Source of the DNA: an uncultured Gemmatimonadales bacterium
GTDB taxonomy: Bacteria > Gemmatimonadota > Gemmatimonadetes > Gemmatimonadales > GWC2-71-9
Assembly: GCA_963795085.1 (NCBI GenBank)
Contig: CAWCFX010000003.1
Span: 64,001-128,000 of the forward strand
Direction of reading: 5' to 3'
Length of the DNA stretch: 64,000 bases
The notes below the pieces were generated by a model. It was not told where the DNA came from, did not search any database, and saw only the letters and a program-made list of their open reading frames with translations. Numbering within the stretch: the stretch's first letter is position 1; each line of letters begins with the position of its first letter. Shown here piece by piece: positions 1 to 64,000 of this stretch. The position numbers were made by a program, and so were the translations under genes.

Positions 1-52
1 GCGGCAGGGCGGCGGCCACGAGGACCAGAATGAGACGGCGTATGGAGTTCAT
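1..52 (-). CDS. 5' end of a secreted protein running off the window (partial)
   Basis: ATG at 52 gives MNSIRRLILVLVAAALP..., a signal-peptide-like start; promoter-like TTGACC-N17-TAACCT just upstream. Confidence 0.6.
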   Translation of the reverse strand, partial: MNSIRRLILVLVAAALP

Positions 53-62
53 GATGGTGCGA

Positions 63-91
63 AGGTTAGTGGCCGGGGAGAAGTGGGTCAA
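63..91 (-). promoter_or_regulatory. sigma70-type promoter for the leftward gene
   Basis: Minus strand TTGACC (91-86), 17-nt spacer, TAACCT (68-63), 10 nt before ATG 52. Confidence 0.55.
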
Positions 92-105
92 CCCGCCGTC
101 GTTGC

Positions 106-134
106 TTGACTTCGGCCCTCTCGACTTCTACAAT
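106..134 (+). promoter_or_regulatory. sigma70-type promoter for the roadblock gene, back-to-back with the leftward promoter
   Basis: TTGACT (106-111), 17-nt spacer, TACAAT (129-134): near consensus in a GC-rich background. Confidence 0.65.
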
Positions 135-196
135 CAGCCCTGACGCGATGCGGCACCGGGTTGCGTCATCCCGCCACCTTCCGCCCCGGGGTTCCT

Positions 197-550
197 ATGC
201 CAGGTTTGCGCGACGTAGTCCAGCATCTGGCCAGCCGGGATGGCGTGGATGCCGTCCTGGTCGTGAGCGCGGATGGACTGCCGATCGACCACGCCGCCCG
301 GTCCGGGGTAGATGCCGACAGCCTGGCTGCGATGCTCCCCGCGCTGACCCAGACGGCCGGCCAGGTGGGCAGCGCCGCCCAGGGCGGCGACCTCTCGGGC
401 GCGGTGCTGGAGTTTGGGAACCGGATGCTCATTCTCTCCGCCCTGAACGACGGCAACCACCTGCTGGTGCTCACCGCCCCGGAGACGAACATCGGCTCCC
501 TGCTGTACGACCTCCGGCAACACCGGCCGGCGATCGCGGAACTGCTCTAA
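197..550 (+). CDS. Roadblock/LC7 (MglB/MglC-like) domain protein
   Basis: GVDAVLVVSADGLPI...DSLAAM...AVLEFGNRMLIL...LLVLTAPETNIGSL matches the roadblock pattern; ATG at 197. Confidence 0.85.
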   Translation: MPGLRDVVQHLASRDGVDAVLVVSADGLPIDHAARSGVDADSLAAMLPALTQTAGQVGSAAQGGDLSGAVLEFGNRMLILSALNDGNHLLVLTAPETNIGSLLYDLRQHRPAIAELL

Positions 551-558
551 GGGGGCAA

Positions 559-678
559 GGGACAGTGGGACAGTGGGTCAGTGGGACAGTGGGTCAGAGG
601 GACAGTGGGTCAGTGGGTCAGTGGGTCAGTGGGTCAGTGGGTCAGTGGGACGGTGAGTCAGTGGGTCAGTGGGTTAGT
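559..678 (+). repeat. Intergenic 8-bp tandem repeat, 15 copies of GGG(T/A)CAGT
   Basis: Read directly: 15 consecutive octamers, a few with single substitutions, no spacers. Confidence 0.95.
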
Positions 679-776
679 CGGTCGCGCACCTGCCTTGAGA
701 TTCTTCTAAGTAAGCCAAAGGGACCTGCCTTGGATTCCCCCTTCCGACCAGTACGCCTGCTGCCCAGCCGCCGCTC

Positions 777-1805
777 ATGAGATGGGCCGTCATTCTGGCC
801 GGCGGCTCGGGGAGCCGCTTCTGGCCCTTGAGCACTCCCAGCCGGCCCAAGCAGGTCCTTCCCCTGAGTGGCGACAAGTCCACGGCCGAAGAGGCGTTGG
901 CCCGGCTGGAGGGCCTGATTCCCCGCGAGCGCATCCTGCTGGTGACCGGCGCGGCGCTGGCCGCACCGCTGCGCCAGCTGCTGGATCTCCCGCCCGAAAA
1001 CATCCTGGTCGAGCCCCGGGCCGCTTCCACCGGCCCCGCCCTGGTCTGGGCTACGTGGGAAGCGCACCGGCGGGATCCCGACGCAGAAGTCCTGTCCCTC
1101 CATGCCGATTGGGCGGTCCGGGACGCCGAAGCCTTTCGCCGTGCGGCCGACCTGGCGCTGCGAACCGCCCGGACTCACCGGGCCCTGGTCACCGTGGGCA
1201 TCGTGCCTTCCCGGCCTGAGACCGGATACGGCTACATCGTCCCCGGCCCCACCCTGGATGACCACGCCCGCACCGTTGCCCGCTTCAGCGAAAAGCCCGA
1301 TGCGGCCACCGCGCTGACCCTGCTGGCGGAGGGGGCGCTCTGGAACAGCGGGCTCTTTGCGTGGACCGCCAGCACCCTTCTCGAGGAAACCCGGGCGCAC
1401 ACGCCCGAGGTGGCCCCGCACCTGCCGGCCCTGGCAGACGGCGACGTGGAGAAGTTCTTCCGGGACGTCACTCCCACCTCGATCGATGTCGGCCTGCTGG
1501 AACGCAGCAATGCGGTCGCCGTGGTACCCGGGATCTTTCCATGGGACGATGTCGGCACCTGGGACGCGCTGGCCCGGACCAACCACCGGGACGCCCGCGG
1601 CAACGTGGTGCGAGGCCCGGTCTACATCCAGGACAGCCATGACTGCATCTGCTGGTCGGATGGTGAGCCGATCGTGGTGAGCGGTGCGCAGGAACTGGTC
1701 ATCGTCCACGCCAATGGCCGGACCCTGGTGATGCACCGCACCCGGGCCGCCGATCTCAAGCAGGTACTGGACTCCCTCCCCGCCGACGTGCGGGAGCTGC
1801 TGTAA
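777..1805 (+). CDS. manC: Mannose-1-phosphate guanylyltransferase (no PMI domain)
   Basis: ILAGGSGSRFWPLS..PKQ, EP..STGPA, PETGYGYI, FSEKPD, WNSGLF, SIDVG, WDDVGTW motifs. Confidence 0.9.
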   Translation: MRWAVILAGGSGSRFWPLSTPSRPKQVLPLSGDKSTAEEALARLEGLIPRERILLVTGAALAAPLRQLLDLPPENILVEPRAASTGPALVWATWEAHRRDPDAEVLSLHADWAVRDAEAFRRAADLALRTARTHRALVTVGIVPSRPETGYGYIVPGPTLDDHARTVARFSEKPDAATALTLLAEGALWNSGLFAWTASTLLEETRAHTPEVAPHLPALADGDVEKFFRDVTPTSIDVGLLERSNAVAVVPGIFPWDDVGTWDALARTNHRDARGNVVRGPVYIQDSHDCICWSDGEPIVVSGAQELVIVHANGRTLVMHRTRAADLKQVLDSLPADVRELL

Positions 1806-1811
1806 CCGCTC

Positions 1812-2981
1812 GTGTCCCTCTATCTCCTTGAGCCGTCCCACCCCGGCCCCGCCTGGGAGCCGTTTGCCGGTGTCCGTCCCCTCGCTGAACTCCGGGCCGG
1901 GACGTGGCGCATCCGGGAGCGGTGGGAAGCCGCGCTCCGCATGGATACCGTGTCCCTCATCGGCGGGCTGGCGGAACAATTCTCAGAGCTGGATGAACCG
2001 CCCAGCCGGCCTCTCGGCCCGATCGAAGGCCCCGCGGTCGTCGCGGCGAGCACCTTCGCGCCGAGCGGGGTCGCGGCCGAGATCGAGCCGGGTATCCGGC
2101 GGCTGGAATCGGCCGGGGAAACGGTCGCCTGGATCGTGGCCCGCGGCGAGACCTGGTCCGCGCCCCATCGCGAAGGCGCGGCCGGCGGGCTGGAAGGCCT
2201 GCACTTGCGGGGGGCCTTCGATTTGGTGACCGCGCTGGAGCGGTTCCTCGCCGCCGATTGCGCCGATTTCCTGGCCGCCACGGACGGGGACCCGCTCCCC
2301 GCCGGCAGCATTGTGCTCGGCGATCCGGCCCAGGTCGTACTGCGGGGTGCCCAGATCGAACCCGGCGTGGTGTTCGATACCCGGGGCGGCGTCATCGTGC
2401 TGGAAAAGGGCGTCGAGGTGCGGCACGGCACCCGGCTCGAGGGTCCGCTCTACGCGGGGCCTCACACCCGGCTCCTCGGCGGGTTCATCCGCGCCTCGGT
2501 CTTCGGGCCCTGGTGCGTGGCCCGCGGCGAGATCGCCGCCAGCGTCTTCACCGGCTACGCCAACAAGGCGCACGACGGGTTCGTCGGCCACAGCGTCCTG
2601 GGCCACTGGGTCAACCTGGGCGCGGGAACCACGACCTCGAATCTCAAGAACACCTACGGCGAAATCCGGCTCTCCGCCCCGGGCGGCACGATCGACACGG
2701 GCCGCACCAACCTGGGCAGCCTGGTCGGCGACCACGCCAAGACGGCGATCGGCACCCTGCTGCCCACCGGGACCATCGTCGGCGCCGGCGCCAGCGTCTT
2801 CGGCGCACCCAACGCGTCGAAATACATTCCGCCCTTCGCGTGGGGGTCGGGGGGCTCTGCCCCGGTGGACGAGGAAGGATTTCTCCGAATCGCCGCGCGG
2901 GTGTTGCCCCGGCGACAGGTCGACTTCACGGAGGCCCGCCGGGAATCCCTCCGCCGCACCTATCGCCGCCTCCGTCCATGA
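1812..2981 (+). CDS. GlmU-related sugar nucleotidyltransferase / hexapeptide-repeat acetyltransferase
   Basis: RPLAELRAG N-terminus, NKAHDGFVGHSVLGHWVNLGAGTTTSNLKNTY and GDHAKTAIGT left-handed beta-helix. Confidence 0.8.
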   Translation: MSLYLLEPSHPGPAWEPFAGVRPLAELRAGTWRIRERWEAALRMDTVSLIGGLAEQFSELDEPPSRPLGPIEGPAVVAASTFAPSGVAAEIEPGIRRLESAGETVAWIVARGETWSAPHREGAAGGLEGLHLRGAFDLVTALERFLAADCADFLAATDGDPLPAGSIVLGDPAQVVLRGAQIEPGVVFDTRGGVIVLEKGVEVRHGTRLEGPLYAGPHTRLLGGFIRASVFGPWCVARGEIAASVFTGYANKAHDGFVGHSVLGHWVNLGAGTTTSNLKNTYGEIRLSAPGGTIDTGRTNLGSLVGDHAKTAIGTLLPTGTIVGAGASVFGAPNASKYIPPFAWGSGGSAPVDEEGFLRIAARVLPRRQVDFTEARRESLRRTYRRLRP

Positions 2982-3781
2982 TGCCGGTGCTCTACGTCCT
3001 GGGGTCGGGATCCCGCGGCAACTGCTTCGCGATCGCGGTGGACGGCGCGGTGCTGCTGATCGACGCGGGGTTCAGCTGCCGGGAGATCGAGCGCCGGGCC
3101 CAGCTGGTCGGGCTCGATTTGGACCGGGTGGCCGGACTGGTGCTCACCCATGAGCATGGCGACCATACCGGCGGCGCGGCGCGCCTCCTGCGGAAACGCG
3201 GAGTACCGGTGCTGACGTCCGGCGGGACCTGGCGATCCATCCAGGGCCGGTTGCCCGGCGATACCCGGCACCAGCCCATCGGTATGGGCGGCACCGTTGA
3301 GATCGGACCTTTCCGGATTGACGCCTGCCCCACCAGCCACGATGCCGCCGAACCGGTCGCGGTGGCGGTCCGGGCTGGCGGGTCCACCATCGGATTCGCC
3401 TACGACCTCGGCCGGCCCACCACGGCGGTGCGCTACCTGCTGCGCAACTGCACCGCGCTCATCCTGGAAGCCAACCACGACGAGGTCAGCCTCCGGACCA
3501 GCGGCTATCCGCCCGTGGTGCAGCAGCGCATCGCAGGGTCCGCGGGTCACCTGTCCAACCGGGCCGCCGCCGAACTGATCGGGACGCTGGTGCACCCCGG
3601 GCTCACCATGCTGGTCCTGGCGCACTTGAGCGAGAGCTGTAATACGGTGGAGTCGGCGCGGCGGGCGGTGCAGCCGGTCCTCCGCAAAGCGCGCTGGGAA
3701 GGGGCGCTGCACGTCGCGGAACAGGACCTGCCGGTGGAGTTGCCCATCCGGGGCCCGGTGGTGTTGAGCTTCGAATTTTAG
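2978..3781 (+). CDS. MBL-fold metallo-hydrolase (YycJ/WalJ-like)
   Basis: LGSGSRGN, LIDAG, THEHGDH, SHDAAEP, LEANHD, GHLSN, LAHLS; ATGA overlap with upstream stop. Confidence 0.88.
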   Translation: MMPVLYVLGSGSRGNCFAIAVDGAVLLIDAGFSCREIERRAQLVGLDLDRVAGLVLTHEHGDHTGGAARLLRKRGVPVLTSGGTWRSIQGRLPGDTRHQPIGMGGTVEIGPFRIDACPTSHDAAEPVAVAVRAGGSTIGFAYDLGRPTTAVRYLLRNCTALILEANHDEVSLRTSGYPPVVQQRIAGSAGHLSNRAAAELIGTLVHPGLTMLVLAHLSESCNTVESARRAVQPVLRKARWEGALHVAEQDLPVELPIRGPVVLSFEF

Positions 3782-3787
3782 GCTCGA

Positions 3788-3804
3788 CCTCCGTGGTGCG
3801 GAGG
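3788..3804. terminator. Possible hairpin between convergent genes
   Basis: CCTCCG-tggtg-CGGAGG inverted repeat in the 31-bp gap; no strong U tract. Confidence 0.3.
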
Positions 3805-3812
3805 CCCCTCCT

Positions 3813-5336
3813 TTATTCCCCTTCCCTCGATAACTCGGCATAGAACGGAACGACCAGCAGGGGCCGGCCACCATCTGATAAAGTGGCGGAGAGGTATCCT
3901 GTCGCGCGACCCCCCGATCGATGCATGTCCAGGCGGAGGGTGGCCCGGCGCCCGCCCAGGACCGCTTCGGGCAGCGACCCGTGCACCGGAGTGCTCAGCA
4001 CCCCGTCCGTAGCCTCCGCCCCGGTAACCCGCTCCAGCGCCGCAGTACCGACGGTCGCCATCGCGACCTGACCTTCGAGGGTCCACCGCAGGGTGACTGG
4101 CCCGGAGAGGGTGCGCACGGTCCCCAGCCAGGAACCCGCCCAGGCCGTATCACCCGATAGGGGACGGCCGACAAACTCGGGTGGCGGCTCGCCGGCGCTG
4201 GAGCCCTGCGGAAACCCTGCCGCTGCCAGGAGCAGGTCCGCCAGTCCCATGGTGAATCCGTTGTCGGCGCTTCCGTTAGTCAGCACGGCCACCGCGATCC
4301 CCTCCTGCGGCAGCACCTTCAGGGATGCCGCGTGGCCGTAGGCCGCACCATCCGCGACCATGATCGTCCGGCCCGCCGAATCCGATAACCGCCACCACCC
4401 GTGAGTGTAGTAGGAAAACCCGCCGGGATTGATGACGGCCTCCCGGCTGGCGGCGGTGAAGAAGGCGTGAGTTGGATCGAAGAACACCGCCCGGGCCAGG
4501 ATTCCCAGGTCGTGGGCGCTGGTCAGCATCCCCGCTCCCCCGACCGGCTCCAGGCGATCGAGGTCCAGTCGGCGGAACGGCGCGCGCCCGTACGTCTGGA
4601 CGACGCGGCCGGCCGGCAGGGAATTGCTCCGGCCCGCGGAGCTGGTCATGCGGAGCGGTTCGAAAACCTCCCGCGCCATGGCCTCCCCGAATGACATCCC
4701 CGAAACCCGGGCCAGCACGTCGCCGGCGAGACCCAGCGAGAGATTGGAATAGTGGAACCTGGTCCCCGGCGCGAAGGCGGCCACCCGCGCCGCGACGTCC
4801 AGCGCGGCATCCTGGTCGGGAAGATCCTTCCAGTGGAAATGAACGAGGTGCGGAACTCCTCCCCACATCCGAAGCAGGGCCCGGGTGGTCAGGCGGTCGG
4901 GATCGCCATCCGGCACGCGGACCCAATCCTCACCCATGTACGCCCGGACCGGGCGATCCAGGTCGAGCCGCATATCCTGCGCGGCCCGCAGCACTCCGAT
5001 GGCCGTCAGCGATTTCGAGACCGAGGCCACCGGGTAGGACGAAACCGGGGTCGCGGGGACGTTGCGCTCGAGGTCCGCATGCCCGAAGGCCGCTTCCCAG
5101 GTGATCCCATCGGGTCCGGTGACGGACACCGCAATGCTGGGAACGACCCTGGACTCGACCAGCCGTCGCAAGCTGTCCGCCGCCGTCGCGAACCGGGCGG
5201 GGGGATGCTGAGCCCCGTGGGCGGGGACCGCGCTGAGCATCCACGGGACGGACGCGAACAGGCAACCTACCGCGTGAAAGACGAATCGCAGGTGCCGAAG
5301 GGAGGGCCGGACGGCAGGCAGGATGGGCAATGACAT
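3813..5336 (-). CDS. Serine hydrolase, beta-lactamase class C / AmpC-like family, probably exported
   Basis: SxxK (ASVSKS), YSN, LEPVGGAGMLTSAHDL; start uncertain (ATG 5336 chosen). Confidence 0.8.
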   Translation of the reverse strand: MSLPILPAVRPSLRHLRFVFHAVGCLFASVPWMLSAVPAHGAQHPPARFATAADSLRRLVESRVVPSIAVSVTGPDGITWEAAFGHADLERNVPATPVSSYPVASVSKSLTAIGVLRAAQDMRLDLDRPVRAYMGEDWVRVPDGDPDRLTTRALLRMWGGVPHLVHFHWKDLPDQDAALDVAARVAAFAPGTRFHYSNLSLGLAGDVLARVSGMSFGEAMAREVFEPLRMTSSAGRSNSLPAGRVVQTYGRAPFRRLDLDRLEPVGGAGMLTSAHDLGILARAVFFDPTHAFFTAASREAVINPGGFSYYTHGWWRLSDSAGRTIMVADGAAYGHAASLKVLPQEGIAVAVLTNGSADNGFTMGLADLLLAAAGFPQGSSAGEPPPEFVGRPLSGDTAWAGSWLGTVRTLSGPVTLRWTLEGQVAMATVGTAALERVTGAEATDGVLSTPVHGSLPEAVLGGRRATLRLDMHRSGGRATGYLSATLSDGGRPLLVVPFYAELSREGE

Positions 5337-5388
5337 GCTGAAGTAGACGCCGCCGCGGGAGGAAGGGAACACAGCGCCGGGCAGCAGG

Positions 5389-7227
5389 CTACCGCAGGCC
5401 CAGCCGCCGCCGCGCCAGCCACTCGACCCCGAACCCCGCGACACAGAGGCCAAAGAGCCAGATCCAGCCGCGGGCTCGCGATGGCACCGGGCCGGCGAGA
5501 AAGGGCGCATCGGTCCGCGCCGCGAGGGTCACCGCGCGGGGCAACCATTCCTCCGAATATTTTTCTACCGCCACCAGCCCGCTCCCTCCTCCTTCCAGCC
5601 GGTAGCGGTAGGCGCCTGGGGGAAGCCATGCCGCGGCCTGCCCCGCCCCATCGAACTCCAGGGTATCGCGGCGGGCGCCCGCGGAATCGGTCCAGACAAT
5701 CTCGAGCGGAACCGGCTGGCCATCGGCCAACCACTGGAAAATCACCGGCCGCTGATTGGCCACGACGGGCCGCACGGGGCGGGCCTTCCCGGTGACGGAG
5801 TCCACACCGCCCAGGAGCCAGCTGGTCGTCGCCGCCACCCATGTACGGTAGCCCTGCTCGCTGCTGCCCCCGCGGAAGGCCCACCGCCACAACCCGTCTG
5901 CCGCGACCGTGATCTCCCGCCGGCCCCCGCTCGAGCGGCCCACCATGACCGGCCGGTCGGCCCCGCGGCGCCCGTTCTGGGCGGTCAGCGCCACCCACCC
6001 ATCGGCCTCCGGCTGGATCGGCAGCACCTGGACGGCGGGGGGGAAGGAGTCCACGGGGAGGCCGGTGAAGGCGCCGGCAATCGGCGAGAGACTCCCCGGC
6101 GTGATATACCAGTCTCCCGGCAGCGCGGTCGCGCCCGCGCCGCGGCCTTCGGAAGGCCAGTGCCAGATTCCCCGTGCCCGGGTTCCCGCGGCCAGCGAAG
6201 GATCGCCGGTGACTACCAGGAGGTCGGCGCCGCGAGCCGCCCGCCTGACCTCGTCCCCGGCGACCGGGGCCAGGTTCGCATAGGACCGCCATCGGTCGGC
6301 CTCCACCCGCACGTATCCGCGGACCGGCAGCTGGGCTACATCCAGGAGTGTCCGGTAGAGTGTGCGGCTGTCCCAGTCCGCCGACCCGGCGAGCAACACC
6401 ACGCCCGGCGTCGGGGTCACCGCGACGATCACCCGGCGCGCGTCATCCCTTGGCTCGGCATCGGCAATGCCGGTGAGCCGGATATCCAGCAGGTTCTCCC
6501 CCGCAGCGAGGCCGGCGGAGCCCAGCACGACGGGCACCAGCACGCCGCCGGACACTGGCGTGATGCCCAGGCGCGCGAGGACGCGCCCCCCCGCCGCTAC
6601 CTCCAACCCCGCCGCACCGGGCAGGCCGGCCCCGAACCCGGTGACCGTGACCACCAGCGGGATCGAGTCCCCGGCGGTGACCCTGGCCGGATGCTCCACG
6701 CCGGTGATCGCGACGTCCGAGCCGGCCCGCCGGGGAAAGAGGCGAACCCGGGCCCGCCCGCCCAGGTCGGGGGGAAGGTCGGCACCATCCTCCAGCTCTC
6801 CATCGGTGACCACGATGACCGGGCGATCCGACGCGGCGGCCGCCCGGAGCGCCGGGGCCAGCCGGGAGCGGCCCCGTACCGGCGTGGTGTCGGGCTGGTC
6901 CACCCGTTCATCGCCGAAAAGTCGGACCGATCCCCAGGCCAGCGACGAATCCCGCGCCTCCAGCCATCGCCCGCTGTCGGCGGCCATACTGAGCGAGGCA
7001 TCCAGCAGCACGAGCGGGCGTCCCGGTGAGCGGCGGGCCGCGCAGCTCAGGTCCAGCAGCAGCAGCCCCAGGCCGGCCCACGCCAGCCAGCGGCCGGCCA
7101 GCGGAATCCAGTGCCGGCGCAGCGCCGTGAGACCCCGCCGCCCCTGGGCGGGCTCCAGCCAACCGTAGGTGAGGGAACTGACCAGGAGAGCCAGGAGGGC
7201 GACGGCGAGAACGAGCATGGACGGCAC
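5389..7227 (-). CDS. Membrane-anchored hypothetical protein with vWA-like N-terminal region
   Basis: Two N-terminal TM segments, LLDASLSM and VVTDG (MIDAS-like), LWRW, C-terminal TM ending EWLARRRLGLR. Confidence 0.7.
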   Translation of the reverse strand: MPSMLVLAVALLALLVSSLTYGWLEPAQGRRGLTALRRHWIPLAGRWLAWAGLGLLLLDLSCAARRSPGRPLVLLDASLSMAADSGRWLEARDSSLAWGSVRLFGDERVDQPDTTPVRGRSRLAPALRAAAASDRPVIVVTDGELEDGADLPPDLGGRARVRLFPRRAGSDVAITGVEHPARVTAGDSIPLVVTVTGFGAGLPGAAGLEVAAGGRVLARLGITPVSGGVLVPVVLGSAGLAAGENLLDIRLTGIADAEPRDDARRVIVAVTPTPGVVLLAGSADWDSRTLYRTLLDVAQLPVRGYVRVEADRWRSYANLAPVAGDEVRRAARGADLLVVTGDPSLAAGTRARGIWHWPSEGRGAGATALPGDWYITPGSLSPIAGAFTGLPVDSFPPAVQVLPIQPEADGWVALTAQNGRRGADRPVMVGRSSGGRREITVAADGLWRWAFRGGSSEQGYRTWVAATTSWLLGGVDSVTGKARPVRPVVANQRPVIFQWLADGQPVPLEIVWTDSAGARRDTLEFDGAGQAAAWLPPGAYRYRLEGGGSGLVAVEKYSEEWLPRAVTLAARTDAPFLAGPVPSRARGWIWLFGLCVAGFGVEWLARRRLGLR

Positions 7228-7241
7228 GCGATCGGAAAAAG

Positions 7242-7961
7242 TCAGCCACCGGCCGCCTGGAGTGCGGCCTGCAACGTAAACGTCTGCTCGTACAGCGCCC
7301 GCCCGACGATGACTCCCGCGATCCCGGCCCGGTCCAGGGCCCGCAGGTCATCCAGCTTCCCGATTCCTCCGCTGGTTATCACCCCGGCGCCAAGCTGCTG
7401 CAGCTCGATCGAGCCCGGAATATCAGGGCCATGGAGCATGCCATCCCGGCTGATATCCGTGTACATGATGGTCCGGATGCCCCGTTCTACCATGCGCCGG
7501 GCCACGTCCTCCGCCCGGAGGGTGCTGGTCTCCTGCCAGCCCCGGAGGGCCACCAACCCGTGCCGGGCGTCAATCGCGGTGGCCACCCGGGCCGCGCCGG
7601 CCTCGGCCAGGACGGTGGAGACGAAGTCGGGGTCAGTCACGGCCGTGGTGCCGAGCACGATCCGGGCGACCTCCAGGGAGAGCACCTCGCGCACCCGTTC
7701 CAGGGTGCGCAGCCCTCCGCCCAGCTGTATCTGTACGTACGAGCCAACCCGCTGAACGATTCGGTCGATAATGGCCGAGTTTTCCCCGTCGCCGAATGCC
7801 CGGTCGAGGTCCACGATGTGGAGCCAGCGGGCGCCCTGCATGACGAAGCGCTGCGCCATGGTGACGGGATCCTGCTCGTACACGGTGGCGCGGTCGGGGT
7901 CGCCCTGGCTCAGTCGAACGACGCGGCCAGAGCGGATGTCGATAGCGGGATAGAGTTCCAA
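7242..7961 (-). CDS. hisA: ProFAR isomerase (phosphoribosylformimino-5-aminoimidazole carboxamide ribotide isomerase)
   Basis: YPAIDI..GRVVRLSQG, LHIVDLD, QLGGGLR, YTDISRDGMLHGPD, SGGIG, GRALYE. Confidence 0.92.
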   Translation of the reverse strand: MELYPAIDIRSGRVVRLSQGDPDRATVYEQDPVTMAQRFVMQGARWLHIVDLDRAFGDGENSAIIDRIVQRVGSYVQIQLGGGLRTLERVREVLSLEVARIVLGTTAVTDPDFVSTVLAEAGAARVATAIDARHGLVALRGWQETSTLRAEDVARRMVERGIRTIMYTDISRDGMLHGPDIPGSIELQQLGAGVITSGGIGKLDDLRALDRAGIAGVIVGRALYEQTFTLQAALQAAGG

Positions 7962-7969
7962 CCGGGAAA

Positions 7970-9214
7970 CTAGGGGAGCTCGATGGCGATGATATCGCCC
8001 TCGCGGTAGAGCTGGCTGGCCAGGGTATCACGGGCCCGCTCGAAGGCCCCGCGCTCCGCGGCGGGGACGGGTTCGCCGTTCGCGAGGTCGATCCGGCGGG
8101 AGTCCTTGGCGACGCCGTTCACCCGGAACTCGTAGTGAAGGTGGGGGCCGGTCGCGAGACCGGTGCTCCCGACGTAGCCGATCACCTGCCCCTGGGATAC
8201 CCGGGTGCCGGACCGGATCCCCGAGGCAAAGCCGCGGAGATGGCCGTAGCGGGTGGTGATGCCGTTCGCGTGGGTCAGCTCGACCAGGTTGCCGTATCCC
8301 CCGGCCCGGCCGGCGCGGAGAATGGTCCCGTTTCCGGCCGCCATCACCGGAGTTCCAGGAGTGGCGGAATAGTCGGTGCCCTGGTGCGAGCGGTAGCGGT
8401 TCAGCACCGGGTGGAAGCGGGAACGGGAAAAACTGGAAGAGATCCGCCGGAACTGCAACGGCGCCCGGAGGAAGGCCCGTTTGAGGGAATTGCCCTCCTC
8501 GTCATAGAAGCTTTCCTGGCCCTTCTGGCCCCGGAAACGGAAGGCCGGGAGCGACTTGCCGGCGATGCGGAGATCCGCCGCCAGGATCTGCCCGAACCGC
8601 ACCTCGCCCTCTTCCGAGACCATGCGCTCGATCAAAACCTGGTACGCATCACCGCTGCGGATGTCGCGGGTGAAATCCACCTGCCACATGTAGGTGTCGG
8701 CCAGGTCCCAGGCCAGCCGAACCCGTTCCGCCCCGTTGAGCAGCGAGTCGTTCACCTGCTGGTCGAGGGCGACATAGAGCGACTGGTTGATGTCGCCCTC
8801 GAGCCGGAGGGTTTGGGCCCGCCATGCGATGGGCCGGGAGACCGCGTTCCACTCGGCGCCGTTCCAGTCCATGGCGATCCGGCTCTCGGGCCCGCTCCGG
8901 AAGACGATCTGGGACGGCGTCGAGTCGGCCCCTTCCCGGCGAAACGCGAACACCAGCCCCGGCCGGAGCCGGCGCGGGTCGACCCTGCCCTCGGCGACCA
9001 GAGCGGAGACGGCAAGCCCGCTGACCTGGTTGCGGGCGAAGAGGTCGGAGAGGGTTTCCCCGTGCCGCAGCGTATCACTCGACTCCGTGAAGGCGCGGGT
9101 GACGACGATCGGGGTGGCGACGTGCAGCCGCTGCCAGGGCCACTCGTTCCGGAGGGCAAAGGTCGCGGCGAAACCGAGCACCGCGACGGGCAACAGGGTC
9201 CGGAGGATTCGCAT
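7970..9214 (-). CDS. M23 family peptidoglycan DD-endopeptidase (MepM/Csd3-like)
   Basis: RFHPVL, HQGTDY, YGHL, TGPHLHYE zinc motifs; start overlaps ftsZ stop. Confidence 0.9.
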   Translation of the reverse strand: MRILRTLLPVAVLGFAATFALRNEWPWQRLHVATPIVVTRAFTESSDTLRHGETLSDLFARNQVSGLAVSALVAEGRVDPRRLRPGLVFAFRREGADSTPSQIVFRSGPESRIAMDWNGAEWNAVSRPIAWRAQTLRLEGDINQSLYVALDQQVNDSLLNGAERVRLAWDLADTYMWQVDFTRDIRSGDAYQVLIERMVSEEGEVRFGQILAADLRIAGKSLPAFRFRGQKGQESFYDEEGNSLKRAFLRAPLQFRRISSSFSRSRFHPVLNRYRSHQGTDYSATPGTPVMAAGNGTILRAGRAGGYGNLVELTHANGITTRYGHLRGFASGIRSGTRVSQGQVIGYVGSTGLATGPHLHYEFRVNGVAKDSRRIDLANGEPVPAAERGAFERARDTLASQLYREGDIIAIELP

Positions 9215-10380
9215 CAGTCCATCTGCCTCCGGATGAAGGTCGGGATTTCCATGTCAGGCACGTCGCTCGCCGGGTTGACCGCCTTCTTGGGAACATCCGG
9301 CTTGGGCTCCGGGCGCGGCTCCCGCGCGGCCGCGGCCAGCGGGGGCGGCGTCGCCCGCTTGGAGGGGAACGCGAGCACCCCGGGAGCGCTGGGCTGGATC
9401 TGCCGCGGATCCCCGGTGACCGCGCGGTCGAATCCGGTCGCTATGACGGTGACGCGCACTTCGCCGTGCATCGCCGGGTCGGACGCGGCGCCGAAGATGA
9501 TCTCGGCCTCGTCGCCGGCGGCGTCGTGGATGATCTCGCTGATCTGGGTGGTCTCGCCCAGGGTCAGGTCTTCGCCGCCCACGATGTTGATCAGCACCCC
9601 GGTCGCGCCCGAGATGGAGACGTTGTCGAGGAGCGGGCTGGAGATGGCCTGCTGGGCCGCTTCCATGGCCCGGTTCTCGCCCCGGCCGATACCGGTCCCC
9701 ATCAGCGCCGCCCCGCCGTTCTGCATGACGGTGCGGACGTCGGCGAAGTCCACGTTGATGATGCCGGTGCGGGTGATCAGGCCGGCGATGCCCTGGGTGG
9801 CGTGGAGCAGGACTTCGTCGGCCTTCTTGAGCGCGTCCTGAAAGGGAATCCCCTTTCCCACCACCGCCAGCAGCCGCTCGTTGGGCACCACGATCATGGT
9901 GTCCACGTTCTTCCGCATTTCGGCGATGCCCATTTCGGCCTGGCGCATCCGCTTGCGGCCTTCGAAGAGGAACGGCTTGGTGACGATGCCAACCGTGAGG
10001 GCGCCACCTTCGCGGGCCATCTGGGCAATCAGCGGCGCCGCTCCGGTCCCGGTGCCGCCGCCCATGCCGCAGGTGACGAAAACCAGGTCGGCATTCTGGA
10101 TCGAGCCGGCCACCTCGTCCCGGTTCTCCTCGATGGCCTGGCGTCCGATCTCCGGCCGCGCCCCCGCGCCTAGTCCGCGGGTCAGCTTCCGGCCGATCTG
10201 GACCTTGACATCCGACTTGCTCGAGAGCAGCGCCTGGCTGTCGGTATTCACCGAGATGAACTCGACACCCTGCAGCTGCTCGTCGATCATCCGGTTTACC
10301 GCGTTGCCCCCACCCCCGCCCACACCCACGACCTTCATGCGGGCGTTTTGCGCCGTGTTCTCTTCGAGCTCGAAGATCAT
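9214..10380 (-). CDS. ftsZ: Cell division protein FtsZ
   Basis: [28 protein letters not shown]-terminal [11 protein letters not shown]. Confidence 0.99.
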
Positions 10381-10414
10381 GGAATCACCTCAGTCGACTG
10401 GCGGAAGGGTAAAC

Positions 10415-10435
10415 ACACTCTGCACTCTGCACTCT
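10415..10435 (-). repeat. Three copies of the AGAGTGC heptamer directly after the ftsA stop
   Basis: + strand acactct gcactct gcactct; same unit as arrays at 49110 and 55468. Confidence 0.7.
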
Positions 10436-11684
10436 AGAAGAAGTCCTGTAACCACCGCTTCACCGGCCCCAGCACTTTCTCCATGTTCTGGGACCGGCGG
10501 CCCCCGGTGCCGAACCCGGACAGCGCGGCTTGCCGGGCCCCGTAAAGCAGCAAGCCCGCCGACACCGCCATCCGGGGCGAGTCCACGCTGTCGGCCAGGC
10601 CGCTCAGCCCCTGGCCCGGCTTGCCGACCCGGGCCGGCATCGCGAAGACGTCCCGGGCCAGCTCGACAATCCCCGGCGCCAGGGCCCCGCCACCGGTCAG
10701 GACTACCCCGGCGGGCAGCCGCTGGTGGAACCCGGCCCGGGTCATTTCGTCCCGGGCGAATTCGAGGACTTCCTGCAGCCGCATGTGCATAATATGCGCA
10801 AGCACTCGCCGCTCCGCGTTCCGGGGTCCCTGGCCCGGCGTGCTGGGCAGCCCGATGATATCGCTGTCCGGGACCAGCGGCTCGTAGGCCGCCCCGAACC
10901 GCTCCTTCAGTTTTTCGGCATCCTGCTGGGTAACCTGAAGCCCGTGGACGATGTCCCCGGTCACGTGGCCCCCGGCGCAGAGCAGCGATCCGGTGTGCCG
11001 GATCTTGCCGCCCTGGAAGATCGCGACGTTGGTGGACCCGCCGCCCAGCTCGACCAGGGCGCACCCCAATTCCAGTTCGTCCGGCGTCAGGGTGGCCAGG
11101 GATGCCGCCAGCGGCTCCAGCACGAACTCCGCGACGTTGAACCCGGCCCGCTCGACGCACTTCTTCAGGTTGAGCAGCACGCTGCTGAGCACGGTGACCA
11201 GGTACACCTCGGCCTCCAGCCGCGAGCCGGTCATGCCGATGGGCTCGCTGATCCCGGGCTGCTGGTCGATAAGATAATCCTGCGGAATCGCGTGCAGCAG
11301 TTCATGGTCCCGGCCGAACGACACGTTGCTGGCCATGTCGTTCACCCGGGCCACGTCCCCGGTGCGGATCTCCTCGCCCGTCACCGACACCATGCCATGG
11401 GAACTGCGCCCCGCCACGTGTTCGCCCGCGATGCCGCAGTAGGCGGCGCCCACTTCCACGCCCGCCATGCGCTGGGCGTCCTTCATCGCCTTGGCGATGG
11501 CGCGGGTGGTCTCCTCGATGTCGCGGACCACGCCCCGCCGGATGCCGCTGCTCCGCTCGACCCCCACGCCCAGTATCCGGGCTACCGGCGCCCGGACGTC
11601 GCCGGATACCTCGGCGATGGTCGCCGCCACCTTGCTGGTGCCCAGGTCGAGGGCGGCGACCAGCCGCTGCACGGGCGGCGTCAT
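10434..11684 (-). CDS. ftsA: Cell division protein FtsA
   Basis: ALDLGTSK, EPLAAS, ELGGGST, VLTGGGA, amphipathic C-terminus KRWLQDFF. Confidence 0.98.
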   Translation of the reverse strand: MTPPVQRLVAALDLGTSKVAATIAEVSGDVRAPVARILGVGVERSSGIRRGVVRDIEETTRAIAKAMKDAQRMAGVEVGAAYCGIAGEHVAGRSSHGMVSVTGEEIRTGDVARVNDMASNVSFGRDHELLHAIPQDYLIDQQPGISEPIGMTGSRLEAEVYLVTVLSSVLLNLKKCVERAGFNVAEFVLEPLAASLATLTPDELELGCALVELGGGSTNVAIFQGGKIRHTGSLLCAGGHVTGDIVHGLQVTQQDAEKLKERFGAAYEPLVPDSDIIGLPSTPGQGPRNAERRVLAHIMHMRLQEVLEFARDEMTRAGFHQRLPAGVVLTGGGALAPGIVELARDVFAMPARVGKPGQGLSGLADSVDSPRMAVSAGLLLYGARQAALSGFGTGGRRSQNMEKVLGPVKRWLQDFF

Positions 11685-12373
11685 CCCCGCCTCCGCCGCA
11701 CCACGACGACCTGGTCCGCAAAGCGCCCGTCCAGCTCGGCATAGCTCTGGTTCTTCCGGGCGAGGTCCGCCGCCACCGCTGTCACTGCCAGGATCGCCTC
11801 CGCTGATGCATCGGGTCGGAACCAGTACCGCAGGGAATCCACTTCGAGGACGACGTCCCTCCGCGACCGGGACGCGAGGTTGATCCGGGCGAACAAGCCG
11901 GGATCCACCGCCAGCACCTGGGCCAGCAACCCGGCCACCGCGGAATCACGCTTCGCCATGATCGGCAGGTCGGGCGCCGCCAGCGCCGGGTCAAAGGGCA
12001 GCGCCCGGCCGTGCTCATCCACCAGGTTCAGGCCGCCCTCCCCCGGGGCCAGCGCCACCGGCCGAGCCTCTTCGATGTCCACCCGCAGGGTACCGGGAAT
12101 CCGCCGGGACACCGAGACCTTCCGCACGCCGGGCACCGATCCCAGCCGCTCGGCGACGCCGTCCAGCCCGTCGAAGATGCTCGCGCTGTCCCCCAGCCGG
12201 ATGGCGGGGACCAGCCGGTCCGGGGTCAGGTAGGTCGTGCCGTGGAACTCGACCCGACGCAACCGGAAGAAGTCGAGATCCCGGGCCAGCGGGGGTAACC
12301 CGAACCAGAGGCCGGCGGCCACTGCCGCCGCGGCCAGCACCCGCCACCCCGGCTTCAGCCGGCGACGAGCCAC
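11681..12373 (-). CDS. ftsQ: Cell division protein FtsQ/DivIB
   Basis: TM then POTRA (VSRRIPGTLRVDIEE), C-terminal ELDGRFADQVVV; position between murC and ftsA; GTG start 12373. Confidence 0.88.
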   Translation of the reverse strand: MARRRLKPGWRVLAAAAVAAGLWFGLPPLARDLDFFRLRRVEFHGTTYLTPDRLVPAIRLGDSASIFDGLDGVAERLGSVPGVRKVSVSRRIPGTLRVDIEEARPVALAPGEGGLNLVDEHGRALPFDPALAAPDLPIMAKRDSAVAGLLAQVLAVDPGLFARINLASRSRRDVVLEVDSLRYWFRPDASAEAILAVTAVAADLARKNQSYAELDGRFADQVVVVRRRRG

Positions 12374-13725
12374 TCCGCCAGTTCCCTTCCGACCCGGGTA
12401 ATGTCCCCGGCACCCAGCGTCAGCACCACGTCGCCTGGTTCGATCGCGTCCAGGACCGCCCGGCCCAGGTTTTCCCGCGCCGGCTCGAACACCGCCTCGG
12501 CGCCGGCCGCCCGTGCCGCATCGGCGACCTGCCGCCCGCTGACCCCGGCGACCGGCGTTTCCCGGGCCCCATAGATCTCGGAGACGATCACCAGGTCGGC
12601 AGCGGCCAGCGCCCGACCCATATCCGCGCCGTGGGCTACGGTCCGGGAGTAAAGATGCGGCTGGAAGACCGCGACCAGCCGGCGGCCCGGATAGGCCTGT
12701 CGAGCCGCCGAAAGCGTGGCGGCCAGCTCGGAATGGTGGTGGGCGTAATCGTCCACCAGGGCCACCCCCCCGAACTCGCCCAGCCGCTCGAACCGCCGTC
12801 CCAGCCCGCCATAGACGGCGAGGGCACCCAGCGCGGCCTCGAGGTCCGCCTTCATGGCCCACACCACGCTCAGGGCGCCCGCCGCATTGCGCAGATTGTG
12901 GAGCCCGGGAACCGCCAGCCGGAGGCCGACCGTACGGCCATCCGGAAACCGCACCCGGGCCCGCGACCCGGAAGGTCGCTGTTCGATCTCTTCCAGCGCG
13001 ATCGCTGCGTCGCCGGTGCCGAACCAGAAATGACGGTTGGATAACCGGTTTCCCACCCGTCGAGCCCCGGCATCATCGGCACCCAGGAATGCCACCTCGG
13101 CCCGCCCGGCAAACTCGACAAAGGCATCTTCCAGTGCCTGGACCGACCCGTAACACTCCAGGTGATCCGCCTCGACGTTGTTGACGACGGCGTAGGTCGG
13201 TCGCAGTGTCAGGAATGCCTGGTCGTATTCATCGGCTTCCACGACGAAGATCCGGTCCCCCGCCAGCTTCGCGTTGCCACCCCACTCGGCCACCCGGCCC
13301 CCGGCTAACCCGGTGGGTTCCAGGCCCGCCGCCGTGAGTGCCAGGGTCGTCATTACGGTTGTGGTCGTCTTGCCGTGGGTGCCGGCCAGCGCCACCGTGG
13401 TCCCGCCGGCGATCAGCTGCGCCAGCGCCTCCTTGCGAGGGATCACCGGGACGCCGGCCCCCCGGGCCGCGACCAGTTCGGGATGATCCGCCGGCACCGC
13501 GGCGGTCACCACGAGCGCTCGAGCCCCGGTGACATGGGCCGGATCGTGCCCCTGGATCACCGTTGCCCCCGCCGCGGCGACGTCCCCGGTGCCGCTCAGG
13601 TCGCCATCGCACCCGCTTACCAGAACACCTCGGCGACGCGCGACAAGCGCCAGAGCGCTCATACCCGCACCGCCGATTCCCATGAAGTGGACAGGTCGGG
13701 AATCCGAGGGGTCGAAAAGATCCAT
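12355..13725 (-). CDS. murC: UDP-N-acetylmuramate--L-alanine ligase
   Basis: HFMGIGGAGMSALA, AGTHGKTTT, VEADEYD, DDYAHH, FQPHLYSRT. Confidence 0.97.
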   Translation of the reverse strand: MDLFDPSDSRPVHFMGIGGAGMSALALVARRRGVLVSGCDGDLSGTGDVAAAGATVIQGHDPAHVTGARALVVTAAVPADHPELVAARGAGVPVIPRKEALAQLIAGGTTVALAGTHGKTTTTVMTTLALTAAGLEPTGLAGGRVAEWGGNAKLAGDRIFVVEADEYDQAFLTLRPTYAVVNNVEADHLECYGSVQALEDAFVEFAGRAEVAFLGADDAGARRVGNRLSNRHFWFGTGDAAIALEEIEQRPSGSRARVRFPDGRTVGLRLAVPGLHNLRNAAGALSVVWAMKADLEAALGALAVYGGLGRRFERLGEFGGVALVDDYAHHHSELAATLSAARQAYPGRRLVAVFQPHLYSRTVAHGADMGRALAAADLVIVSEIYGARETPVAGVSGRQVADAARAAGAEAVFEPARENLGRAVLDAIEPGDVVLTLGAGDITRVGRELAEWLVAG

Positions 13726-13813
13726 CGTTGGTGAGCTAATCTATAATCTTTTCACGAGTTGCGAAAGACAGCAGGATCGTGGAAATGTCGAAAGAATAGA
13801 CACTTGGGAGAAC

Positions 13814-14938
13814 TTACCTACCCCCATTTGGGCCGGATGACCCGGCAAGCAGGGCGAGGAGGTGCGCGACAATTTCGGCGGCTGCCAGGGGCCGGCCACG
13901 GGTCGACGCAGCCACGCTCATGGCCCGCCGCCGGACGGGGTCGGCCAGCAGCCCCTCGATAGCCTCCCCGAGTGAGCCCTCGGTCAGCTCTGACTGGGGG
14001 AGGTGGATCGCCGCCCCCGCCTCGGCCAGGGCGCGCGCATTGGAGGACTGGTGATCCGCCGCCGAGGTGGGAAGCGGAATCAGGATGCCGGGAAGCCCGT
14101 GAGCGCACATCTCCGCGATGGTGATGGCACCGCCCCTCGCCACGGCCAGGTCCCCCGCGGCCATGGCGTCCGACATCGGGTCCAGAAAATCGAAGACCTG
14201 CACCAGCGGAGGGCGGGCGTAGCCACGGAACTGGTCGTACGTCCCCCGGCCGGTCGCCCACAGGAGCGCGGTATCCCGGCCCCCGCCACCGTCGAGCCAG
14301 GCGGCAATCGCGCGATTGATGGCGAGCGCGCCCTGGCTGCCACCGGTTACGAGCACAACCGGGAGGCCTTGCGGAATCCCCAGGCGCGCCCGGGCGGCCT
14401 CGCGCCGGCCAGCGGCTGGAGGAACGATTGGATTGCCAGTATCGAACACCGTGGTGCGAGGACCCGGCTCGAGGTAGTGGCGGGCTTCCGGGAGCCCGAG
14501 GTAGACATGATCCACCCGGCGGGCGAGCCAGCGGGTGGCAAGGCCGGGAAAGGCGTTCTGCTCCTGGATAGCGGTGGGAATGCCGCGCCGGTGGGCCAAC
14601 CATACCAACGGCCCGGAGGCGTACCCGCCGGTCCCCACCACCAGCATCGGCTGTTCCTGGTGGAGCAGCGTCCGCATCTGGCCCATGAGCCGCGCCGCGA
14701 TGAACGGCCAGCGGATGTTCTTCCACCATTGTCGCCGATAGATCGGCTCGGCCGCCAGCAGGTGATAGCGGTAGGGACGGGCCGGCAGGAGGTGGCTTTC
14801 GACACCCCGGGTCGCGCCGACCAGGACGGGCTCGAGATCGGGCCGCGCCTCTCGCAGAGCGCTGGCGATCGCCAGAGCGGGCATGAGGTGGCCGCCAGTG
14901 CCACCCCCCGTAACGATGACTCGCCCAGGCCTGCTCAC
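13814..14938 (-). CDS. murG: Lipid II GlcNAc transferase
   Basis: GGGTGGHLMPA, GTGGYASGP, QEQNAFPG, TGNP, GGSQGA, DHQSSNA; GTG start at 14938 or 14965. Confidence 0.97.
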   Translation of the reverse strand: MSRPGRVIVTGGGTGGHLMPALAIASALREARPDLEPVLVGATRGVESHLLPARPYRYHLLAAEPIYRRQWWKNIRWPFIAARLMGQMRTLLHQEQPMLVVGTGGYASGPLVWLAHRRGIPTAIQEQNAFPGLATRWLARRVDHVYLGLPEARHYLEPGPRTTVFDTGNPIVPPAAGRREAARARLGIPQGLPVVLVTGGSQGALAINRAIAAWLDGGGGRDTALLWATGRGTYDQFRGYARPPLVQVFDFLDPMSDAMAAGDLAVARGGAITIAEMCAHGLPGILIPLPTSAADHQSSNARALAEAGAAIHLPQSELTEGSLGEAIEGLLADPVRRRAMSVAASTRGRPLAAAEIVAHLLALLAGSSGPNGGR

Positions 14939-15112
14939 TGGCAGACCTGGACGAGCCCGAACCACGTTGGAATGCGCTGCGGAAGAATGATTACGCTCGG
15001 GTGAATCGGGTTATCTCCTCGCTTTCACTTTCCGCGAAATTCCCCGTAAGGGGGGGCGGAGGCCGTGGGCCGGCGACGGAGCCACGAAGCCGAGCCTTCT
15101 GCCTTCTCTCCC

Positions 15113-15152
15113 CCTGTCGTGCCCCCGTGCCCCCTTGCCGCCTTGCCCCCTT
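15113..15152 (-). repeat. Degenerate 8-bp tandem repeat (AAGGGGGC type) directly after the LVIVD gene stop
   Basis: + strand gcccccgt gccccctt gccgcctt gccccctt; the same AAGGGGGC octamer follows the stop at 548-550. Confidence 0.6.
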
Positions 15153-17164
15153 TAGTTGGGCGTCAGCGTGTAGCTGGGGGCGTTGGCGAGGTCGGTGACC
15201 GCCTTCGTCAGCATCCTCACCTTGGCCTGGTCGCGGGCACTATTCGTTTCGTTCTGGACCCGGGCGGCCAACTGGGTCAGCGCGTTCTTGCGGGCGTCGC
15301 CGGAGAGGCGTTCCGCCCGGCCCAGTTCCTCCCGGATCGAGGCGATCCGGCCCTTGTCCATCCCGTTGGACCGCTCCAGCTGGTCGAGATAGGCACCCAC
15401 CAGCGCGGTCGAGGGCGGCCAGGTGTACTGCGGCTGCCCCTGGGTGTTGAAGTACGCCAGGCGCACCGACTTGGCCGCATCGATCTCGTTCTGGGACAGC
15501 AGCGGGCTCGGCGTCAGGTCGAGAATATCCAGGCCCCGGGCAATCTCCGAGCTGTAGATATTGCCATTGTACCAGTAGGCCGACCACGACCCCGCGCTGC
15601 CCAGCCGGGTCGAATCCACCGGGCCCCGGTCGAAGAACGCAATCTCCTTCGGATGGGCGGCATCGGTGAAGTCGAAGACCGAGATCCCGCCCTGGTACCA
15701 GGCCTGCACCATGATGTCGCGGCCCGGCACGGGAATCAGCGACCCGTTGTGGGCCACGCAGTTCTCGTTGGAGGTCTGCGCCGCCGGCATCTTGTAGTAA
15801 CTCTGGAACTCCATCTTCTTGTTCGCGTTCAGCGTGAAGATGGCGTTGGCGCCCCATTCCGGCCGGTCGGTGGCCCGGCACTTGGGCCCGCCGCCCCCGC
15901 CCCATTCGTCGGAGAAGAGGATCTTGCTGCCGTCGTTGTTGAAGGTGGCCGAGTGCCAGTAGGAGAAATTGGAATCCGCCACGGCATCGATCCGGCGAGG
16001 ATTGGTCACGTCGCTGATATCCAGCAGAAGCCCGTATCCGCCGCATGCGCCACCCGCCAGGCCCAGCGCGGGGTACACCGTAATATCGTGGCACTGGTTG
16101 GGACCGGGACGCGGTGCGTTGGGGTCGCCAGCCGGCTGGCCGCCTACCAGGACCGCGATAATTCCCGGCATTGCCGTCCGAAGCGCCGCGCTGTCGGCCG
16201 CAGTTGGGGCACCGGTGCCGTTGCGGGCCTTGACCACGCTGTCCAGCATGGGCCGGACGAAACCATCGGGCAGGACGATCTCATTGCCCTGAATGGTGGC
16301 GGTATAGCCGCCCCGCGCGCGCGCTGCCTCAGCTCTCGCTTTCGCCTCGGCGACGTCCTGGGGAGCTTCCCCGTGGGTGGGCGGAGCGACCAGGTTCTCG
16401 AAGATCCGGGGAGAATTCGCGATATGCGCGCGGGTGGGATCGGCCAGCGGCACCTGGATGACCTCGATCCGGAACAGGGAAGAGTTGGGATCCTTATCCG
16501 GCGCCATCCGGGAGCAGCCCGGCATCTCGGAGGGCGACCGCACGTTCGCGGAGCCGCTCACGTAGATGTAGACGTTGTCCCTGTCCTTCGGGTCTTCTAC
16601 GACCGTGTGAGTATGCGAGCCCCGGCAGGTCTGCACGTTGGCGACATACTTCGGGTTCGCGATATCGGTGATGTCAAAAATCCGGATGCCGCGCAGCCGG
16701 TCCGGGCTCACCGAGTCCTGCACCCCCTGGACGCCGCAGTCCACCCGTCCGCCCATGCCCTCGCCGGACACGAACAGCAGGTTCTTATATACCGACACGT
16801 CGCTCTGCGACGCCGGACAGAGGTACTCGGTCTTCAAGGTCGGTTGGGCGGGATTACTGATATCCCAGACCTGGAAACCGTTGTAGTTCCCCTGGATCGC
16901 GTACTGGCCGGTAAAGGCCAGGTCGGAGTTGGTGACGCCCTTGAACTTGGGCGCCGCTGGCGTGTTGGCGACCACCCGCATGTTCCAGGTCGCCTCCTCG
17001 GCGTCGGTCAGCCCGGCTCGGAGGCCAACCCGCGGGTCCGGCGAAGGGGCCGCCGTTGCCCCGGTGTTCACCGAGCCGGCGGAGGAGCATCCCAGCGCCC
17101 CGGCCAGCCCAAGCAGGAGCGCGGCGGAAAAGCTGGAGCGGATTCGTGACGTCTGTGTCTTCAT
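15152..17164 (-). CDS. LVIVD-repeat beta-propeller lipoprotein
   Basis: Lipobox ALGC; repeated FQVWDISNPAQP / IRIFDITDIANP / LLLDISDVTNP / SVFDFTDAAHP units. Confidence 0.8.
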   Translation of the reverse strand: MKTQTSRIRSSFSAALLLGLAGALGCSSAGSVNTGATAAPSPDPRVGLRAGLTDAEEATWNMRVVANTPAAPKFKGVTNSDLAFTGQYAIQGNYNGFQVWDISNPAQPTLKTEYLCPASQSDVSVYKNLLFVSGEGMGGRVDCGVQGVQDSVSPDRLRGIRIFDITDIANPKYVANVQTCRGSHTHTVVEDPKDRDNVYIYVSGSANVRSPSEMPGCSRMAPDKDPNSSLFRIEVIQVPLADPTRAHIANSPRIFENLVAPPTHGEAPQDVAEAKARAEAARARGGYTATIQGNEIVLPDGFVRPMLDSVVKARNGTGAPTAADSAALRTAMPGIIAVLVGGQPAGDPNAPRPGPNQCHDITVYPALGLAGGACGGYGLLLDISDVTNPRRIDAVADSNFSYWHSATFNNDGSKILFSDEWGGGGGPKCRATDRPEWGANAIFTLNANKKMEFQSYYKMPAAQTSNENCVAHNGSLIPVPGRDIMVQAWYQGGISVFDFTDAAHPKEIAFFDRGPVDSTRLGSAGSWSAYWYNGNIYSSEIARGLDILDLTPSPLLSQNEIDAAKSVRLAYFNTQGQPQYTWPPSTALVGAYLDQLERSNGMDKGRIASIREELGRAERLSGDARKNALTQLAARVQNETNSARDQAKVRMLTKAVTDLANAPSYTLTPN

Positions 17165-17769
17165 GGGGCAGGTTCTCCAGAAGGTAACGAAACGAGCATG
17201 CCTTTCAAGCGCTCGATTTCAGTGGTCTGTTCGGCATTCATGTCGGAGGCAAACTTGAAGACGAAATCGTCCTGCGCCGCCCCCGGCGCGGCAAGCAACT
17301 CCCGCACCATGGCGAGGGCGCCTTCGTGGTGCTGGATCATATAGGTCAGGAACAGCCGGTCGAACTCGGTACCCCGTGCAGCATCCAGCCGGGCGAGCTG
17401 GTCGGCCGAGAGCATCCCCGGCATGTGCATGGAGTGGTCCATCGGGTGCGCGGCATCCGGCACCGGCTTGCCCCGTTCGGTGAGCCACTGAGTCATCAAC
17501 GTGATGTCGTCGGTCTGCCCCACCACAATGCGCTCGGTGAGGGTCCGGATCTGCCGGTTGGCCCCGTGGCTGGCCGCCCACCCGCTGATCAAGATAGCCT
17601 GGGTATGGTGCGGGATCATCCCCGTCAGGAAGTGGACATCCGCATCCGTATAGGCCTGCATCGGCCGAACCGGCCCCGCCGTCGCCGTCGAGGCCGGGGC
17701 ACATCCCTGCAGGAGGGCCACGGCCGCCCACGCAGCCAAGACGAACGAACGACGAAGAGGTTTCATCAT
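17161..17769 (-). CDS. DUF305 (CopM-like) His/Met-rich lipoprotein
   Basis: Lipobox LQGC; FLTGMIPHHTQA and FLTYMIQHHEGA paired HH motifs; MDHSMHMPGM. Confidence 0.88.
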   Translation of the reverse strand: MMKPLRRSFVLAAWAAVALLQGCAPASTATAGPVRPMQAYTDADVHFLTGMIPHHTQAILISGWAASHGANRQIRTLTERIVVGQTDDITLMTQWLTERGKPVPDAAHPMDHSMHMPGMLSADQLARLDAARGTEFDRLFLTYMIQHHEGALAMVRELLAAPGAAQDDFVFKFASDMNAEQTTEIERLKGMLVSLPSGEPAP

Positions 17770-17802
17770 GAGATCCCGGGTACGCTGGTGTCGGTTGTGT
17801 TA

Positions 17803-17808
17803 AGTATA
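17803..17808 (-). promoter_or_regulatory. -10 box for the DUF305-LVIVD cassette
   Basis: TATACT on minus strand in an AT-rich patch 33 nt upstream of ATG 17769; no clear -35. Confidence 0.4.
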
Positions 17809-17832
17809 ACGGGAAAGTGGCCTCCCGGGATT

Positions 17833-19011
17833 CTACGGGTTTCTCTCCGCGCCGCGCTTCCCCCCGCGGGCCGGGGCCGGCCGGCCCCGCTGCCTCCCGA
17901 TATTGATCAGGATGCCGGTCCCGACCATGGAGATCAGCAGGCTGCTCCGTCCATGGGACATGAACGGCAGCGTGAGGCCGGTGGTGGGCATCAGGCCCAT
18001 GGTCACCGCCATATGAAGGAAAGCGGAGACCCCGACCGCCGCCGTCAGCCCGACGGCGAGATACTGGCCGAAGGGATCGCTGGCGGTGCGGGCGATCCGG
18101 AACCCCATCCAGCAGAAGGTCGCGAAGAGCAGCACCACGACGCACACCCCCAGAAATCCCCATTCTTCCCCGATGGTGCTGAACAGGAAGTCTGAATAGG
18201 CGTAGGGAACGTAGCCCAGCTTCTGCTGCCCTTCCCCGAACCCCTGCCCCAGGATCCCGCCGCTGCCAAAGCCAATGATGGACTGGGCCAGCTGGAAGCC
18301 GGCTCCGGTGTCGGTGCTGCCGCCGTCCAGGAAGGCGGTAAACCGGCGAATCCGGTATTCCACGTCCGAGATCTGGTTGGCCACCAGGAGCACCGCCCCA
18401 AAGGCAAGCAGCAGGAAGTGCCCGATCTTGGCGCCGGCGGTAAACAGCACCAGCATGCCCAGCAGCCCCACCAGGGTCGCCATGGACAGGTTGGGCTGCA
18501 GGAGAATCAGGAGCGAGACGAAACCGATCACCAGCAGAAAGGGAAGTACGCCTTTCTTGAACTGGCGGACCTGCTCTCCCTTCTTGGCCGCCAGCATCGC
18601 GCACCAGATGACGATAACCAGGCGGGCCATCTCGCTGGGCTGAAAATTGACCGGCCCGATGTCCACCCAGCGCCGGGCCCCGTTGCGGAGCGGAGCGATA
18701 CCATGGGTGAAAGGCAGCAGGGGAATGACCAGAAAGACCAGGATGCCCAGGAGGAGCGGCCACGCCAGCCGCTGCCAGAGCCGGTAATCCAGCCGGGACA
18801 CGATCAGCAGCGCGACCCCGCCCACCGCCGCCCCGCTCAATTGGGACAGGGTGTACCCGAGGCCGATGTTCTCCCCCGAACTGCTGGAGAGGAGACTCGC
18901 CGCCCCGTACATGCTGGCGATACCGAACACGATCATGGTCGCCGTGACCACCGCGAGCAGCCGGGTTTCCCAGCGGAGTTCCCCCGGATGCAGAATGGCG
19001 GGGCCGCTCAC
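17833..19011 (-). CDS. ftsW: SEDS peptidoglycan glycosyltransferase FtsW
   Basis: NGARRW, FQPSE, LQPNL, GQGFGEGQQK, SDFLFSTIGEEWG, PTTGLTLPFMSHG. Confidence 0.96.
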   Translation of the reverse strand: MSGPAILHPGELRWETRLLAVVTATMIVFGIASMYGAASLLSSSSGENIGLGYTLSQLSGAAVGGVALLIVSRLDYRLWQRLAWPLLLGILVFLVIPLLPFTHGIAPLRNGARRWVDIGPVNFQPSEMARLVIVIWCAMLAAKKGEQVRQFKKGVLPFLLVIGFVSLLILLQPNLSMATLVGLLGMLVLFTAGAKIGHFLLLAFGAVLLVANQISDVEYRIRRFTAFLDGGSTDTGAGFQLAQSIIGFGSGGILGQGFGEGQQKLGYVPYAYSDFLFSTIGEEWGFLGVCVVVLLFATFCWMGFRIARTASDPFGQYLAVGLTAAVGVSAFLHMAVTMGLMPTTGLTLPFMSHGRSSLLISMVGTGILINIGRQRGRPAPARGGKRGAERNP

Positions 19012-20363
19012 AGCGCCTCCACCGCGGCCCGGAACTGGGCGCCGCGGTCCTCATAGTTCCGGAACATGTCATAGCTGGAGCAGGCCGGGGACAACAGCAC
19101 CACGTCCCCCGGCTGGGTCGCCTTGCGGGCCCGCTCGATGACATCGGGGAACCCGTTCCCCCGGATCACTTTGATCCGGCCGGCGAGTTCGCGCTCCACC
19201 TGGTCGCCGGCCTCCCCGAACGCCACCACCGCCCGGCACCGTTCCCGCAGCCGGTCGACCAGCCCCGCGTAGGGTTCCCCCTTGTGGCGGCCGCCCAGGA
19301 GCAGGACGTAGGGCCGGTCCATCGCGTCCAGCGCCACCGCGGTCGACGCGATATTGGTCGCCTTGGAGTCATTCACCCAGAGCACGCCGCCCACTTCGCG
19401 GACCGGCTCCATCCGGTGCGGCAGGGAGCGGAAGGTCCGCAGCCCCTCGGCGATGGCCTCCCGCCCCGCTCCGGCTGCCTCGGCCGCCAGCGATGCGGCC
19501 AGCGCGTTGGCCACGTTGTGATCGCCCAGCAGGGAAAGCTCTTCCCTCTTGAGGAGCACCCCGCGACCCAGCATCAGCCGTCCCCGGGCCCGGTCGAACC
19601 AGCCTTCGGCCTTGCCCTGGACCGAGAACCGCCGCCGGGTGCCGGCCGCGCCGTCGCTCATCGCCAGGGCGCGCTCATCGTCGCCGTTGACCACCCAGAT
19701 GGACGCGGCGTGGGCATGCAGAAACAGGCGCGCCTTGTCCGCGAAGTACGCGTCCAGCGAGTCGTACCGGTCCAGGTGGTCGGGGGCCAGGTTGGTCAGG
19801 ACTCCGACCGCCGGCGCGAAGTGGGCGCTGTCGTGCAGCTGAAACGACGACACCTCCACGGCAAGCCACGCATAGGGTTCGTCCTCCATGACGGCCTGGG
19901 ATAGCGGGATCCCGATATTCCCGGCCGCGGACGCCCGTTGCCCCGTCGCCTGGAGCAAATGGGCGATGAGCGCGGTGGTGGTCGTCTTCCCGTTGGTCCC
20001 CGTCACCGCGATGCAGCGGGTCGCTGGATCGAGCCCGAGGAAACCGACATCAATCTCGGAGTGCACCGGGATCCCGGCGGTGCTCGCGGTGGCCAGGGGC
20101 GGCGAATGGGGAGGAAACCCCGGCGACACCACGACCGCCGCGGCCCGCTTGATTCGCATAAGGTCATGCCCGCCCAACTGCACCGACGCCCCGCCCCGTC
20201 CCAGCGGGGCCGTGCGCTTCTCGAGATCGGGGCCGCTCTCCAGCTCCGAGGCGTATACCTTTATCCCCCGCGACAACAGCAGCCGGGCGGCCGCGATCCC
20301 GCTCCGTCCCAGCCCCAGCACCGCCACTTCCCGGCCCCGTTCCCGCCACTCGTCGAGCAGCAT
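19008..20363 (-). CDS. murD: UDP-MurNAc-L-Ala--D-glutamate ligase
   Basis: LGLGRSG, TGTNGKTTT, EVSSFQL, DHLDRY, NDSKATN, SPACSSYD; ATG 20363 overlaps mraY stop. Confidence 0.97.
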   Translation of the reverse strand: MLLDEWRERGREVAVLGLGRSGIAAARLLLSRGIKVYASELESGPDLEKRTAPLGRGGASVQLGGHDLMRIKRAAAVVVSPGFPPHSPPLATASTAGIPVHSEIDVGFLGLDPATRCIAVTGTNGKTTTTALIAHLLQATGQRASAAGNIGIPLSQAVMEDEPYAWLAVEVSSFQLHDSAHFAPAVGVLTNLAPDHLDRYDSLDAYFADKARLFLHAHAASIWVVNGDDERALAMSDGAAGTRRRFSVQGKAEGWFDRARGRLMLGRGVLLKREELSLLGDHNVANALAASLAAEAAGAGREAIAEGLRTFRSLPHRMEPVREVGGVLWVNDSKATNIASTAVALDAMDRPYVLLLGGRHKGEPYAGLVDRLRERCRAVVAFGEAGDQVERELAGRIKVIRGNGFPDVIERARKATQPGDVVLLSPACSSYDMFRNYEDRGAQFRAAVEAL

Positions 20364-21490
20364 CAGCGCACCTTGAGCGTGGCGAAGGCCAGCATCGCGC
20401 AGAACATGCCCAGGATATAGAACCGGGTCACCACTGTCGTCTCGGCCCAGCCCATCTTTTCGAAGTGGTGATGCAGCGGTGCCATCCGGAAGACCCGGTG
20501 GGCATCGGCGTACTCCCTGCCCCGGGTGCGCTTGAACCACTTGTAAGTCCCGGTCTGCACCAGGACCGAAATCGCTTCCACCACGAAGACTCCCCCGATG
20601 ACGAGTAGCAGGAATTCCGCCTTGAGCAGGATGGCCACCGTGCCCAATGCACCCCCGATGGCCAGGCTGCCGGTATCGCCCATGAACACCTGGGCGGGAT
20701 GGGCGTTGAACCAGAGGAAGCCGAGGCTGGCGCCCATCAGCGCGGTCAGGAAGATGGCCAGTTCGCCGGCGCCGGGCAGGTAGAAGAGGTTGAGGTAATT
20801 GGTGGCGTCCACCCGTCCGAAGACATAGGCGAAGAAGGCAAAGGCGGCAGCCGCGATCGCGGTGAGGCCGGTCGCCAGTCCGTCCAGCCCATCGGTCAGG
20901 TTCACCGCGTTCGTGGTCCCCGTGATCACCGTCGTTACGAACGCCACGAAGACGACCGGCGCGAACACCACGACCAGGTACTTGAAAAAGGGCAGCGTAG
21001 TGGCGGTAATGGGCATGATGGCCGGGTCCACCACCGGCTTGTAGTAAAGCACCAGGGCCAGCACCAGCCCGAAGGTGATCTGACCCACCAGCTTCCACTT
21101 GGCTACCAGGCCGCGCGACTTGCCCTGGACGATCTTGAGATAGTCGTCGAGGAACCCGATGCACCCCATCCACAGGGTGGCCAGCAGGGCATAGATGACG
21201 AACCGGTTGTCCAGCCGGGCCCAGAGCAGGGTCGGAATCACCGCCGAGATGAGGATGATGATTCCGCCCATCGTGGGGGTTCCCCGTTTCCCCTGGTGAG
21301 TCGCCGGACCTTCGGCCCGGATCACCTGGCCGATCTTCCGCGCCCGAAGAAACCTGATGATGCCCGGCCCGATCAGAAAGGCGATCAGCAGGGCGGTGAC
21401 GGTCGCACCCGCTGCCCGGAAACTGATATAGTTGAACAGGTTGAACAGGAGGTACCGATCGCCCAGCGGAGCAAGGAGATGATAGAACAT
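20363..21490 (-). CDS. mraY: Phospho-N-acetylmuramoyl-pentapeptide transferase
   Basis: GTPTMGG, GFLDD, NAVNLTDGLDGL, FMGDTGS, MAPLHHHFE. Confidence 0.98.
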   Translation of the reverse strand: MFYHLLAPLGDRYLLFNLFNYISFRAAGATVTALLIAFLIGPGIIRFLRARKIGQVIRAEGPATHQGKRGTPTMGGIIILISAVIPTLLWARLDNRFVIYALLATLWMGCIGFLDDYLKIVQGKSRGLVAKWKLVGQITFGLVLALVLYYKPVVDPAIMPITATTLPFFKYLVVVFAPVVFVAFVTTVITGTTNAVNLTDGLDGLATGLTAIAAAAFAFFAYVFGRVDATNYLNLFYLPGAGELAIFLTALMGASLGFLWFNAHPAQVFMGDTGSLAIGGALGTVAILLKAEFLLLVIGGVFVVEAISVLVQTGTYKWFKRTRGREYADAHRVFRMAPLHHHFEKMGWAETTVVTRFYILGMFCAMLAFATLKVR

Positions 21491-21530
21491 CGGCGCTTAC
21501 AGTCCGGGGCGGCGGGCGGCGTGGATGACT

Positions 21531-22880
21531 TCAATGCGAGGGTGCAATGCCGACTCCTAAGTAAGGTAAGATCGTTTCCAGCGCCACCCCGCGGGATGCC
21601 TTGAGTACGATCAGCTCGTCTCCCTGGAGCCGGTCCGCCAGGCGGGGGCCCAGTTCGGCCGGGTTCGACGCCGTGAGCAGCCGCTCCCCCAGGGTCGCCC
21701 GGTGCGACTCGAGTGCCGGCACGAAGTCTCCCACCGCGGCCAGGATGTCCGGCTGGAGCGCCACCAGCCGCTCGGCGATCTCGGCGTGCAGCCGGGGGGA
21801 ATCCGGGCCCAGTTCCCGCATGCTCCCCGCCACGAAGACCAGGCGTCGCCGGTCCCGCATCGCCCGGGCCGTGGCGATCGCGGCCCGGAACGAACTGGGG
21901 TTCGCATTGTAGGCGTCGTGGACAATGGTGAAACCGCCCGACTCCAGCAGTTCACCCCGCCCGCCGGGCAGCACCAGCGCGGAAAGCGCCCCCGCCGCGC
22001 GGACCGGGTCCAGTGGGAGTTCCCGGACCAGCGCCCACGCCAGCATCGCGTTGGCCACCTGGTGCTCCCCGCGAAGGGGCAATGTGACCTGGTGCCCGTC
22101 CACCGTGAACATCGATCCGCCGTCGGCGTTGATGGTCAGCGACGAGGGACACACAATGGCGCCCTTGAGTCCCGCCGTGATCACCCGCCCGGCCACCTCA
22201 CGCGCCCGCGCTGCCAGTTCCGGAGGGTCCGTCCCCACGATGGCGAGCGGAGCCCCCTGGGCCAGCGACACCTTCTCGCGCATCACCCCGTCCAGCGAGC
22301 CGAACCCTTCGAGGTGCGATTCGGCGACAGTAGTAATTAACACGGTCGAGGGCTCAATGATGGCCCGGGCCCGGGCAATCTCGCCCGGCAGGTTGGCCCC
22401 CGCTTCGATCACCAGGGCTTCCGCGTCCGCCGGCGCCCCGAGGATGGTCTGGGGAATGCCCACCAGGTTGTTAAAGTTGGACCTGGTCGCGTGGGTCGTG
22501 AACCGGGTTCCCAGGATCGCCGCCGTCATTTCCTTGGTGCTGGTCTTCCCATTGCTGCCGGTGATCGCGATGACCGGCCCGGCAATCTGCCGGCGCCGCC
22601 GGCGGGCCAGCTGGCCATAGGCGATCAGGGTATCGGGGACTTCATAGAAATGGAGACCATCCACCGGTTCGGCGCCGGTGTGCACCACGGCCGCCCGGGC
22701 GCCGGCCTCCCGGGCCTGGTGCAGGTGGGCGTGGCCGTCAAATCGTTCACCCACCAGCGCCACGAAGAGCGCTTCGGCCCCGAGCGTTCGGGTGTCAGTC
22801 GAGATCTCGCTGAACCCGCCGTCCGGCCCCGGCTCCACCTGCAGCGCCTCGGCCACGAACGCGCTGTCGTAGTGCGTCAT
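21531..22880 (-). CDS. murF: UDP-MurNAc-tripeptide--D-Ala-D-Ala ligase
   Basis: STDTR, GERFDGH, TGSNGKTSTKEM, DAYNANP, LKASRG. Confidence 0.96.
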   Translation of the reverse strand: MTHYDSAFVAEALQVEPGPDGGFSEISTDTRTLGAEALFVALVGERFDGHAHLHQAREAGARAAVVHTGAEPVDGLHFYEVPDTLIAYGQLARRRRRQIAGPVIAITGSNGKTSTKEMTAAILGTRFTTHATRSNFNNLVGIPQTILGAPADAEALVIEAGANLPGEIARARAIIEPSTVLITTVAESHLEGFGSLDGVMREKVSLAQGAPLAIVGTDPPELAARAREVAGRVITAGLKGAIVCPSSLTINADGGSMFTVDGHQVTLPLRGEHQVANAMLAWALVRELPLDPVRAAGALSALVLPGGRGELLESGGFTIVHDAYNANPSSFRAAIATARAMRDRRRLVFVAGSMRELGPDSPRLHAEIAERLVALQPDILAAVGDFVPALESHRATLGERLLTASNPAELGPRLADRLQGDELIVLKASRGVALETILPYLGVGIAPSH

Positions 22881-24328
22881 GACGCGGCCCGAAGCACGAT
22901 GTCCCGCTCATCGAACGGCAGTTTGTCGGCTCCCACCACCTGGTAGGTTTCATGGCCCTTGCCAGCCAGCAGGATAGTATCGCCCTTGCGGCCCAACGCC
23001 AGCGCGGCGAGGATGGCATCGCGCCGATCGGGAATGCGCTGATGCGGCTTGCCGCCCATGCCCCGCTCGATCTCGTCGATGATGCCGTCGGGATTCTCCG
23101 TCCGGGGGTTGTCCGAGGTGACGATGGGAACATCGGCGCCCTCGGCCGCGATGCGGCCCATCAGCGGCCGCTTCCCCCGGTCGCGGTCGCCGCCGCATCC
23201 GAACACGACGATCAACCGCCCAGTGGTCAGCGGCCGCAATGCGTCCAGGGCCCGTTCCAGCGCGTCCGGTGTATGCGCGTAGTCGCGTAGCACCACGCAG
23301 GGCGATTCGGTGAGCACCTCCATCCGTCCCGGCACCTGGGGCGACGTCTCCAGCCGGGCGATGACGTCCGTGAACGGCACGCTCAGCGCCAGGGCGGCCG
23401 CCGCGGCACCTATCGCGTTGGCCACGTTGTAATCACCCAGCAGAGGGAGCCGGACCGGGGCACGCCCCCACGGCGTGGTCAACTGAAACATGCTGCCGGC
23501 ACTATCCAGGCGCAGATCGGCGGCCCGGACATCGGCGGCCGGATGCTGCCCGAATGTAATGCGATGGGCCCCGGGTTCCTTCAGGGCAGCCCAGGCCGGG
23601 TCATCCAGGTTGACCACCTCGTACCCCGAGGGCTGCAACAGGCCCCGCAGGCGCAGCTTGGCGGCGAGATACTCCTCCATGGTGCGGTGGTAATCGAGGT
23701 GGTCCTGGGTCAGGTTGGTGAACACCGCCGCCGCGAACGCGAGGTCATCCAGCCGGCGCTGGTCCAGCGAGTGGGAGGACGCCTCCATCACCACGGTGCG
23801 GACCCCGCGGCCCACCAGGGTAGCCAGCGTCGCCTGTAGATCCACGGGACCTGGGGTGGTCAGCGAACCCGCGGTGGAAGGGACCCGGTCACCTTCGCCG
23901 TCGAACGCACCCAGGGTTCCAATACTGCCCGCCTGGTCGCCACCGTTCAGCAGATGGCGGGCCAGCGCGGTGGTCGTGGTCTTTCCATTGGTGCCGGTCA
24001 CGCCCACCAGGGTAAGGTGGTCGGCGGGCCGGCGGTGCCAGGCAGTGGCCGCAACCGCGGCCGCCCGGCGTCCGTCCGTGACTACGATCTCGGGCAACCC
24101 GCTTCCCTGCGCCGCCTCCACCACCAGCGCCGCCGCGCCCCGGGCCACTGCGTCGCCGACAAACCGGTGGCCATCGGACTGGGTCCCCCGCACCGCGATG
24201 TACAGGTTGCCCCGCTCGAGCTGCCGGGTGTCGTCGGTGATGCCGGTGAGGCGGGGCACACTGCCCGGGACGGAGACGACCAGCCCCTCGCGGCGGAGCG
24301 CGGTGACGATCTGCTGGAAATCCGTCAT
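22877..24328 (-). CDS. murE: UDP-MurNAc-dipeptide--meso-DAP ligase
   Basis: TGTNGKTT, MEASSH, DHLDYH, DYAHTPD, TSDNPR (DAP-type), AGKGHE. Confidence 0.97.
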   Translation of the reverse strand: MTDFQQIVTALRREGLVVSVPGSVPRLTGITDDTRQLERGNLYIAVRGTQSDGHRFVGDAVARGAAALVVEAAQGSGLPEIVVTDGRRAAAVAATAWHRRPADHLTLVGVTGTNGKTTTTALARHLLNGGDQAGSIGTLGAFDGEGDRVPSTAGSLTTPGPVDLQATLATLVGRGVRTVVMEASSHSLDQRRLDDLAFAAAVFTNLTQDHLDYHRTMEEYLAAKLRLRGLLQPSGYEVVNLDDPAWAALKEPGAHRITFGQHPAADVRAADLRLDSAGSMFQLTTPWGRAPVRLPLLGDYNVANAIGAAAAALALSVPFTDVIARLETSPQVPGRMEVLTESPCVVLRDYAHTPDALERALDALRPLTTGRLIVVFGCGGDRDRGKRPLMGRIAAEGADVPIVTSDNPRTENPDGIIDEIERGMGGKPHQRIPDRRDAILAALALGRKGDTILLAGKGHETYQVVGADKLPFDERDIVLRAAS

Positions 24329-26289
24329 TCGGCCCACACCGCCACGGCGCGGCCCACCCGCACCGAATCCCCCGCGGCCGGCGAGGTTCGGACGACGCGG
24401 CCGCTGCCGCGGAGGACCACCTTGAACCCGCGGCGGTGCAGCGCGGCGACGGCCCGGCGCAGCGGCATCCCGCCGGTCGGAGGGACCTCGGCGAGGGCCC
24501 GGCCAGCGGAACTATCCGGCTGGTAGGGCCACGCGACGGCCACCACCGGAACGGACACGGAGGGCTCCGCCACCGACCGGGTCTGGGCAGGCACCGACTG
24601 GATACCCAGCCGGTTTCGGTCGATCGCGACCTGCCGGGACGCCAGGGCCTGCTGCAACATGAGCCGAGTGAGCGGTGCCGCGACCTGGCCGCCGTAGTAA
24701 TCCCCGGTGGGATTATCAATTTTCACGATGACCACGAGTTGGGGATCGGCGGCGGGAAAGAGCGCGGCGAACGATGCGGTGTATTCGCCTTTGACGTACC
24801 GGCCATTCTCGAAACGGACCGCCGTCCCGGTCTTGCCGATCAGGGTGTAGTTGGCCAGCTGGGCCCGTTCGCCGGTCCCGCCTTCTCCCACTGCCCCGCC
24901 CAGGTATTCGCGGAGCCGGCTGGCGATCTCGGGGCTGACCGACCGCCTCACCGGCTCCGGCCGGCGGCGGTAGATCACGTCCCCGCCCGGAGCCTGCACC
25001 TCGCGGACCAGGGTCGGCGACAGCAGAATCCCGTCGTTGGCGATGGCGCCATACGCGGCGGCCAGTTGCACCGGTGTGACCTGGAATTCGTAGCCCATGG
25101 CCACGCTGGCCCTGGTGAACGCCGGCTTCCACCGGTGGGGCAGTTGCAGCCGGCCCCGGGACTCCGAAGGAAACTCCACCCCGGTGGGACTGCCGAAGCC
25201 GAAATCCCGGAGCGCGGTGAATTGCTCCTCGGGGAGCAGCCGCTCCGAGAATTTCGCCATGGCGACGTTGCTGGAGACACTGATCGCCTGGGCCAGCGTC
25301 AGGCTGCCTTCGGAACGATGGGTGTCTTCGATCTTCCGCAGCCCGGTGCCGCCCACCGGCATCATCCAGAGGCCATGCTCCGCAAAGACCGCGTCGGATT
25401 CCTGCACCTTGCCGTAGTGGAGCAGCGCCGCGGCGGTAAAGAGCTTCGCGGTAGAACCGGGCTCGAACGGATCGGTGAACATCGTGGGCCGCGCGGTCAT
25501 GGCGCCGCCGGCGCCGACTTGCCGGCTGGCGAGGGCCAGGAGCTCCCCGTTCCGGGGATCGTAGAAGACCACGTCCCCGCCTTCCGCCCTCAGGCTCCGC
25601 ACCGCGTCTTCGAGGCCGCTCTCCGCGATCTCCTGTAGCTCGTGGTCAATCGTCAGAAACACGCTGTTGCCCGCCACCGGCTCACGGATGAGCCGCGAGG
25701 GCGACTCGTACCGGCGGCCCTGCAAGTCGCGAAGGACGACCCGCTCCCCGGGTCGGCCGACCAGCAGGGTGTCCAATGCCACCTCCAGCCCCGACGCGCC
25801 CGATGAACCATCCGGCGCGAGCCCGCCGATAATCGACCGGGCCAGGTCGAGCGCCGGATAGAACCGGTTGTACTCCGGCTCGAGATGCACCCCCCGAAGC
25901 GCACGGACACCTTCGACCTCCGGCGCCGTGAAGGGACCATGGTAATAGAGGTAGGGTTTCCCGCTCCGGAAATCGCGGGTGAGCCGGGCCGCCGGAATGC
26001 CGAGGCTCCGGGAAGCCCGGCGGATGACGTCGCCCCGGTCGCCCACTTCGTTGGGGGCGATCCCGACGTGATAGTACTCCTGGGTGATGGCGAGCGGGGA
26101 CCCGTTCCGGTCGAATATCGTCCCCCGCCGGGCCGGCATCGTTTCGTGGCGGGTACGGTGCTCCGCGGCGACCCTCGCCCAATGCCCGCCCTGGACGATC
26201 TGGAGATGCCCGGCCCGCACGATCACCGCGACCAGCGCCACCAGGAAGACCACCTCCACCGCGCGAATGCGGGCAACCGGCTTCGCCAT
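24325..26289 (-). CDS. ftsI: Class B penicillin-binding protein FtsI/PBP3 with C-terminal PASTA-like domain
   Basis: RRGTIFDRNG, EPGSTAK (SxxK), SSN, GKTGTA. Confidence 0.95.
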   Translation of the reverse strand: MAKPVARIRAVEVVFLVALVAVIVRAGHLQIVQGGHWARVAAEHRTRHETMPARRGTIFDRNGSPLAITQEYYHVGIAPNEVGDRGDVIRRASRSLGIPAARLTRDFRSGKPYLYYHGPFTAPEVEGVRALRGVHLEPEYNRFYPALDLARSIIGGLAPDGSSGASGLEVALDTLLVGRPGERVVLRDLQGRRYESPSRLIREPVAGNSVFLTIDHELQEIAESGLEDAVRSLRAEGGDVVFYDPRNGELLALASRQVGAGGAMTARPTMFTDPFEPGSTAKLFTAAALLHYGKVQESDAVFAEHGLWMMPVGGTGLRKIEDTHRSEGSLTLAQAISVSSNVAMAKFSERLLPEEQFTALRDFGFGSPTGVEFPSESRGRLQLPHRWKPAFTRASVAMGYEFQVTPVQLAAAYGAIANDGILLSPTLVREVQAPGGDVIYRRRPEPVRRSVSPEIASRLREYLGGAVGEGGTGERAQLANYTLIGKTGTAVRFENGRYVKGEYTASFAALFPAADPQLVVIVKIDNPTGDYYGGQVAAPLTRLMLQQALASRQVAIDRNRLGIQSVPAQTRSVAEPSVSVPVVAVAWPYQPDSSAGRALAEVPPTGGMPLRRAVAALHRRGFKVVLRGSGRVVRTSPAAGDSVRVGRAVAVWAE

Positions 26290-26582
26290 CAGCGGGGTCC
26301 TCCGGGCGAGGGGGGCCAGCCGAAGAGTACGATCTCCGAATCACTGGGCATCCGGAGCCCGGCCTGGCCGGCGCGGTCCAGCAGGACCTGGCGACTGGAC
26401 GCCGCCCGGATCCTGCGCTCCAGTTCGGCCCGCCGTCCCTCGAGCGAGGCGCGCTCTTCCCGGATCTGGGTCAACTCCCGGGCCAACCGGAACGCGGCCG
26501 TGTTCCGGGCGATGACCGCACCCGCCACGGCGAGGAAGAGGGCCAGCCAGAGCAACACCCAGTGGCGTCCCCTAATTTGCAT
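26289..26582 (-). CDS. ftsL: Probable cell division protein FtsL
   Basis: Short N-terminus + single TM + coiled coil ending AGLRMP; position between rsmH and ftsI. Confidence 0.7.
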   Translation of the reverse strand: MQIRGRHWVLLWLALFLAVAGAVIARNTAAFRLARELTQIREERASLEGRRAELERRIRAASSRQVLLDRAGQAGLRMPSDSEIVLFGWPPSPGGPR

Positions 26583-27486
26583 CGTTCACCTGGAAAAACC
26601 GCAGCCGCGCGCTGCGCGCCCGCGGGTTTGTCGCGGTCTCGGCGGCGGACGGTGTAATGGGTTTGCGCGGTTCCATCGAACCCAGTGGGCGCCCCCGACA
26701 GGTGCAGACCGGCTGCCGCGGAGGGCAGATGCACCGTCGAGCCCACTCCTGGAAGAGGTGTTTGACGATTCGATCTTCCCCTGAATGGTAACTGATTACC
26801 GCCAGCGTCCCAACCGGCAACAGCGCCTCCCGGAAGACGGGGAGCGCCGTGCGCAGCCCCGCCAACTCATCGTTCACGGCGATCCGCACGGCCTGGAACA
26901 GCCGGGCGAAGTCGGCGGGTCCGGACCCCGGTCCGAGCACGGCCCGGATGGCATTGACCAGGTCATCGCTGGTGGCGAAGGGGCGTTTGGCCCGCCGCCG
27001 GGTCACCTCCCGGGCGAGCCGGCGGGCCCGGCGCTCGTCGCCATAGTCGGCGAAGATTATGCTCAGGGTCCCCTCGTCCAGGGTATTGAGCAGGTCCGCC
27101 GCGGTGCCGCCGGCCCCCATCCGCATGTCGAGGGGCGCCCCGGGCCGGAAGGTGAACCCCCGGTCCATTTCATCCAGCTGGCGGGACGACACCCCCAGAT
27201 CCAGCAGGGCGAAGTCGGGCCGGAAGGCACGCACCGCGTCCAGCACCCGGTCCTCGCTGAAGCTTCCCTCGAGGTAGGTCACGTCCCGGCCGACCAGTCG
27301 CTGCCGGGCCCGATCGAGGGCTGCGGAATCCCGGTCGATCCCGAGGACACGGGCTCCCTGACGGGTGAACAGGTCAGTGTGTCCCCCGTCGCCGAGCGTA
27401 GCATCCACTACCCGGCGGGACGCGGCGGCCCGTCGGCCGATCTCCTCCTCGAGCACGGGAATGTGGTGATGGGGGCCAGGACTCAT
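26572..27486 (-). CDS. rsmH: 16S rRNA m4C1402 methyltransferase
   Basis: HIPVL, DATLGDGGH, DLGVSSRQLD, PLDMRM, FQAVRIAVN, SYHSGED, NPRARSARLR. Confidence 0.97.
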   Translation of the reverse strand: MSPGPHHHIPVLEEEIGRRAAASRRVVDATLGDGGHTDLFTRQGARVLGIDRDSAALDRARQRLVGRDVTYLEGSFSEDRVLDAVRAFRPDFALLDLGVSSRQLDEMDRGFTFRPGAPLDMRMGAGGTAADLLNTLDEGTLSIIFADYGDERRARRLAREVTRRRAKRPFATSDDLVNAIRAVLGPGSGPADFARLFQAVRIAVNDELAGLRTALPVFREALLPVGTLAVISYHSGEDRIVKHLFQEWARRCICPPRQPVCTCRGRPLGSMEPRKPITPSAAETATNPRARSARLRFFQVNDAN

Positions 27487-27524
27487 CGCTCTCCAGGCCG
27501 GCGAGTGTGCCGGGCGGCCGGCGG

Positions 27525-27564
27525 GAGAAGAAGAAACCCCACCGGCCGAAGCCAGTGGGGTTTC
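27525..27564 (-). terminator. Intrinsic terminator-like hairpin after tRNA-Asp
   Basis: GAAACCCCACTGGC-TTCG-GCCGGTGGGGTTTC followed by TTCTTCT on the minus strand. Confidence 0.7.
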
Positions 27565-27570
27565 GAGAAA

Positions 27571-27645
27571 CGGGGCTGACGGGGCTCGAACCCGCGACCT
27601 CCGCAGTGACAGTGCGGCACTCTAACCAAGCTGAGCTACAGCCCC
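27571..27645 (-). tRNA. tRNA-Asp(GTC), CCA not encoded
   Basis: GGGGCTG acceptor stem, TAGCTCAG D arm, CCGCA-CTGTCAC-TGCGG anticodon arm, GGTTCGAG T loop; TATATT -10 at 27661-27666. Confidence 0.97.
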
Positions 27646-27752
27646 TGAAAGAGAGCGCGCAATATAGATCGCGGACGCCGAGGGTGGAAGGGCCAGCCCG
27701 CTCCCAGTCCGTTCCTCCGATTCTCTCATTTCACCAGCTCCTTCATTCCCGC

Positions 27753-29477
27753 TTACCGGCAATACGCCCTGATCATGGAAGCGGTCCGGGGCTTCAGACT
27801 GTTCAGATACCCCAGGTACTGATCCACCTGCGCCGCGTTGACGCTCCGGCCGGCGTTGAGTGCCCCGATGGACTCCTGCACCAGAGTATCCTCCTGTCGG
27901 GCCATGTCGCAGGACTTCTGCCGCTCCACCTCCGGATCCAGCTTGGAAACCTGGATGACCGTAGCCAGGCCCAGGGAGTAACTGGCGTTGGGCCAGGCCC
28001 GGGTGCTGGTGGTGCTGTCCACCATGGCGCGGGCCTGGCGAGACAGCTCGGCCGCCCGCACCAGATCCTGGGGCTCCTGAAGCAGCTTGAACGCGGCGTT
28101 GACGATGACGATGGCGACATTTTCCCTGTCATCGGCGGTGCCCCGCACCTTGACTACCTCGATGAGGGGGGCCGCGTTGGCCAGCCGGTCCTGTTTGACC
28201 AGTTCATTAATCACCAACAGTGCCGGCGCCACGGTGGTGGTGTCGATGGCCAGCAGCCGGTTCGCCACCGAGACCATGCTGTCGGCCTCTCCGCGGAGGG
28301 CATAGGCGCCCAGCAACTGGCTCACCAGGGTGCTGTTGGTCGGGTTCTTGTTGACGCCGGCCTGGGCCCACTGGATCAGCCGGGCAGTGTCCGGGCTCTC
28401 CGGGGGCTGCGACGCCACCGCGGCGATCTTCATGTAGAAGTTGCTGTCCGCCTTGGTCGAATCAATCGCGTAGAGGCTCTCCAGCGCATCGACTGCGCAC
28501 TTGTAGTTGTTCTCAAAGATGCAGACATTGCTCATCAGGTCGTACAACTCGGGGTTGTACTCGTCCAGGGCAAGCGCGTCCTCGGCCACCTTGCGGGCCA
28601 GGTCCAGCCGTCCCGCCGCGAGCAGGAACTGCAGCGCTTCTTTCCGAAGCTGGTCGTTGGTCGGCGCCGCCACCAGCATCTGCATGTAGGTCGTGGCCAG
28701 GCTGTTGGTGTCGCCGCGGGACTGGTACTCCTTGGCCAGCATCACCAGGGAGGGCAGGCTTTGGGGATCGCCTTCAATCGACCTGTTCAGCATGGCGATG
28801 ATCGAATCAGACGGCGCGGTCCGGTCACTGGCCAGCTGGGCCAGGCAGAGATGGGCCAGGCCATTCTTGGGGTTGGTCTGCAGCGCGCGGCGGGCCGAGG
28901 TCTCGGCCTTCTTGGCATCGGTGGTCCGCTGGTCGATGCAGGCTTTCGCGTCCTTGGCCGCCTTGACGACCGGCTGCAACTGGTCGGCGATGGCGTTGCC
29001 GAAAGCGTCCAGCGCCTGGCCCTCGCTGCGGGTCGCGACGACGACGGTGCCCGCGTCATCGTTCAATCCCACCAGCCGTGCCGTCACAGTCACCCGTCCC
29101 GACTGGGACTGCGCCAACTGAGTGCTGATCAGCATGCGCGCGTTCACGGCGGACGCAAACTGGCGCTGAACCGCCGGCTGCAGAATGGCGTCCTTCGGAT
29201 ATCCATACTCGATCAGAGCGGTGTTCATCTGGTCGCGGCTTACGACCTGGTAGGTGCCGTTCGCGACTCGTTCCATCCGGGAGCGAAGCGCGGAGGCGAC
29301 CTGGACCGACGTCAGCGAATCCTCGCTTCGCCGGACGTACGGATTGGAAACCATCAGCTTCGGCAGCGGGGCAGCGGGCTGGCTGCCGATCCGGCTGTTT
29401 GTCGGAATCTGCGCCGTCAGCGGTGTGCCGACCAACCCCGCAAGAATCCCCAGGGCCAACACGGAAAACGAACGCAT
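27753..29477 (-). CDS. Secreted TPR-repeat protein
   Basis: Signal peptide MRSFSVLALGILAGLVGTPLTAQ, GGAGG RBS, helical TPR-like repeats. Confidence 0.78.
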   Translation of the reverse strand: MRSFSVLALGILAGLVGTPLTAQIPTNSRIGSQPAAPLPKLMVSNPYVRRSEDSLTSVQVASALRSRMERVANGTYQVVSRDQMNTALIEYGYPKDAILQPAVQRQFASAVNARMLISTQLAQSQSGRVTVTARLVGLNDDAGTVVVATRSEGQALDAFGNAIADQLQPVVKAAKDAKACIDQRTTDAKKAETSARRALQTNPKNGLAHLCLAQLASDRTAPSDSIIAMLNRSIEGDPQSLPSLVMLAKEYQSRGDTNSLATTYMQMLVAAPTNDQLRKEALQFLLAAGRLDLARKVAEDALALDEYNPELYDLMSNVCIFENNYKCAVDALESLYAIDSTKADSNFYMKIAAVASQPPESPDTARLIQWAQAGVNKNPTNSTLVSQLLGAYALRGEADSMVSVANRLLAIDTTTVAPALLVINELVKQDRLANAAPLIEVVKVRGTADDRENVAIVIVNAAFKLLQEPQDLVRAAELSRQARAMVDSTTSTRAWPNASYSLGLATVIQVSKLDPEVERQKSCDMARQEDTLVQESIGALNAGRSVNAAQVDQYLGYLNSLKPRTASMIRAYCR

Positions 29478-29539
29478 TCCAGACCTCCGAATCGAAAATG
29501 TCTCTAGCCAACCCGCTTCCGGACCGGCGACAGGACCAA

Positions 29540-29614
29540 TGGGCGAAGAGGGATTCGAACCCCCGACATCCTGCGTGTAAGGCAGGCGCTCTGAACCAGC
29601 TGAGCTATTCGCCC
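29540..29614 (-). tRNA. tRNA-Val(TAC), CCA not fully encoded
   Basis: GGGCGAA acceptor stem, TAGCTCAG, CCTGC-CTTACAC-GCAGG anticodon arm, GGTTCGAAT T loop. Confidence 0.97.
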
Positions 29615-29622
29615 GTTGCTGG

Positions 29623-29815
29623 TTACAGGGCGATGCCCAACGGAAAGAGGACACAGTACCCCAGTACCAGCAGGGTAGCCGCAACCGTCGTGCCGCCGTC
29701 CTGCAGCAGCATATACCCTAACCCCAGCGAAAGGACCGCCGAGGCCAGGAGCAGATAGTTCTTCCGCCCCAGGAAGGGGGGGGGAGGGTGTTTGGGCCGG
29801 CGCTCGAGTAGCCAT
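29623..29815 (-). pseudogene. Small two-TM membrane protein (DUF3098-like), frameshifted at a C9 tract
   Basis: Removing one base from G9 (29776-29784) joins ATG 29815 to FLGRKNYLLLASAVLSLGLGYMLL...TVAATLLVLGYCVLFPLGIAL* (63 aa); no in-frame start precedes the TM frame. Confidence 0.75.
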
Positions 29816-29823
29816 AGACCTAG

Positions 29824-29853
29824 ACGTTAACGGGTTAAACTGGCCTCAGTCAA
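29824..29853 (-). promoter_or_regulatory. sigma70-type promoter for small gene / tRNA-Val / TPR unit
   Basis: TTGACT (29853-29848), 18-nt spacer, TAACGT (29829-29824), 8 nt before ATG 29815. Confidence 0.6.
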
Positions 29854-29875
29854 GGCGCTGCGACACACCGTCCCC

Positions 29876-30778
29876 TCATTGGGACAGGGGGCTCTCGCCC
29901 GGGTCAACGGGGTCATCGGGCGGGAGTTCCCACCCGTGGTTGAGGGCCAGCCGCCGGGGCCGGTCGGCCCGGCGGCGGACCCACCACGCCACCCCCACCA
30001 GCAAGCTTATCACCAGCCAGAACCCGCCCGCGCTGAGCCAGATCACGAAATTGTACTTTCGCTTGATGGTCCGCTGCCAGTCGGCCTCGAAAACAGTAAG
30101 CGGGAGCCCGGTCGATCCGAGGACGGCGGTTTCAAAGCTCTCTCCCCTGGAAAGTCGGCCCAGGAGATCATCCAGTGACTGGCCCGGATTGCGCCGCGCC
30201 AGTTCCAGGACGGCCGACATGGCCAGCGTGTAGGCCTTCTCCGCCGCGTTGGCGTTGGCCCGCAGGCTGCCGTCGAGGTCCCGGAAGCCGGGGAAGTCTC
30301 GCCTTAACACGATCCAGCTCAGCCGGAAGGCGTCCATCCGGTCCCATTCGCCGGAGGCAACGGCCGCGTAGCCTTCGTCGAACCATAGGGGGAGCCGCAC
30401 CCGCACCGCATCGTGCAGCACCAGGTGGGCCAGTTCATGTCGCAAGGTTTGTCGGGGATCCCCGCCGTCGGCGCGGATAATGACCGTCCGGCTGGAGGGG
30501 AACGCGAGGCCGGCGCCCCAGGATGGAGCGCGGTTGCCGGACATCCGGCGCATCGCGGCCGCATCCGGGACCACGACCAGCCGGATCCGGCCGGCGCTTC
30601 GGCGGCCCAGCCCCATCCATTCAGCGGGACGGTCGGCCGCCTCGGCCAGCGCCAGCGCCAGCCGGGATTCCGATGGCCACGCCACCACGCTGACGTCGCC
30701 GACGTGGATGATCGAGGCCAGCGTGTCCTGGGCCGGCAGCGCCGCGGGACCGGCGAGGGCGAGCAGGAGCGCGATCAG
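29876..30778 (-). CDS. Membrane-anchored peptidase MA-clan (HExxH) protein
   Basis: LRHELAH...PLWFDEGYA, C-terminal TM; signal-peptide-like segment in frame from CTG 30778 (first canonical start is GTG 30688). Confidence 0.78.
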   Translation of the reverse strand: MIALLLALAGPAALPAQDTLASIIHVGDVSVVAWPSESRLALALAEAADRPAEWMGLGRRSAGRIRLVVVPDAAAMRRMSGNRAPSWGAGLAFPSSRTVIIRADGGDPRQTLRHELAHLVLHDAVRVRLPLWFDEGYAAVASGEWDRMDAFRLSWIVLRRDFPGFRDLDGSLRANANAAEKAYTLAMSAVLELARRNPGQSLDDLLGRLSRGESFETAVLGSTGLPLTVFEADWQRTIKRKYNFVIWLSAGGFWLVISLLVGVAWWVRRRADRPRRLALNHGWELPPDDPVDPGESPLSQ

Positions 30779-31650
30779 GCCGGGGCGGCGGGCCGCGGCG
30801 GCTCTCCTCCGGCCGCGGTGGTGTCCAGCATTTCCTTGCAGCGTTTGCCCCAGGGGTTGAAGCGATTGGCTTTATAGCCGTCGTTCCATAGTTGCGCCGC
30901 CTGGTCCTGCTCGCCGGCGAACCAGTGGGCACGGCCCAGTTCGTAGTAGGCTTCGATCAGGTTGGGTCCCAGGTGGAGGGTCTTGCGGAAGAACACCTGC
31001 GCGTCCTCGAACATCTCCCTTTCCAGGTACACCAGCCCGAGGTAGAAATGGGCGTAGAGCGTGGCCTTGCGGTCGTTGTCCAGCCGAATGGCCTTTGACA
31101 GGTGCTCGATGGCTTCGCCGAAGATCCGCTTCTTGAGACAGATGTATCCCACGTTGATACGGGCGAGCGAGTTCGCCGGTTCCCGCATCAGGACCTTGCT
31201 GAACGTCGCGAGGGCCTCGTCATAATCTTCGTGCAGCATCTGGGCCCACCCCAGCAGCGACTGCGCCTGGACATCGCCCGGCGAGAGCGCCAGGGCCTTG
31301 CCCAGGGCCTGGATGGCTCCGGCGTGGTCGCCGAGGGAAATGAGACTCCACCCTTTTTCGATGTATGTCGAGGCACCCAGGTGATCCTGGTGGATGGCCG
31401 GGCGGGCCCCGGTAAACTGGGGCGCCTGGGCGGTGTCCGCATCCAGAGCGATCTGCTTGTAACGTTCGACCAGGGCGCGAATATCCTCCTTCAACCTGGT
31501 CAGGTCGGCCAGCGCGGCATCCACTTCCTTGAAGTAGGCGATGATCTCGCGCTTCAATGCCTCCCGGTCCACCGTGGTCGTCGCCCGGTCGATCCGGTCG
31601 GAGAGTTCCTGGTAGCGGGCCTTGAGGCCGTTGACCGACAGATCGCTCAT
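30775..31650 (-). CDS. Coiled-coil + TPR protein
   Basis: N-terminal heptad-rich helix, then ~5 TPRs (e.g. AHFYLGLVYLE, AYYELGRAHW). Confidence 0.85.
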   Translation of the reverse strand: MSDLSVNGLKARYQELSDRIDRATTTVDREALKREIIAYFKEVDAALADLTRLKEDIRALVERYKQIALDADTAQAPQFTGARPAIHQDHLGASTYIEKGWSLISLGDHAGAIQALGKALALSPGDVQAQSLLGWAQMLHEDYDEALATFSKVLMREPANSLARINVGYICLKKRIFGEAIEHLSKAIRLDNDRKATLYAHFYLGLVYLEREMFEDAQVFFRKTLHLGPNLIEAYYELGRAHWFAGEQDQAAQLWNDGYKANRFNPWGKRCKEMLDTTAAGGEPPRPAAPA

Positions 31651-32150
31651 GAAGTCCCGCTCCCGGAGGTTTTCTTCCCCCGGCTCGCCGGAGGGGCCAC
31701 GTCGGCGAGGGCAATCCGTTCGCTGGCGTTGAGCAGCCGCGCGGCCTGCAGCATGACAATGGTCCGGTTGGGGCGAGAGATAATGCCCGCGATATAATCC
31801 GCGGCCAGCCCCCTCACCATGGGCGGGGGGGTGGCGATGGTGGTGCTGTCCACCCGGGTCACCTCCAGCACCTGATCAACCAGCACACCGACTTTCCCCT
31901 CGTCCAGCCGGAGCACCATGATCCGCACATCCTCGGACAGATCGGCCTGGACCTGCAGCCGCTTGCGAAGGTCGACGACCGGGACCACGGCGTTGCCGTA
32001 CTGGACGACGCCTTCCAGGAAATCCGGGGCGTTGGGCAGCGAGGCCGGCCGCTCGTAGCGAAGGATGCGTTCGATCTGAAAGATATCGAGCGCGAACTCC
32101 TGGGAACCTACCCGGAAGATGACTACCTGGATTTCGTCTGCTGCCGTCAC
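31647..32150 (-). CDS. cheW: Chemotaxis adaptor CheW (third copy)
   Basis: QVVIFRVGSQEFALDI..IERI, LPNAPDFLEGV, VVPVVDLRKRL, GVLVDQV. Confidence 0.92.
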   Translation of the reverse strand: MTAADEIQVVIFRVGSQEFALDIFQIERILRYERPASLPNAPDFLEGVVQYGNAVVPVVDLRKRLQVQADLSEDVRIMVLRLDEGKVGVLVDQVLEVTRVDSTTIATPPPMVRGLAADYIAGIISRPNRTIVMLQAARLLNASERIALADVAPPASRGKKTSGSGTS

Positions 32151-32569
32151 GCGGGTGCCTCCGGAATGGTGAGACGATCGCCGACCCTGGCCAGGTCCAG
32201 CAGGGGCACCAGGCCGGTTGGAAGCCGGACCACGCCGGATGCCCACGGCAGCTTCTCCCCGGGAGGTGCCTCCATGGCCGTCCCCGCTACGATGGCTTCG
32301 GCATCGTCGACCTCGAGGCAGACTTCCCGGCCGCCCAGGGAGAGCACGACCGAGGTTCCCCCGGTATCCCCCGCGCCGGTGCCAATCAAGGTGCCCAGGG
32401 CGACCACCGGCAGGATGCGGCCCCGGGCGGCCGTCACTCCGCGGCAGGCAGCGGCGCTCGTCGGTACCGGATGCACCGTCCCCAGCGCCTCCACGGCGAC
32501 CACGAACTCGACCGGCAGACCCACCCGCCGGGACCCGAGGCGGACCAGGAGAAACTGCACCCCGCTCAT
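32147..32569 (-). CDS. cheW: Divergent CheW-like protein (second copy)
   Basis: [18 protein letters not shown]...[19 protein letters not shown]. Confidence 0.8.
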
Positions 32570-33633
32570 TGGCGAGCCATCCGGGCCAGGACATCAGTGA
32601 CCCGCCGCGCCAGCAGGCCCAGCGGCAGGACGTGGTCCACGCCTCCCGCCTGCACCGCCGCGTTGGGCATCCCGTAGACCGTGGACGTGGAGCGATCCTG
32701 GGCCAGTCCGCATCCGCCCGCATCGTGAATGGCTCGAAGCCCCACCGCGCCATCCCGGCCCAGCCCGGTCAGCACCACGCCGACGGTGGCCGGGCCATAG
32801 GTATCCGCGACGGAACGAAAGAGCGGATCGGCGGCGGGCCGAACCCCCCAGACCGCAGGAGACTGGTCCAGTACGATGACCGGCCCGCCTTCGCGCATTT
32901 CCACTCTCATATGATAATCGCCCGGCGCCACGAAGGCGGTGTCCGCCTGGAGGGGCGCACCGTCCCACGCTTCCACGACGGAGAGCCGGCTCTGTCCATC
33001 CAGCCGTTCGGCCAGTCCGCGGGTAAACGCCGCCGGCATGTGCTGGACGATAAGAATCGCGGCACCCTGCCCCGGCGCCAGCTGGGGCACCACCTCGGCC
33101 AGCGCGCGAGGCCCGCCGGTCGAGGCGGCGATCGCAACGCAGCGGCCGGCGAGCCCCGCGGCGACCAGATCGCGCCGCCCCCGCTGGGGAGGCCGGGCCA
33201 GCACCGGGATCCTGGAGACATCCGCCACCGCCGCCGCGCGGAGGGCCTGCAGCAGCCGGGGACCGAGCCGTTGGAGACCCTCCCGGCTGGGGCGCTGTTC
33301 CTTGTCGACAATCTCCACCGCGCCCAGTTCCAGCGCCCGGATCGCGCCGCTGCTGCCGGCTCCCGCGTGCGCGCTTACCACGACGATGGGGCGCGGAATT
33401 TCCGACATGATGTACCCGATCGCCGCCGGGCCATCCAGTTCCGGCATGTCGAGGTCCATCGTGATCAGGTCGGGAAGGTGCTGGTGCACCTTCTGGAGGC
33501 CATCGTGGCCGTTGCGGGCGGTGGCGGTGACCAGGAACTCACCCGAGGAATTGATGATCTCCGTCAGCACCTGGCGGACCAGGGCGCTGTCGTCGACCAC
33601 CAGGACCCGGAGGACTCTAGAGTCGGTGTTCAC
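32566..33633 (-). CDS. cheB: Protein-glutamate methylesterase CheB (REC + methylesterase)
   Basis: VDDS, TMDLDMP receiver; ASTGGP, VQHMP, TGLGRDG catalytic S-H-D. Confidence 0.96.
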
Positions 33634-34108
33634 TCTGATTGGCCGCTGACCGCACCACGACGGCCCCGTCGGACGGGTAAAACCAGACGGAGCGACCCGA
33701 CTCCCCGCCGACCAGCTCGCCGATGATCGGCACCCCAAGCTGGTTCAGCACGTCCCGGGTGGCCACCACGTTGCGCTCGCCCATCTGGATCGACCCGGGG
33801 GGGGACAGCGCCGCGAACAGGCTGGCCCCGCCGACCAGCCGGGCGCTCACCCGGCGGGGGACCGCACCGAGACCGGTGAGCCGGTCCAGGAGCGCCGGCA
33901 CCGCCCCCTGCGGGGTCTTGGCGGGATTGTCATCCTTCCGCACCAGTGAGCGGGAGGGCAACATGATGTGGGCCATGCCTCCCACCTTCTTGACCGGATC
34001 GTAGAGCACGATCGCGACGCAACTGCCGAGCCCGTAGGTCACCAGCACTTCGCCGCTCACGCCGGTATTCAGGTCGGCGACCCGGACGATGATCTCGCGG
34101 CCCGTCAT
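33617..34108 (-). CDS. cheD: Chemoreceptor glutamine deamidase CheD
   Basis: [10 protein letters not shown]...GGMAHIMLP (catalytic Cys/His), [19 protein letters not shown]. Confidence 0.95.
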
Positions 34109-34926
34109 GCCGGCCGCCGATAGACGCGCTCCCGGGCGTCCACCAGCTCGAGCCGGTCACGCATGGGCCCGAGAATCGTTTCCACCTTGCCCAGCACCAG
34201 GATTCCGCCGGGACGCAGCGATTCGGTAAACAGGGTAAAGAGCCGTTCCTGCATGGCCCGGTCGAAGTAGATCAGCACGTTGCGGCAAACGATGAGGTCG
34301 TAGGGAGCATGGCGGGGAGTATCCCGGGTCAGGTCCAGCCGGTTGACGTGGACCACCCGCCGAATCGGATCGGTAACGAGGCGGCTGCCCGGATCGGCCG
34401 GTTCAGTGTACCGGTCGATGTACTCTTCCGGCGCCTCGCTGAAGGCGCCCAGCGGATAGGCCCCGATGCGGGCCCGGTCGAGGCTGACCCGGTCGATGTC
34501 GGTCGCGTCGATGGCCAGCCGGTGCATCCATTCCGGGTGCCCCGCCTTGAGCGCGACTTCCGCAAACAGCATCGCCAGGGAGTACGGCTCCTCGCCGCTG
34601 GCGCATCCGGCGCTCCAGACCCGGAGCACGCGGCCGGCGTCCCGCCACAGCCCGGCTACGACGTCCTGCTGCAGCCGCTGCCACAGTTCGATGTTGCGGA
34701 AGAACTTGGTGACGTTGATGGTGAGCACATCGGAAAGCTTCTGCAGTTCGTCCGGCGTGCGCTCCAGGATGGCGAGATACTCGTCGTAGGTCGCCACGTT
34801 GTGGGCCCGCATCCGGACCGCGATGCGGCGCTTGAGGCAGCGCGGCTTGTATGCCTCGGTGGAGAGGCCGGCGACTTCGCTGATACGGCGGGTCAACTGG
34901 GCAAAGCTCGCATCGTCCGTGGTCAT
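34105..34926 (-). CDS. cheR: Protein-glutamate O-methyltransferase CheR
   Basis: TINVTKFFRN, WSAGCASGEEPYS, ATDID, CRNVLIYF. Confidence 0.96.
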   Translation of the reverse strand: MTTDDASFAQLTRRISEVAGLSTEAYKPRCLKRRIAVRMRAHNVATYDEYLAILERTPDELQKLSDVLTINVTKFFRNIELWQRLQQDVVAGLWRDAGRVLRVWSAGCASGEEPYSLAMLFAEVALKAGHPEWMHRLAIDATDIDRVSLDRARIGAYPLGAFSEAPEEYIDRYTEPADPGSRLVTDPIRRVVHVNRLDLTRDTPRHAPYDLIVCRNVLIYFDRAMQERLFTLFTESLRPGGILVLGKVETILGPMRDRLELVDARERVYRRPA

Positions 34927-36545
34927 GACGCGACGTTCCCCAGGGTTTCCAGATTGGTCCGGGCCAGCTGGTGCCCGGGGTTCAGCACCGTCGCCTGCTG
35001 CCACCAGGCGCGGGCCCGCTCCTGGTCCCGACGGCGAAAGGCGATATTGCCCATCTTGAAATAGAGGTCGTCACCCAGGTCGGGATTGAGTTTGGCGGCC
35101 CGCTCGTAGGCATCGAGAGCCTCGTCGTACCGGCCGGCGCGGTACAGCAGGTCGCCCAGGTTCTTGGATATCTGGGAGTACGACGGCTCCTCCGCCAGCG
35201 CCGATCGGGCCATGACCTCGGCGCCGGCCAGGTCGCCGGTGAGCTCGAGCAGCACCGCCAGGTTATTGCGAATGACGGCGTTCCCGGGGTGGGCCTGGAC
35301 ACCTTCCTGCGCGGTGCGCACCGCGCCGCCGAGGTCGTCCGCGCCGGCCGCCGCCAGCGACGCGGCCCAGAACCAGGTGGCCGGCGGTGGCCGCTCCCCC
35401 CAGACCTCGCGGGCCCGGGCCAGCCGGGCCACCGCCACCCCCGGGTCGCCCCGCTTGAGGGCGGCAATGCCCCAGCTCAGCATGTACCGGGCATCGTCGC
35501 GGGCCCGGCTCACCGCGTCGGCGTAGGCGGCTTCCGCGTCGTCGAGCCGTCCCATCTGCTCCAGCGCGAAGCCCAGATTGTGCAGCACCGAGGGCCGGGC
35601 TCCCCCCAGGTCGGCCGCCTGCCGCAGGCAGGACACCGCCTCGGGCCAGCGGGCTTGCCGGAGAGCGATCAGGCCCAGGTAGAACGCGGCGCTGGGTTCC
35701 CGGGGCCGCAGTTCCGCCACCCGGCGGAACTCCCGCAACGCTTCGTCCAGCATTCCGGTCTTGTAGAAAGCGATCCCCAGGTTCCGGTGCTCGTCCACCC
35801 GGCCTTCGGGCGCCTGGGGTGCCGGGTTCGGCACCGAGGACCCGGTGCGGTGGGCAAACCCGGCCGTGATCAGGCCGTACAGGGCCTTGCCGGCCTCGAA
35901 CTCAATCAGCCCGGAATCCTCGAAGACCTGCTGCACGTCCCGGGATCCATCGAGCAGGGGGAGGATCCGCTCCTGGCTCGGCGACAGCCGCACATCGGAC
36001 TGGGCCAGGTGCTCGCGGTCCAGCGCGAAGATCAGGTCCAGGGCCGGGATTTTTTTCTCGATCAGGCTCCACTCGTCCACCCGGCGGGCGCCTTCCAGGA
36101 GGAGCGACTCCGGGTTGATCTGGACCAGGAAGTCTTCCCGCTCAGGGCGGACCCCCGCCTCGAAGTTGAAAGTCCCCGAGTTCCAGGTGAAAAGGAAGTA
36201 CACCGCTTCCTCGATCTGGAGGCGCATGTATTCCTCCAGCTCTTCACGCGAGATCGCATTGATCTCGACCAGGATCTGACCCAGTTTGGTGTCCCGCTTC
36301 TCGGTCTGCATGTCCACCGCCTGTTGCAGCTGGGCGGCCGAGATGCGGTTGTTCTTCACCAGGATGTCGCCCAGCCGGTCCCGGCGGTTGACGATCGAGG
36401 CGTAGCAGATCTTGCCCAGGTCGAAGTAGATATAGCCGAAGTTGTGGCGGTCGGCGACAGCGAGCAGGCCGGTCTTGCGGCCCAGCGCCAGCAGCTGCAG
36501 CACGTCGGGCAGACTGGCTTCCTTGAGACTCCCCTTGATGGCCAT
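34923..36545 (-). CDS. DUF4388 (PATAN-like) + tandem MshEN-like motifs + TPR protein
   Basis: [61 protein letters not shown] repeats; ~8 C-terminal TPRs. Confidence 0.88.
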   Translation of the reverse strand: MAIKGSLKEASLPDVLQLLALGRKTGLLAVADRHNFGYIYFDLGKICYASIVNRRDRLGDILVKNNRISAAQLQQAVDMQTEKRDTKLGQILVEINAISREELEEYMRLQIEEAVYFLFTWNSGTFNFEAGVRPEREDFLVQINPESLLLEGARRVDEWSLIEKKIPALDLIFALDREHLAQSDVRLSPSQERILPLLDGSRDVQQVFEDSGLIEFEAGKALYGLITAGFAHRTGSSVPNPAPQAPEGRVDEHRNLGIAFYKTGMLDEALREFRRVAELRPREPSAAFYLGLIALRQARWPEAVSCLRQAADLGGARPSVLHNLGFALEQMGRLDDAEAAYADAVSRARDDARYMLSWGIAALKRGDPGVAVARLARAREVWGERPPPATWFWAASLAAAGADDLGGAVRTAQEGVQAHPGNAVIRNNLAVLLELTGDLAGAEVMARSALAEEPSYSQISKNLGDLLYRAGRYDEALDAYERAAKLNPDLGDDLYFKMGNIAFRRRDQERARAWWQQATVLNPGHQLARTNLETLGNVAS

Positions 36546-38475
36546 CAGCGCAGGTCCTCCACGATCCGGTCGGCGGAGTCGGGCCAGTCCCAGATCATCT
36601 TCTCGGAACTGCGAACCGTCCCGGAGGGCAAGGCGACCACGCCGCTCACCCGGTTCCCCCCGCTCCGCCTGGGGGGCTTGGGGGCGGACCTTCGAGGAGC
36701 TCGCGGGCGAGCGCGGCGGTGGGCGGCTCCTGGCGGGTTTCGGCGGCGCTCACCACCCGCTGCAGGATCCCCTGCAGCGTCCGCACGGAGTCCACCGACC
36801 GTCCCGCCAGGTATTCTGCCAGCTCCTGATTACCGCCGCCGGTGCCTTGCCGCACCAGACGCTCCAGCACCGCGACCCGCACTTCCCGCTCCGGGGGCGG
36901 CAGGTGCACCACCAACCCCCCCTCAAGGCGGCTGATCAGGCGGGGTTCCACTCCCGTCAGTTCACCCAGCGGCATCGGGCTGGTGAAGACCATCTGCCGG
37001 CCTTCCTTCAACAGGTGGTTGAAGAGCCAGAAGAACTCTTCCTGCGTCCGCTCCTTACTGTGCAGCAACTGGATATCGTCGAGCAGAAACGCGGTCACCC
37101 GGCGATACCGGGATCGCCACCAGGCCACCCGGTCGCGGTCGATGGCCGCGATGAGGTCGTCGACCAGCTCCTGGGTGTTGAGACAGGCCACCAGCGCCCC
37201 ATCGTGCCGGGCCAGCCCGTTGCCGATGGCGTGGAGGAGGTGGGTCTTGCCGGTCCCGCTGGGGCCGACCACCACCAGCGGGTTGTATTTGAGCGCCGGA
37301 TGCTCCACCGCCATGAGCGCCGCGCGTACCGCGATCCGGTTTCCGGGTCCCTCGGCGAAATCGGAGAGTTGCCAGAAAGGCGAGGGCCCCGGCGGCGGGG
37401 TCGCCCCTTCCCGGGCCCGGGCCAGCAGTGCGGCGGCATCATCGACCCGGTCGGGATCGCGGAACACCGCCTCGCCGCCGAGGCTGGCGTCGATGTCCAC
37501 GGCATCGGCCTCGATCGCGCGAAGCCGCTCGACATCCTCCGCAAACTGGCGCAGGGTGGCGTCGGGGTCGGCGGGGGAGTCCTGTTCCAGAAGCGCGCTC
37601 AGCCGGCTGACCCGGTACCCTTCGCCTTCCCACCGCATCACCGCCTCGGCCACCCGGGTGCGCCAGGCCTCCACCTGCTGGGCGACGGTGTGGGAAATCT
37701 CGGACAGGAAGCTGCCGAACTCGTCGGCCTCGGGGGGCGGCGGGGTGACGCCCAGGGGCACCCCGCCGAGCACCACCCGGGCCTGGGCCGGGTCGAGCGG
37801 CTGATCACTCACCGCCTGGAACGCGATCAACCGGTTGAGCGCGCCGATCAGCTCGCGCACGTTGGTGATCGCCAGCGATGCGACCGCTTCCAGCACACCG
37901 GCGGCGAATTCCGCCCGCCGCTCCTCGGCGTGGCGCCGCACGATGGCCACCCGGGTCTCGTAGTCGGGGGCGGCGATGTCGATCACCAGGCCGCCGGCGA
38001 ACCGCTGGATCAACCGCTCGTCCAGTGACTCGATGTCCGCCGGGCTCCGATCGCTGGTCAGGACGATCTGCCGGCTCGCGGTCTGCATCGCGTTGATGAC
38101 CCGGAGCAATTCGGCCTGCATCTCGCGCCGCCGGTCAAGGAACTGGACATCGTCGACCAGCAGCAGGTCCACCTCGGTGAATCGGCGGCGGTAGGCCTCG
38201 CCCTGGCCGGCGGCGACGGCGGCGTGGAAGGACTCCATGAAATCGTCGAGGGTGAGGTACTCGACGGCGAGGGCGGGATTGATCAGCCGCGCGGCATGAG
38301 CTACGGCCATGAGCAGGTGGGTCTTGCCCAGTCCGGGGCCGCTGTAGATGAACAGCGGGTTGTAGGCCACGCCGGGGCTCTCGGCCACCGACTTGGCGGC
38401 CGAGACCGCCAGCCGGTTGGCGGAGCCCACCACGAACGTATCGAAGCGGAACCGGGGATTCAGGTCCGCGGTCAC
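36545..38475 (-). CDS. DnaA/Hda-like protein with two tandem AAA+ modules, no DNA-binding domain; apparent 1-nt frameshift near the 3' end
   Basis: Module 1: [42 protein letters not shown]; module 2: [34 protein letters not shown]. Uncorrected ORF stops at 36646; shifted frame runs to a TGA overlapping the next ATG. Confidence 0.88.
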
Positions 38476-39074
38476 TTCAAGGCGCCCCCGGCGGCCAGTT
38501 TCTTGAGCACGGCCTCGCTGATGCCTTTCAAGGTTTCGAACACCCCGCCCCCGTGGAGCGCATCAGCGCTGAAACTCCGCACCATCCGGAAGTTGAGCGC
38601 ATCGTCCAGCTCGGCCTGGGTGAGAATGAGATCCCGCGGCAGGTCCTGCTTGTTGTACTGGAGGACGACCGGGAATGTCCGGACGTCGATACCCTGCTGC
38701 AGGAGATTACCGTGGAGGTTCTGCAGGCTCTCCAGGTTCTCTTCGAAGCGGCGGGCCTGGCTGTCGGCGACGAACACCACGCCGTCGGCGCCCTGCAGGA
38801 CCAGCTGCCGGGTCGCATTGTAGTAGACCTGCCCCGGCACCGTGTAGATCTGGAACCGGGTCTTGAACCCCGAGATCACGCCCAGGTCGATGGGCAGGAA
38901 ATCGAAGAACAGGGTGCGGTCCGTCTGGGTCGCGAGCGATACCATGCGGCCGCGCCGCGATTCCGGCACCCGGCCATACACGTACTGCAGGTTGGTCGTC
39001 TTGCCCGAGCGTCCCGGCCCGTAGTAGACGATCTTGCAGGTGATCTCGCGAGTGGTGAAGTTGACGAGTGACAT
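38472..39074 (-). CDS. mglA: MglA small Ras-like GTPase
   Basis: [50 protein letters not shown]. Confidence 0.97.
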
Positions 39075-39107
39075 TCAGTCCGGTCTCTGGGTCACGGCGG
39101 TCTCCGG

Positions 39108-39569
39108 CTATCGGCCGAACAGGGTGCGCAGACTGGTGTTGAGTTCCCGCTCGAAATCGGCGGCCAGCACCTCGCGGGGCTTGTCTTCTCCCGGGGTGGC
39201 GGCCTGCAGCGCCTGCACCAGCCGGCTGAAGAACAGCTGGACCAGTCCCAGGGTGGTTTCCGGCCCGAAGACCACCAGCCCGATCCAGGCCCCGCGCGGT
39301 GTGTCGAAGCGGGCCAGGAAGTGCCCCTGCCGGGTACCCTGGTGAACCATGATCGTGAAGGCCGGCCAGGTCATGGTGCGGGCCAGTTCCTGCGCGGAGG
39401 CGACGATGCCGGCCCCCAGCGCCGCCGCGGACATCACGTCCAGGGCCCGCGTGAACCCGTGCTGGGCAATGACCTGCCCCGACCCGGTCATGATCAGGAC
39501 CAGCCGGGCGGAGGACTCAGCCAGGAAATCATTGAGGGGCTCCACCACCCAGGGCTCGACTGAGCGCAT
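39108..39569 (-). CDS. mglB: MglB-like roadblock protein (putative GAP)
   Basis: Adjacent to mglA; AALGAG..AS..ELA, HQG, VVFG.ETTLGLV, C-terminal acidic helix DFERELNTSLRTLFG. Confidence 0.85.
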   Translation of the reverse strand: MRSVEPWVVEPLNDFLAESSARLVLIMTGSGQVIAQHGFTRALDVMSAAALGAGIVASAQELARTMTWPAFTIMVHQGTRQGHFLARFDTPRGAWIGLVVFGPETTLGLVQLFFSRLVQALQAATPGEDKPREVLAADFERELNTSLRTLFGR

Positions 39570-39916
39570 CAGGAGCCGCCCTCCGCGACCCGCGCCATTT
39601 CCAGCCGCGCCCGCCCCACGTTGACGCCCTTGTCCGCAATCACGATGAGCAGAAGCCCGGCGCCAGCCGGGGCCAGCAACAGCGCGCCACCGGTCGCCTG
39701 CAGGTGCAGAAACCCGGCGCTCCCGCCGCGGGCGGTCATCGCCGCCGTCTCCAGTTTCCGGGCCAGGCTGCTCGCCAACGCGGCCAGGGCGGCGCTCTCG
39801 ACGTCTTCCCGAATCGATTCCGCGACCACGATGCCGTCATCCCGGCTGGCCAGCATGGCCCCGCGGACGCCGGCGATGCCGGTGAGACGGTCCAGGGCCG
39901 CCGGTGTCAGGGTCAT
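39569..39916 (-). CDS. Roadblock/LC7 domain protein
   Basis: GVRGAMLASRDDGIVVA, ALAALASSL, LLLIVIADKGVNVGRARLEM. Confidence 0.88.
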   Translation of the reverse strand: MTLTPAALDRLTGIAGVRGAMLASRDDGIVVAESIREDVESAALAALASSLARKLETAAMTARGGSAGFLHLQATGGALLLAPAGAGLLLIVIADKGVNVGRARLEMARVAEGGS

Positions 39917-40791
39917 GCGCCTGCCTCCAACCAGCGGCGGGCGGCTTCCAGCGCCCGCCCGGTCCCGATGGCTACCCGTCCCATTGGCATCGAGGGATCC
40001 CGCATTACCATCAGGAGCGTTTCCGCCGTCGGCGGCACCAGGAAGTAGTTGGCGGCGCCGGTTTCCACCGCGATACTCCGCCATTCCCCGAGGTCCAGTA
40101 TCCGGGCCGCTCGAGCCGCCTCCCGGGAAACGCCCGCGAGTTCCGCCGCCACCTGGTCGGCGACGCCTTCCCCCAGTTCCCCCAGGGATCCGAGCAGGCG
40201 CATCCCGGCGGAATCCACCAGCAACAGTCCGTCGTCCTCCAGCACCGCATCGCCGGCCGCCGCGGGCCGGGGAGAGGAGGGCGGGATGGACGGTTGCTCG
40301 ACCTCGAAGCGAATGGCGGCCGGCGCGGCGGGAGTCCCGATCCGCGGGGGTTCCTCCGGGACCGGCGTGGCCGGCTCCGCTTCCCGCGCGGCGAGTTGGG
40401 CCCTGACCCGCTCGAGGGCGCTCTCCACCTGGGCATCGCCCGGCAAGTCCGCCGCCGCCGCATTCAGATGGCGAAGCGCCGACGGAAGGTCGCCCGCTTT
40501 CCAGAACAGGAAGGCGAGGCCCTTGTGAGCGCCGCCATGGGCTGGGTCCAGCCGGAGCGTCATGTCCCACTCATCGAACGCCCCTTCGAGGTCCTGGTGA
40601 TCCACCAGCACCCGGGCATACAGGTCGTGGGCCTCCGGGAGATTGGGATAGCGCACCAGCCCCTGGAGGGCCACCTTGGCGGCGGGCTCGAGCCGGCCGG
40701 CCTGGCGCAGGGCTTCCCCCAGCCGGAGAAACACCAGGCTGGTGGAATCGGCGGCCAGTTCGGCGGTCATCCGGCGGATGTCGTCAGTCAC
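39913..40791 (-). CDS. TPR + Pro-rich linker + C-terminal roadblock-like fusion protein
   Basis: N-terminal TPRs (SLVFLRLGEALRQAG...), PEEPP linker, C-terminal GLLLVDSAG...VAAELAG...LGEWRSIAVE...LLMVM. Confidence 0.78.
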   Translation of the reverse strand: MTDDIRRMTAELAADSTSLVFLRLGEALRQAGRLEPAAKVALQGLVRYPNLPEAHDLYARVLVDHQDLEGAFDEWDMTLRLDPAHGGAHKGLAFLFWKAGDLPSALRHLNAAAADLPGDAQVESALERVRAQLAAREAEPATPVPEEPPRIGTPAAPAAIRFEVEQPSIPPSSPRPAAAGDAVLEDDGLLLVDSAGMRLLGSLGELGEGVADQVAAELAGVSREAARAARILDLGEWRSIAVETGAANYFLVPPTAETLLMVMRDPSMPMGRVAIGTGRALEAARRWLEAGA

Positions 40792-41929
40792 CCGGCCCTC
40801 GCAGTGCCTGGTCCAGAGTCGCGACCGCTTCTCGCACCGCCCGGACCGTGGCGGAATGCGCCGCCTCTTCGGGCGGCATGCCGGCGGTGGCGTTCCAGCG
40901 GTCGCAGGCGTCCGTGGCCTCGCGGAAGCGACCCTGGGCGGCCAGGCAGAGGCCCCACAACCGCCAGGCGGGGATAAAATCCGGGTCCAGCTGGAGCGCC
41001 CGGTGAATCGCGGTCCCGGCCTCGGCGTAGCGGCTGCTTCGCAGCAGCGTCCGCCCCAGCACGACATGGGCCAGCGGCTGGTCGGGATAGTGGGTCGCGG
41101 CTTCCTCCGCGATCTGGCGCGCGACATCGGTTTCCCCGTTGAACAGCTCGTTCTCCGCCCGGCTGATCATGATGGCCAGTTCCCTCCCGCCAGGCTGCTC
41201 CCGGGGGTGCTGGGCCGGGTCCTCGAGCTGGATGATGCCGGCGCTGGCCAGCCCGAAGAGAGTCTTGGCGACCTCGAACTCGGAGCGCACCAGCGCCAGC
41301 GAAATACCCCGTACGTCCTGGGCTCCGTCGATCGCCGCCAGCACTTCCCACTCGAACGGGATCAGGTCCAGCGGCGCCTCGGACGAGGGGAGGGCCAGCC
41401 GTGGCAGGATGCCGAGGTGAGGAATCTTGGTTTCGATGCGCGACCACTCGTCGATCCGGCGTGCCGCTTCCATGACCAGCGCCTCGGTGGTGATCCGGAT
41501 ATCCGCCTCGGCGGGAGACTCGGCCACTTCGCCTTCCTCGAATGAGAAGTAGCCCTCCGCCCAGCTCAGCAATTCGAAAATGACTTCCTCGACCTGGGAA
41601 CGGACCTGCCGGTCCAGTTCACGCCGGGTGATGGAGCCCATGGCGATCAGGATCTCACCCAGCCGGCGGGGGTCGCCATTCTGCTGCATGGCCCGGGAAC
41701 GGGTCAGGTCCTCTTCCGAGATCTTGCCGGCCCGAAGCAGGAGGCCACCCAGCGGGTGCGGGTTGCTGCGGATCTCGGCGCCAATCACGGCGCCCTTCTC
41801 GAAAAACACCATCCCCGCGTTCTGGCGGATCTCGGAGCGCACCCTGAGCACCCCGGTCTTCCGGCTCAGGTCCAGCAGCTGGAAGACATCGTGGATGCCC
41901 AGTTCGCGGAGAGGGCCTTCGATCGCCAC
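40784..41929 (-). CDS. DUF4388 + tandem MshEN-like motifs + TPR protein (second copy)
   Basis: AIEGPLRELGIHDVFQLL..SRKTG.L, LLSWAEGYFSF, LVMEAARRIDEW; PLGGLLL/RLGEILI repeats; C-terminal TPRs. Confidence 0.87.
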   Translation of the reverse strand: MAIEGPLRELGIHDVFQLLDLSRKTGVLRVRSEIRQNAGMVFFEKGAVIGAEIRSNPHPLGGLLLRAGKISEEDLTRSRAMQQNGDPRRLGEILIAMGSITRRELDRQVRSQVEEVIFELLSWAEGYFSFEEGEVAESPAEADIRITTEALVMEAARRIDEWSRIETKIPHLGILPRLALPSSEAPLDLIPFEWEVLAAIDGAQDVRGISLALVRSEFEVAKTLFGLASAGIIQLEDPAQHPREQPGGRELAIMISRAENELFNGETDVARQIAEEAATHYPDQPLAHVVLGRTLLRSSRYAEAGTAIHRALQLDPDFIPAWRLWGLCLAAQGRFREATDACDRWNATAGMPPEEAAHSATVRAVREAVATLDQALRGPGD

Positions 41930-41930
41930 G

Positions 41931-44627
41931 TCAGGATGCCCTGGACACGAGAATGCGTTCCAGGTCACGGGCCGACCGTGCCTCGTTCCTTGCCAGCTGC
42001 GCGAAGGAGGAGGCCGGGTCGGCCTGGACCACTTTTTCCCACAGCTGCAGCGCCTGGTGATAGCGGCGCATCCGGGCCAGCGCGACCCCCCCGTAATACA
42101 ATGCCCCGGTGCAGTCCGGCGCGAACTTGAGGATCCGGCTGAATGCTTCCAGCGCCCGTTCCGGGCGGCCATCGTCGATCAGGGTGCGGCCCAGCAGCTG
42201 CAGCGCTTCGAGGTCGTAGGGATCGTGAATCAGGAGCGAGACCAGGACATCCGTGGCGGCCGGTCGCGCCTCGGTCCGCCGCAGCAGGTCGGCCAGCGCC
42301 AGCCCGGCTTCCACGTAGGTGGGCAGCAGATCGAGCGCCCGTTCATAGGCCGCGCGGGCGCCGGTCCAGTTCTCCCGTTTCTCTTCCAGCGCTCCCAGTT
42401 CACACCAGACCTGGGCCAGCGACCCGTCCAACTGGAGCGCGCCCTGGTAGGCCTCGATGGCGGCGGCGGTTTCGCCCAGCCGCGCGGCGATGTTCCCCTG
42501 CAGCTGCAGCAGGTCGGGCCGGCCGGGAGCCCGGGCCTGGGCCTCCCGGGCCAGGTCCATGGCACCGACCGGGTTGCCCGCGGCCAGCCGGGTGCGCGCG
42601 GCGGCGACGAGCACCTCCACGTTGTCCCGGCAGCGCGGGATCATCGATTCCACGATGGATGCCGCTTCGCTTGCGCGGCCCAGGGCGAGCAGCGCCCGGA
42701 CTTCGCCCAGGGCCGCCCCGTCGTTGCTCCCCAGCTCCTTGCGAGCCTCGCGGTACCGTTCCAGCGCTTCGCCATGCAGGCCTCGCCGGGCGAAGATATG
42801 TCCGGCCAGCACCGCCGCCTCGGCGGGCGAGGCTCCCCGCCCGAGGGCCCGGTCCAGTTCGGCGGAGGCCCGCTCCAGCAACCCCTTGGCCACGCACTCG
42901 CGCGCCAGGGCCAGCGGATCTTCGCCGGTCGGCCCCGCCGTGGCGGGGGCCGGGACGGCGGGCGCGAGTTCCCGAAAGACCTGATCCAGGAGGCGCTGAT
43001 CGAACGTGAAATCCTCGCCCAGTTCCTCGGTGACGACATCAGCTGAAATCTCCGGAACGATGGCGATGGTCGGGTCTTCGTACTGGAGGTCGATCGTCAG
43101 CGAGTACTTCTGGGGAACATAGAACGGCTCCAGTTCCAGCGCCCGCTTGGTTTCCCGGAGAGCTCCATCGAACTCGCCCAGCTGGCTCAGGGTGAAACTC
43201 AGGTTGTAATGGGCCGACGCGCTCTCGGGATCGGATTCGACGGCCCGGGCGAAGGCATTGCGCGCATCGGGAAAGCGCTTGAGTTCAGTGAGAACCAGCC
43301 CGATCCCATTCCACGCGATGGCGTTGCCCTCCGACTGGGCCAGGACCTGCCGGTACGCCTCCAGGGAGAGTTGCAGCCGGCGCCGCTGCAGGAGCAGCAG
43401 CCCCAGGTTCAGCTGGGCCGTGATGAGGTCGCGCCTGCAGCGGAGGGCCTGGTGAAAGGATTCCTGGGCATCGTCCGAGCCGGTGTCACCGCTCTGCAGG
43501 ACCCCCAGGTTGTTCCAGCTGAGGGCATAGTTGGGATCAAGGGCGACCGCTTTGCGATAGGCGGCCGTGGCTTCCTCCCGGCGGCCGGCCTGGTGCAGGC
43601 AGACGCCGCGCTCGTTTTCCAGCTTGGGGGAGTCGGCGAACTCGGCCACCAGTCGATCATACAACTCCAGCGCCGCGCCCAGGTCCCGGCGCAGGAGGTG
43701 CACCTCGGCCATGGCCTGGAGCGTCAGGCGCCGGTCCTCCCCGCTCTCCAGGGCCAGCCGGTACTCGCGCAGCGCTTCGACATAATAGCCCTTCTGCCGG
43801 AACGCGAGGCCGAGATTGTAATGCGCCAGCGTGGATCCGCCGGCCAGGGATGGCCGCCGCAGTTGGTCGCTGCCTTCGGCGATGACCCGGGCGCCTCCGG
43901 TCCTGCGCCGGAGCGACAGGTTAGTATGGGCCCGGGCGAAGGTGGGATTGAGCGCGATGGCCCGCTTGGTCGCCGCCCGGGCCGCCTCGTGCTGGCCCAA
44001 ATCGCCGTACAGGAACGCCAGCAGATAGTGGGCGTCGGCGTTGTCCGGGTTGAGTCCCACCGCCTCCTGCAGGATGCTCCGGGCCTGGTCGTTGAGGCCG
44101 CGGTTGTACAGGGCTTCCCCGTAGTAGAACAGGGCCAGCGAGCTTTCCGGGTCCAGGTCCCGGGCCTCGCCGAACCGGTCGCAGGCCTCTTCCAGGTGGC
44201 CACTGGCCTTGAGCGCGAGGCCGAGCTGAATCAGGGCAGCCACGTCGCCGGGGGACCGCGCGAGCAGGGCTTCGAACTCCCGGACGGCGTCTTCGTGGTG
44301 GCCCAGCGACGCGTAGGTGCGGGCCAACTCCCACCGGGCATCCCGGTCGTCGGGAGCCCGGCGCACCCGCTCGTGCAGTTCCGCCACCCGGCGATCGTAG
44401 TACCCGGTGTTGCGGTAGGCGACCTCCAGGTTGGCCTGGGCCACCTGCATCTTGGGATCGAGTTCCAGCGCCCGGGAAAACGCGGCGATGGCCTCGGCGA
44501 CCAGGCCTTTCTGGTGGTAGAGGACGCCCAGGTTGTTATGGGCGCCGGCGTCGGAAGGATCGATCCGGCGGGCAAAAGAACGCAGGACCGCGAGGTCGCG
44601 TTCCGAGAGGACCGAGCCGCCGGACAT
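41931..44627 (-). CDS. Large cytoplasmic TPR-repeat protein (898 aa)
   Basis: Many canonical TPRs (AHNNLGVLY, AHYNLGLAF, SWNNLGVL, AWNGIGLVL); no signal peptide. Confidence 0.9.
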   Translation of the reverse strand: MSGGSVLSERDLAVLRSFARRIDPSDAGAHNNLGVLYHQKGLVAEAIAAFSRALELDPKMQVAQANLEVAYRNTGYYDRRVAELHERVRRAPDDRDARWELARTYASLGHHEDAVREFEALLARSPGDVAALIQLGLALKASGHLEEACDRFGEARDLDPESSLALFYYGEALYNRGLNDQARSILQEAVGLNPDNADAHYLLAFLYGDLGQHEAARAATKRAIALNPTFARAHTNLSLRRRTGGARVIAEGSDQLRRPSLAGGSTLAHYNLGLAFRQKGYYVEALREYRLALESGEDRRLTLQAMAEVHLLRRDLGAALELYDRLVAEFADSPKLENERGVCLHQAGRREEATAAYRKAVALDPNYALSWNNLGVLQSGDTGSDDAQESFHQALRCRRDLITAQLNLGLLLLQRRRLQLSLEAYRQVLAQSEGNAIAWNGIGLVLTELKRFPDARNAFARAVESDPESASAHYNLSFTLSQLGEFDGALRETKRALELEPFYVPQKYSLTIDLQYEDPTIAIVPEISADVVTEELGEDFTFDQRLLDQVFRELAPAVPAPATAGPTGEDPLALARECVAKGLLERASAELDRALGRGASPAEAAVLAGHIFARRGLHGEALERYREARKELGSNDGAALGEVRALLALGRASEAASIVESMIPRCRDNVEVLVAAARTRLAAGNPVGAMDLAREAQARAPGRPDLLQLQGNIAARLGETAAAIEAYQGALQLDGSLAQVWCELGALEEKRENWTGARAAYERALDLLPTYVEAGLALADLLRRTEARPAATDVLVSLLIHDPYDLEALQLLGRTLIDDGRPERALEAFSRILKFAPDCTGALYYGGVALARMRRYHQALQLWEKVVQADPASSFAQLARNEARSARDLERILVSRAS

Positions 44628-44634
44628 TCGGCCG

Positions 44635-45255
44635 TCAGGTCAGCCGGATGGCGTCGAACACCGCGCGGAGCGACGCGAGGTCGGGCATCAGCAGGAAGTG
44701 GCCGCGGAGACCCTTGGCTTCATCGGTGAACTGGAATTCGGTTTCCAGGCAGAAGACAAAGTCCCGTTCGTACCCGAAGTTGAGGTACGTCGTGGTGAGG
44801 ATCGCCCCGGAGAGGTCGATCACCAGCGAGGGCACCGAGGGAAGCAGCATCATCCCCATGAAATCGCTCAGCGCGGTGAGGTAGGCGCTGCTCAGAATGT
44901 TGCCGGCCTCCTTGAGCCCGGATTCTTCCATGATGCCGAATTCGACGGTGGTGCCGATGGGGCGCCGCAGCAGGATGTCGCACAGCATCCGGGCCGAGTC
45001 CCGCGGAAAAATCACCATGGTCCGGCCGGTCAGATCGCCCATCATGTGCATGAGCACCGCGGCGATCACGTCGTCCGGCTTGCCCAGGACGTCGGCGACC
45101 TGTTCCAGCCGGGTGATGTTCACCTCGGGCACCGTGATCATGATCTTGCGGCTGGTCATCTGCGACAACGCCGTCGCGGCGTGACCGGCCCCGATATTGG
45201 CCACCTCGCGGAGGGCGTCCAGTTGCAGCGCCTGCAAGTTCCGTATGTCGTCCAT
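44635..45255 (-). CDS. cheC: CheY-P phosphatase CheC
   Basis: DALREVANIGAGHAATALS and SGLKEAGNIL (two ExxN sites); GGAG RBS before ATG 45255 (alternative start 45267). Confidence 0.95.
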   Translation of the reverse strand: MDDIRNLQALQLDALREVANIGAGHAATALSQMTSRKIMITVPEVNITRLEQVADVLGKPDDVIAAVLMHMMGDLTGRTMVIFPRDSARMLCDILLRRPIGTTVEFGIMEESGLKEAGNILSSAYLTALSDFMGMMLLPSVPSLVIDLSGAILTTTYLNFGYERDFVFCLETEFQFTDEAKGLRGHFLLMPDLASLRAVFDAIRLT

Positions 45256-45293
45256 TGAATACTCCATTCCGGAAGCCCGCCAACCCACCCCTG

Positions 45294-45319
45294 CCCGGTA
45301 CTCAGTCCTGAGTACCGGG
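45294..45319. promoter_or_regulatory. Perfect 12-bp inverted repeat between cheA and cheC
   Basis: CCCGGTACTCAG-tc-CTGAGTACCGGG, no U tract. Confidence 0.5.
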
Positions 45320-45322
45320 TGC

Positions 45323-47218
45323 CTACATCAGCGCTGCCGCATCCAGGATGAGCGCCGGTTCACCGTCACCCAGGATGGTGGCCCCGGAGAACACCGGCAG
45401 CATGCCCCGGGGCGCCTCGAACGGCTCCACCACGATCTCCTGCTGGCCCAGCAGCGCGTCCACCACCAGGGCGCTCTTGCGCTCACCCGATTCGAGGATG
45501 ATGGCCGGGGGCCGCGCCGGGGCCGGGTCGCCGTTCACCCGGAGCAGGTCCCGGAGCCGGGTGGTGGGAATTACCCGATCGCGCAGGACCAGCGCCTCGC
45601 GGCCGCCGAGCGAGGTGCTCCGCCCGGGATCCCATTCGATGGTCTCGGCCACGTGGGCGAGGGGCACCGCATAGCGCTCCCGACCGACCCGGGTGAGCAG
45701 GACCCGGAGCACCGCCAGGGTGACCGGGAGCCGCAGCGTGATCGAGGTTCCCCGCCCCGGCTCCGATTCGATCGCGGCCGCCCCGCCGAGGGCCCGCACC
45801 CGGGTCAGTACAACATCAATACCCACCCCGCGTCCCGACACGTCGGTCACGGCGGCGGCGGTGCTGAACCCGGGCCGCCCCATCACTTTGAGGAGGATGT
45901 CGTCAGTCAGCTCGCCAGTCACCGATTCCATCAGGCCATCCTGCACCGCCCGTTCGGCAATCTTCCTGCGGTCGATCCCGCGGCCATCGTCGGTGACCCG
46001 GACCGCGACGCCACTGCGGTCGCGCGCCGCCGAAAGTACGATCCGTCCCATCTCGTGCTTGCCGGCCCGCCGCCGGTCGGCCGGCGACTCGATCCCGTGG
46101 TCCACCGCGTTCCGGAGCAGGTGCAGCAGCGGATCGCCGATCTCGTCCAGGATGGCCCGGTCCAGTTCGATGTCGCCGCCTTCGATCAGCAGGTCCACCC
46201 GCTTGCCCAGCTGGCGGGCGAGGTCGCGCACCAGGCGCGGATAGCGGTCGAAGACCTGCCAGACCGGGGAGAGACGGACCTGGATGACCTCGGTCTGCAT
46301 CTCACTCACCAGCCGGCTGATCCGCGCGCTCACCGCCTCGAGATCGGGGTTTGGGGCGTGCGCCACCACCTCGGCCAGCCGGCCCTTGGCCACGACCAGT
46401 TCGCCCATGTGGTTCATCAGGGCATCGAGCCGGCGCAGGTCCACCCGGATGTGCCGGGGGCCGCCCGGCGCGGCGGGATCTTCGACCGGCGCCGGGACCG
46501 GCGCCTCGCCGATGGAAACGGTATCGACGTCGCCGGCGCCCCGGATGGCTGCCTCCACCACCTGGTCGGTCACATCGGTATGGAGCCGGAACGAAAAGCG
46601 CCCGTCGAAATCCTGCTTTTCCAGGTCGGACAGCGCGGGCCGCACACCGGTCACGTGGCCCAGCGCCTCGGCCCGCTTGAGGGCCAGGGCGGCGCGGCCG
46701 CCCCGCATGACCGCCTCCGAGCGAATCGCCACCCGGACCAGCCGGCCGGTGGCGACCGGCTCGGCCGTCCCCGCGGCCGTGGCCTCGATGGTCTGCCGGG
46801 CGGAGCGCACCGCGCGCATTTCGCCGGTGCGGGACTGGGCCTGGCTGGCGGCCGCGTCGAGGTCGGCGATCAGGGCGGCAAAATCGAGCCGATCATCGCG
46901 CCCCCCGGTGGCCTCCTCCAACGACTGCTCCAGGGTGTCCACCGCCCGGAAGAGCAGGTCGATCAGGTCCGCCTCGGCCGATGCTACCCGTTCCCGGAGC
47001 AGCGAGAGCAGGCTTTCCGCGCGGTGAGCCAGCGCCGCAAGGTTGGCATAGCCCATGGTGGCCGCCATCCCCTTGAGCGTGTGCATCGCGCGGAAGATCC
47101 CCACCACCGGCTCCGCGGCGTGGGGCGAGCGTTCAAGTTCCAGCAGCAGGCGGTTGCACGCCTGGAGATGCTCACGGCCTTCCGCGAGAAAGAGGTTGGC
47201 GTACCGGGAAAGGTCCAT
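45323..47218 (-). CDS. cheA: Chemotaxis histidine kinase CheA (P1-P2-P3-P4-P5)
   Basis: FRAMHTLKGMA (Hpt), IRVDLRRLDALMN, HLLRNAVDHGIE, DDGRGID, DVSGRGVGID, SGATILGDG. Confidence 0.98.
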   Translation of the reverse strand: MDLSRYANLFLAEGREHLQACNRLLLELERSPHAAEPVVGIFRAMHTLKGMAATMGYANLAALAHRAESLLSLLRERVASAEADLIDLLFRAVDTLEQSLEEATGGRDDRLDFAALIADLDAAASQAQSRTGEMRAVRSARQTIEATAAGTAEPVATGRLVRVAIRSEAVMRGGRAALALKRAEALGHVTGVRPALSDLEKQDFDGRFSFRLHTDVTDQVVEAAIRGAGDVDTVSIGEAPVPAPVEDPAAPGGPRHIRVDLRRLDALMNHMGELVVAKGRLAEVVAHAPNPDLEAVSARISRLVSEMQTEVIQVRLSPVWQVFDRYPRLVRDLARQLGKRVDLLIEGGDIELDRAILDEIGDPLLHLLRNAVDHGIESPADRRRAGKHEMGRIVLSAARDRSGVAVRVTDDGRGIDRRKIAERAVQDGLMESVTGELTDDILLKVMGRPGFSTAAAVTDVSGRGVGIDVVLTRVRALGGAAAIESEPGRGTSITLRLPVTLAVLRVLLTRVGRERYAVPLAHVAETIEWDPGRSTSLGGREALVLRDRVIPTTRLRDLLRVNGDPAPARPPAIILESGERKSALVVDALLGQQEIVVEPFEAPRGMLPVFSGATILGDGEPALILDAAALM

Positions 47219-47222
47219 CCGG

Positions 47223-47585
47223 TCAGCCGAGGACGCGCTGGACGGCCTCGAGGACGCGGGAGGGCTGGAACGGCTTCACAACAAAGTCCTTGGCGCCGGC
47301 CTGGATGGCCTCGACGACCAGGGCCTGCTGCCCCATCGCGCTGCACATGAGGACCTTGGCATCGGGATCGGTCCGGCAGATTTCCCGGACGGCGTCGATC
47401 CCGCCCATATCGGGCATGACGATATCCATGGTGACCAGGTCCGGTTTGAGCTGCCGGTATTTCTCCACCGCCTGCCGGCCGGTTTCGGCTTCACCGACCA
47501 CCTCGAACCCTGCCTGGGCGAGAATGTCGCTGATCATCGTGCGCATGAAGATCGCGTCGTCGCATACCAGAACCGTATGACCCAC
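47223..47585 (-). CDS. cheY: Chemotaxis response regulator CheY (Bacillus/Thermotoga-type)
   Basis: CDDAIFMR, TMDIVMP, MCSAMGQQ, GAKDFVVKPF. Confidence 0.95.
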   Translation of the reverse strand: MGHTVLVCDDAIFMRTMISDILAQAGFEVVGEAETGRQAVEKYRQLKPDLVTMDIVMPDMGGIDAVREICRTDPDAKVLMCSAMGQQALVVEAIQAGAKDFVVKPFQPSRVLEAVQRVLG

Positions 47586-47644
47586 GAAAGCTCCTTTCCT
47601 TGACCTGTCCAGCGTCCCCCTGCCCGGAAGAGAAGGGGGAACGA

Positions 47645-48097
47645 CTACCTGGCCTTCACCGGCGCAAGCACGGGACCCAGCACGACGTCCGGATCGAGTA
47701 CCACGAACACCAGCGATTCCCAGCGTCCGACTGCGCGTACGATTTGCGGATCCACGCCCGGCAGGGTGCCGCGGTCCTCCAGGGCACTGGCGGGAACGTG
47801 GACGAGATCGTGAACCTGGTCAACGAGAAGGCCGAGGGGCCGGCCGTGAACCTGCAGGAGAAGGATCGAGGGCTCGGCACCGGGCTCCCCCGCCGCCCGC
47901 CCCAGCATCCGCCGCCCATCCACCACCGTGACCAGCCGACCCCGCACATTCACGAGCCCTTCGACGCCGTCAACCGCCCCGGGAATACGGGCGGCACCCA
48001 GCGCGGGGACGATCTCCCGGACAGCCGCCACCGGGAGGGCACAGATCAGGTCGCCCACCCGGAAGATGACCAGGCTCGCCGCGGTAGTTTCAGCCAT
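47645..48097 (-). CDS. cheW: Chemotaxis adaptor CheW (first copy)
   Basis: LVIFRVG..CALPV..VREI, IPGA..VEGLVNVRG, GLLVDQV; start overlaps rluD stop. Confidence 0.92.
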   Translation of the reverse strand: MAETTAASLVIFRVGDLICALPVAAVREIVPALGAARIPGAVDGVEGLVNVRGRLVTVVDGRRMLGRAAGEPGAEPSILLLQVHGRPLGLLVDQVHDLVHVPASALEDRGTLPGVDPQIVRAVGRWESLVFVVLDPDVVLGPVLAPVKAR

Positions 48098-49091
48098 GTC
48101 CTTCAAAGAAACCAAGATACCGAAGACTGGGGTGTTCAGCAACGGGAGTTGACGCCCCTGCCAAGGCCAGCGCGGTAGCCAAATCGGCAGGCCACTCGGA
48201 GGTAAAGGCCACCGGCACTCCGGACACCGGATGGTGAAACGACAAATAGGCAGCGTGCAAAGCTTGGCGTTTCGTGACGGCTTCGAGACGGTCGGCAAGG
48301 GGCCGGCCGATCCCGGAAATGCGCCGGGCCCCCCCGCCCCCGTACACCGGGTCTCCCACGATGGGGTGCCCGATATGGGCCAGGTGAACCCGGATCTGGT
48401 GGGTCCGGCCTGAATGCAACTCCAGGCGCAGCAGATCACACACCGAAAATCGTGCCACCACGTAGGCATCGGTCCGTGCGCTTCGCCCCCCGGCCACCAC
48501 GGCCATCCGTTTCCGGTCTCCTTCGTGCCGGGCGACCGGGGCGTCGATGGTGGTGGGGCTCTGGTCGAGGTGCCCCCAGGCAAGCGCCGCGTACCGGCGG
48601 GTGACCCGGCGGGCAGCCAGGGCGGCGCCCAGCCGGCGGTGAGCGAGGTCGGTCTTGGCCACCACCATCAGGCCGGAGGTATCCCGGTCAAGGCGGTGGA
48701 CGATCCCGGGACGCCCTCCCCCGCCCTCGGAGAGCGGAGTGCCCCGGGCCGCCAGCGCATTGACGAGGGTATCGTCCCAGTGACCCGGGGCCGGGTGCAC
48801 CACGAGGCCGGCGGGCTTGTCCAGGACCAGCAGCTGATCATCCTCGAATACCACGGCGAGCGGAATGTCGGCGGGCTGGATGTGACGGGGCGGAGCCTCG
48901 TCCGGCAGGTCGATCCGCACGGTGTCGCCGCGGGCGAGGAGCCGGGACGCCCGGGCGATGGCGCCGCCGACATCGACCCGCCTGTCGGCGATCAGCCGGG
49001 CGGCCTGGGTGCGGGAAATCGACAGCTGGTCCGCCAGAAACCGATCGAGCCGCTCGGTGGTGCCGGAGAGGACGGTGAACTCGATCAGCAT
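48090..49091 (-). CDS. rluD: RluA/RluD family pseudouridine synthase with S4 domain
   Basis: RLDRFL, DKPAGLVVHP, RPGIVHRLDRDTSG, GRTHQIRVH, GDPVYG, RQALHA. Confidence 0.93.
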   Translation of the reverse strand: MLIEFTVLSGTTERLDRFLADQLSISRTQAARLIADRRVDVGGAIARASRLLARGDTVRIDLPDEAPPRHIQPADIPLAVVFEDDQLLVLDKPAGLVVHPAPGHWDDTLVNALAARGTPLSEGGGGRPGIVHRLDRDTSGLMVVAKTDLAHRRLGAALAARRVTRRYAALAWGHLDQSPTTIDAPVARHEGDRKRMAVVAGGRSARTDAYVVARFSVCDLLRLELHSGRTHQIRVHLAHIGHPIVGDPVYGGGGARRISGIGRPLADRLEAVTKRQALHAAYLSFHHPVSGVPVAFTSEWPADLATALALAGASTPVAEHPSLRYLGFFEGHG

Positions 49092-49109
49092 GGGGACGCG
49101 GCGGCAGAC

Positions 49110-49249
49110 AGAGTGCAGAGTGCCGGGTGCAGAGTGCAGAGTGCCGGGTGCAGAGTGCAGAGTGCCGGGTGCAGAGTGCAGAGTGCAGGGTGCAGAGTGC
49201 AGAGTGCAGAGTGCAGAGTGCAGAGTGCAGAGTACAGGGTGGAGGGTGC
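49110..49249 (+). repeat. Intergenic 7-bp tandem repeat, 20 copies of AGAGTGC-type unit with 21-bp super-period
   Basis: (AGAGTGC AGAGTGC CGGGTGC)x3, then AGAGTGC runs, decaying to ~49284. Confidence 0.95.
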
Positions 49250-49335
49250 AGCGTACCGGCTGCGGGCCGCTGGGTACTGCGTACCGCACGGGCCGGGGAG
49301 TGACGGGCCCGGCACCCGACCGCGCATTTGGATTA

Positions 49336-49857
49336 TCAGGGCGGGGTGGGCGTGGTGACGGTTTCCGGTTGGCCGGCCCGCCGGGCATCCTCCCGCCAGA
49401 GCGAAATGGCGAGAGCCACAGCGCCACAGCTCACCGCGATGTCCGCCACGTTGAAGGTCGGCCACCGGAGGGTCCCGACCCCCACATCAATGAAGTCCAC
49501 CACGCCGCGGGCACTGCGAACCCGGTCCACCAGGTTGCCGGCCGCACCGCCGGAGATGAGCCCGAGGGCGAGCTGGCGAAACCAGTCCCCCGCGGGGGTG
49601 GTCCGCGACATCCGGTTGAGCAGGACCACGGCGAACAGGGCCACCGTGAAAAAGATCCACCGGGACCAGGGTCCGAGGTGTAACCCGAAGGCCGCACCCG
49701 GATTGTAGACCAGCCGCAACTGCAGCCACTCCCCGGCCACCGACACGCCGGCGGTCCGCAGCAGCATCGCTTCGGCCACCATCTTGGTGATGAAATCCAC
49801 GATCAGCACCGAGATCATGGCCGCCCAGAAGAGGCGGCGGTCAGCGGCGCTTGGCAT
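49336..49857 (-). CDS. lspA: Lipoprotein signal peptidase II
   Basis: VYNPGAAFG, GGAAGNLVDR, GVVDFI, WPTFNVADIAV. Confidence 0.96.
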   Translation of the reverse strand: MPSAADRRLFWAAMISVLIVDFITKMVAEAMLLRTAGVSVAGEWLQLRLVYNPGAAFGLHLGPWSRWIFFTVALFAVVLLNRMSRTTPAGDWFRQLALGLISGGAAGNLVDRVRSARGVVDFIDVGVGTLRWPTFNVADIAVSCGAVALAISLWREDARRAGQPETVTTPTPP

Positions 49858-50224
49858 CCTCTTCCTTTTCCTTGCAGGTGATGCAGAGCCGGGCGTGGGG
49901 CAGCGCATCCAGCCGCTCGAAGTTGATCTCGGTCCCGCACTGGTGGCAGAGGCCGAACTTGTCGGGCGTCTTGTAGAGCCGCCGCAACGCCTCGTTCACG
50001 TGCCAGAGATAGCGGCCCTCCTGGGAGGCGAAGAGAAACTGCTTCTCGCGCTCCATGGCGTCGGTGCCCTGGTCCGCCATGTGGAAGGAGTAGGACGAGA
50101 GGTCCCCATCGGAGGACTGCAGGGTCGCGTTGAACGACTCGTCGTAATAACCCAGTTCCTTCATCACCCGAGCGCGTTCTTCCAGCAGCCGCTTCTCGAA
50201 GTGCGCGAGGTTCTTCTTGTTCAT
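49841..50224 (-). CDS. DksA/TraR C4-type zinc finger protein
   Basis: Coiled coil with HMADQGTD tip; FGLCHQC...ERLDALPHARLCITC. Confidence 0.9.
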   Translation of the reverse strand: MNKKNLAHFEKRLLEERARVMKELGYYDESFNATLQSSDGDLSSYSFHMADQGTDAMEREKQFLFASQEGRYLWHVNEALRRLYKTPDKFGLCHQCGTEINFERLDALPHARLCITCKEKEEDAKRR

Positions 50225-50237
50225 GGCTTTCCGTCCG

Positions 50238-53200
50238 TTATGAGTCATGTTGCCGGACACCGATGGTAATGGGGTGGCCGTCGATATCAATCGCCTGCTC
50301 CAGCCGCGCTTCCGGCAACCGCGCTCCGAGGACCAGTTCCCGGGCCAGCGTTTCCTCACGAATGAAGGCCTGGTGCGGCTGCAGCGCCGCGACCACGCCA
50401 TTGGGGCCGTCGATGGCCAGGCGGATCCGGGTCGTAAAGGTGAACCCGGCCTCTTTCCGCAGCCGCTGTACCCGGTTGACGACTTCCCGGGCCAGCCCTT
50501 CGGCCTTGAGATCCTCGGTCAGGGCCTGGTCCAGCGCCACCACGTAGGCGCCATCGCTTTCGGTCGGCCAGTCGGTGGCCACCTTGCGCTCGACCAGGAT
50601 GGCGCCGGGCTGATAGGTATAGCCCTCCCCGCCCTCCTCCAGGGTGACCGCCTGGCCCGCCTCCAGGGCCCGCAACTGCGCCTGGCTCAGCCGGGCCGCG
50701 GCGGCGGCCGCCTTCGGCGTACTCTTGCCGAACACCTTGCCGAGGGCCCGGAAGTCGGGCCGGGCCGCCAGCCGCACCAGGTCGGCGTCCGATTCGACGA
50801 TCTCCACCGACTTGACGTTGACCTCGGTGCGGAGCAACGCCAGCAGTTCCCGAAACAGCGGCCCCGGCAGGTGGCCGGGAACCGCGACCTTCACCCGGGC
50901 CACCGGCTGCCGCACGTTCAGCCCCACGGTCTCGCGCACCGCGCGGGTCATCGAGGTAAGCCGGCGCACCGCGTCCATCGCGAGGTGGAGGTCCCGGTCG
51001 TGCCCGAACGGCTGCGGAAAGGACGCCAGGTGCACCGAGGTGCCCACCAGTTGCCGGTGGATCCAGTCGCTCATGAACGGCGCGACCGGCGCCAGCAGCC
51101 GGGCCACGGTGACCAGCACGGTATGCAGCGTGGCGAGCGCCGCCGGGTCGGCCGAGCTGTCCACCGCCCAGAACCGCTTCCGGTTGATCCGGACATACCA
51201 GTTGGAGACGTCATCCACCAGGAACCGGACCAGTTCCCGGGTCCCGGTGGTGACGTCATACCCCAGGAGCGACCGGTTGACCGCGGCCACCGTGGCGTCC
51301 AGCCGCCCCAGAATCCACTCATCGGACCGATCCGGCCGGCCCCCGCCCCGCGCGGGAGTCCAGTCTCCCGCGTACCGCGCGAAGAACTCGTAGGTGTTCC
51401 GGAGCGTGTCCACGAACTTGCCGGTCGCCGGCTGGATGGCCGCGCGGTCAAACCGCTTGGGCAACCAGACCTGGCTCGAAGTGACGAGGTACAGGCGGAT
51501 GACATCCGCCCCGAACTCGGTGAGAACATCCCAGGGGTCCACCACGTTCCCCCGGCTCTTCGACATCTTGAGCCCCTCGGCGTCCAGCACCAGGTCGTTG
51601 ACGATCACATTGCGGTAGGCGGGCCGGTCGAAGGCCATGGTTCCGATGGCCAGGAGGGAATAGAACCAACCCCGGGTCTGGTCCACGCCCTCGCAAATGT
51701 AGTCAGCCGGAAAATGCCGCTCGAAATCCTCCCGGTGCTCGAAGGGGTAATGCCACTGGGCGTAGGGCATGGAACCCGAATCGAACCAGGTGTCGATGAC
51801 CTCCGGCGTCCGGCGCATGATGCCCCCACAGGCGCAGGTCCACTCGTAGCGGTCGATGAACGGCTTGTGCGGATCGAAATCCGCCGGCAGCGCGCCGCCC
51901 CAGGCCTGGGCCAGCTCGGCGAAGCTGCCGATGACCTGGACGTGCTCCGGCCGCTCTGAGCAGACCCATACCGGGAGCGGGGTACCCCAGTAGCGGTCGC
52001 GGGACAGGGCCCAATCCACGTTGTTCTCCAGCCACTCGCCGAACCGCTTCGCGCCGACTTCGGGCGGGTTCCAGTTGACCTGGCGGTTGAACTCCAGCAT
52101 CCGCTCCTTGACCGCCGAGGTGCGGGCGAACCAGGAATCCCGGGCGTAGTAGATGAGCTTGCTCCGGCACCGCCAGCAGTGGGGATAGGAATGGCGGTGC
52201 TGTTCGATGCCCAGCAACCGCCCGTCCTGCTTGAGCCGGCGGGTAATGAGATCATTGGTCTCCCGGGCGGTGACGAGCTGGCCTTCCAGTTCCGGCCAGT
52301 GTGTCCCCAGGAACGTGCCGTCCGCCGCCACCGGCCGGACCAGCGCGAGATCGTGCTCCCGGCCCGCGGCATGGTCGTCCGACCCGAACGCCGGCGCCAG
52401 GTGGACAATGCCGGAGCCGTCATCGGCGGTCACGAACTCGCCGGGGATGACCACCGAGTGGCGGCGTCCCTCCGGCAACTCCACGATGTCGAACGGGCGC
52501 CGGTAGCGGAGGCCGACCAGCGCCTGCCCGGGAAATGCGGCGCCCTCCTCCAGCCGTTCGGCCCCCAGCAGCTGCGCCAGCCGGGGGGCCCGGGTCGTGG
52601 CGACGACGAACCGCCGCGCCGGCTCGCCCGGCGTCCAGTAGGTGTTGTAGGCCAGCTCCGGATGCACCGCCGCGGCCACGTTGCTGGGGAGCGTCCATGG
52701 CGTCGTCGTCCACACTACCAGTTCACGGCCGCTGCCGTCCTCCAGCGGGAAGGTGACGTAGATGGACTTGTCGTCAACGTCCTCGTACCCCAGCGCCAGT
52801 TCGTGGCTCGACAGCACGGTGCCGCAGCGGGGACAGTAGGGCAGCACCCGGTGACCCCGGAACAGCAGGTCCTTCTGGTGCAGCCGCTGCAGCAGCCACC
52901 AGACGGTCTCGACGTAGTCGTTGCTGAACGTGATGTAGGGATGCTCGTAGTCGAGCCAGTAGGCAATCCGGTCGGACAGGTTCTCCCACTCGCCCTTGTA
53001 CCGAAACACGTTTTCCCGGCAAAGGGCGTTGAACGCTTCCACCCCGTACGCCTCGATGTCCTTCTTGCCCTTGAGGTCGAGTTGTTTTTCGACTTCGATC
53101 TCGACCGGCAGACCATGGGTATCCCAGCCGGCGATCCGGGTGATGGACTCCCCCCGCATCGCGTGGTAGCGGCAGACCAGGTCCTTGATGGTCCGGGAAA

Positions 53201-53375
53201 AGACGTGGTGAATGCCGGGCCGCCCGTTGGCGGTGGGCGGGCCCTCGAAGAAGACGTAGGGCGCGCCTCCCCGGGTCTGCTCCAGGGTCTGCTGAAACAG
53301 CCGCTCTTCCTTCCAGCGGTTGAGGAGGCTTCGTTCCAGCTCATCAGGCGTACCGGCAGGCCACGACGGGTACAT
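50238..53375 (-). CDS. ileS: Isoleucine--tRNA ligase, type 2
   Basis: GPPTANGRPGIHH, GWDTHGLP, WTTTPWT, YPHCWRC, EGVDQTRGWF, KMSKS; type-2 C-terminus (EGLAREVVNRVQRLRK). Confidence 0.97.
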   Translation of the reverse strand: MYPSWPAGTPDELERSLLNRWKEERLFQQTLEQTRGGAPYVFFEGPPTANGRPGIHHVFSRTIKDLVCRYHAMRGESITRIAGWDTHGLPVEIEVEKQLDLKGKKDIEAYGVEAFNALCRENVFRYKGEWENLSDRIAYWLDYEHPYITFSNDYVETVWWLLQRLHQKDLLFRGHRVLPYCPRCGTVLSSHELALGYEDVDDKSIYVTFPLEDGSGRELVVWTTTPWTLPSNVAAAVHPELAYNTYWTPGEPARRFVVATTRAPRLAQLLGAERLEEGAAFPGQALVGLRYRRPFDIVELPEGRRHSVVIPGEFVTADDGSGIVHLAPAFGSDDHAAGREHDLALVRPVAADGTFLGTHWPELEGQLVTARETNDLITRRLKQDGRLLGIEQHRHSYPHCWRCRSKLIYYARDSWFARTSAVKERMLEFNRQVNWNPPEVGAKRFGEWLENNVDWALSRDRYWGTPLPVWVCSERPEHVQVIGSFAELAQAWGGALPADFDPHKPFIDRYEWTCACGGIMRRTPEVIDTWFDSGSMPYAQWHYPFEHREDFERHFPADYICEGVDQTRGWFYSLLAIGTMAFDRPAYRNVIVNDLVLDAEGLKMSKSRGNVVDPWDVLTEFGADVIRLYLVTSSQVWLPKRFDRAAIQPATGKFVDTLRNTYEFFARYAGDWTPARGGGRPDRSDEWILGRLDATVAAVNRSLLGYDVTTGTRELVRFLVDDVSNWYVRINRKRFWAVDSSADPAALATLHTVLVTVARLLAPVAPFMSDWIHRQLVGTSVHLASFPQPFGHDRDLHLAMDAVRRLTSMTRAVRETVGLNVRQPVARVKVAVPGHLPGPLFRELLALLRTEVNVKSVEIVESDADLVRLAARPDFRALGKVFGKSTPKAAAAAARLSQAQLRALEAGQAVTLEEGGEGYTYQPGAILVERKVATDWPTESDGAYVVALDQALTEDLKAEGLAREVVNRVQRLRKEAGFTFTTRIRLAIDGPNGVVAALQPHQAFIREETLARELVLGARLPEARLEQAIDIDGHPITIGVRQHDS

Positions 53376-53377
53376 GG

Positions 53378-54211
53378 TCAGTCGAGCCGTTCGACGATGC
53401 GGCTGACCAGCCGGGTGAGCGAGGGTTCGGCCCGGCTGGCCGTCTCGATGATCCGACCGATATCCGCCGGCTCCAGGGCATCGGGCAGGCATTGGTCGGT
53501 AATGATGGACAGACCGACAACCCGCATGCCGCTGTGGACCGCGACGATCACTTCGGGCACGGTGGACATGCCGACCACGTCCGCACCCATCGTCCGGAGC
53601 ATGCGGTACTCCGCACGGGTTTCCAGATTGGGACCCGGCACCGCCACGTAGACCCCTTCCCGTAACATGATGCCCAGCTCGGTCGCCGCCTGCCGGGCCA
53701 GCACCCGCAGGCCCTGGTCGTACGGCATGGACATGTCGGGAAATCGCGGCCCCAGCGATTCCTCGTTCGGCCCGATGAGGGGATTGTCTCCCAACAGGTT
53801 GATGTGGTCGGAGATCAGCACCAGGTCGCCCGGCGCCCAGAGCGGGTGCATGCCGCCGCAGGCATTGGACACAACCAGCGTCGTCACCCCCAGGGCCCGC
53901 AGCACCCGGACGGGAAAGGTTACCTGCTGGAGGTCATAACCCTCGTACCGGTGAAACCGGCCCTGCATGGCCACGACCGGCCTGCCGCCCAGGCGCCCCA
54001 CGAGGAGCTGGCCCGCGTGGCTCTCCACCGTCGACAGCGGAAACCCGGGAATGGTCTCGTAGGGAATCCGGGTTTCGACCTCGATCTCGCCCGCCAGCCC
54101 CCCCAGCCCGGTGCCCAGGATGATGCCCACGGCCGGTGTAGCGGCGGTGCGGGACCGGACGGCGGCTGCGGCCGCGGCGATGCGGTCGAGCAGTGGCTGG
54201 GTCGTGGTCAT
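53378..54211 (-). CDS. punA: Purine nucleoside phosphorylase (trimeric type)
   Basis: [38 protein letters not shown]. Confidence 0.9.
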
Positions 54212-54723
54212 GCCTGGCGCTTGAGAACCATTTCGGTCTGCACCTGGGAAAGGGTCTGCGCGTGGGCCTGCAGCCCGTCGATCTCCGCCAGCTGCCGCTC
54301 CAGCAGGGCCCGGAAGTTCGCCACGTACGCGGCGAACTGGCGTTGGGCCGAGTCGTACCGCTCCCGCACGGTCTGCTCATCCTGCTGGGCCGCGGACACC
54401 ATGAGCATCGCCTGGCCCCTGGCCTCCCGGATGATGCCTTCGGCTTCCTTGTCGGCTTGCACCCGGGCGTCCGCGCGCAGTTGCTGGGCGGCGATCAACG
54501 CCTCGTTCATGGCCCGCTCCCGCTCCCGGAACGCCCGCAGCTGTTCCTGCATGTTCTTGAGCCGCTCCTCCCACTGGAGCCGCTCTCGCAGCAGCCGCTC
54601 CACTTCCTCCGAGACCCGGAGCTTGAACTCGTCTACCTGTACCTTGTTGTACCCCCGCATCGCAGCCTGGAACTCCTGGGCACGAATGTCGTGGGGCGTG
54701 AGATGAAACGCGTCGTCGGTCAT
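54208..54723 (-). CDS. divIVA: DivIVA domain protein
   Basis: [24 protein letters not shown] followed by long coiled coil. Confidence 0.88.
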
Positions 54724-55406
54724 CGGCTTCGCTCTCCGAACAACAGGGTCCCCAGCCGCACCATGGTGGCGCCTTCTTCAATCGCAACGAGATAATCGCC
54801 CGACATGCCCATCGAGAGGACGGGACCGGCGTGGCCCCGCGCGACCGCCTCATCCCGGAGGCGCCGGAGGAGAGCAAACGCCCGGCGCTGGTCGTCGGCC
54901 TGTCCGGTCAGCGCCGCCATAGTCATAAGGCCCCTGACCTCGAGCCGGGCCAGCCCGGCCAGGCCGTCCAGCAGGGCCGGTACCTCCGCGGGCGTACAGC
55001 CGCCCTTCTGCGGCTCGGCCGAACAATTGACCTGCACCAGCACCGGCTGGCGGCCCCCCTCGGCGGTCCGCCGGTCCAGTTCCGCACCGAGCTCGAGCCG
55101 ATCCACGGAGTGGATCAGCGCGAAGTGCCCGGCCGCGTTTTTCGCCTTGTTGCGCTGGAGTGAACCGATCAGGTGCCAATCCACCGGCACGGCCGCCGCA
55201 TAGGCCTGCTTCGCCAGCGCCTCCTGCACCCGGTTTTCTCCTACCACCTCGAGCCCCGCCGCATGCGCAACGCGAACCGCTTCCGGCCCATGCCCCTTGG
55301 TCACGGCCACGATGGTGACCGGGTGACTCAGGCCGGCCGCCCGCTGGCGCTCGGCGATCGCCCTGCGCACCCGTCCAAGCCGTTCGGCCAAGCCGGGGAA
55401 GTCCAT
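54720..55406 (-). CDS. yggS: YggS family PLP homeostasis protein
   Basis: VAVTK, GENRVQE, WHLIGSLQRNK, HSVDR, GLMTM, LSMGMSGDY, VRLGT. Confidence 0.95.
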   Translation of the reverse strand: MDFPGLAERLGRVRRAIAERQRAAGLSHPVTIVAVTKGHGPEAVRVAHAAGLEVVGENRVQEALAKQAYAAAVPVDWHLIGSLQRNKAKNAAGHFALIHSVDRLELGAELDRRTAEGGRQPVLVQVNCSAEPQKGGCTPAEVPALLDGLAGLARLEVRGLMTMAALTGQADDQRRAFALLRRLRDEAVARGHAGPVLSMGMSGDYLVAIEEGATMVRLGTLLFGERSR

Positions 55407-55420
55407 AGCCCTAGAATTTA
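55407..55420 (-). promoter_or_regulatory. -10 box plus discriminator directly before yggS ATG (near-leaderless)
   Basis: TAAATT-CTAGGGCT-ATG; no Shine-Dalgarno. Confidence 0.5.
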
Positions 55421-55460
55421 CTTGGGGTTACGTGCGGGGGGCTAGGGGCGGGGGGGAGGG

Positions 55461-55536
55461 CAGGTACAGAGTGCAGAGTGCAGGGTGCGGGTGCAGGCGT
55501 GCGGGTGCGGGCTGCGGGCTGCGGGCTGCGGGCTGC
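55461..55536 (+). repeat. Intergenic compound 7-bp tandem repeat (AGAGTGC grading into GGGCTGC)
   Basis: agagtgc agagtgc agggtgc ... gggctgc x4. Confidence 0.85.
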
Positions 55537-55546
55537 GAAACCGCAG

Positions 55547-56014
55547 CTAGCACCTCAGGGTATAAACCCGGAAGGTCTGGTCCATAACGTACCCCAGCGA
55601 TTCATAGAGCCTTTGCGCCGGACGGTTCGTGTGAGCGGTGGACAATTCAATGCCCGCTGCCCCGGTCTCGATCGCGTGTTTCCCGGCGGCCTCCATCAGG
55701 GCCCGCCCGACTCCCCTGCCCCGAGCCGATTCGGTGACATACAGATCATTCAAGAGCCAGAGCGGCCGGCACACGACCGAGGACCACAGTGGATAGAGTT
55801 GGGTGAACCCGAGGCCGGCTCCCGCCTTCTCGGCCAGGAAGATCACCGAATCGCCGCTGGTCAGCCGTTCCCGGATAAACTCCCGCGACTTGTCAAGGTC
55901 CGCCGGTTGCTCGTAGAAACGCCGGTACGATTCAAACAGGGCGGCCAGCGGTTCGAGATCGCGTGGCTCCGCGCGCCGCACCCGCGACGGCGGTTCGTCT
56001 GCCCGGGCCGGCAT
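55547..56014 (-). CDS. GNAT family N-acetyltransferase
   Basis: YRRFYEQ, GFTQLYP, LNDLYV..ARGRGVGRALM, N..AQRLYESLGY. Confidence 0.92.
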   Translation of the reverse strand: MPARADEPPSRVRRAEPRDLEPLAALFESYRRFYEQPADLDKSREFIRERLTSGDSVIFLAEKAGAGLGFTQLYPLWSSVVCRPLWLLNDLYVTESARGRGVGRALMEAAGKHAIETGAAGIELSTAHTNRPAQRLYESLGYVMDQTFRVYTLRC

Positions 56015-56017
56015 CCG

Positions 56018-56986
56018 TCAGGAACCCCGCAACTGGCGAAGCTTCTCCCGGGCCGATTTGCCCTCGGGATTGAGGGCCAGCGAGCGCTCATAGCTGGCGA
56101 TCGCACGGGTGGAGTCGCCGTTCGCCAGGTATCCCTCGCCCAGGCTATCCCAGGCGTTGGCGCTGGCGGGGAACTCCCGGACGCCCAGGGAGAATACCGC
56201 GATGGCCTGGTCGGGCCGCTTTTCGTCCAGCAGGCCGTAGCCGATCGTGTTGAGCAGGTTCTCGTTCACCGGCGGGCCATACGTTGCCCGCAGGGCCCGG
56301 AATGCCGCCGCGCCACTGTCGGCGCCGACGGCCACGAAGGCCCGGGTTATCGCAAATCTGGCATGCCCGCGCCGGGCGAAGTTGGAGGCCGGGTTCACTT
56401 CAACATTCAGGGCGGCGAGACGTTCCGCGTCAGGAAGGTTTCCCTGCCGGTTGATCCGGTCAGCCACATCCGCGAGGGGTACTTCCGAGAAATCGTACGT
56501 GAACCGTCCGTAGTACCGTTCCCGGAGCGACCGGTACGCCGTCATGGTAGAATCGAGCCCTCCGGCCTGGTAGGCCAGGAGGAGCAGGTCCTGCAGCATG
56601 CGGGGGGTTGTGGTCCCGCGGTGGCAGGTGGCGCATTCCACGCTCACGGAGGGTGTCACCCGCTGCTCGACATCGGCCAGGTGTTCGTGGTTGATGTGAT
56701 GCACCATCTGCATCATGACGCGGGCCGTCCGCTTGGCTGGTTTATCGTCGGCGGCGAAATCGTAGGTGGCAAGCGGCCTCCCCTCCTCGCCCACGTGGCA
56801 ATGGGTGCAGCGCACGCCCAGCGCCCGGGTAAACCCGCCCATCAGTTGAACCAGGCTGTCGGCGGGAATGGTCCTGGGCAGAACCCGGAGATTGGTGAAT
56901 GAATCCGGGGGAAACTGCGCGCCGGCCGCGCCGGCAGACAGGAGGAGGACAGCCAGTGCGGCAGCGACGCGGATGGAGCGATGCAT
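56018..56986 (-). CDS. Exported diheme c-type cytochrome (PufC-like family) fused to TPR
   Basis: Signal peptide; NLRVLP, M..F.RALGVRCTHCH, ARVMMQM, VECATCHRG; C-terminal TPRs (SANAWDSLGEGY). Confidence 0.85.
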   Translation of the reverse strand: MHRSIRVAAALAVLLLSAGAAGAQFPPDSFTNLRVLPRTIPADSLVQLMGGFTRALGVRCTHCHVGEEGRPLATYDFAADDKPAKRTARVMMQMVHHINHEHLADVEQRVTPSVSVECATCHRGTTTPRMLQDLLLLAYQAGGLDSTMTAYRSLRERYYGRFTYDFSEVPLADVADRINRQGNLPDAERLAALNVEVNPASNFARRGHARFAITRAFVAVGADSGAAAFRALRATYGPPVNENLLNTIGYGLLDEKRPDQAIAVFSLGVREFPASANAWDSLGEGYLANGDSTRAIASYERSLALNPEGKSAREKLRQLRGS

Positions 56987-57048
56987 GGGAAGGCAGCTCC
57001 TGAAATGGGAAGACTCCCCGTCTGTACGGGGCGAGTCACCCTGAAGTT

Positions 57049-59442
57049 CTACCGGTCAACGGCCGTGGTATCAGGCCGCTGGCTGTCCGGCCCCGTGAGA
57101 GGCTCCATCCGGATCTGCTGCAAGGCCTGCTTGATTTGCGGATCCGCCACCAGCTTCGCGGCCCGTTCCAGGTTGGCAAGAGTCCGATCCCGGTCACCGC
57201 GGGCCTGGTAGGCCAGCGCCAGTTGGGTGAATGGCAGTCCCAGGTTGAACGCCATGCCCCGCGCCGTGGGTTCCAGGTTGCTCACCGCTTCTTCACTCGC
57301 CTCCAGCAACCCGCTGTACCGGTACGTGTGCCAGGCCAGGCTATCGGTCACGATCAGGTCCATCAGCGTCCCGGTGAGCCTGCCGATCTCGAGCCCGGGA
57401 TTGGTAGTATCCGGGGCGGTAGGACTCACCAGATAGGCCATCCCCTGCTGGATCATGAATGGATCGAGCCCCCGGAAGTCCCGCCCGGTGGTCATGCTCC
57501 AACTGACGGGGCGCTTGCCCACATTTTCCTGGAGAATGCGGGCCAGCACGATCTGGTTGGGATTGATATAGACGTTGGCCGGCAAGGTGTAGCGTCCCGC
57601 TCCGGCCGGGACCGCCCGGGGCTCCCGGAGGACGGTAAAGCTGCCGGTGATCTGGTCGATCTGGGCATCGGTCATCGAATGCACCGGCCAGTCGGGCATC
57701 GGGCCGGCTTTACCCCGCCAGATGGCCGGCGCGCTGGCCTCGTCAAAGGCGCGCTGCGGGTTGTCCCGCAGTTGCCTGATGTACCACGGCGTCTGCGCCA
57801 GGGCGAGACAGACCAACGTCACGTCCTGCCGGATCCCCGCCACTTCCTGGGCCCACCACAGGGGGAAGGTGTCGTTGTCCCCAAACGTAAAGAGGACCCC
57901 GTACGGCGGGACCGAGTTGAGCAGGTCGTAGGCGAAATCCGCGGCCAGCCGGGGCGCCGGGCCGTGCGCCCGCGATGCCGCCGTGAAATTGGCGGCGAAG
58001 GGAACGGCCGCCACCAGGAACAGCGCGTAGGGCGCGGCCCCCGTAAGCGCCCGCCTCGCCAGCCCGCGGGCCAGGACCGCCAGTCCCATCCCGGCCCACA
58101 GCCCCCAGATGATGAAACTGATGACGAAGAAGTAGTCCCGGTCGCGGACCTCGTGATCGGACGGATCCGGCCACTGCTTGAAGGTGTACTCGAGGCTGTA
58201 CCCCGGCTTGAAATTCATGTAGAGGACCAGCCCGATACCGGTGACCGCGAACACGCCGGCGAGCAGCCACCAGGATGGCCGTTCCATTCGTCGGTGCCAG
58301 TCGAATCCGCGCATGCCGAGAAAGAAAAACGCCAGCGTCATTGCCACCTTCAGGGCCATGGCCGGCAGGCCGTTTCCCCACTGCCAGATGAAGTACTGGA
58401 AGTAGTTGGCGAACTGCGCCGTGACCAGCGAAAAACTCCGCCCCGGGTTGTCGGGCCCGCTCATCTCGGTCGGATCGTCCAGCGGAGTCCGGGGAGGATA
58501 CTGTTTCCGCTGGATGACTTCGAGCAGCGACGTGAAATTGTCGGGCTGGGCCTCACTGATCATCGGGTGCTGCTGGGAGCGGTAATACGGGTATCCGTAA
58601 CTGGTGATGCCTACCACGGCGATCACCAGCGCCACCAGGGCGAAACGACCGACGGATGCGGAGACGGCGAGCGCCGCGGCGGCCAGGTAGCAGATCCCTC
58701 CCCCGGTGATCAGGGTCGTGCTGCCCAGGCCGAGCCCGATCAGGAGCGCCCAGGTGCCGCCGACGACGGCCACTTCCGCCCACTCCCGCCGCTGCCGTAC
58801 CGGGTCGGCCGACGGCTCCAGCCGCAGGGTGGCGGCCATGAACAGGATGACGCCGGGCCCCACCAGTAGCGTGAGCAGGTGGTTGCCGCTGGAGAGGCCC
58901 GCGATGTAGAGCATGAGCCAGAGGGTCCGGGGTGCCCGGTCGCCACCCCGCTGGCGCCGCCAGACCAGGGCCAGCCAGCAGATCAGCGCGGCCATGAACG
59001 TGGCCACTCCGTACACCTCGGTCTCGTTGGAGTTCTGCCAATGGGTGAAGGTGAACGCGCCGATCACCGCCGCGGCCATGCCGCCTCCAATGCGGAGACC
59101 CGCGGCATTTCCCTCGCCATTCCCGCCCAGCGGCCGCAGTGATTCCCAGATCACCAGGAAGAAGGCTCCCGCTGCGAGGGCGCTGAAGAAGGCGCTCATC
59201 AGGTTGAGCCGGAAGGCATACTCCCCGAAAGGAAAGATGCTGCCCCAGACGTGGCCCAGGATGACGAAGAGCGGCGTCCCCGGCGGATGCGGGATGCCCA
59301 GGATGTGGGCCGATGCGATAAACTCGCCGGCGTCCCAGAATGTCACCGTCGGCGCCAGGCTGACGAGGTAGCCCAGGAGCACAATGGCCGTGGTCGCCAG
59401 GGCGTAGCGATAGGGCGGAGCGTCGGGTAATCGGGAATTCAT
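57049..59442 (-). CDS. DUF2723 / TMEM260-like membrane glycosyltransferase
   Basis: APTVTFWDAGEF, GIPHPPGTP, ETEVY, EVRDRDYFF, GDNDTFPLW. Confidence 0.9.
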   Translation of the reverse strand: MNSRLPDAPPYRYALATTAIVLLGYLVSLAPTVTFWDAGEFIASAHILGIPHPPGTPLFVILGHVWGSIFPFGEYAFRLNLMSAFFSALAAGAFFLVIWESLRPLGGNGEGNAAGLRIGGGMAAAVIGAFTFTHWQNSNETEVYGVATFMAALICWLALVWRRQRGGDRAPRTLWLMLYIAGLSSGNHLLTLLVGPGVILFMAATLRLEPSADPVRQRREWAEVAVVGGTWALLIGLGLGSTTLITGGGICYLAAAALAVSASVGRFALVALVIAVVGITSYGYPYYRSQQHPMISEAQPDNFTSLLEVIQRKQYPPRTPLDDPTEMSGPDNPGRSFSLVTAQFANYFQYFIWQWGNGLPAMALKVAMTLAFFFLGMRGFDWHRRMERPSWWLLAGVFAVTGIGLVLYMNFKPGYSLEYTFKQWPDPSDHEVRDRDYFFVISFIIWGLWAGMGLAVLARGLARRALTGAAPYALFLVAAVPFAANFTAASRAHGPAPRLAADFAYDLLNSVPPYGVLFTFGDNDTFPLWWAQEVAGIRQDVTLVCLALAQTPWYIRQLRDNPQRAFDEASAPAIWRGKAGPMPDWPVHSMTDAQIDQITGSFTVLREPRAVPAGAGRYTLPANVYINPNQIVLARILQENVGKRPVSWSMTTGRDFRGLDPFMIQQGMAYLVSPTAPDTTNPGLEIGRLTGTLMDLIVTDSLAWHTYRYSGLLEASEEAVSNLEPTARGMAFNLGLPFTQLALAYQARGDRDRTLANLERAAKLVADPQIKQALQQIRMEPLTGPDSQRPDTTAVDR

Positions 59443-59479
59443 CAGAATCGAGGGATCGAGTTGGGGCGAAACGTAACGA

Positions 59480-60645
59480 CTACATCTGGCGGACGGCTAC
59501 CGCCAGCTGGAGGGCCTCACGGACGCCGCGCACTTCATGCACCCGGAAGAGCTGGGCCCCCCGTTCGAAGGCCATGACGCAGGCGATTGCCGTGGCGCGA
59601 TCCCGGTCCTCGACCGGACGCCCGGTCGCCGTGCCCAGGAACCGTTTTCGGGACGGCCCCACCAGGACCGGCCGGCCCAGGCTTCCCAGGGCACCCAACC
59701 CGTCGAGCAGAGCCAGGCTTTCTTCTGCCGTCTTCCCAAAGCCAAGGCCGGGGTCAACCACCTGGCGCTCGGCCGCGATGCCGGCCGTCAAGGCCACTTC
59801 GACCGATGCGCGAAGTTCCCGGGTGACCGTGTTCACCACCCCCTGGCCATAGGAACCGGCGCCCTCGGTCGCCAGGCCGCCGGGGCCGCCCCGCGAATGC
59901 ATGAGAATGGCGCCGGCCCCGGCCTCGGCGAGGGTCCGACCCATGTCCGGGTCCAGCCGCAGCCCGGACACATCGTTTACCACCGCGGCGCCGGCGGCGA
60001 GTGCCGCCTGAGCCACCGATGCCTTCACGGTATCCACGGAGACGAGGAGCGAAGGGTGGCGCTGCACCAGCGCGGAAAGCACCGGGAGCAGCCGTCGCGA
60101 CTCTTCCTCGCCGTCGACCGGCGTGGCTTCAGGACGGGTGGATTCGGCCCCGAGGTCCACCAGGTCGGCGCCGGCGGCCAGCAGCGAGTCGGCCTGCTCC
60201 AGCGCCGCATCCACCGTAAGAAACCGGCCTCCGTCGCTGAACGAATCGGGGGTGACGTTGAGCACGCCGAGGAGGATAGGATGGTCCAGCGCGATGGCAC
60301 CGCGGGCGGTGACCCAGGTCTCGGCCCGCTCGGCCGGCAGCGCGAGGCCGACCTCCTGGGCCAGCCCGACCAGGTGGGGAGGAAACACCCAGGGCCGTGC
60401 GAAGGCGGCCAGGCGGGAACGGCTGCCGGCGAGGAGGACCCACCCTTCGCCGGTCAGAAGGTCGATGCCGAGTTTTCGGTTGTGAATGACCAGCGCTTCG
60501 ATGGCGTCGTCGGGAACCTGTTCCAGCAGAATGGCGACCGGCTGCACACTGCCGGCCGCCGATGCGGCACGCATGGCATCCCAGCCATGGCGGAGAAGCG
60601 CCTCCTGCACCGCCCGCGCCGAGTGGGCCGCGAGGGACCGCGCGA

Positions 60646-60649
<4 letters not shown>
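59480..60649 (-). CDS. folP: Dihydropteroate synthase with N-terminal extension
   Basis: GVLNVTPDSFSDGG, GAESTRP, SVDT, NDVSG, DPGLGFGK, GPSRKRF, FRVHEV; GTG 60649 overlaps ftsH stop. Confidence 0.95.
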
Positions 60650-62631
<1,982 letters not shown>

Positions 62632-63189
62632 TTATTCCAAGTCCGCGATAAACGGGAGATGCCGGTAATTCTCCGCGTGATCCAATCCGTAGCCCACCAG
62701 AAATGCCGGGGGAGCCTGGAAACCGACGAACCTGATTTCAGGTGGCGGCTCCGGGGCAATCTGCTTGTCCAGCAGGGCGCAGATCGCCAGGCTCCGGGGC
62801 TCACGAGCTTTTAGAACCGAACAGAGACGCTTGAGCGTCTTTCCACTATCAATTATATCCTCGACCAGCAGAATATGTTTCCCCTCCAGGCGGGTCTCAG
62901 GGTCGTAAAGCAGCCGGACATGGCCACTTGAGACCTTTCCAGCCCCGTAGGAACTGGCGACCAGGAAGTCCACCTGCAGGGGCCGTTCCACCTGCCGGAC
63001 CAGGTCGCTCAGGAAGATAAAACTCCCCTTGAGCAGGCCCAGCACCAGCAGGTGCCCGTCCGGGTAGGCCTCGGTGATCTCGGCGCCCAGCTCGCGAACC
63101 CGGCTGGCGATGGTCGCCTCGTCGTAGACGATGGACTTGACCGCCTTGCCGCCGGTGCGGCGGAGGACTTCAGACGACCTGAGCGTCAA
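62632..63189 (-). CDS. hpt: Hypoxanthine phosphoribosyltransferase
   Basis: LLKGSFIF, SSYG, LLVEDIIDSGKT, FLVGYGLD; probable TTG start 63189. Confidence 0.95.
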   Translation of the reverse strand: MTLRSSEVLRRTGGKAVKSIVYDEATIASRVRELGAEITEAYPDGHLLVLGLLKGSFIFLSDLVRQVERPLQVDFLVASSYGAGKVSSGHVRLLYDPETRLEGKHILLVEDIIDSGKTLKRLCSVLKAREPRSLAICALLDKQIAPEPPPEIRFVGFQAPPAFLVGYGLDHAENYRHLPFIADLE

Positions 63190-64000
63190 CACGCAGAGCC
63201 TCCGCCCCCGGGGGGGGCACCAGACGGTTGGAGCGGCAGATCCCGGGCACCCAGACAACGTCCCCGCCCTCGTCCACCAGGACGGGCCAACTCTCCCGAT
63301 CACGGCGGGCCACCCGCGCGTCCTGCAAGCACCTTACCACCAGGCGATGCCCCGGGCCGCCCAGGGGATGCACCCGGTCGCCGGCCCGGAACGCCCGGGC
63401 CGCCAGCGGCGCGGGACTGAACCAGGCGGTGAGCCCGTCACGGTCCTGGACGGGCAAGGCCGGCTCGCGTCGCCAGCAGAGCCGCCAGCGACCCAGGACT
63501 CCGTCGCCCTCGTCGCCGTCCATGGTGAGGGGCGCACCGGCGCCTCCGGCGGCACACTGGCTGGTGGGGACGAAGTCGATCCGTCCGAAGGCCGCCTCCA
63601 GAATCCAGCCACCGCCCGCCTCGAAGCGCTGGCCGCTCGCCGCGGTGGCCATGAACCGGGCCGCCCGGCCGGCCTGGTCCCGGCCGATGGTGCCGCCCAG
63701 CCGGCGGATGATCGCGCGCACCAGTGCCTGGGCGAAGGTGGAATCATACCGGGCGAAGGGGGCCGCAGCAACGGAACCTTCGCCCCGGTCCGTCCGCCAG
63801 TCCACCTCGCCCAGCGCATCGATCACCAGGTCCCACGCCCGGCGATCGTCGGCCGCCTGGGCGGCAACCTCGCGCAGTGCCCCGCTGACGCCCGGCAGGC
63901 GCTGGCCCAGCAGCGGGAGCACGGCGTGGCGGACCCAGGACCGGAGATGCCGCGCGTCCCGGTTGGCTGGATCATCCCACCCGGCGAGGCCGCGCCGCTC
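63170..64000 (-). CDS. tilS: tRNA(Ile)-lysidine synthetase, C-terminal part (5' end outside window)
   Basis: WDDPAN...RSWVRHAVLP, R..RAGDR, ARRDRESWPVL, VVWVPG; tilS-hpt-ftsH synteny. Confidence 0.88.
   Translation of the reverse strand, partial: ERRGLAGWDDPANRDARHLRSWVRHAVLPLLGQRLPGVSGALREVAAQAADDRRAWDLVIDALGEVDWRTDRGEGSVAAAPFARYDSTFAQALVRAIIRRLGGTIGRDQAGRAARFMATAASGQRFEAGGGWILEAAFGRIDFVPTSQCAAGGAGAPLTMDGDEGDGVLGRWRLCWRREPALPVQDRDGLTAWFSPAPLAARAFRAGDRVHPLGGPGHRLVVRCLQDARVARRDRESWPVLVDEGGDVVWVPGICRSNRLVPPPGAEALRVDAQVV

Follow-up and report, generated by a model that had tools for sequence, protein, structure and literature searches.

In Myxococcus, how chemosensory signals reach MglA is understood only in part, and the genes involved are scattered. 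MglA-GTP activates pili there via the all-TPR protein SgmX (as described in PMC7668184), while in the Dif pathway DifE acts on exopolysaccharide via EpsW and DifD has the role of a sink (as described in PMC4671073). In Synechocystis, the pilus motor is bound by PATAN regulators, according to the preprint bioRxiv 2021.06.11.447907. Gene neighbourhoods combining MglA, MglB and PATAN proteins have been attributed to Makarova 2006 (as cited in PMC4316618), and the supplement of the latter paper tabulates Gemmatimonas aurantiaca GAU_1409 as 'PATAN>MglA>-PATAN>'.

Here we analyse a gene cluster of Gemmatimonadales that has features of several of these systems. Like the Myxococcus MglA/MglB/MglC/RomRX system with Frz and SgmX, it brings a chemosensory input together with a large protein made of TPRs, an MglB-like and further roadblock proteins, and a Group 1 MglA whose catalytic residues are intact. 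It differs in that these parts share one gene cluster, in that the kinase, unlike FrzE, carries P2 and lacks a receiver, in that its MglA is a second paralog beside a recR-linked mglBA, and in the addition of PATAN-MshEN proteins and a DnaA-derived ATPase. Candidate Che-Mgl links are gathered here at a single locus, in a phylum that is widespread. With Myxococcus Dif and the Geobacter Dif-like pathways it has in common CheW, CheY, a CheA with P2 and CheC (in Geobacter also CheD and CheR), receptors that fit class 44H and a non-flagellar output; unlike them, it contains no receptor gene and carries an eight-gene Mgl/PATAN/ATPase block between cheC and cheR. Whereas cyanobacterial PATAN regulators have a receiver domain, those of the cluster have an MshEN-like insert and TPRs instead. 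The ATPase resembles DnaA and Hda in its domain III sequence and in its Walker and arginine-finger residues, but it consists of two linked copies, lacks domains I and IV and ends in a conserved peptide.

The preliminary description of this locus knew of no characterised system with its architecture. So far as the literature searched shows, this holds for the unit as a whole, for which we found no published description; the MglA-PATAN linkage of Gemmatimonas, however, had already been tabulated in 2014 (PMC4316618). The GAU_1409 row shows the same arrangement with one unnamed gene at the position of the ATPase, and supplement file 3 of that paper contains 0 occurrences of CheA or DnaA.

Layout and conservation of the cluster

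The window is a stretch of 64,000 nucleotides from a contig of an uncultured Gemmatimonadales bacterium (CAWCFX010000003.1). Pfam and NCBIfam scans place 19 genes from 48097 to 29876, all on the minus strand (Table 1), and bear out the order and shared direction that had been proposed for them. Most junctions had also been said to overlap, usually by 1-8 nt. With the starts chosen here, 10 of the 18 internal junctions do overlap, but the overlaps span 1-17 nt; three junctions are gaps of 1-7 nt and five are gaps of 33-100 nt. The first cheW shares 8 nt with rluD, and the gene train therefore extends further upstream; it runs on from the housekeeping genes rluD and lspA, the order of which is likewise conserved. 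Just downstream are rsmH, ftsI and mur genes (Pfam), with two tRNA genes and a TPR gene between the cluster and these division genes.

Table 1. Genes of the cluster and related features in 5' to 3' order, with positions in the window
Feature	Position	Strand	Evidence and remarks
cheW (first)	47645..48097	-	Pfam CheW E=6e-25
cheY, one receiver domain	47223..47585	-	Best structure match 1tmy, E=9e-53
cheA (Hpt, P2, dimerisation, kinase, CheW; no receiver)	45323..47218	-	Pfam
cheC phosphatase	44635..45267	-	Profile vs 1xkr E=1e-46; E-x-x-N...P intact at both sites
TPR898, 898 aa, TPR throughout	41931..44627	-	Pfam; candidate SgmX-like MglA effector
PATa: PATAN (DUF4388) with MshEN-like insert and TPRs	40784..41929	-	Pfam DUF4388 E=2e-31
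TPR-roadblock fusion	39913..40791	-	Pfam; roadblock match weak, E=0.001
Stand-alone roadblock protein	39569..39916	-	Pfam Robl_LC7 E=2e-8
MglB-like roadblock, candidate GAP	39108..39569	-	Profile vs MglB 6izw E=8e-18
mglA, second MglA GTPase of the genome	38472..39074	-	MglA 5ymx E=4e-73
Tandem DnaA-domain-III ATPase (AAA+, helical linker, AAA+)	36646..38475	-	Frameshift precedes tail here
ATPase C-terminal conserved peptide	36545..36690	-	Out of frame here; stop overlaps start codon of next gene
PATb: PATAN with complete two-repeat MshEN-like motif and TPRs	34923..36545	-	Pfam DUF4388 E=6e-37
cheR	34105..34926	-	Pfam
cheD	33617..34108	-	Pfam
cheB (receiver and methylesterase)	32566..33633	-	Pfam
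cheW (second)	32147..32569	-	Pfam
cheW (third)	31647..32150	-	Pfam
TPR291, 291 aa, helical N-terminus and strongly conserved TPRs	30775..31650	-	Pfam
Peptidase MA-like metallopeptidase	29876..30688	-	Pfam Peptidase_MA_2 E=3e-13; hydrophobic segment at C-terminus (segments by eye)

An Rfam scan returned nothing beyond the two tRNAs, predicted promoters and terminators stayed at chance level (one promoter vs 1.0 expected, nine terminators vs 7.8), and none of ten proteins matched PADLOC defence models at E≤1e-10. No pilus gene lies within the cluster, no polysaccharide gene lies inside or adjoining it in the window, and no MCP (receptor) gene is among the 19; three MCP genes are found elsewhere in the genome. 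The reading frame of the peptidase MA gene stays open 5' of its called start, across a stretch that by eye resembles a signal peptide, and the true start is probably nearer 30775.

A gene-neighbourhood survey, suggested in the preliminary description as a check, shows that the Mgl/ATPase block and the che genes remain linked across the order, and in sister orders too. Among the sampled genomes with the tandem ATPase, 83 of 97 have this cheA no more than 12 kb away. As many as 38 of the 40 loci fetched around ATPase matches in other genomes hold cheY, cheA, cheC, TPR898, both DUF4388 genes, mglA and the ATPase gene (one of the other two stops at a contig edge), and the layout is thus not due to chance. 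The interleaved order is kept between the window's family and sister orders (genomes G061, G117, G126 and G074). Within Gemmatimonadales the cluster is a tightly packed unit, conserved at the level of the order.

The two halves of the cluster can nevertheless part. In three genera that lost the che genes the Mgl/PATAN/ATPase block is whole, which identifies Che as a detachable input; TPR291 is retained in such loci, and PATa, PATb, MglA and the ATPase are as well conserved there as elsewhere, with TPR898 alone scoring somewhat lower. In the opposite direction, genomes G092 and G094 keep a che core without mglA and the ATPase gene. As each half persists without the other, Che/Mgl coupling is not obligatory. 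Could these simply be two separate modules on one transcript, a Che pathway with an output of its own and an independent Mgl/ATPase block? The reciprocal losses, the indifference of the block to che loss and a train that runs on from housekeeping genes in equally conserved order all agree with this, but we consider it improbable given that the interleaving has been held out to sister orders and that PATb and TPR291 do not sort with one half: in G094 they remain with the che genes, and in G132, which has lost the other che genes and the ATPase, they remain with mglA and cheR.

The tandem DnaA-derived ATPase and its candidate partner

The ATPase contains two copies of DnaA domain III, 44% and 32% identical to DnaA (the former value is against the genome's own DnaA, encoded by a canonical dnaA elsewhere), joined by a 125-residue linker for which an Atlas search gave no usable match. 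In a quick tree the first AAA+ domain groups with DnaAs. Conservation is at least 90% for Walker A, Walker B, sensor I and sensor II, and most sequences have the arginine at the finger position, while searches for DnaA domains I and IV gave no match better than E=1.6. The protein does not have the features of Hda either: it has two domains, begins directly at domain III with no N-terminal clamp-binding motif (by eye) and scores 159.8 with the Hda model, vs a cut-off of 194.8. Database entries label the family 'chromosomal replication initiator' or 'DnaA/Hda family'; we thus identify a DnaA-derived ATPase family that is annotated as an initiator though it lacks the DNA-binding domain.

In several lineages the second AAA+ domain has lost its lid or is deleted altogether. 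The C-terminal peptide (the tail) is retained even where this domain is wholly deleted and, among the 150 matches listed, stops no more than 3 residues short of the C-terminus in 148. In the window the ATPase is 609 aa long, vs 643 aa in close relatives, and the sequence near 36670-36690 is one base short compared with 4/4 near relatives, an apparent frameshift that is either genuine or an assembly error. The missing tail is found in another frame, and its removal from frame accounts for the 100-nt gap that follows the ATPase gene.

The tail has a likely partner in the last TPRs of PATb. The corresponding PATb columns are filled in 62/64 loci with the ATPase vs 0/6 of those without it, the six representing one or two evolutionary events. 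The lost end of PATb is the one distant from the ATPase gene, and so the two losses are not one shared deletion. In two distant families, belonging to distant classes, a single-domain ATPase with the tail is followed by a TPR-only gene in 6/6 genomes; this pair occurs without mglA or PATAN and behind glycosyltransferase genes. Because loss of the PATb TPRs tracks loss of the ATPase and because distant classes keep an ATPase-TPR pair, we infer that the tail and the last TPRs likely form a docking pair. More generally, natural deletion variants point to candidate contacts between the ATPase tail and the PATb TPRs and between PATa, the roadblock proteins and MglA.

The ancestry of the ATPase invites a cell-cycle role, in which it would co-oligomerise with DnaA or bind single-stranded origin DNA, so that replication or asymmetric division would be gated by polarity and by environmental signals. 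Absence of domains I and IV speaks against this, as do the lidless or deleted second domains, the absence of the ATPase from whole lineages and the tRNA and TPR genes that intervene before the division genes. Evidence from the residues is divided: in a consensus aligned by eye, the residues that bind single-stranded DNA in B. subtilis (I190, K222 and T225) have preserved equivalents in the second domain, but in the first their places are taken by H, R and M. Even with the DnaA-like first domain, the conserved ATPase motifs and the location just upstream of rsmH-ftsI-mur on its side, such coupling seems to us quite unlikely. Instead of initiating replication, the ATPase would serve as an oligomeric switch or scaffold that depends on ATP.

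The chemosensory half and its relation to flagella

Thermotoga/Bacillus-type (F1) systems are defined by a CheA with P2 and without a receiver, by CheC and CheD, and by a Thermotoga-like CheY; the CheA domain set, CheC, CheD and CheY of the cluster all conform. In CheY, D9, D10, D54 and K104 are invariant and mean column identity is 86% (35 sequences); in CheC, E21, P47, E120, N123 and P146 are invariant and N24 is at least 90% conserved (23 sequences). Frz-type features, namely a CheA-receiver fusion and a cytoplasmic 40H receptor, were found neither in the cluster's CheA nor in the three receptors of the genome. All three receptors (3/3) have arms of 154, 156 or 162 residues past the hairpin tip, which by length count, as distinct from a class HMM, fits 44H, a further trait of the F1 class. 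One of them, judged by eye, is nearly devoid of a periplasmic domain and has two hydrophobic segments.

A non-flagellar output had been suggested for the locus, and for most carriers this is what we find. FliG is absent in 61/83 genomes with the linked locus (32 genera) and present in 22/83, so the pathway is mostly not flagellar; in five FliG-less carriers tested, no flagellin scored over the cut-off. The accompanying premise that CheC/CheD pathways normally signal to flagella need not hold, with Myxococcus Dif as the counter-case, and the present pathway would be the second such case after Dif. Of the 22 carriers with flagella, at least 8 possess another cheA, located 30-45 kb away from fliG. 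The window's own genome is flagellated, its FliM apparently retains the N-terminal CheY-binding peptide and 45323..47218 is the only cheA found, all of which, together with CheY and CheC being nearest to solved flagellar-type proteins, would suit ordinary flagellar chemotaxis beside unrelated neighbours. However, a separate receiver-only gene lies within the flagellar cluster of this genome, and the FliG-less majority and the additional cheA genes near fliG make this explanation very unlikely; as a general role of the cluster, flagellar chemotaxis is largely refuted.

Candidate outputs of the Mgl/PATAN core

The cluster MglA is similar to M. xanthus MglA over its full length, with K25, Q82 and K142 invariant and R53, T54, N141 and D144 at least 90% conserved. 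It shares 61% identity with the genome's other MglA, which is recR-linked, and most genomes of the order have a separate canonical mglBA. The roadblock protein encoded directly before mglA is closest to MglB in profile comparison (Table 1) and is a candidate GAP for MglA; with the NCBIfam MglB model it scores 34.8 and the canonical copy 82.7, against a cut-off of 200. For the stand-alone roadblock protein, MglB is not the nearest structure; those of other roadblock proteins are closer.

The preliminary description had overlooked that the DUF4388 proteins each have an MshE-type c-di-GMP motif, which in its full form consists of two RLGxxL...L..Q repeats. PATb scores 44.2 bits with the motif model, over the cut-off of 38; R57, L62, L73 and L92 are invariant and G59, Q80, G89, L103 and Q110 are at least 90% conserved among 36 sequences. 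PATa, at 35.7 bits, stays under this threshold, and the arginine is missing from its first repeat. Judging by these motifs, both proteins probably bind c-di-GMP, which the window's genome, with 13 GGDEF matches, can probably make. An Atlas search with PATb matched only PATAN clusters. Loss of the PATb insert seemed at first to accompany loss of the ATPase (5/5), but the five loci are one clade, and G132, without the ATPase, keeps the insert.

With flagella absent from most carriers, the cluster probably acts on pili or on some other surface process at the pole, and control of polar type IV pili is our best reading (probability about 0.5). Receptors of 44H type encoded elsewhere in the genome would feed a Thermotoga/Dif-type pathway in which CheA phosphorylates CheY, CheC and CheD terminate the signal, and CheR and CheB mediate adaptation. 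Phospho-CheY, or another receiver, would then bias a polarity or surface-machine switch made up of the second MglA, the MglB-like GAP, two further roadblock proteins, TPR scaffolds and the two PATAN proteins, with the ATPase docked through its C-terminal peptide onto the last TPRs of PATb, and this core would decide the place or timing of type IVa pilus activity. The frequent absence of FliG, the additional cheA genes near fliG, the intact catalytic residues of MglA and the precedents of SgmX in Myxococcus and of PATAN regulators in Synechocystis speak for this reading. The window's genome has PilM, a PilQ-like secretin, PilT and PilB-like ATPases, and PilM is present in 80/83 locus carriers. 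Yet PilM is near-universal in the phylum (142/151 sampled genomes, including 7/7 and 12/16 in two families without the locus, f6 and f7), and its co-occurrence therefore discriminates little. The lack of a pilus gene in the cluster, the canonical mglBA, which could be the pilus-serving copy, and the persistence of che-free blocks and of che genes without mglA and ATPase likewise count against pilus control.

The order cheW-cheY-cheA-cheC equals that of difC-D-E-G, and the cluster might control exopolysaccharide or adhesion in the manner of Dif: CheY would be a phosphate sink, and the Mgl/PATAN/c-di-GMP block would gate matrix or attachment and not pilus polarity. This we regard as unlikely, as the cluster has no adjoining polysaccharide gene and, unlike dif, no receptor gene. 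Nor is Dif known to have a linked MglA. Still, the receptor arm lengths fit the class given for DifA (PMC3945109), the receptor almost devoid of a periplasmic domain resembles the Geobacter Dif-like receptors described in PMC2577667, and a priming sugar transferase and dapF precede the ATPase-TPR pair in 4/4 loci scanned in the distant families.

Returning to polar control, we tentatively propose, as possible rather than probable, that the oligomerising AAA+ domain of DnaA has been re-used here: a non-replicative signalling ATPase, docked on a c-di-GMP-binding TPR adaptor, together with a dedicated MglA, would form a lineage-wide hub on which chemosensory phosphorelay, GTPase and second-messenger signals converge. 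The boldest version of this proposal would have the hub also touch DnaA and couple polarity to replication in budding Gemmatimonadota.

Two candidate targets of the phosphorelay were not supported. A PilB-receiver fusion, considered as a target of CheA, is also kept in che-less genomes; so is the N-terminus of TPR898, considered as a FliM-type CheY-binding peptide, which reads as a TPR capping helix. TPR898 is divergent or shortened in two genera, and MglA is divergent in the same two.

Layout and conservation of the cluster

The preliminary description placed 19 co-directional genes here; these positions were borne out, all on the (-) strand, and domain scans uphold every label. Its statement that most junctions overlap holds for 10/18; with the starts chosen, gaps of at most 7 nt separate three pairs and gaps of 33–100 nt five. 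The GC content of the cluster is at the level of the remaining window. A TPR protein gene between two tRNA genes divides the cluster from rsmH-ftsI-mur, a place that it keeps in many relatives. Upstream, the frame of the terminal peptidase stays open across a signal-peptide-like stretch lacking ATG, GTG and TTG, which suggests a non-standard start at the stop of the preceding TPR gene (TPR291).

Locations of features in the window and in fetched loci (L) of its own genome (C1, contig)
Feature	Location	Strand	Remark
tRNA-Asp	window 27571-27645		
TPR protein	window 27753-29684		
tRNA-Val	window 29540-29614		
Upstream peptidase frame	window 30688-30790		
One-base frameshift	window 36670-36690		C-rich run; costs the ATPase its conserved tail
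Chemoreceptor with GAF domain	L002:49-2124	+	
Chemoreceptor, 437 aa	L003:1321-2634	-	
Flagellar cluster	C1:965000-995000		L081-L082
Canonical recR-linked MglA	L083:9164-9835	-	
PilB/GspE-like ATPase, MshEN and C-terminal receiver domain	L123:4951-7146	+	C1
PilB/GspE-like ATPase, MshEN and C-terminal receiver domain	L125:7722-9893	+	C1

We surveyed 151 genomes spread evenly over the phylum, counting the tandem ATPase, with its two DnaA-like AAA+ domains, at E ≤ 1e-70. It is present in 97/151, CheA in 114, MglA in 120, a receptor in 111, PilM in 142 and FliG in 40; because kin are not independent, these counts are descriptions, not tests. In agreement with the proposed linkage, cheA lies within 12 kb of the ATPase gene on one contig in 83 of the 97 carriers. 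The remaining 14 comprise seven with cheA on a separate contig and the ATPase close to the beginning of its own, six whose locus is without che genes or without cheA, and G134, where the locus is reduced. After rluD, G134 (L042) retains only the ATPase, the peptidase and PATb, the PATAN (DUF4388)-TPR protein encoded directly after the ATPase; the cluster mglA is gone.

Eight core genes follow the window's order in 38 of 40 loci chosen for an ATPase match on a long contig, all 17 single-copy families being present in 22, and this order reaches sister orders (G061, G117, G126, G074). Neither the ATPase nor DUF4388 was matched in 23 searched genomes of families f6, f7 and f9 apart from G134, or in nine of f10. 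Named ATPase relatives are from Gemmatimonadota, mostly labelled Gemmatimonadales, at 33/37 loci; the other four are DnaA-domain-only matches from other phyla. The cluster is a real, conserved combination of known modules and one uncharacterised ATPase family.

Losses of either half and co-occurrence with flagella

In five genomes of three genera (G017, G130, G166, G070 and G090; 95–99% complete), neither a CheA dimerisation domain nor a receptor was found. Their Mgl/PATAN/ATPase block, TPR291 and peptidase persist with unchanged profile scores, apart from the all-TPR scaffold TPR898, which scores somewhat lower in G017, G130 and G166; the G070 locus is interrupted by a contig end. The G113 locus likewise lacks che genes. 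In G092 and G094, mglA, the roadblocks and the ATPase are lost, and cheW-cheY-cheA-cheC remain together with PATb and cheR. The Che pathway is therefore a detachable input, and its contact with the Mgl/ATPase half is putative. Such losses would also fit two independent modules, a reading that we regard as unlikely beside the conserved gene order.

Smaller losses occur as well. In one genus (G088, G123, G153, G112), three roadblock genes and the MshEN-like insert of PATa, the other PATAN-TPR protein, were lost together and MglA is divergent; G114 lost its roadblock genes and kept the insert. In another genus (G127, G065, G066; L017, L099, L106), TPR898 is shortened, PATa degenerate and MglA strongly divergent; cheR, cheD, cheB and two cheW are lost, with ATPase and PATb intact. 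A minimal remnant, rluD-mglA-PATb-cheR-TPR291, is found in G132 (L112).

No FliG match was found in 61 of the 83 carriers with a cheA-linked ATPase, spanning 32 genera, and no flagellin exceeded the cut-off in the five FliG-less carriers checked. Among the matches listed, a second cheA lies 30–45 kb from fliG in at least 8 of the 22 carriers with flagella. The cluster pathway is not flagellar in general. The premise that CheC/CheD-type pathways are flagellar falls with the Dif and Dif-like clusters described in PMC2577667, PMC3945109 and PMC4671073, in which CheC and 44H receptors go with a polysaccharide output. The window's genome (93% complete) is flagellated and has a single cheA, so cross-talk to the flagellum may occur there; its flagellar cluster has its own receiver-only gene and no cheA. 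Flagellar chemotaxis as the cluster's output is highly improbable.

Candidate outputs and published comparisons

Three chemoreceptors are encoded in this genome, all outside the cluster, and their arm lengths (154, 156 and 162 residues) fit the 44-heptad class. In one, the N-terminus is hydrophobic and multi-pass, and a GAF domain is present. Another resembles DifA in its two hydrophobic segments and nearly absent periplasmic domain. Dif-like matrix control, to which receptor class and CheC point, is possible, if doubtful. The likeliest reading, at roughly one chance in two, is pilus or polarity control. BioRxiv 2021.06.11.447907 treats PATAN and DUF4388 as the same domain and connects it with the pilus motor, and PMC7668184 reports that MglA-GTP binds the last three TPRs of SgmX, activating pili. 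The genome carries type IVa pilus genes, 13 GGDEF matches and two PilB/GspE-like ATPases with receiver domains, of which the L123 protein is kept in 18/18 searched genomes of the family, che genes present or absent. A second mglB-mglA pair lies behind dnaX and recR; its canonical MglA (about 225 aa) contains roughly 30 inserted residues that the cluster MglA lacks.

PMC4316618 places Group 1 MglA in Gemmatimonadetes with PATAN genes adjoining mglA; its supplement file 3 enters GAU_1409 as 'PATAN>MglA>-PATAN>' and mentions neither CheA nor DnaA. PMC11580455 names two PATAN proteins, both solely as candidates yet to be studied. Among the matches listed for literature on at least three of DnaA-like, MglA, roadblock, PATAN and chemosensory, 'DnaA-like' was absent. 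The view that no characterised system has this architecture agrees with the literature searched, most subscription journals being outside its scope, and the combination is apparently undescribed so far. The architecture is surprising and its predicted contacts are directly testable, a surprise tempered by the known parts and the partial earlier listing.

The tandem ATPase and its putative docking on PATb

Domains 1 and 2 of the full-length relative P0002 share 44% and 32% identity with domain III of the genome's DnaA, and 29% with one another. Across 36 sequences, the residues of Walker A, Walker B and both sensors (I and II) of domain 1 are conserved at ≥90%. In domain 2 the sensor I pair is not kept, but the arginine finger, the Walker A lysine and one Walker B aspartate are (residue roles as in BioRxiv 2022.03.18.484894); the domain 2 lid is missing in several lineages. 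This likeness to DnaA invites cell-cycle coupling, which is rather improbable: P0002 matches nothing of DnaA domains I, II or IV. The window's genome has a canonical dnaA elsewhere.

Beyond domain 2, one residue alone is invariant in the 36 sequences, a tryptophan within a C-terminal peptide. A profile of this peptide matched 244 representatives among 1.84 billion proteins; among the matches listed, the peptide ends within three residues of the C-terminus in 148/150, and 57 of the 59 of at least 180 aa align with the ATPase profile far past the tail. G104 has deleted domain 2 wholly and retained the peptide. The last TPR columns of PATb are filled in none of six ATPase-less loci (ATPase absence from five genomes by profile, from G035 by protein search) versus 62/64. 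Two losses are needed on the tree, and there may have been one loss event. We infer from these sequence patterns that the peptide would dock on PATb's C-terminal TPRs.

The window's own ATPase is frameshifted just ahead of its C-terminal end (relatives, 643 aa): the gene is one base short in frame compared with four near relatives, its tail is encoded in another frame, and the stop falls on the next gene's start. This may be an assembly error or a recent pseudogene.

In two distant families, all six genomes encode a single-domain ATPase with the same peptide and have no match to mglA or DUF4388. The next gene is TPR-only, with a start like PATb's first TPR, and the peptidase follows in two cases. 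At the four loci scanned, this ATPase comes after a sugar transferase and dapF.

Follow-up and report, generated by a model that had tools for sequence, protein, structure and literature searches.

A tandem DnaA-type ATPase of Gemmatimonadota that seems to be a replication ATPase re-used as a switch in cell-polarity signaling

To our knowledge, the ATPase fold of DnaA is known almost only from replication, where it occurs in DnaA itself, in Hda, and in related helicase loaders. Hda consists of a single module with an N-terminal clamp-binding motif. Hda/HdaA are domain-III-only relatives of DnaA without a DNA-binding domain, and show that the fold can serve regulation.

The signaling partners considered here have been described in other settings. 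In the passages concerned, PATAN of Synechocystis is presented as the output domain that makes contact with PilB1 and PilC, two motor proteins of the pilus (10.1101/2021.06.11.447907), mglA genes are noted to lie sometimes near PATAN genes (PMC4316618), and MglA of Myxococcus is described as acting via the TPR protein SgmX (PMC7519303, PMC7668184). A DnaA-like ATPase is not mentioned in these passages of the four sources, and our literature search found no published description of a family that combines tandem DnaA domain III, a linker, and a tail.

We analyzed a stretch of 64,000 nucleotides (the window) from an uncultured Gemmatimonadales bacterium, which encodes a protein of this kind. Like Hda/HdaA, it is related to DnaA through domain III and has no DNA-binding domain. 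It differs from DnaA in that it is without domain I, II, or IV, is not located beside dnaN, and carries two modules in one chain together with a helical linker and a C-terminal tail with a predicted docking role. Two AAA+ modules in one polypeptide are also found in the tandem type II proteins p97/Cdc48 and Rix7, which were among the whole-chain Foldseek matches, but this likeness is in module count only (TM ~0.3, rmsd ~20 Å). The modules of these proteins are of the classic clade and assemble into stacked hexamer rings, whereas here both modules are of the initiator clade with a 130-residue linker between them.

Two DnaA-type modules in one chain

A preliminary description of the locus had read the gene as a DnaA paralogue that starts directly at domain III, is followed by a second complete module, and has neither domain I nor domain IV. 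This reading holds. All motifs named there are present in the translation, namely [16 protein letters not shown] (residues 5–20), the Walker A sequence SGPGLGKT, LLVDD, QRFAGG, and NVREL, as is the second module, [23 protein letters not shown]. Bac_DnaA (PF00308) was matched in two stretches (E 4.2e-94), and neither Bac_DnaA_C (PF08299) nor the DnaA N-terminal domain was among the 18 Pfam families that matched the 609-aa protein at E <= 0.01. The NCBIfam model TIGR00362 also matched in two stretches, which cover profile positions 102–335 of 437, i.e., domain III only; the protein begins at position 102 of this model and at position 1 of PF00308, with no domain I/II ahead of it. In a scan of 55 family members that listed 25 families, each matched by at least 4 of the members, PF08299 did not appear. 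The TIGR00362 score (475 bits) passes the equivalog cut-off of 343.9, but this pass is misleading because the score sums two domain-III stretches. The relatives carry the source name 'chromosomal replication initiator protein' because this cut-off is passed. The model for ZapE, an AFG1-like division ATPase, was rejected as a candidate (NF040713, 28.9 vs. a cut-off of 140).

When compared with DnaA structures (8BV3, 2Z4R, 8BTG, 3R8F, 1L8Q, 2HCB), both modules are DnaA-type AAA+ modules. The top Foldseek match was domain III of Bacillus subtilis DnaA (8bv3_A; TM on target 0.95, rmsd 1.4, 42% identity with module 1), and the isolated domain III in 2z4r_A was also matched (TM on target 0.91). Module 1 is ~43% identical to the host's own DnaA, and module 2 is ~36–41% identical to canonical DnaA of many phyla. 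Walker A and B, the box VII arginines, and sensor II are shared with DnaA and intact in both modules. Unlike DnaA, module 1 no longer has the helix that is conserved behind Walker B, and the box VII tryptophan has been lost from both modules. Among 55 diverse family members, modules 1 and 2 keep the Walker A lysine in 54 and 47, the Walker B aspartate in 55 and 49, the arginine finger in 36 and 45, and the sensor II arginine in 50 and 40, respectively. As previously noted, a serine (S45) replaces the first Walker A glycine of canonical DnaA; glycine occupies this position in 28 of the 55 members, serine in 14, and alanine in 13, so that S45 is a trait of the family and not a defect. We infer a composite ATP site from conservation only, because the AF2 model leaves the arrangement of the two modules unfixed (pTM 0.52). 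In f7 and some other families, the match to module 2 breaks off near residue 160 of 234, and the lid is apparently missing. We also note that module 2 holds residues outside the ATP site that are invariant in DnaA, which would agree with a role directed at DNA or DnaA as well.

The linker is preceded by a disordered stretch (residues 239–253) and had no match in Pfam, among PDB sequences, or in the Atlas. Using it as a query (residues 254–357), we obtained matches in 199 of the 301 Gemmatimonadota genomes that were sampled, but none in 151 + 151 genomes from two other phyla; the most divergent members were recovered in a control of this query (5/5).

The genome has a separate canonical dnaA–dnaN locus, located on contig C4, with the gene of the window on contig C3. 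There, dnaA (C4:208554-209525, within a 466-aa frame with PF00308 and PF08299) is directly followed on the same strand by dnaN (C4:207905-208258), and this dnaA is the sole match to PF08299 in the whole genome. In our phylogeny, module 1, module 2, and the host DnaA each formed one clade (SH-aLRT 98, 99, and 99), and the trees of the two modules mirrored each other. Both modules are on long branches outside all sampled DnaAs. As judged from these trees, the history of the family is vertical.

Features of the locus (positions in the window; AF2, AlphaFold2 model)
Feature	Positions	Strand	Evidence and remarks
Tandem DnaA-domain-III protein, as called	36646..38475	-	ORF list and translation, 609 aa, GTG start; Pfam 2 x PF00308, PF08299 absent; AF2 mean pLDDT 90.1
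Module 1, AAA+ core and lid (residues 1-238)	37762..38475	-	Walker A K51, Walker B D108/D109, box VII R154/R158, sensor II R207
Linker, family-specific helical domain (residues 254-357)	37405..37716	-	AF2 helices 254-284, 290-297, 304-328, 341-357
Module 2, DnaA-type AAA+ core and lid (residues 370-597)	36685..37368	-	K410, D466/D467, R512/R516, R565
Frameshift zone	36671..36687	-	C5 run 36680-36684 and C6 run 36671-36676; one base fewer than orthologues (sequence; alignment with orthologues)
Conserved C-terminal tail, 45 codons, other frame	36548..36682	-	Ends ...[21 protein letters not shown]; predicted docking in TPR groove of next gene's product
PATAN(DUF4388)-TPR protein, 540 aa	34923..36545	-	Pfam DUF4388 5.8e-37 and TPRs; AF2 pLDDT 88.8
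mglA, Ras-like small GTPase, 200 aa	38472..39074	-	Orthologues 62-85% identical, directly upstream in 19/24 loci
mglB, Roadblock/LC7 GAP, 153 aa	39108..39569	-	NCBIfam NF052242 MglB below cut-off; Pfam Robl_LC7 weak; syntenic
Second Roadblock/LC7 protein (domain at residues 226-312)	39569..40570	-	Pfam Robl_LC7 2.2e-08; called start probably over-extended
Second PATAN(DUF4388)-TPR protein	40784..42172	-	Pfam
TPR protein, 898 aa	41931..44627	-	Pfam; syntenic in 15/15 loci of the order
cheC 44635-45288, cheA 45323-47218, cheY 47223-47585	44635..47585	-	Pfam
cheR 34105-35004, cheD 33617-34108, cheB 32566-33738, cheW-domain protein 31647-32753	31647..35004	-	Pfam
Peptidase_MA_2 protein	29876..30688	-	Pfam

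A conserved gene pair in a Che/Mgl cluster

The ATPase gene is directly followed by a PATAN-TPR gene in 24/24 loci from six families, with an overlap or a gap of at most ~10 nt, and the two genes are arranged in this way in the window, too. This downstream gene, and not mglA, is the invariant neighbor. The preliminary description had coupled the ATPase to mglA, and its start does overlap the mglA stop (GTG over TGA, aaGTGAcc). This coupling applies to most loci, but it is not constant, since the 5/24 loci that belong to family f7 are without mglA. Over ~8 kb around these five loci, mglA, mglB, and che genes are all absent, but the loci keep the PATAN-TPR gene, which is directly followed by a Peptidase_MA_2 homologue. 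The placement in a Che/Mgl signaling cluster is itself conserved by synteny across loci. The tandem architecture that had been described is likewise not found throughout, as variants without module 2 occur in the same context (G077, G301). In relative G031 mglA lies beside the PATAN-TPR gene without the ATPase, and in G095 the PATAN-TPR gene has neither mglA nor the ATPase next to it; because these relatives keep the hub, the ATPase is dispensable for it.

The PATAN-TPR protein of the pair consists of PATAN (residues 1–236), within which a helical insert (58–119) bears two MshEN-like motifs, and a TPR superhelix (247–539), and it matches the NCBIfam c-di-GMP motif NF053729 (44.2 bits vs. a cut-off of 38). 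The two PATAN proteins listed in the table are the only ones in the genome. When compared with PatA-type regulators, PATAN is fused here to TPR and not to a receiver domain, and the cluster has its own Che set. The TPR part was modeled as a superhelix of eight repeats (closest structures 9qhb, 8chy, 6eou, and 1w3b), like those of O-GlcNAc transferase (1W3B/6EOU) and the consensus 8-repeat TPR (8CHY).

The out-of-frame tail and its predicted docking

The gene had been given a span of 36545..38475. Its high end is right, but no single frame extends to the low end, 36545, since a 1-nt frameshift lies in between; the span has 1931 nt, i.e., 644 codons minus one base. Due to this frameshift, the called frame ends at a premature stop at 36646–36648, and the 45 codons with which the orthologous protein ends lie in the other frame in this assembly, where the stop (TGA, 36545–36547) overlaps the ATG of the PATAN-TPR gene. 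Both the frameshift and the conserved tail had been missed in the preliminary description. The tail carries the motif E-K-x-x-W-x-W-P...R-x-x-E-E, which is in frame at the C-terminus in 24/24 orthologous loci examined and is kept in the variants without module 2. In the present assembly the motif is present and undecayed, but out of frame after the 1-nt indel.

The out-of-frame tail is most likely a homopolymer error. It is possible, but we consider it rather doubtful, that the frameshift is real in this strain, giving either a protein of 609 aa that has no tail and no coupling to PATAN-TPR (a recent loss of function) or a tail that is reached by ribosomal slippage. The assembly does have one base fewer in the C5/C6 run, and no public reads were found over 36636–36683 that would contradict it. 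However, in addition to the 24 in-frame loci, four genomes of the same genus have open frames of 656–658 aa, the undecayed tail is open up to the conserved TGA/ATG overlap, and homopolymers are sites where assembly errors are typical. With regard to slippage, no slippery heptamer was recognizable on inspection of the site. As sequenced here, the protein would be without its proposed tether.

Complex prediction with PATAN-TPR and the 45-aa tail gave scores of 0.78, 0.79, and 0.88 (median 0.79), when compared with 0.00 for the best of three controls. These scores are the model's own confidence. They pass a mark that was reached by 116/157 solved complexes and 2/215 mismatched pairs, which is a rough calibration given that our own alignments were used. 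TPR-peptide complexes are common in the PDB, and part of this pass may therefore reflect general likeness. The runs had at least 47% of contacts in common, with a partner pLDDT of at least 53. The tail is predicted to run along the concave face of the TPR superhelix, with its residues 19–44 in contact with TPR residues 258–494 and with conserved asparagines (N323, N427, N428, and N462) among the predicted contacts. O-GlcNAc transferase TPR has an asparagine ladder, which these contacts resemble. Contact positions were somewhat more conserved than other TPR positions (0.66 vs. 0.57; reached by 98 of 10000 random draws), which is weak evidence, as residues on the concave face have a structural role, too. 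Unlike other TPR-peptide systems, the TPR is fused here to PATAN, and the putative ligand is formed by the C-terminal end of the AAA+ protein that the preceding gene encodes. A solved complex of the ATPase tail with PATAN-TPR was not among the structure matches listed.

Proposed function and rival readings

We give a little better than an even chance to the reading that the ATPase, a descendant of DnaA, has no role in replication and serves as a nucleotide switch or scaffold that is tethered to the PATAN-TPR hub in a polarity module of the Che/MglAB kind. The preliminary description had offered a repurposed ATPase in a signaling complex as one option, which fits the genomic context and the predicted docking of the tail, with the correction that mglA is not the constant partner. 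The tail would dock in the groove on the concave side of the TPR superhelix and so tether the ATPase to the product of the next gene. By binding and hydrolyzing nucleotide, the DnaA-type modules may then change the assembly state of the hub. As in DnaA filaments, the ATP site of each module would receive the arginine finger of a different module, which may belong to the same chain or to another copy of the protein. For members of this order, we propose that the hub works with MglA/MglB and the Che pathway, probably setting cell polarity or the activity of a pilus-type motor. The arginine finger of module 1, kept in only 36/55 members, counts against this mechanism.

The other option that had been raised was an Hda-like or DnaA-directed regulator, which would co-assemble with true DnaA via AAA+ faces and link the polarity or chemosensory state to replication initiation. 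Our results do not support this link, and we regard it as unlikely. The box VII arginines and sensor II are kept in both modules, the locus sits between ileS/lspA and the mraW-ftsI division cluster, and module 2 keeps the equivalent of R227 (in 0.89 of rows) together with a K-E-R-x-Q-E-E-F-F...F-N helix, residues whose E. coli numbering and roles we take to be as in DnaA. However, module 1 is without both features (R227 equivalent kept in 0.16, F-F-H-T-F-N helix in at most 0.16), and the Hda models remain below cut-off (TIGR03420 159.8 vs. 194.8; other Hda/HdaA models 39–52 vs. 268–300, e.g., PRK08084 52 vs. 268). Four regular expressions, built on what we take to be the beta-clamp-binding consensus, found no such motif in the 609 aa, which is a weak test. 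Unlike in Hda, the constant partner gene encodes PATAN-TPR, and the gene of the window is unlinked to dnaA, dnaN, or any origin. The long branches of both modules outside the sampled DnaAs also argue against this regulator, as does the loss of the ATPase family in G031 and G035, where the canonical DnaA match is retained.

Behind Walker B, module 2 also retains a basic and aromatic helix that does not vary in canonical DnaA, and that presumably contacts single-stranded DNA as in the DnaA-ssDNA structure 3R8F (among the Foldseek matches). This would suit a nucleoid anchor, in which module 2 would still have the ability of DnaA domain III to bind single-stranded DNA or RNA, and the tail would attach PATAN-TPR to the nucleoid as a positioning surface. 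Considering that domain IV is absent, that module 2 is truncated in several families, and that variants in the same context are without it, we find such an anchor very unlikely. A helper ATPase of a mobile element of the IstB/DnaC type, or a helicase loader, is hardly credible. Pfam IstB_IS21 does match in two stretches (82 bits), but the NCBIfam scores are far from their cut-offs (IstB NF038214 106.7 vs. 200, DnaC 40 vs. 357, DnaI 37.9 vs. 228), no transposase is present in the neighborhood of the gene, and the phylogeny is vertical; the chromosomal position, fixed across six families, effectively refutes this reading.

We also considered a broader reading, which we hold to be quite unlikely, where the ATPase is the energy-consuming core of an unrecognized polarity machine. 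With ATP, it would polymerize into a filament like that of DnaA and carry, by means of its tail, a c-di-GMP-sensing PATAN-TPR hub with input from MglA and Che, and the DnaA-like surfaces of module 2 would still touch single-stranded DNA or DnaA. If true, pole identity or budding-type division would be coupled to the state of chromosome replication.

For annotation, these results call for caution, as TIGR00362 passes its cut-off on this protein and genomes of the group therefore seem to have two dnaA genes. The DnaA fold has here been freed of its DNA-binding parts, duplicated, given a tail that is predicted to dock, and long kept in one bacterial class beside PATAN-TPR, usually with MglA/MglB and Che. 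If the reading of a tethered switch or scaffold is true, it would give the poorly understood PATAN-TPR proteins their first concrete partner and a testable interface, and the initiator-type AAA+ module a new job in cell polarity, where it would act as a nucleotide switch or scaffold.

Domain architecture and an out-of-frame tail

The double ATPase consists of two DnaA domain III (AAA+) modules and a helical linker, with DnaA domains I and IV missing. As the preliminary description had it, the GTG start shares bases with the TGA that closes the upstream small-GTPase gene (aaGTGAcc), and every motif quoted there was found in the translated frame. The Pfam composition anticipated there (two Bac_DnaA, no Bac_DnaA_C) was also recovered: PF00308 matched in two stretches (E 4.2e-94), and neither Bac_DnaA_C nor the N-terminal DnaA domain was among the 18 Pfam families at E ≤ 0.01. 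The NCBIfam DnaA equivalog model matched twice, in both cases to domain III alone (profile positions 102–335 of 437). Databases name the relatives "DnaA/Hda family protein" (e.g., at 82% identity) or "chromosomal replication initiator protein". The separate canonical dnaA-dnaN locus expected from the preliminary description does exist in the host genome (3.89 Mb, 6 contigs, 93% complete). The one PF00308 match besides the double ATPase lies on another contig (C4), in a 466-aa frame that holds the genome's only PF08299 match and has dnaN directly downstream on the same strand.

An AlphaFold2 model, based on an alignment of 55 family members, reached a mean pLDDT of 90.1 and a pTM of 0.52. The top PDB match in Foldseek was an isolated DnaA domain III (8bv3_A; TM on target 0.95, rmsd 1.4 Å, 42% identity). 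Another isolated domain III, 2z4r_A, gave a TM on target of 0.91 and full DnaA chains ranked after, whereas tandem AAA+ proteins (p97 etc.) reached a TM of only about 0.3.

The other best-listed homologues (119) are 641–678 aa long vs. 609 aa in the window, and eight aligned homologues extend about 34 residues beyond the window stop, ending in a conserved motif. This C-terminal end (45 codons, hereafter the tail) is undamaged in another frame of the window, where its TGA overlaps the ATG of the gene downstream; the frame break sits in a C5/C6 run. The span proposed initially, 36545–38475, takes in the tail only by way of the frameshift; its 1931 nt equal 644 codons minus one base. The tail is in frame at all 24 orthologous loci examined, and open frames in four same-genus genomes are 656–658 aa long. 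Since the tail shows no decay, the frameshift is probably a homopolymer assembly error, which we judge likelier than a real truncation. Among public reads, no run contained more than a 0.18 fraction of the sampled words, and contigs aligned at 85% likeness do not cover 36636–36683. A second frameshift, considered at the overlapping frames 39913–41127 and 40784–42172, was dropped: locus L006, an orthologue, likewise carries two genes at this place, so over-extended starts account for the overlap.

Features of the window (nucleotide positions) and of the two encoded proteins (residues, AlphaFold2 models)
Feature	Position	Strand	Remark
Double ATPase, frame as called	36646–38475	-	609 aa, GTG start
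Module 1	residues 1–238		double ATPase
Disordered stretch	residues 239–253		double ATPase
Helical linker domain	residues 254–357		double ATPase
Module 2	residues 370–597		double ATPase
Tail, other frame	36548–36682	-	TGA at 36545–36547
C5/C6 run	36671–36687		frame break
PATAN-TPR	34923–36545	-	directly downstream of double ATPase
PATAN domain	residues 1–236		helical insert 58–119
MshEN-like motifs	residues 57–80 and 87–110 (36206–36376)		in PATAN insert
TPR superhelix	residues 247–539		eight repeats
PATAN-TPR2	40784–42172	-	second PATAN-TPR gene
Cluster with che set	31647–47585	-	cheA, cheY, cheC, cheR, cheD, cheB, CheW-domain protein
Peptidase_MA_2	29876–30688	-
Flanking division/cell-wall and yggS-ileS-lspA regions	13814–30688 and 49336–55406	-
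Frame with high third-position GC	15152–17164	-	670 aa
Frame with high third-position GC	53804–54706	+	300 aa

The PATAN-TPR gene as constant neighbour

The window cluster runs on the minus strand through cheY, cheA, cheC, an 898-aa TPR protein, PATAN-TPR2, a TPR protein, a Roadblock protein, mglB, mglA, the double ATPase, PATAN-TPR (a PATAN, or DUF4388, domain followed by TPRs), cheR, cheD, cheB and a CheW-domain protein. Beyond the last lie a TPR protein, Peptidase_MA_2, another TPR protein and then mraW-ftsI-murE-murF-mraY...ftsW-murG. These division and cell-wall genes flank the signalling cluster together with yggS-ileS-lspA, all on the minus strand. No chemoreceptor (MCP) domain was matched in any window frame scanned.

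Within the order, 15 loci from three families all have the mglA, ATPase and PATAN-TPR genes side by side, with cheD (13/15), cheB (12/15) and cheR (11/15) downstream. In nine additional loci from other families of the class, mglB-mglA lie upstream in four. Around the five loci of one family (f7), no mgl or che gene lies within about 8 kb, and the genes run yggS-divIVA-ileS...ATPase, PATAN-TPR, Peptidase_MA_2, sigma-54 response regulator. The coupling to mglA proposed at the outset therefore stands for 19/24 loci and fails in f7. PATAN-TPR directly follows the ATPase gene in 24/24 loci (overlap, or gap within about 10 nt), and thus the constant unit is the ATPase with PATAN-TPR. Because the pair comes after yggS-divIVA-ileS in f7 as well, its place among division genes on the chromosome is old. 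Where the ATPase has been lost, G031 (a same-order relative) has mglA, a 245-nt gap and a shorter PATAN-TPR, and G095 has only cheC, PATAN-TPR and cheR. PATAN-TPR matches in these two ATPase-less genomes and in a third, G035, skip residues 55–108.

Peptidase_MA_2 is a further conserved neighbour (also at L102:6117-7184 and L107:1247-2323), placed directly after PATAN-TPR in f7 and separated from it by the che genes and one TPR gene in the window. We also note two frames with high third-position GC that matched no Pfam family at E ≤ 1e-6; the 670-aa one occupies a place in the cell-wall cluster at which one might expect murD.

The PATAN-TPR model (pLDDT 88.8) is closest to consensus TPR superhelices and to the TPR domain of O-GlcNAc transferase. 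Complexes of PATAN-TPR with the 45-residue tail were predicted from alignments of 24 loci in three runs with three controls, and scored 0.78, 0.79 and 0.88 (median 0.79; best control 0.00). The mark used for such scores is reached by 116/157 solved complexes and 2/215 mismatched pairs, a benchmark that is only rough because our own alignments were used. The runs had at least 47% of contacts in common, with a partner pLDDT of at least 53, and the predicted contacts join tail residues 19–44 to TPR residues 258–494. Contact positions are somewhat more conserved than other TPR positions (0.66 vs. 0.57, reached in 98 of 10,000 random draws), a weak sign given that residues of the concave face have a structural role as well. 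The predictions support a putative binding of the tail in the TPR groove of PATAN-TPR. In addition, two tandem 24-residue MshEN-like motifs lie in the PATAN helical insert, which scores above the cut-off of NCBIfam NF053729, "c-di-GMP-binding domain, MshE-related" (44.2 bits vs. 38). PATAN-TPR may be a c-di-GMP receptor.

Conservation, descent and distribution

Catalytic residues were counted in 55 diverse family members. Module 1 and module 2, respectively, keep the Walker A lysine in 54 and 47, the first Walker B aspartate in 55 and 49, the sensor II arginine in 50 and 40, and the arginine finger in 36 and 45. The best-kept pair is thus the ATP site of module 1 with the finger of module 2, which would fit a composite ATP site within the protein, although AlphaFold2 (pTM 0.52) leaves the module arrangement unfixed. 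Matches to module 2 end near residue 160 of 234 in several families. Compared with 82 canonical DnaA domains, module 1 has lost two features that module 2 retains, namely the invariant post-Walker B helix and the residue equivalent to E. coli R227, and the box VII tryptophan is glycine in both modules.

A quick maximum-likelihood tree was built from 91 rows (25 module 1, 19 module 2, 15 Gemmatimonadota DnaA and 32 other DnaA, one per family or title out of 67). It placed module 1, module 2 and host DnaA in one clade each (SH-aLRT 98, 99 and 99). Neither module was nested within host DnaA, and the two module subtrees mirror one another. The tree is unrooted with both modules on long branches, and the origin of the tandem lies outside its reach. 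What the tree does show is an old tandem, inherited vertically.

The tandem gene occurs in 39/41 same-order relatives (in G008 just a fragment, at the end of a contig) and was not seen in G031 and G035, which gave a canonical DnaA match alone. The tandem architecture described earlier is not universal in the family. An exhaustive search of 1.84 billion representatives returned a diverse family (identity down to about 34%) with forms of 390–450 aa that comprise module 1, linker and tail, module 2 being absent. The form in G301 is reduced to about 340 aa (module 1, part of the linker, tail), and its tail retains a W-x-x-D-W-P core. Longimicrobiales, for P0141, was the sole organism name obtained for 10 divergent representatives.

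The linker gave no Pfam or Atlas match and, against PDB sequences, only two chance hits (E 0.31); by these searches it is family-specific. Used as a query, it matched in 199/301 sampled genomes of the phylum. By family, matches were found in 121/125 (f1), 55/70 (f2), 3/3 (f3), 4/6 (f4), 1/1 (f5), 10/47 (f7), 4/4 (f8) and 0/44 (f6 and f9–f12) genomes scored, all positives being labelled "same class" or closer. The query recovered 5/5 divergent members as a positive control. It was not found in 151 genomes from the phylum of G319 (a record titled Thermoanaerobaculia), 151 from that of G320 (titled Deltaproteobacteria bacterium) or 5 further single genomes, negatives that apply to the genomes searched and are not proof of absence. 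The tallies include unpublished genomes (G018 in the same-order count and G120 in the linker count, besides G082, G201 and G176); the loci studied in detail include none. In a linker and module 2 scan of genome contigs, which used the Walker A region as sole pattern and is not a census, 67 of the 80 matches listed were canonical DnaA genes of other phyla, and the linker was covered only in 13 Gemmatimonadota loci.

The exhaustive search also returned other DnaA-module proteins. P0201 (1876 aa) and P0206 (1990 aa) combine an N-terminal MshEN domain (PF05157) with two Bac_DnaA modules >1000 residues apart. They are a second instance in which c-di-GMP signalling is linked to DnaA ATPase modules, in a single chain. 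P0198 (673 aa) is a different kind of double DnaA, with two tandem Bac_DnaA modules and a retained DNA-binding Bac_DnaA_C. P0263 (1356 aa) has a single C-terminal Bac_DnaA module (1019–1178) and a zinc-ribbon-like C-terminus, and its N-terminal 1000 residues gave four weak matches to the linker.

Proposed function

The double ATPase is most likely a DnaA-derived nucleotide switch or scaffold that is tethered by its tail to a PATAN-TPR hub. Its domains, motifs, synteny and tail are observed, the docking is a prediction, and oligomerisation and output are inferred. The preliminary description also offered an Hda-like regulator, and the DnaA-like surface retained in module 2 would suit one. However, the protein falls below the Hda model cut-off, no match to the clamp-motif consensus was found in it, and its gene neighbours are the wrong ones, so that we regard this option as unlikely. 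Service as a nucleic-acid anchor seems more improbable still, and a mobile-element helper was excluded because the synteny is fixed.

A full-text search linking DnaA-type proteins to MglA/MglB, PATAN/DUF4388 or Gemmatimonads returned no paper on the double ATPase. A survey of prokaryotic small GTPases describes Group 1 MglA in Gemmatimonadetes with occasional PATAN neighbours (PMC4316618). The word "replication" is absent from its main text; its neighbourhood table S2, outside our search, may list a double ATPase neighbour. New here are the frameshift and the tail, the variants that lack module 2, a constant partner (PATAN-TPR) and its predicted interface, the distribution limits and the module phylogeny.

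A preprint on Synechocystis describes PATAN as the output domain through which two pilus motor proteins, PilB1 and PilC, are bound (10.1101/2021.06.11.447907). The host genome has eight PilB/PilT/GspE-type ATPase matches over cut-off and only two PATAN proteins, both inside the cluster. Considering these together with the MshEN-like insert, the hub may integrate MglA, Che and c-di-GMP inputs. The tail would tether the double ATPase to this hub, and the double ATPase would set the hub's assembly state.
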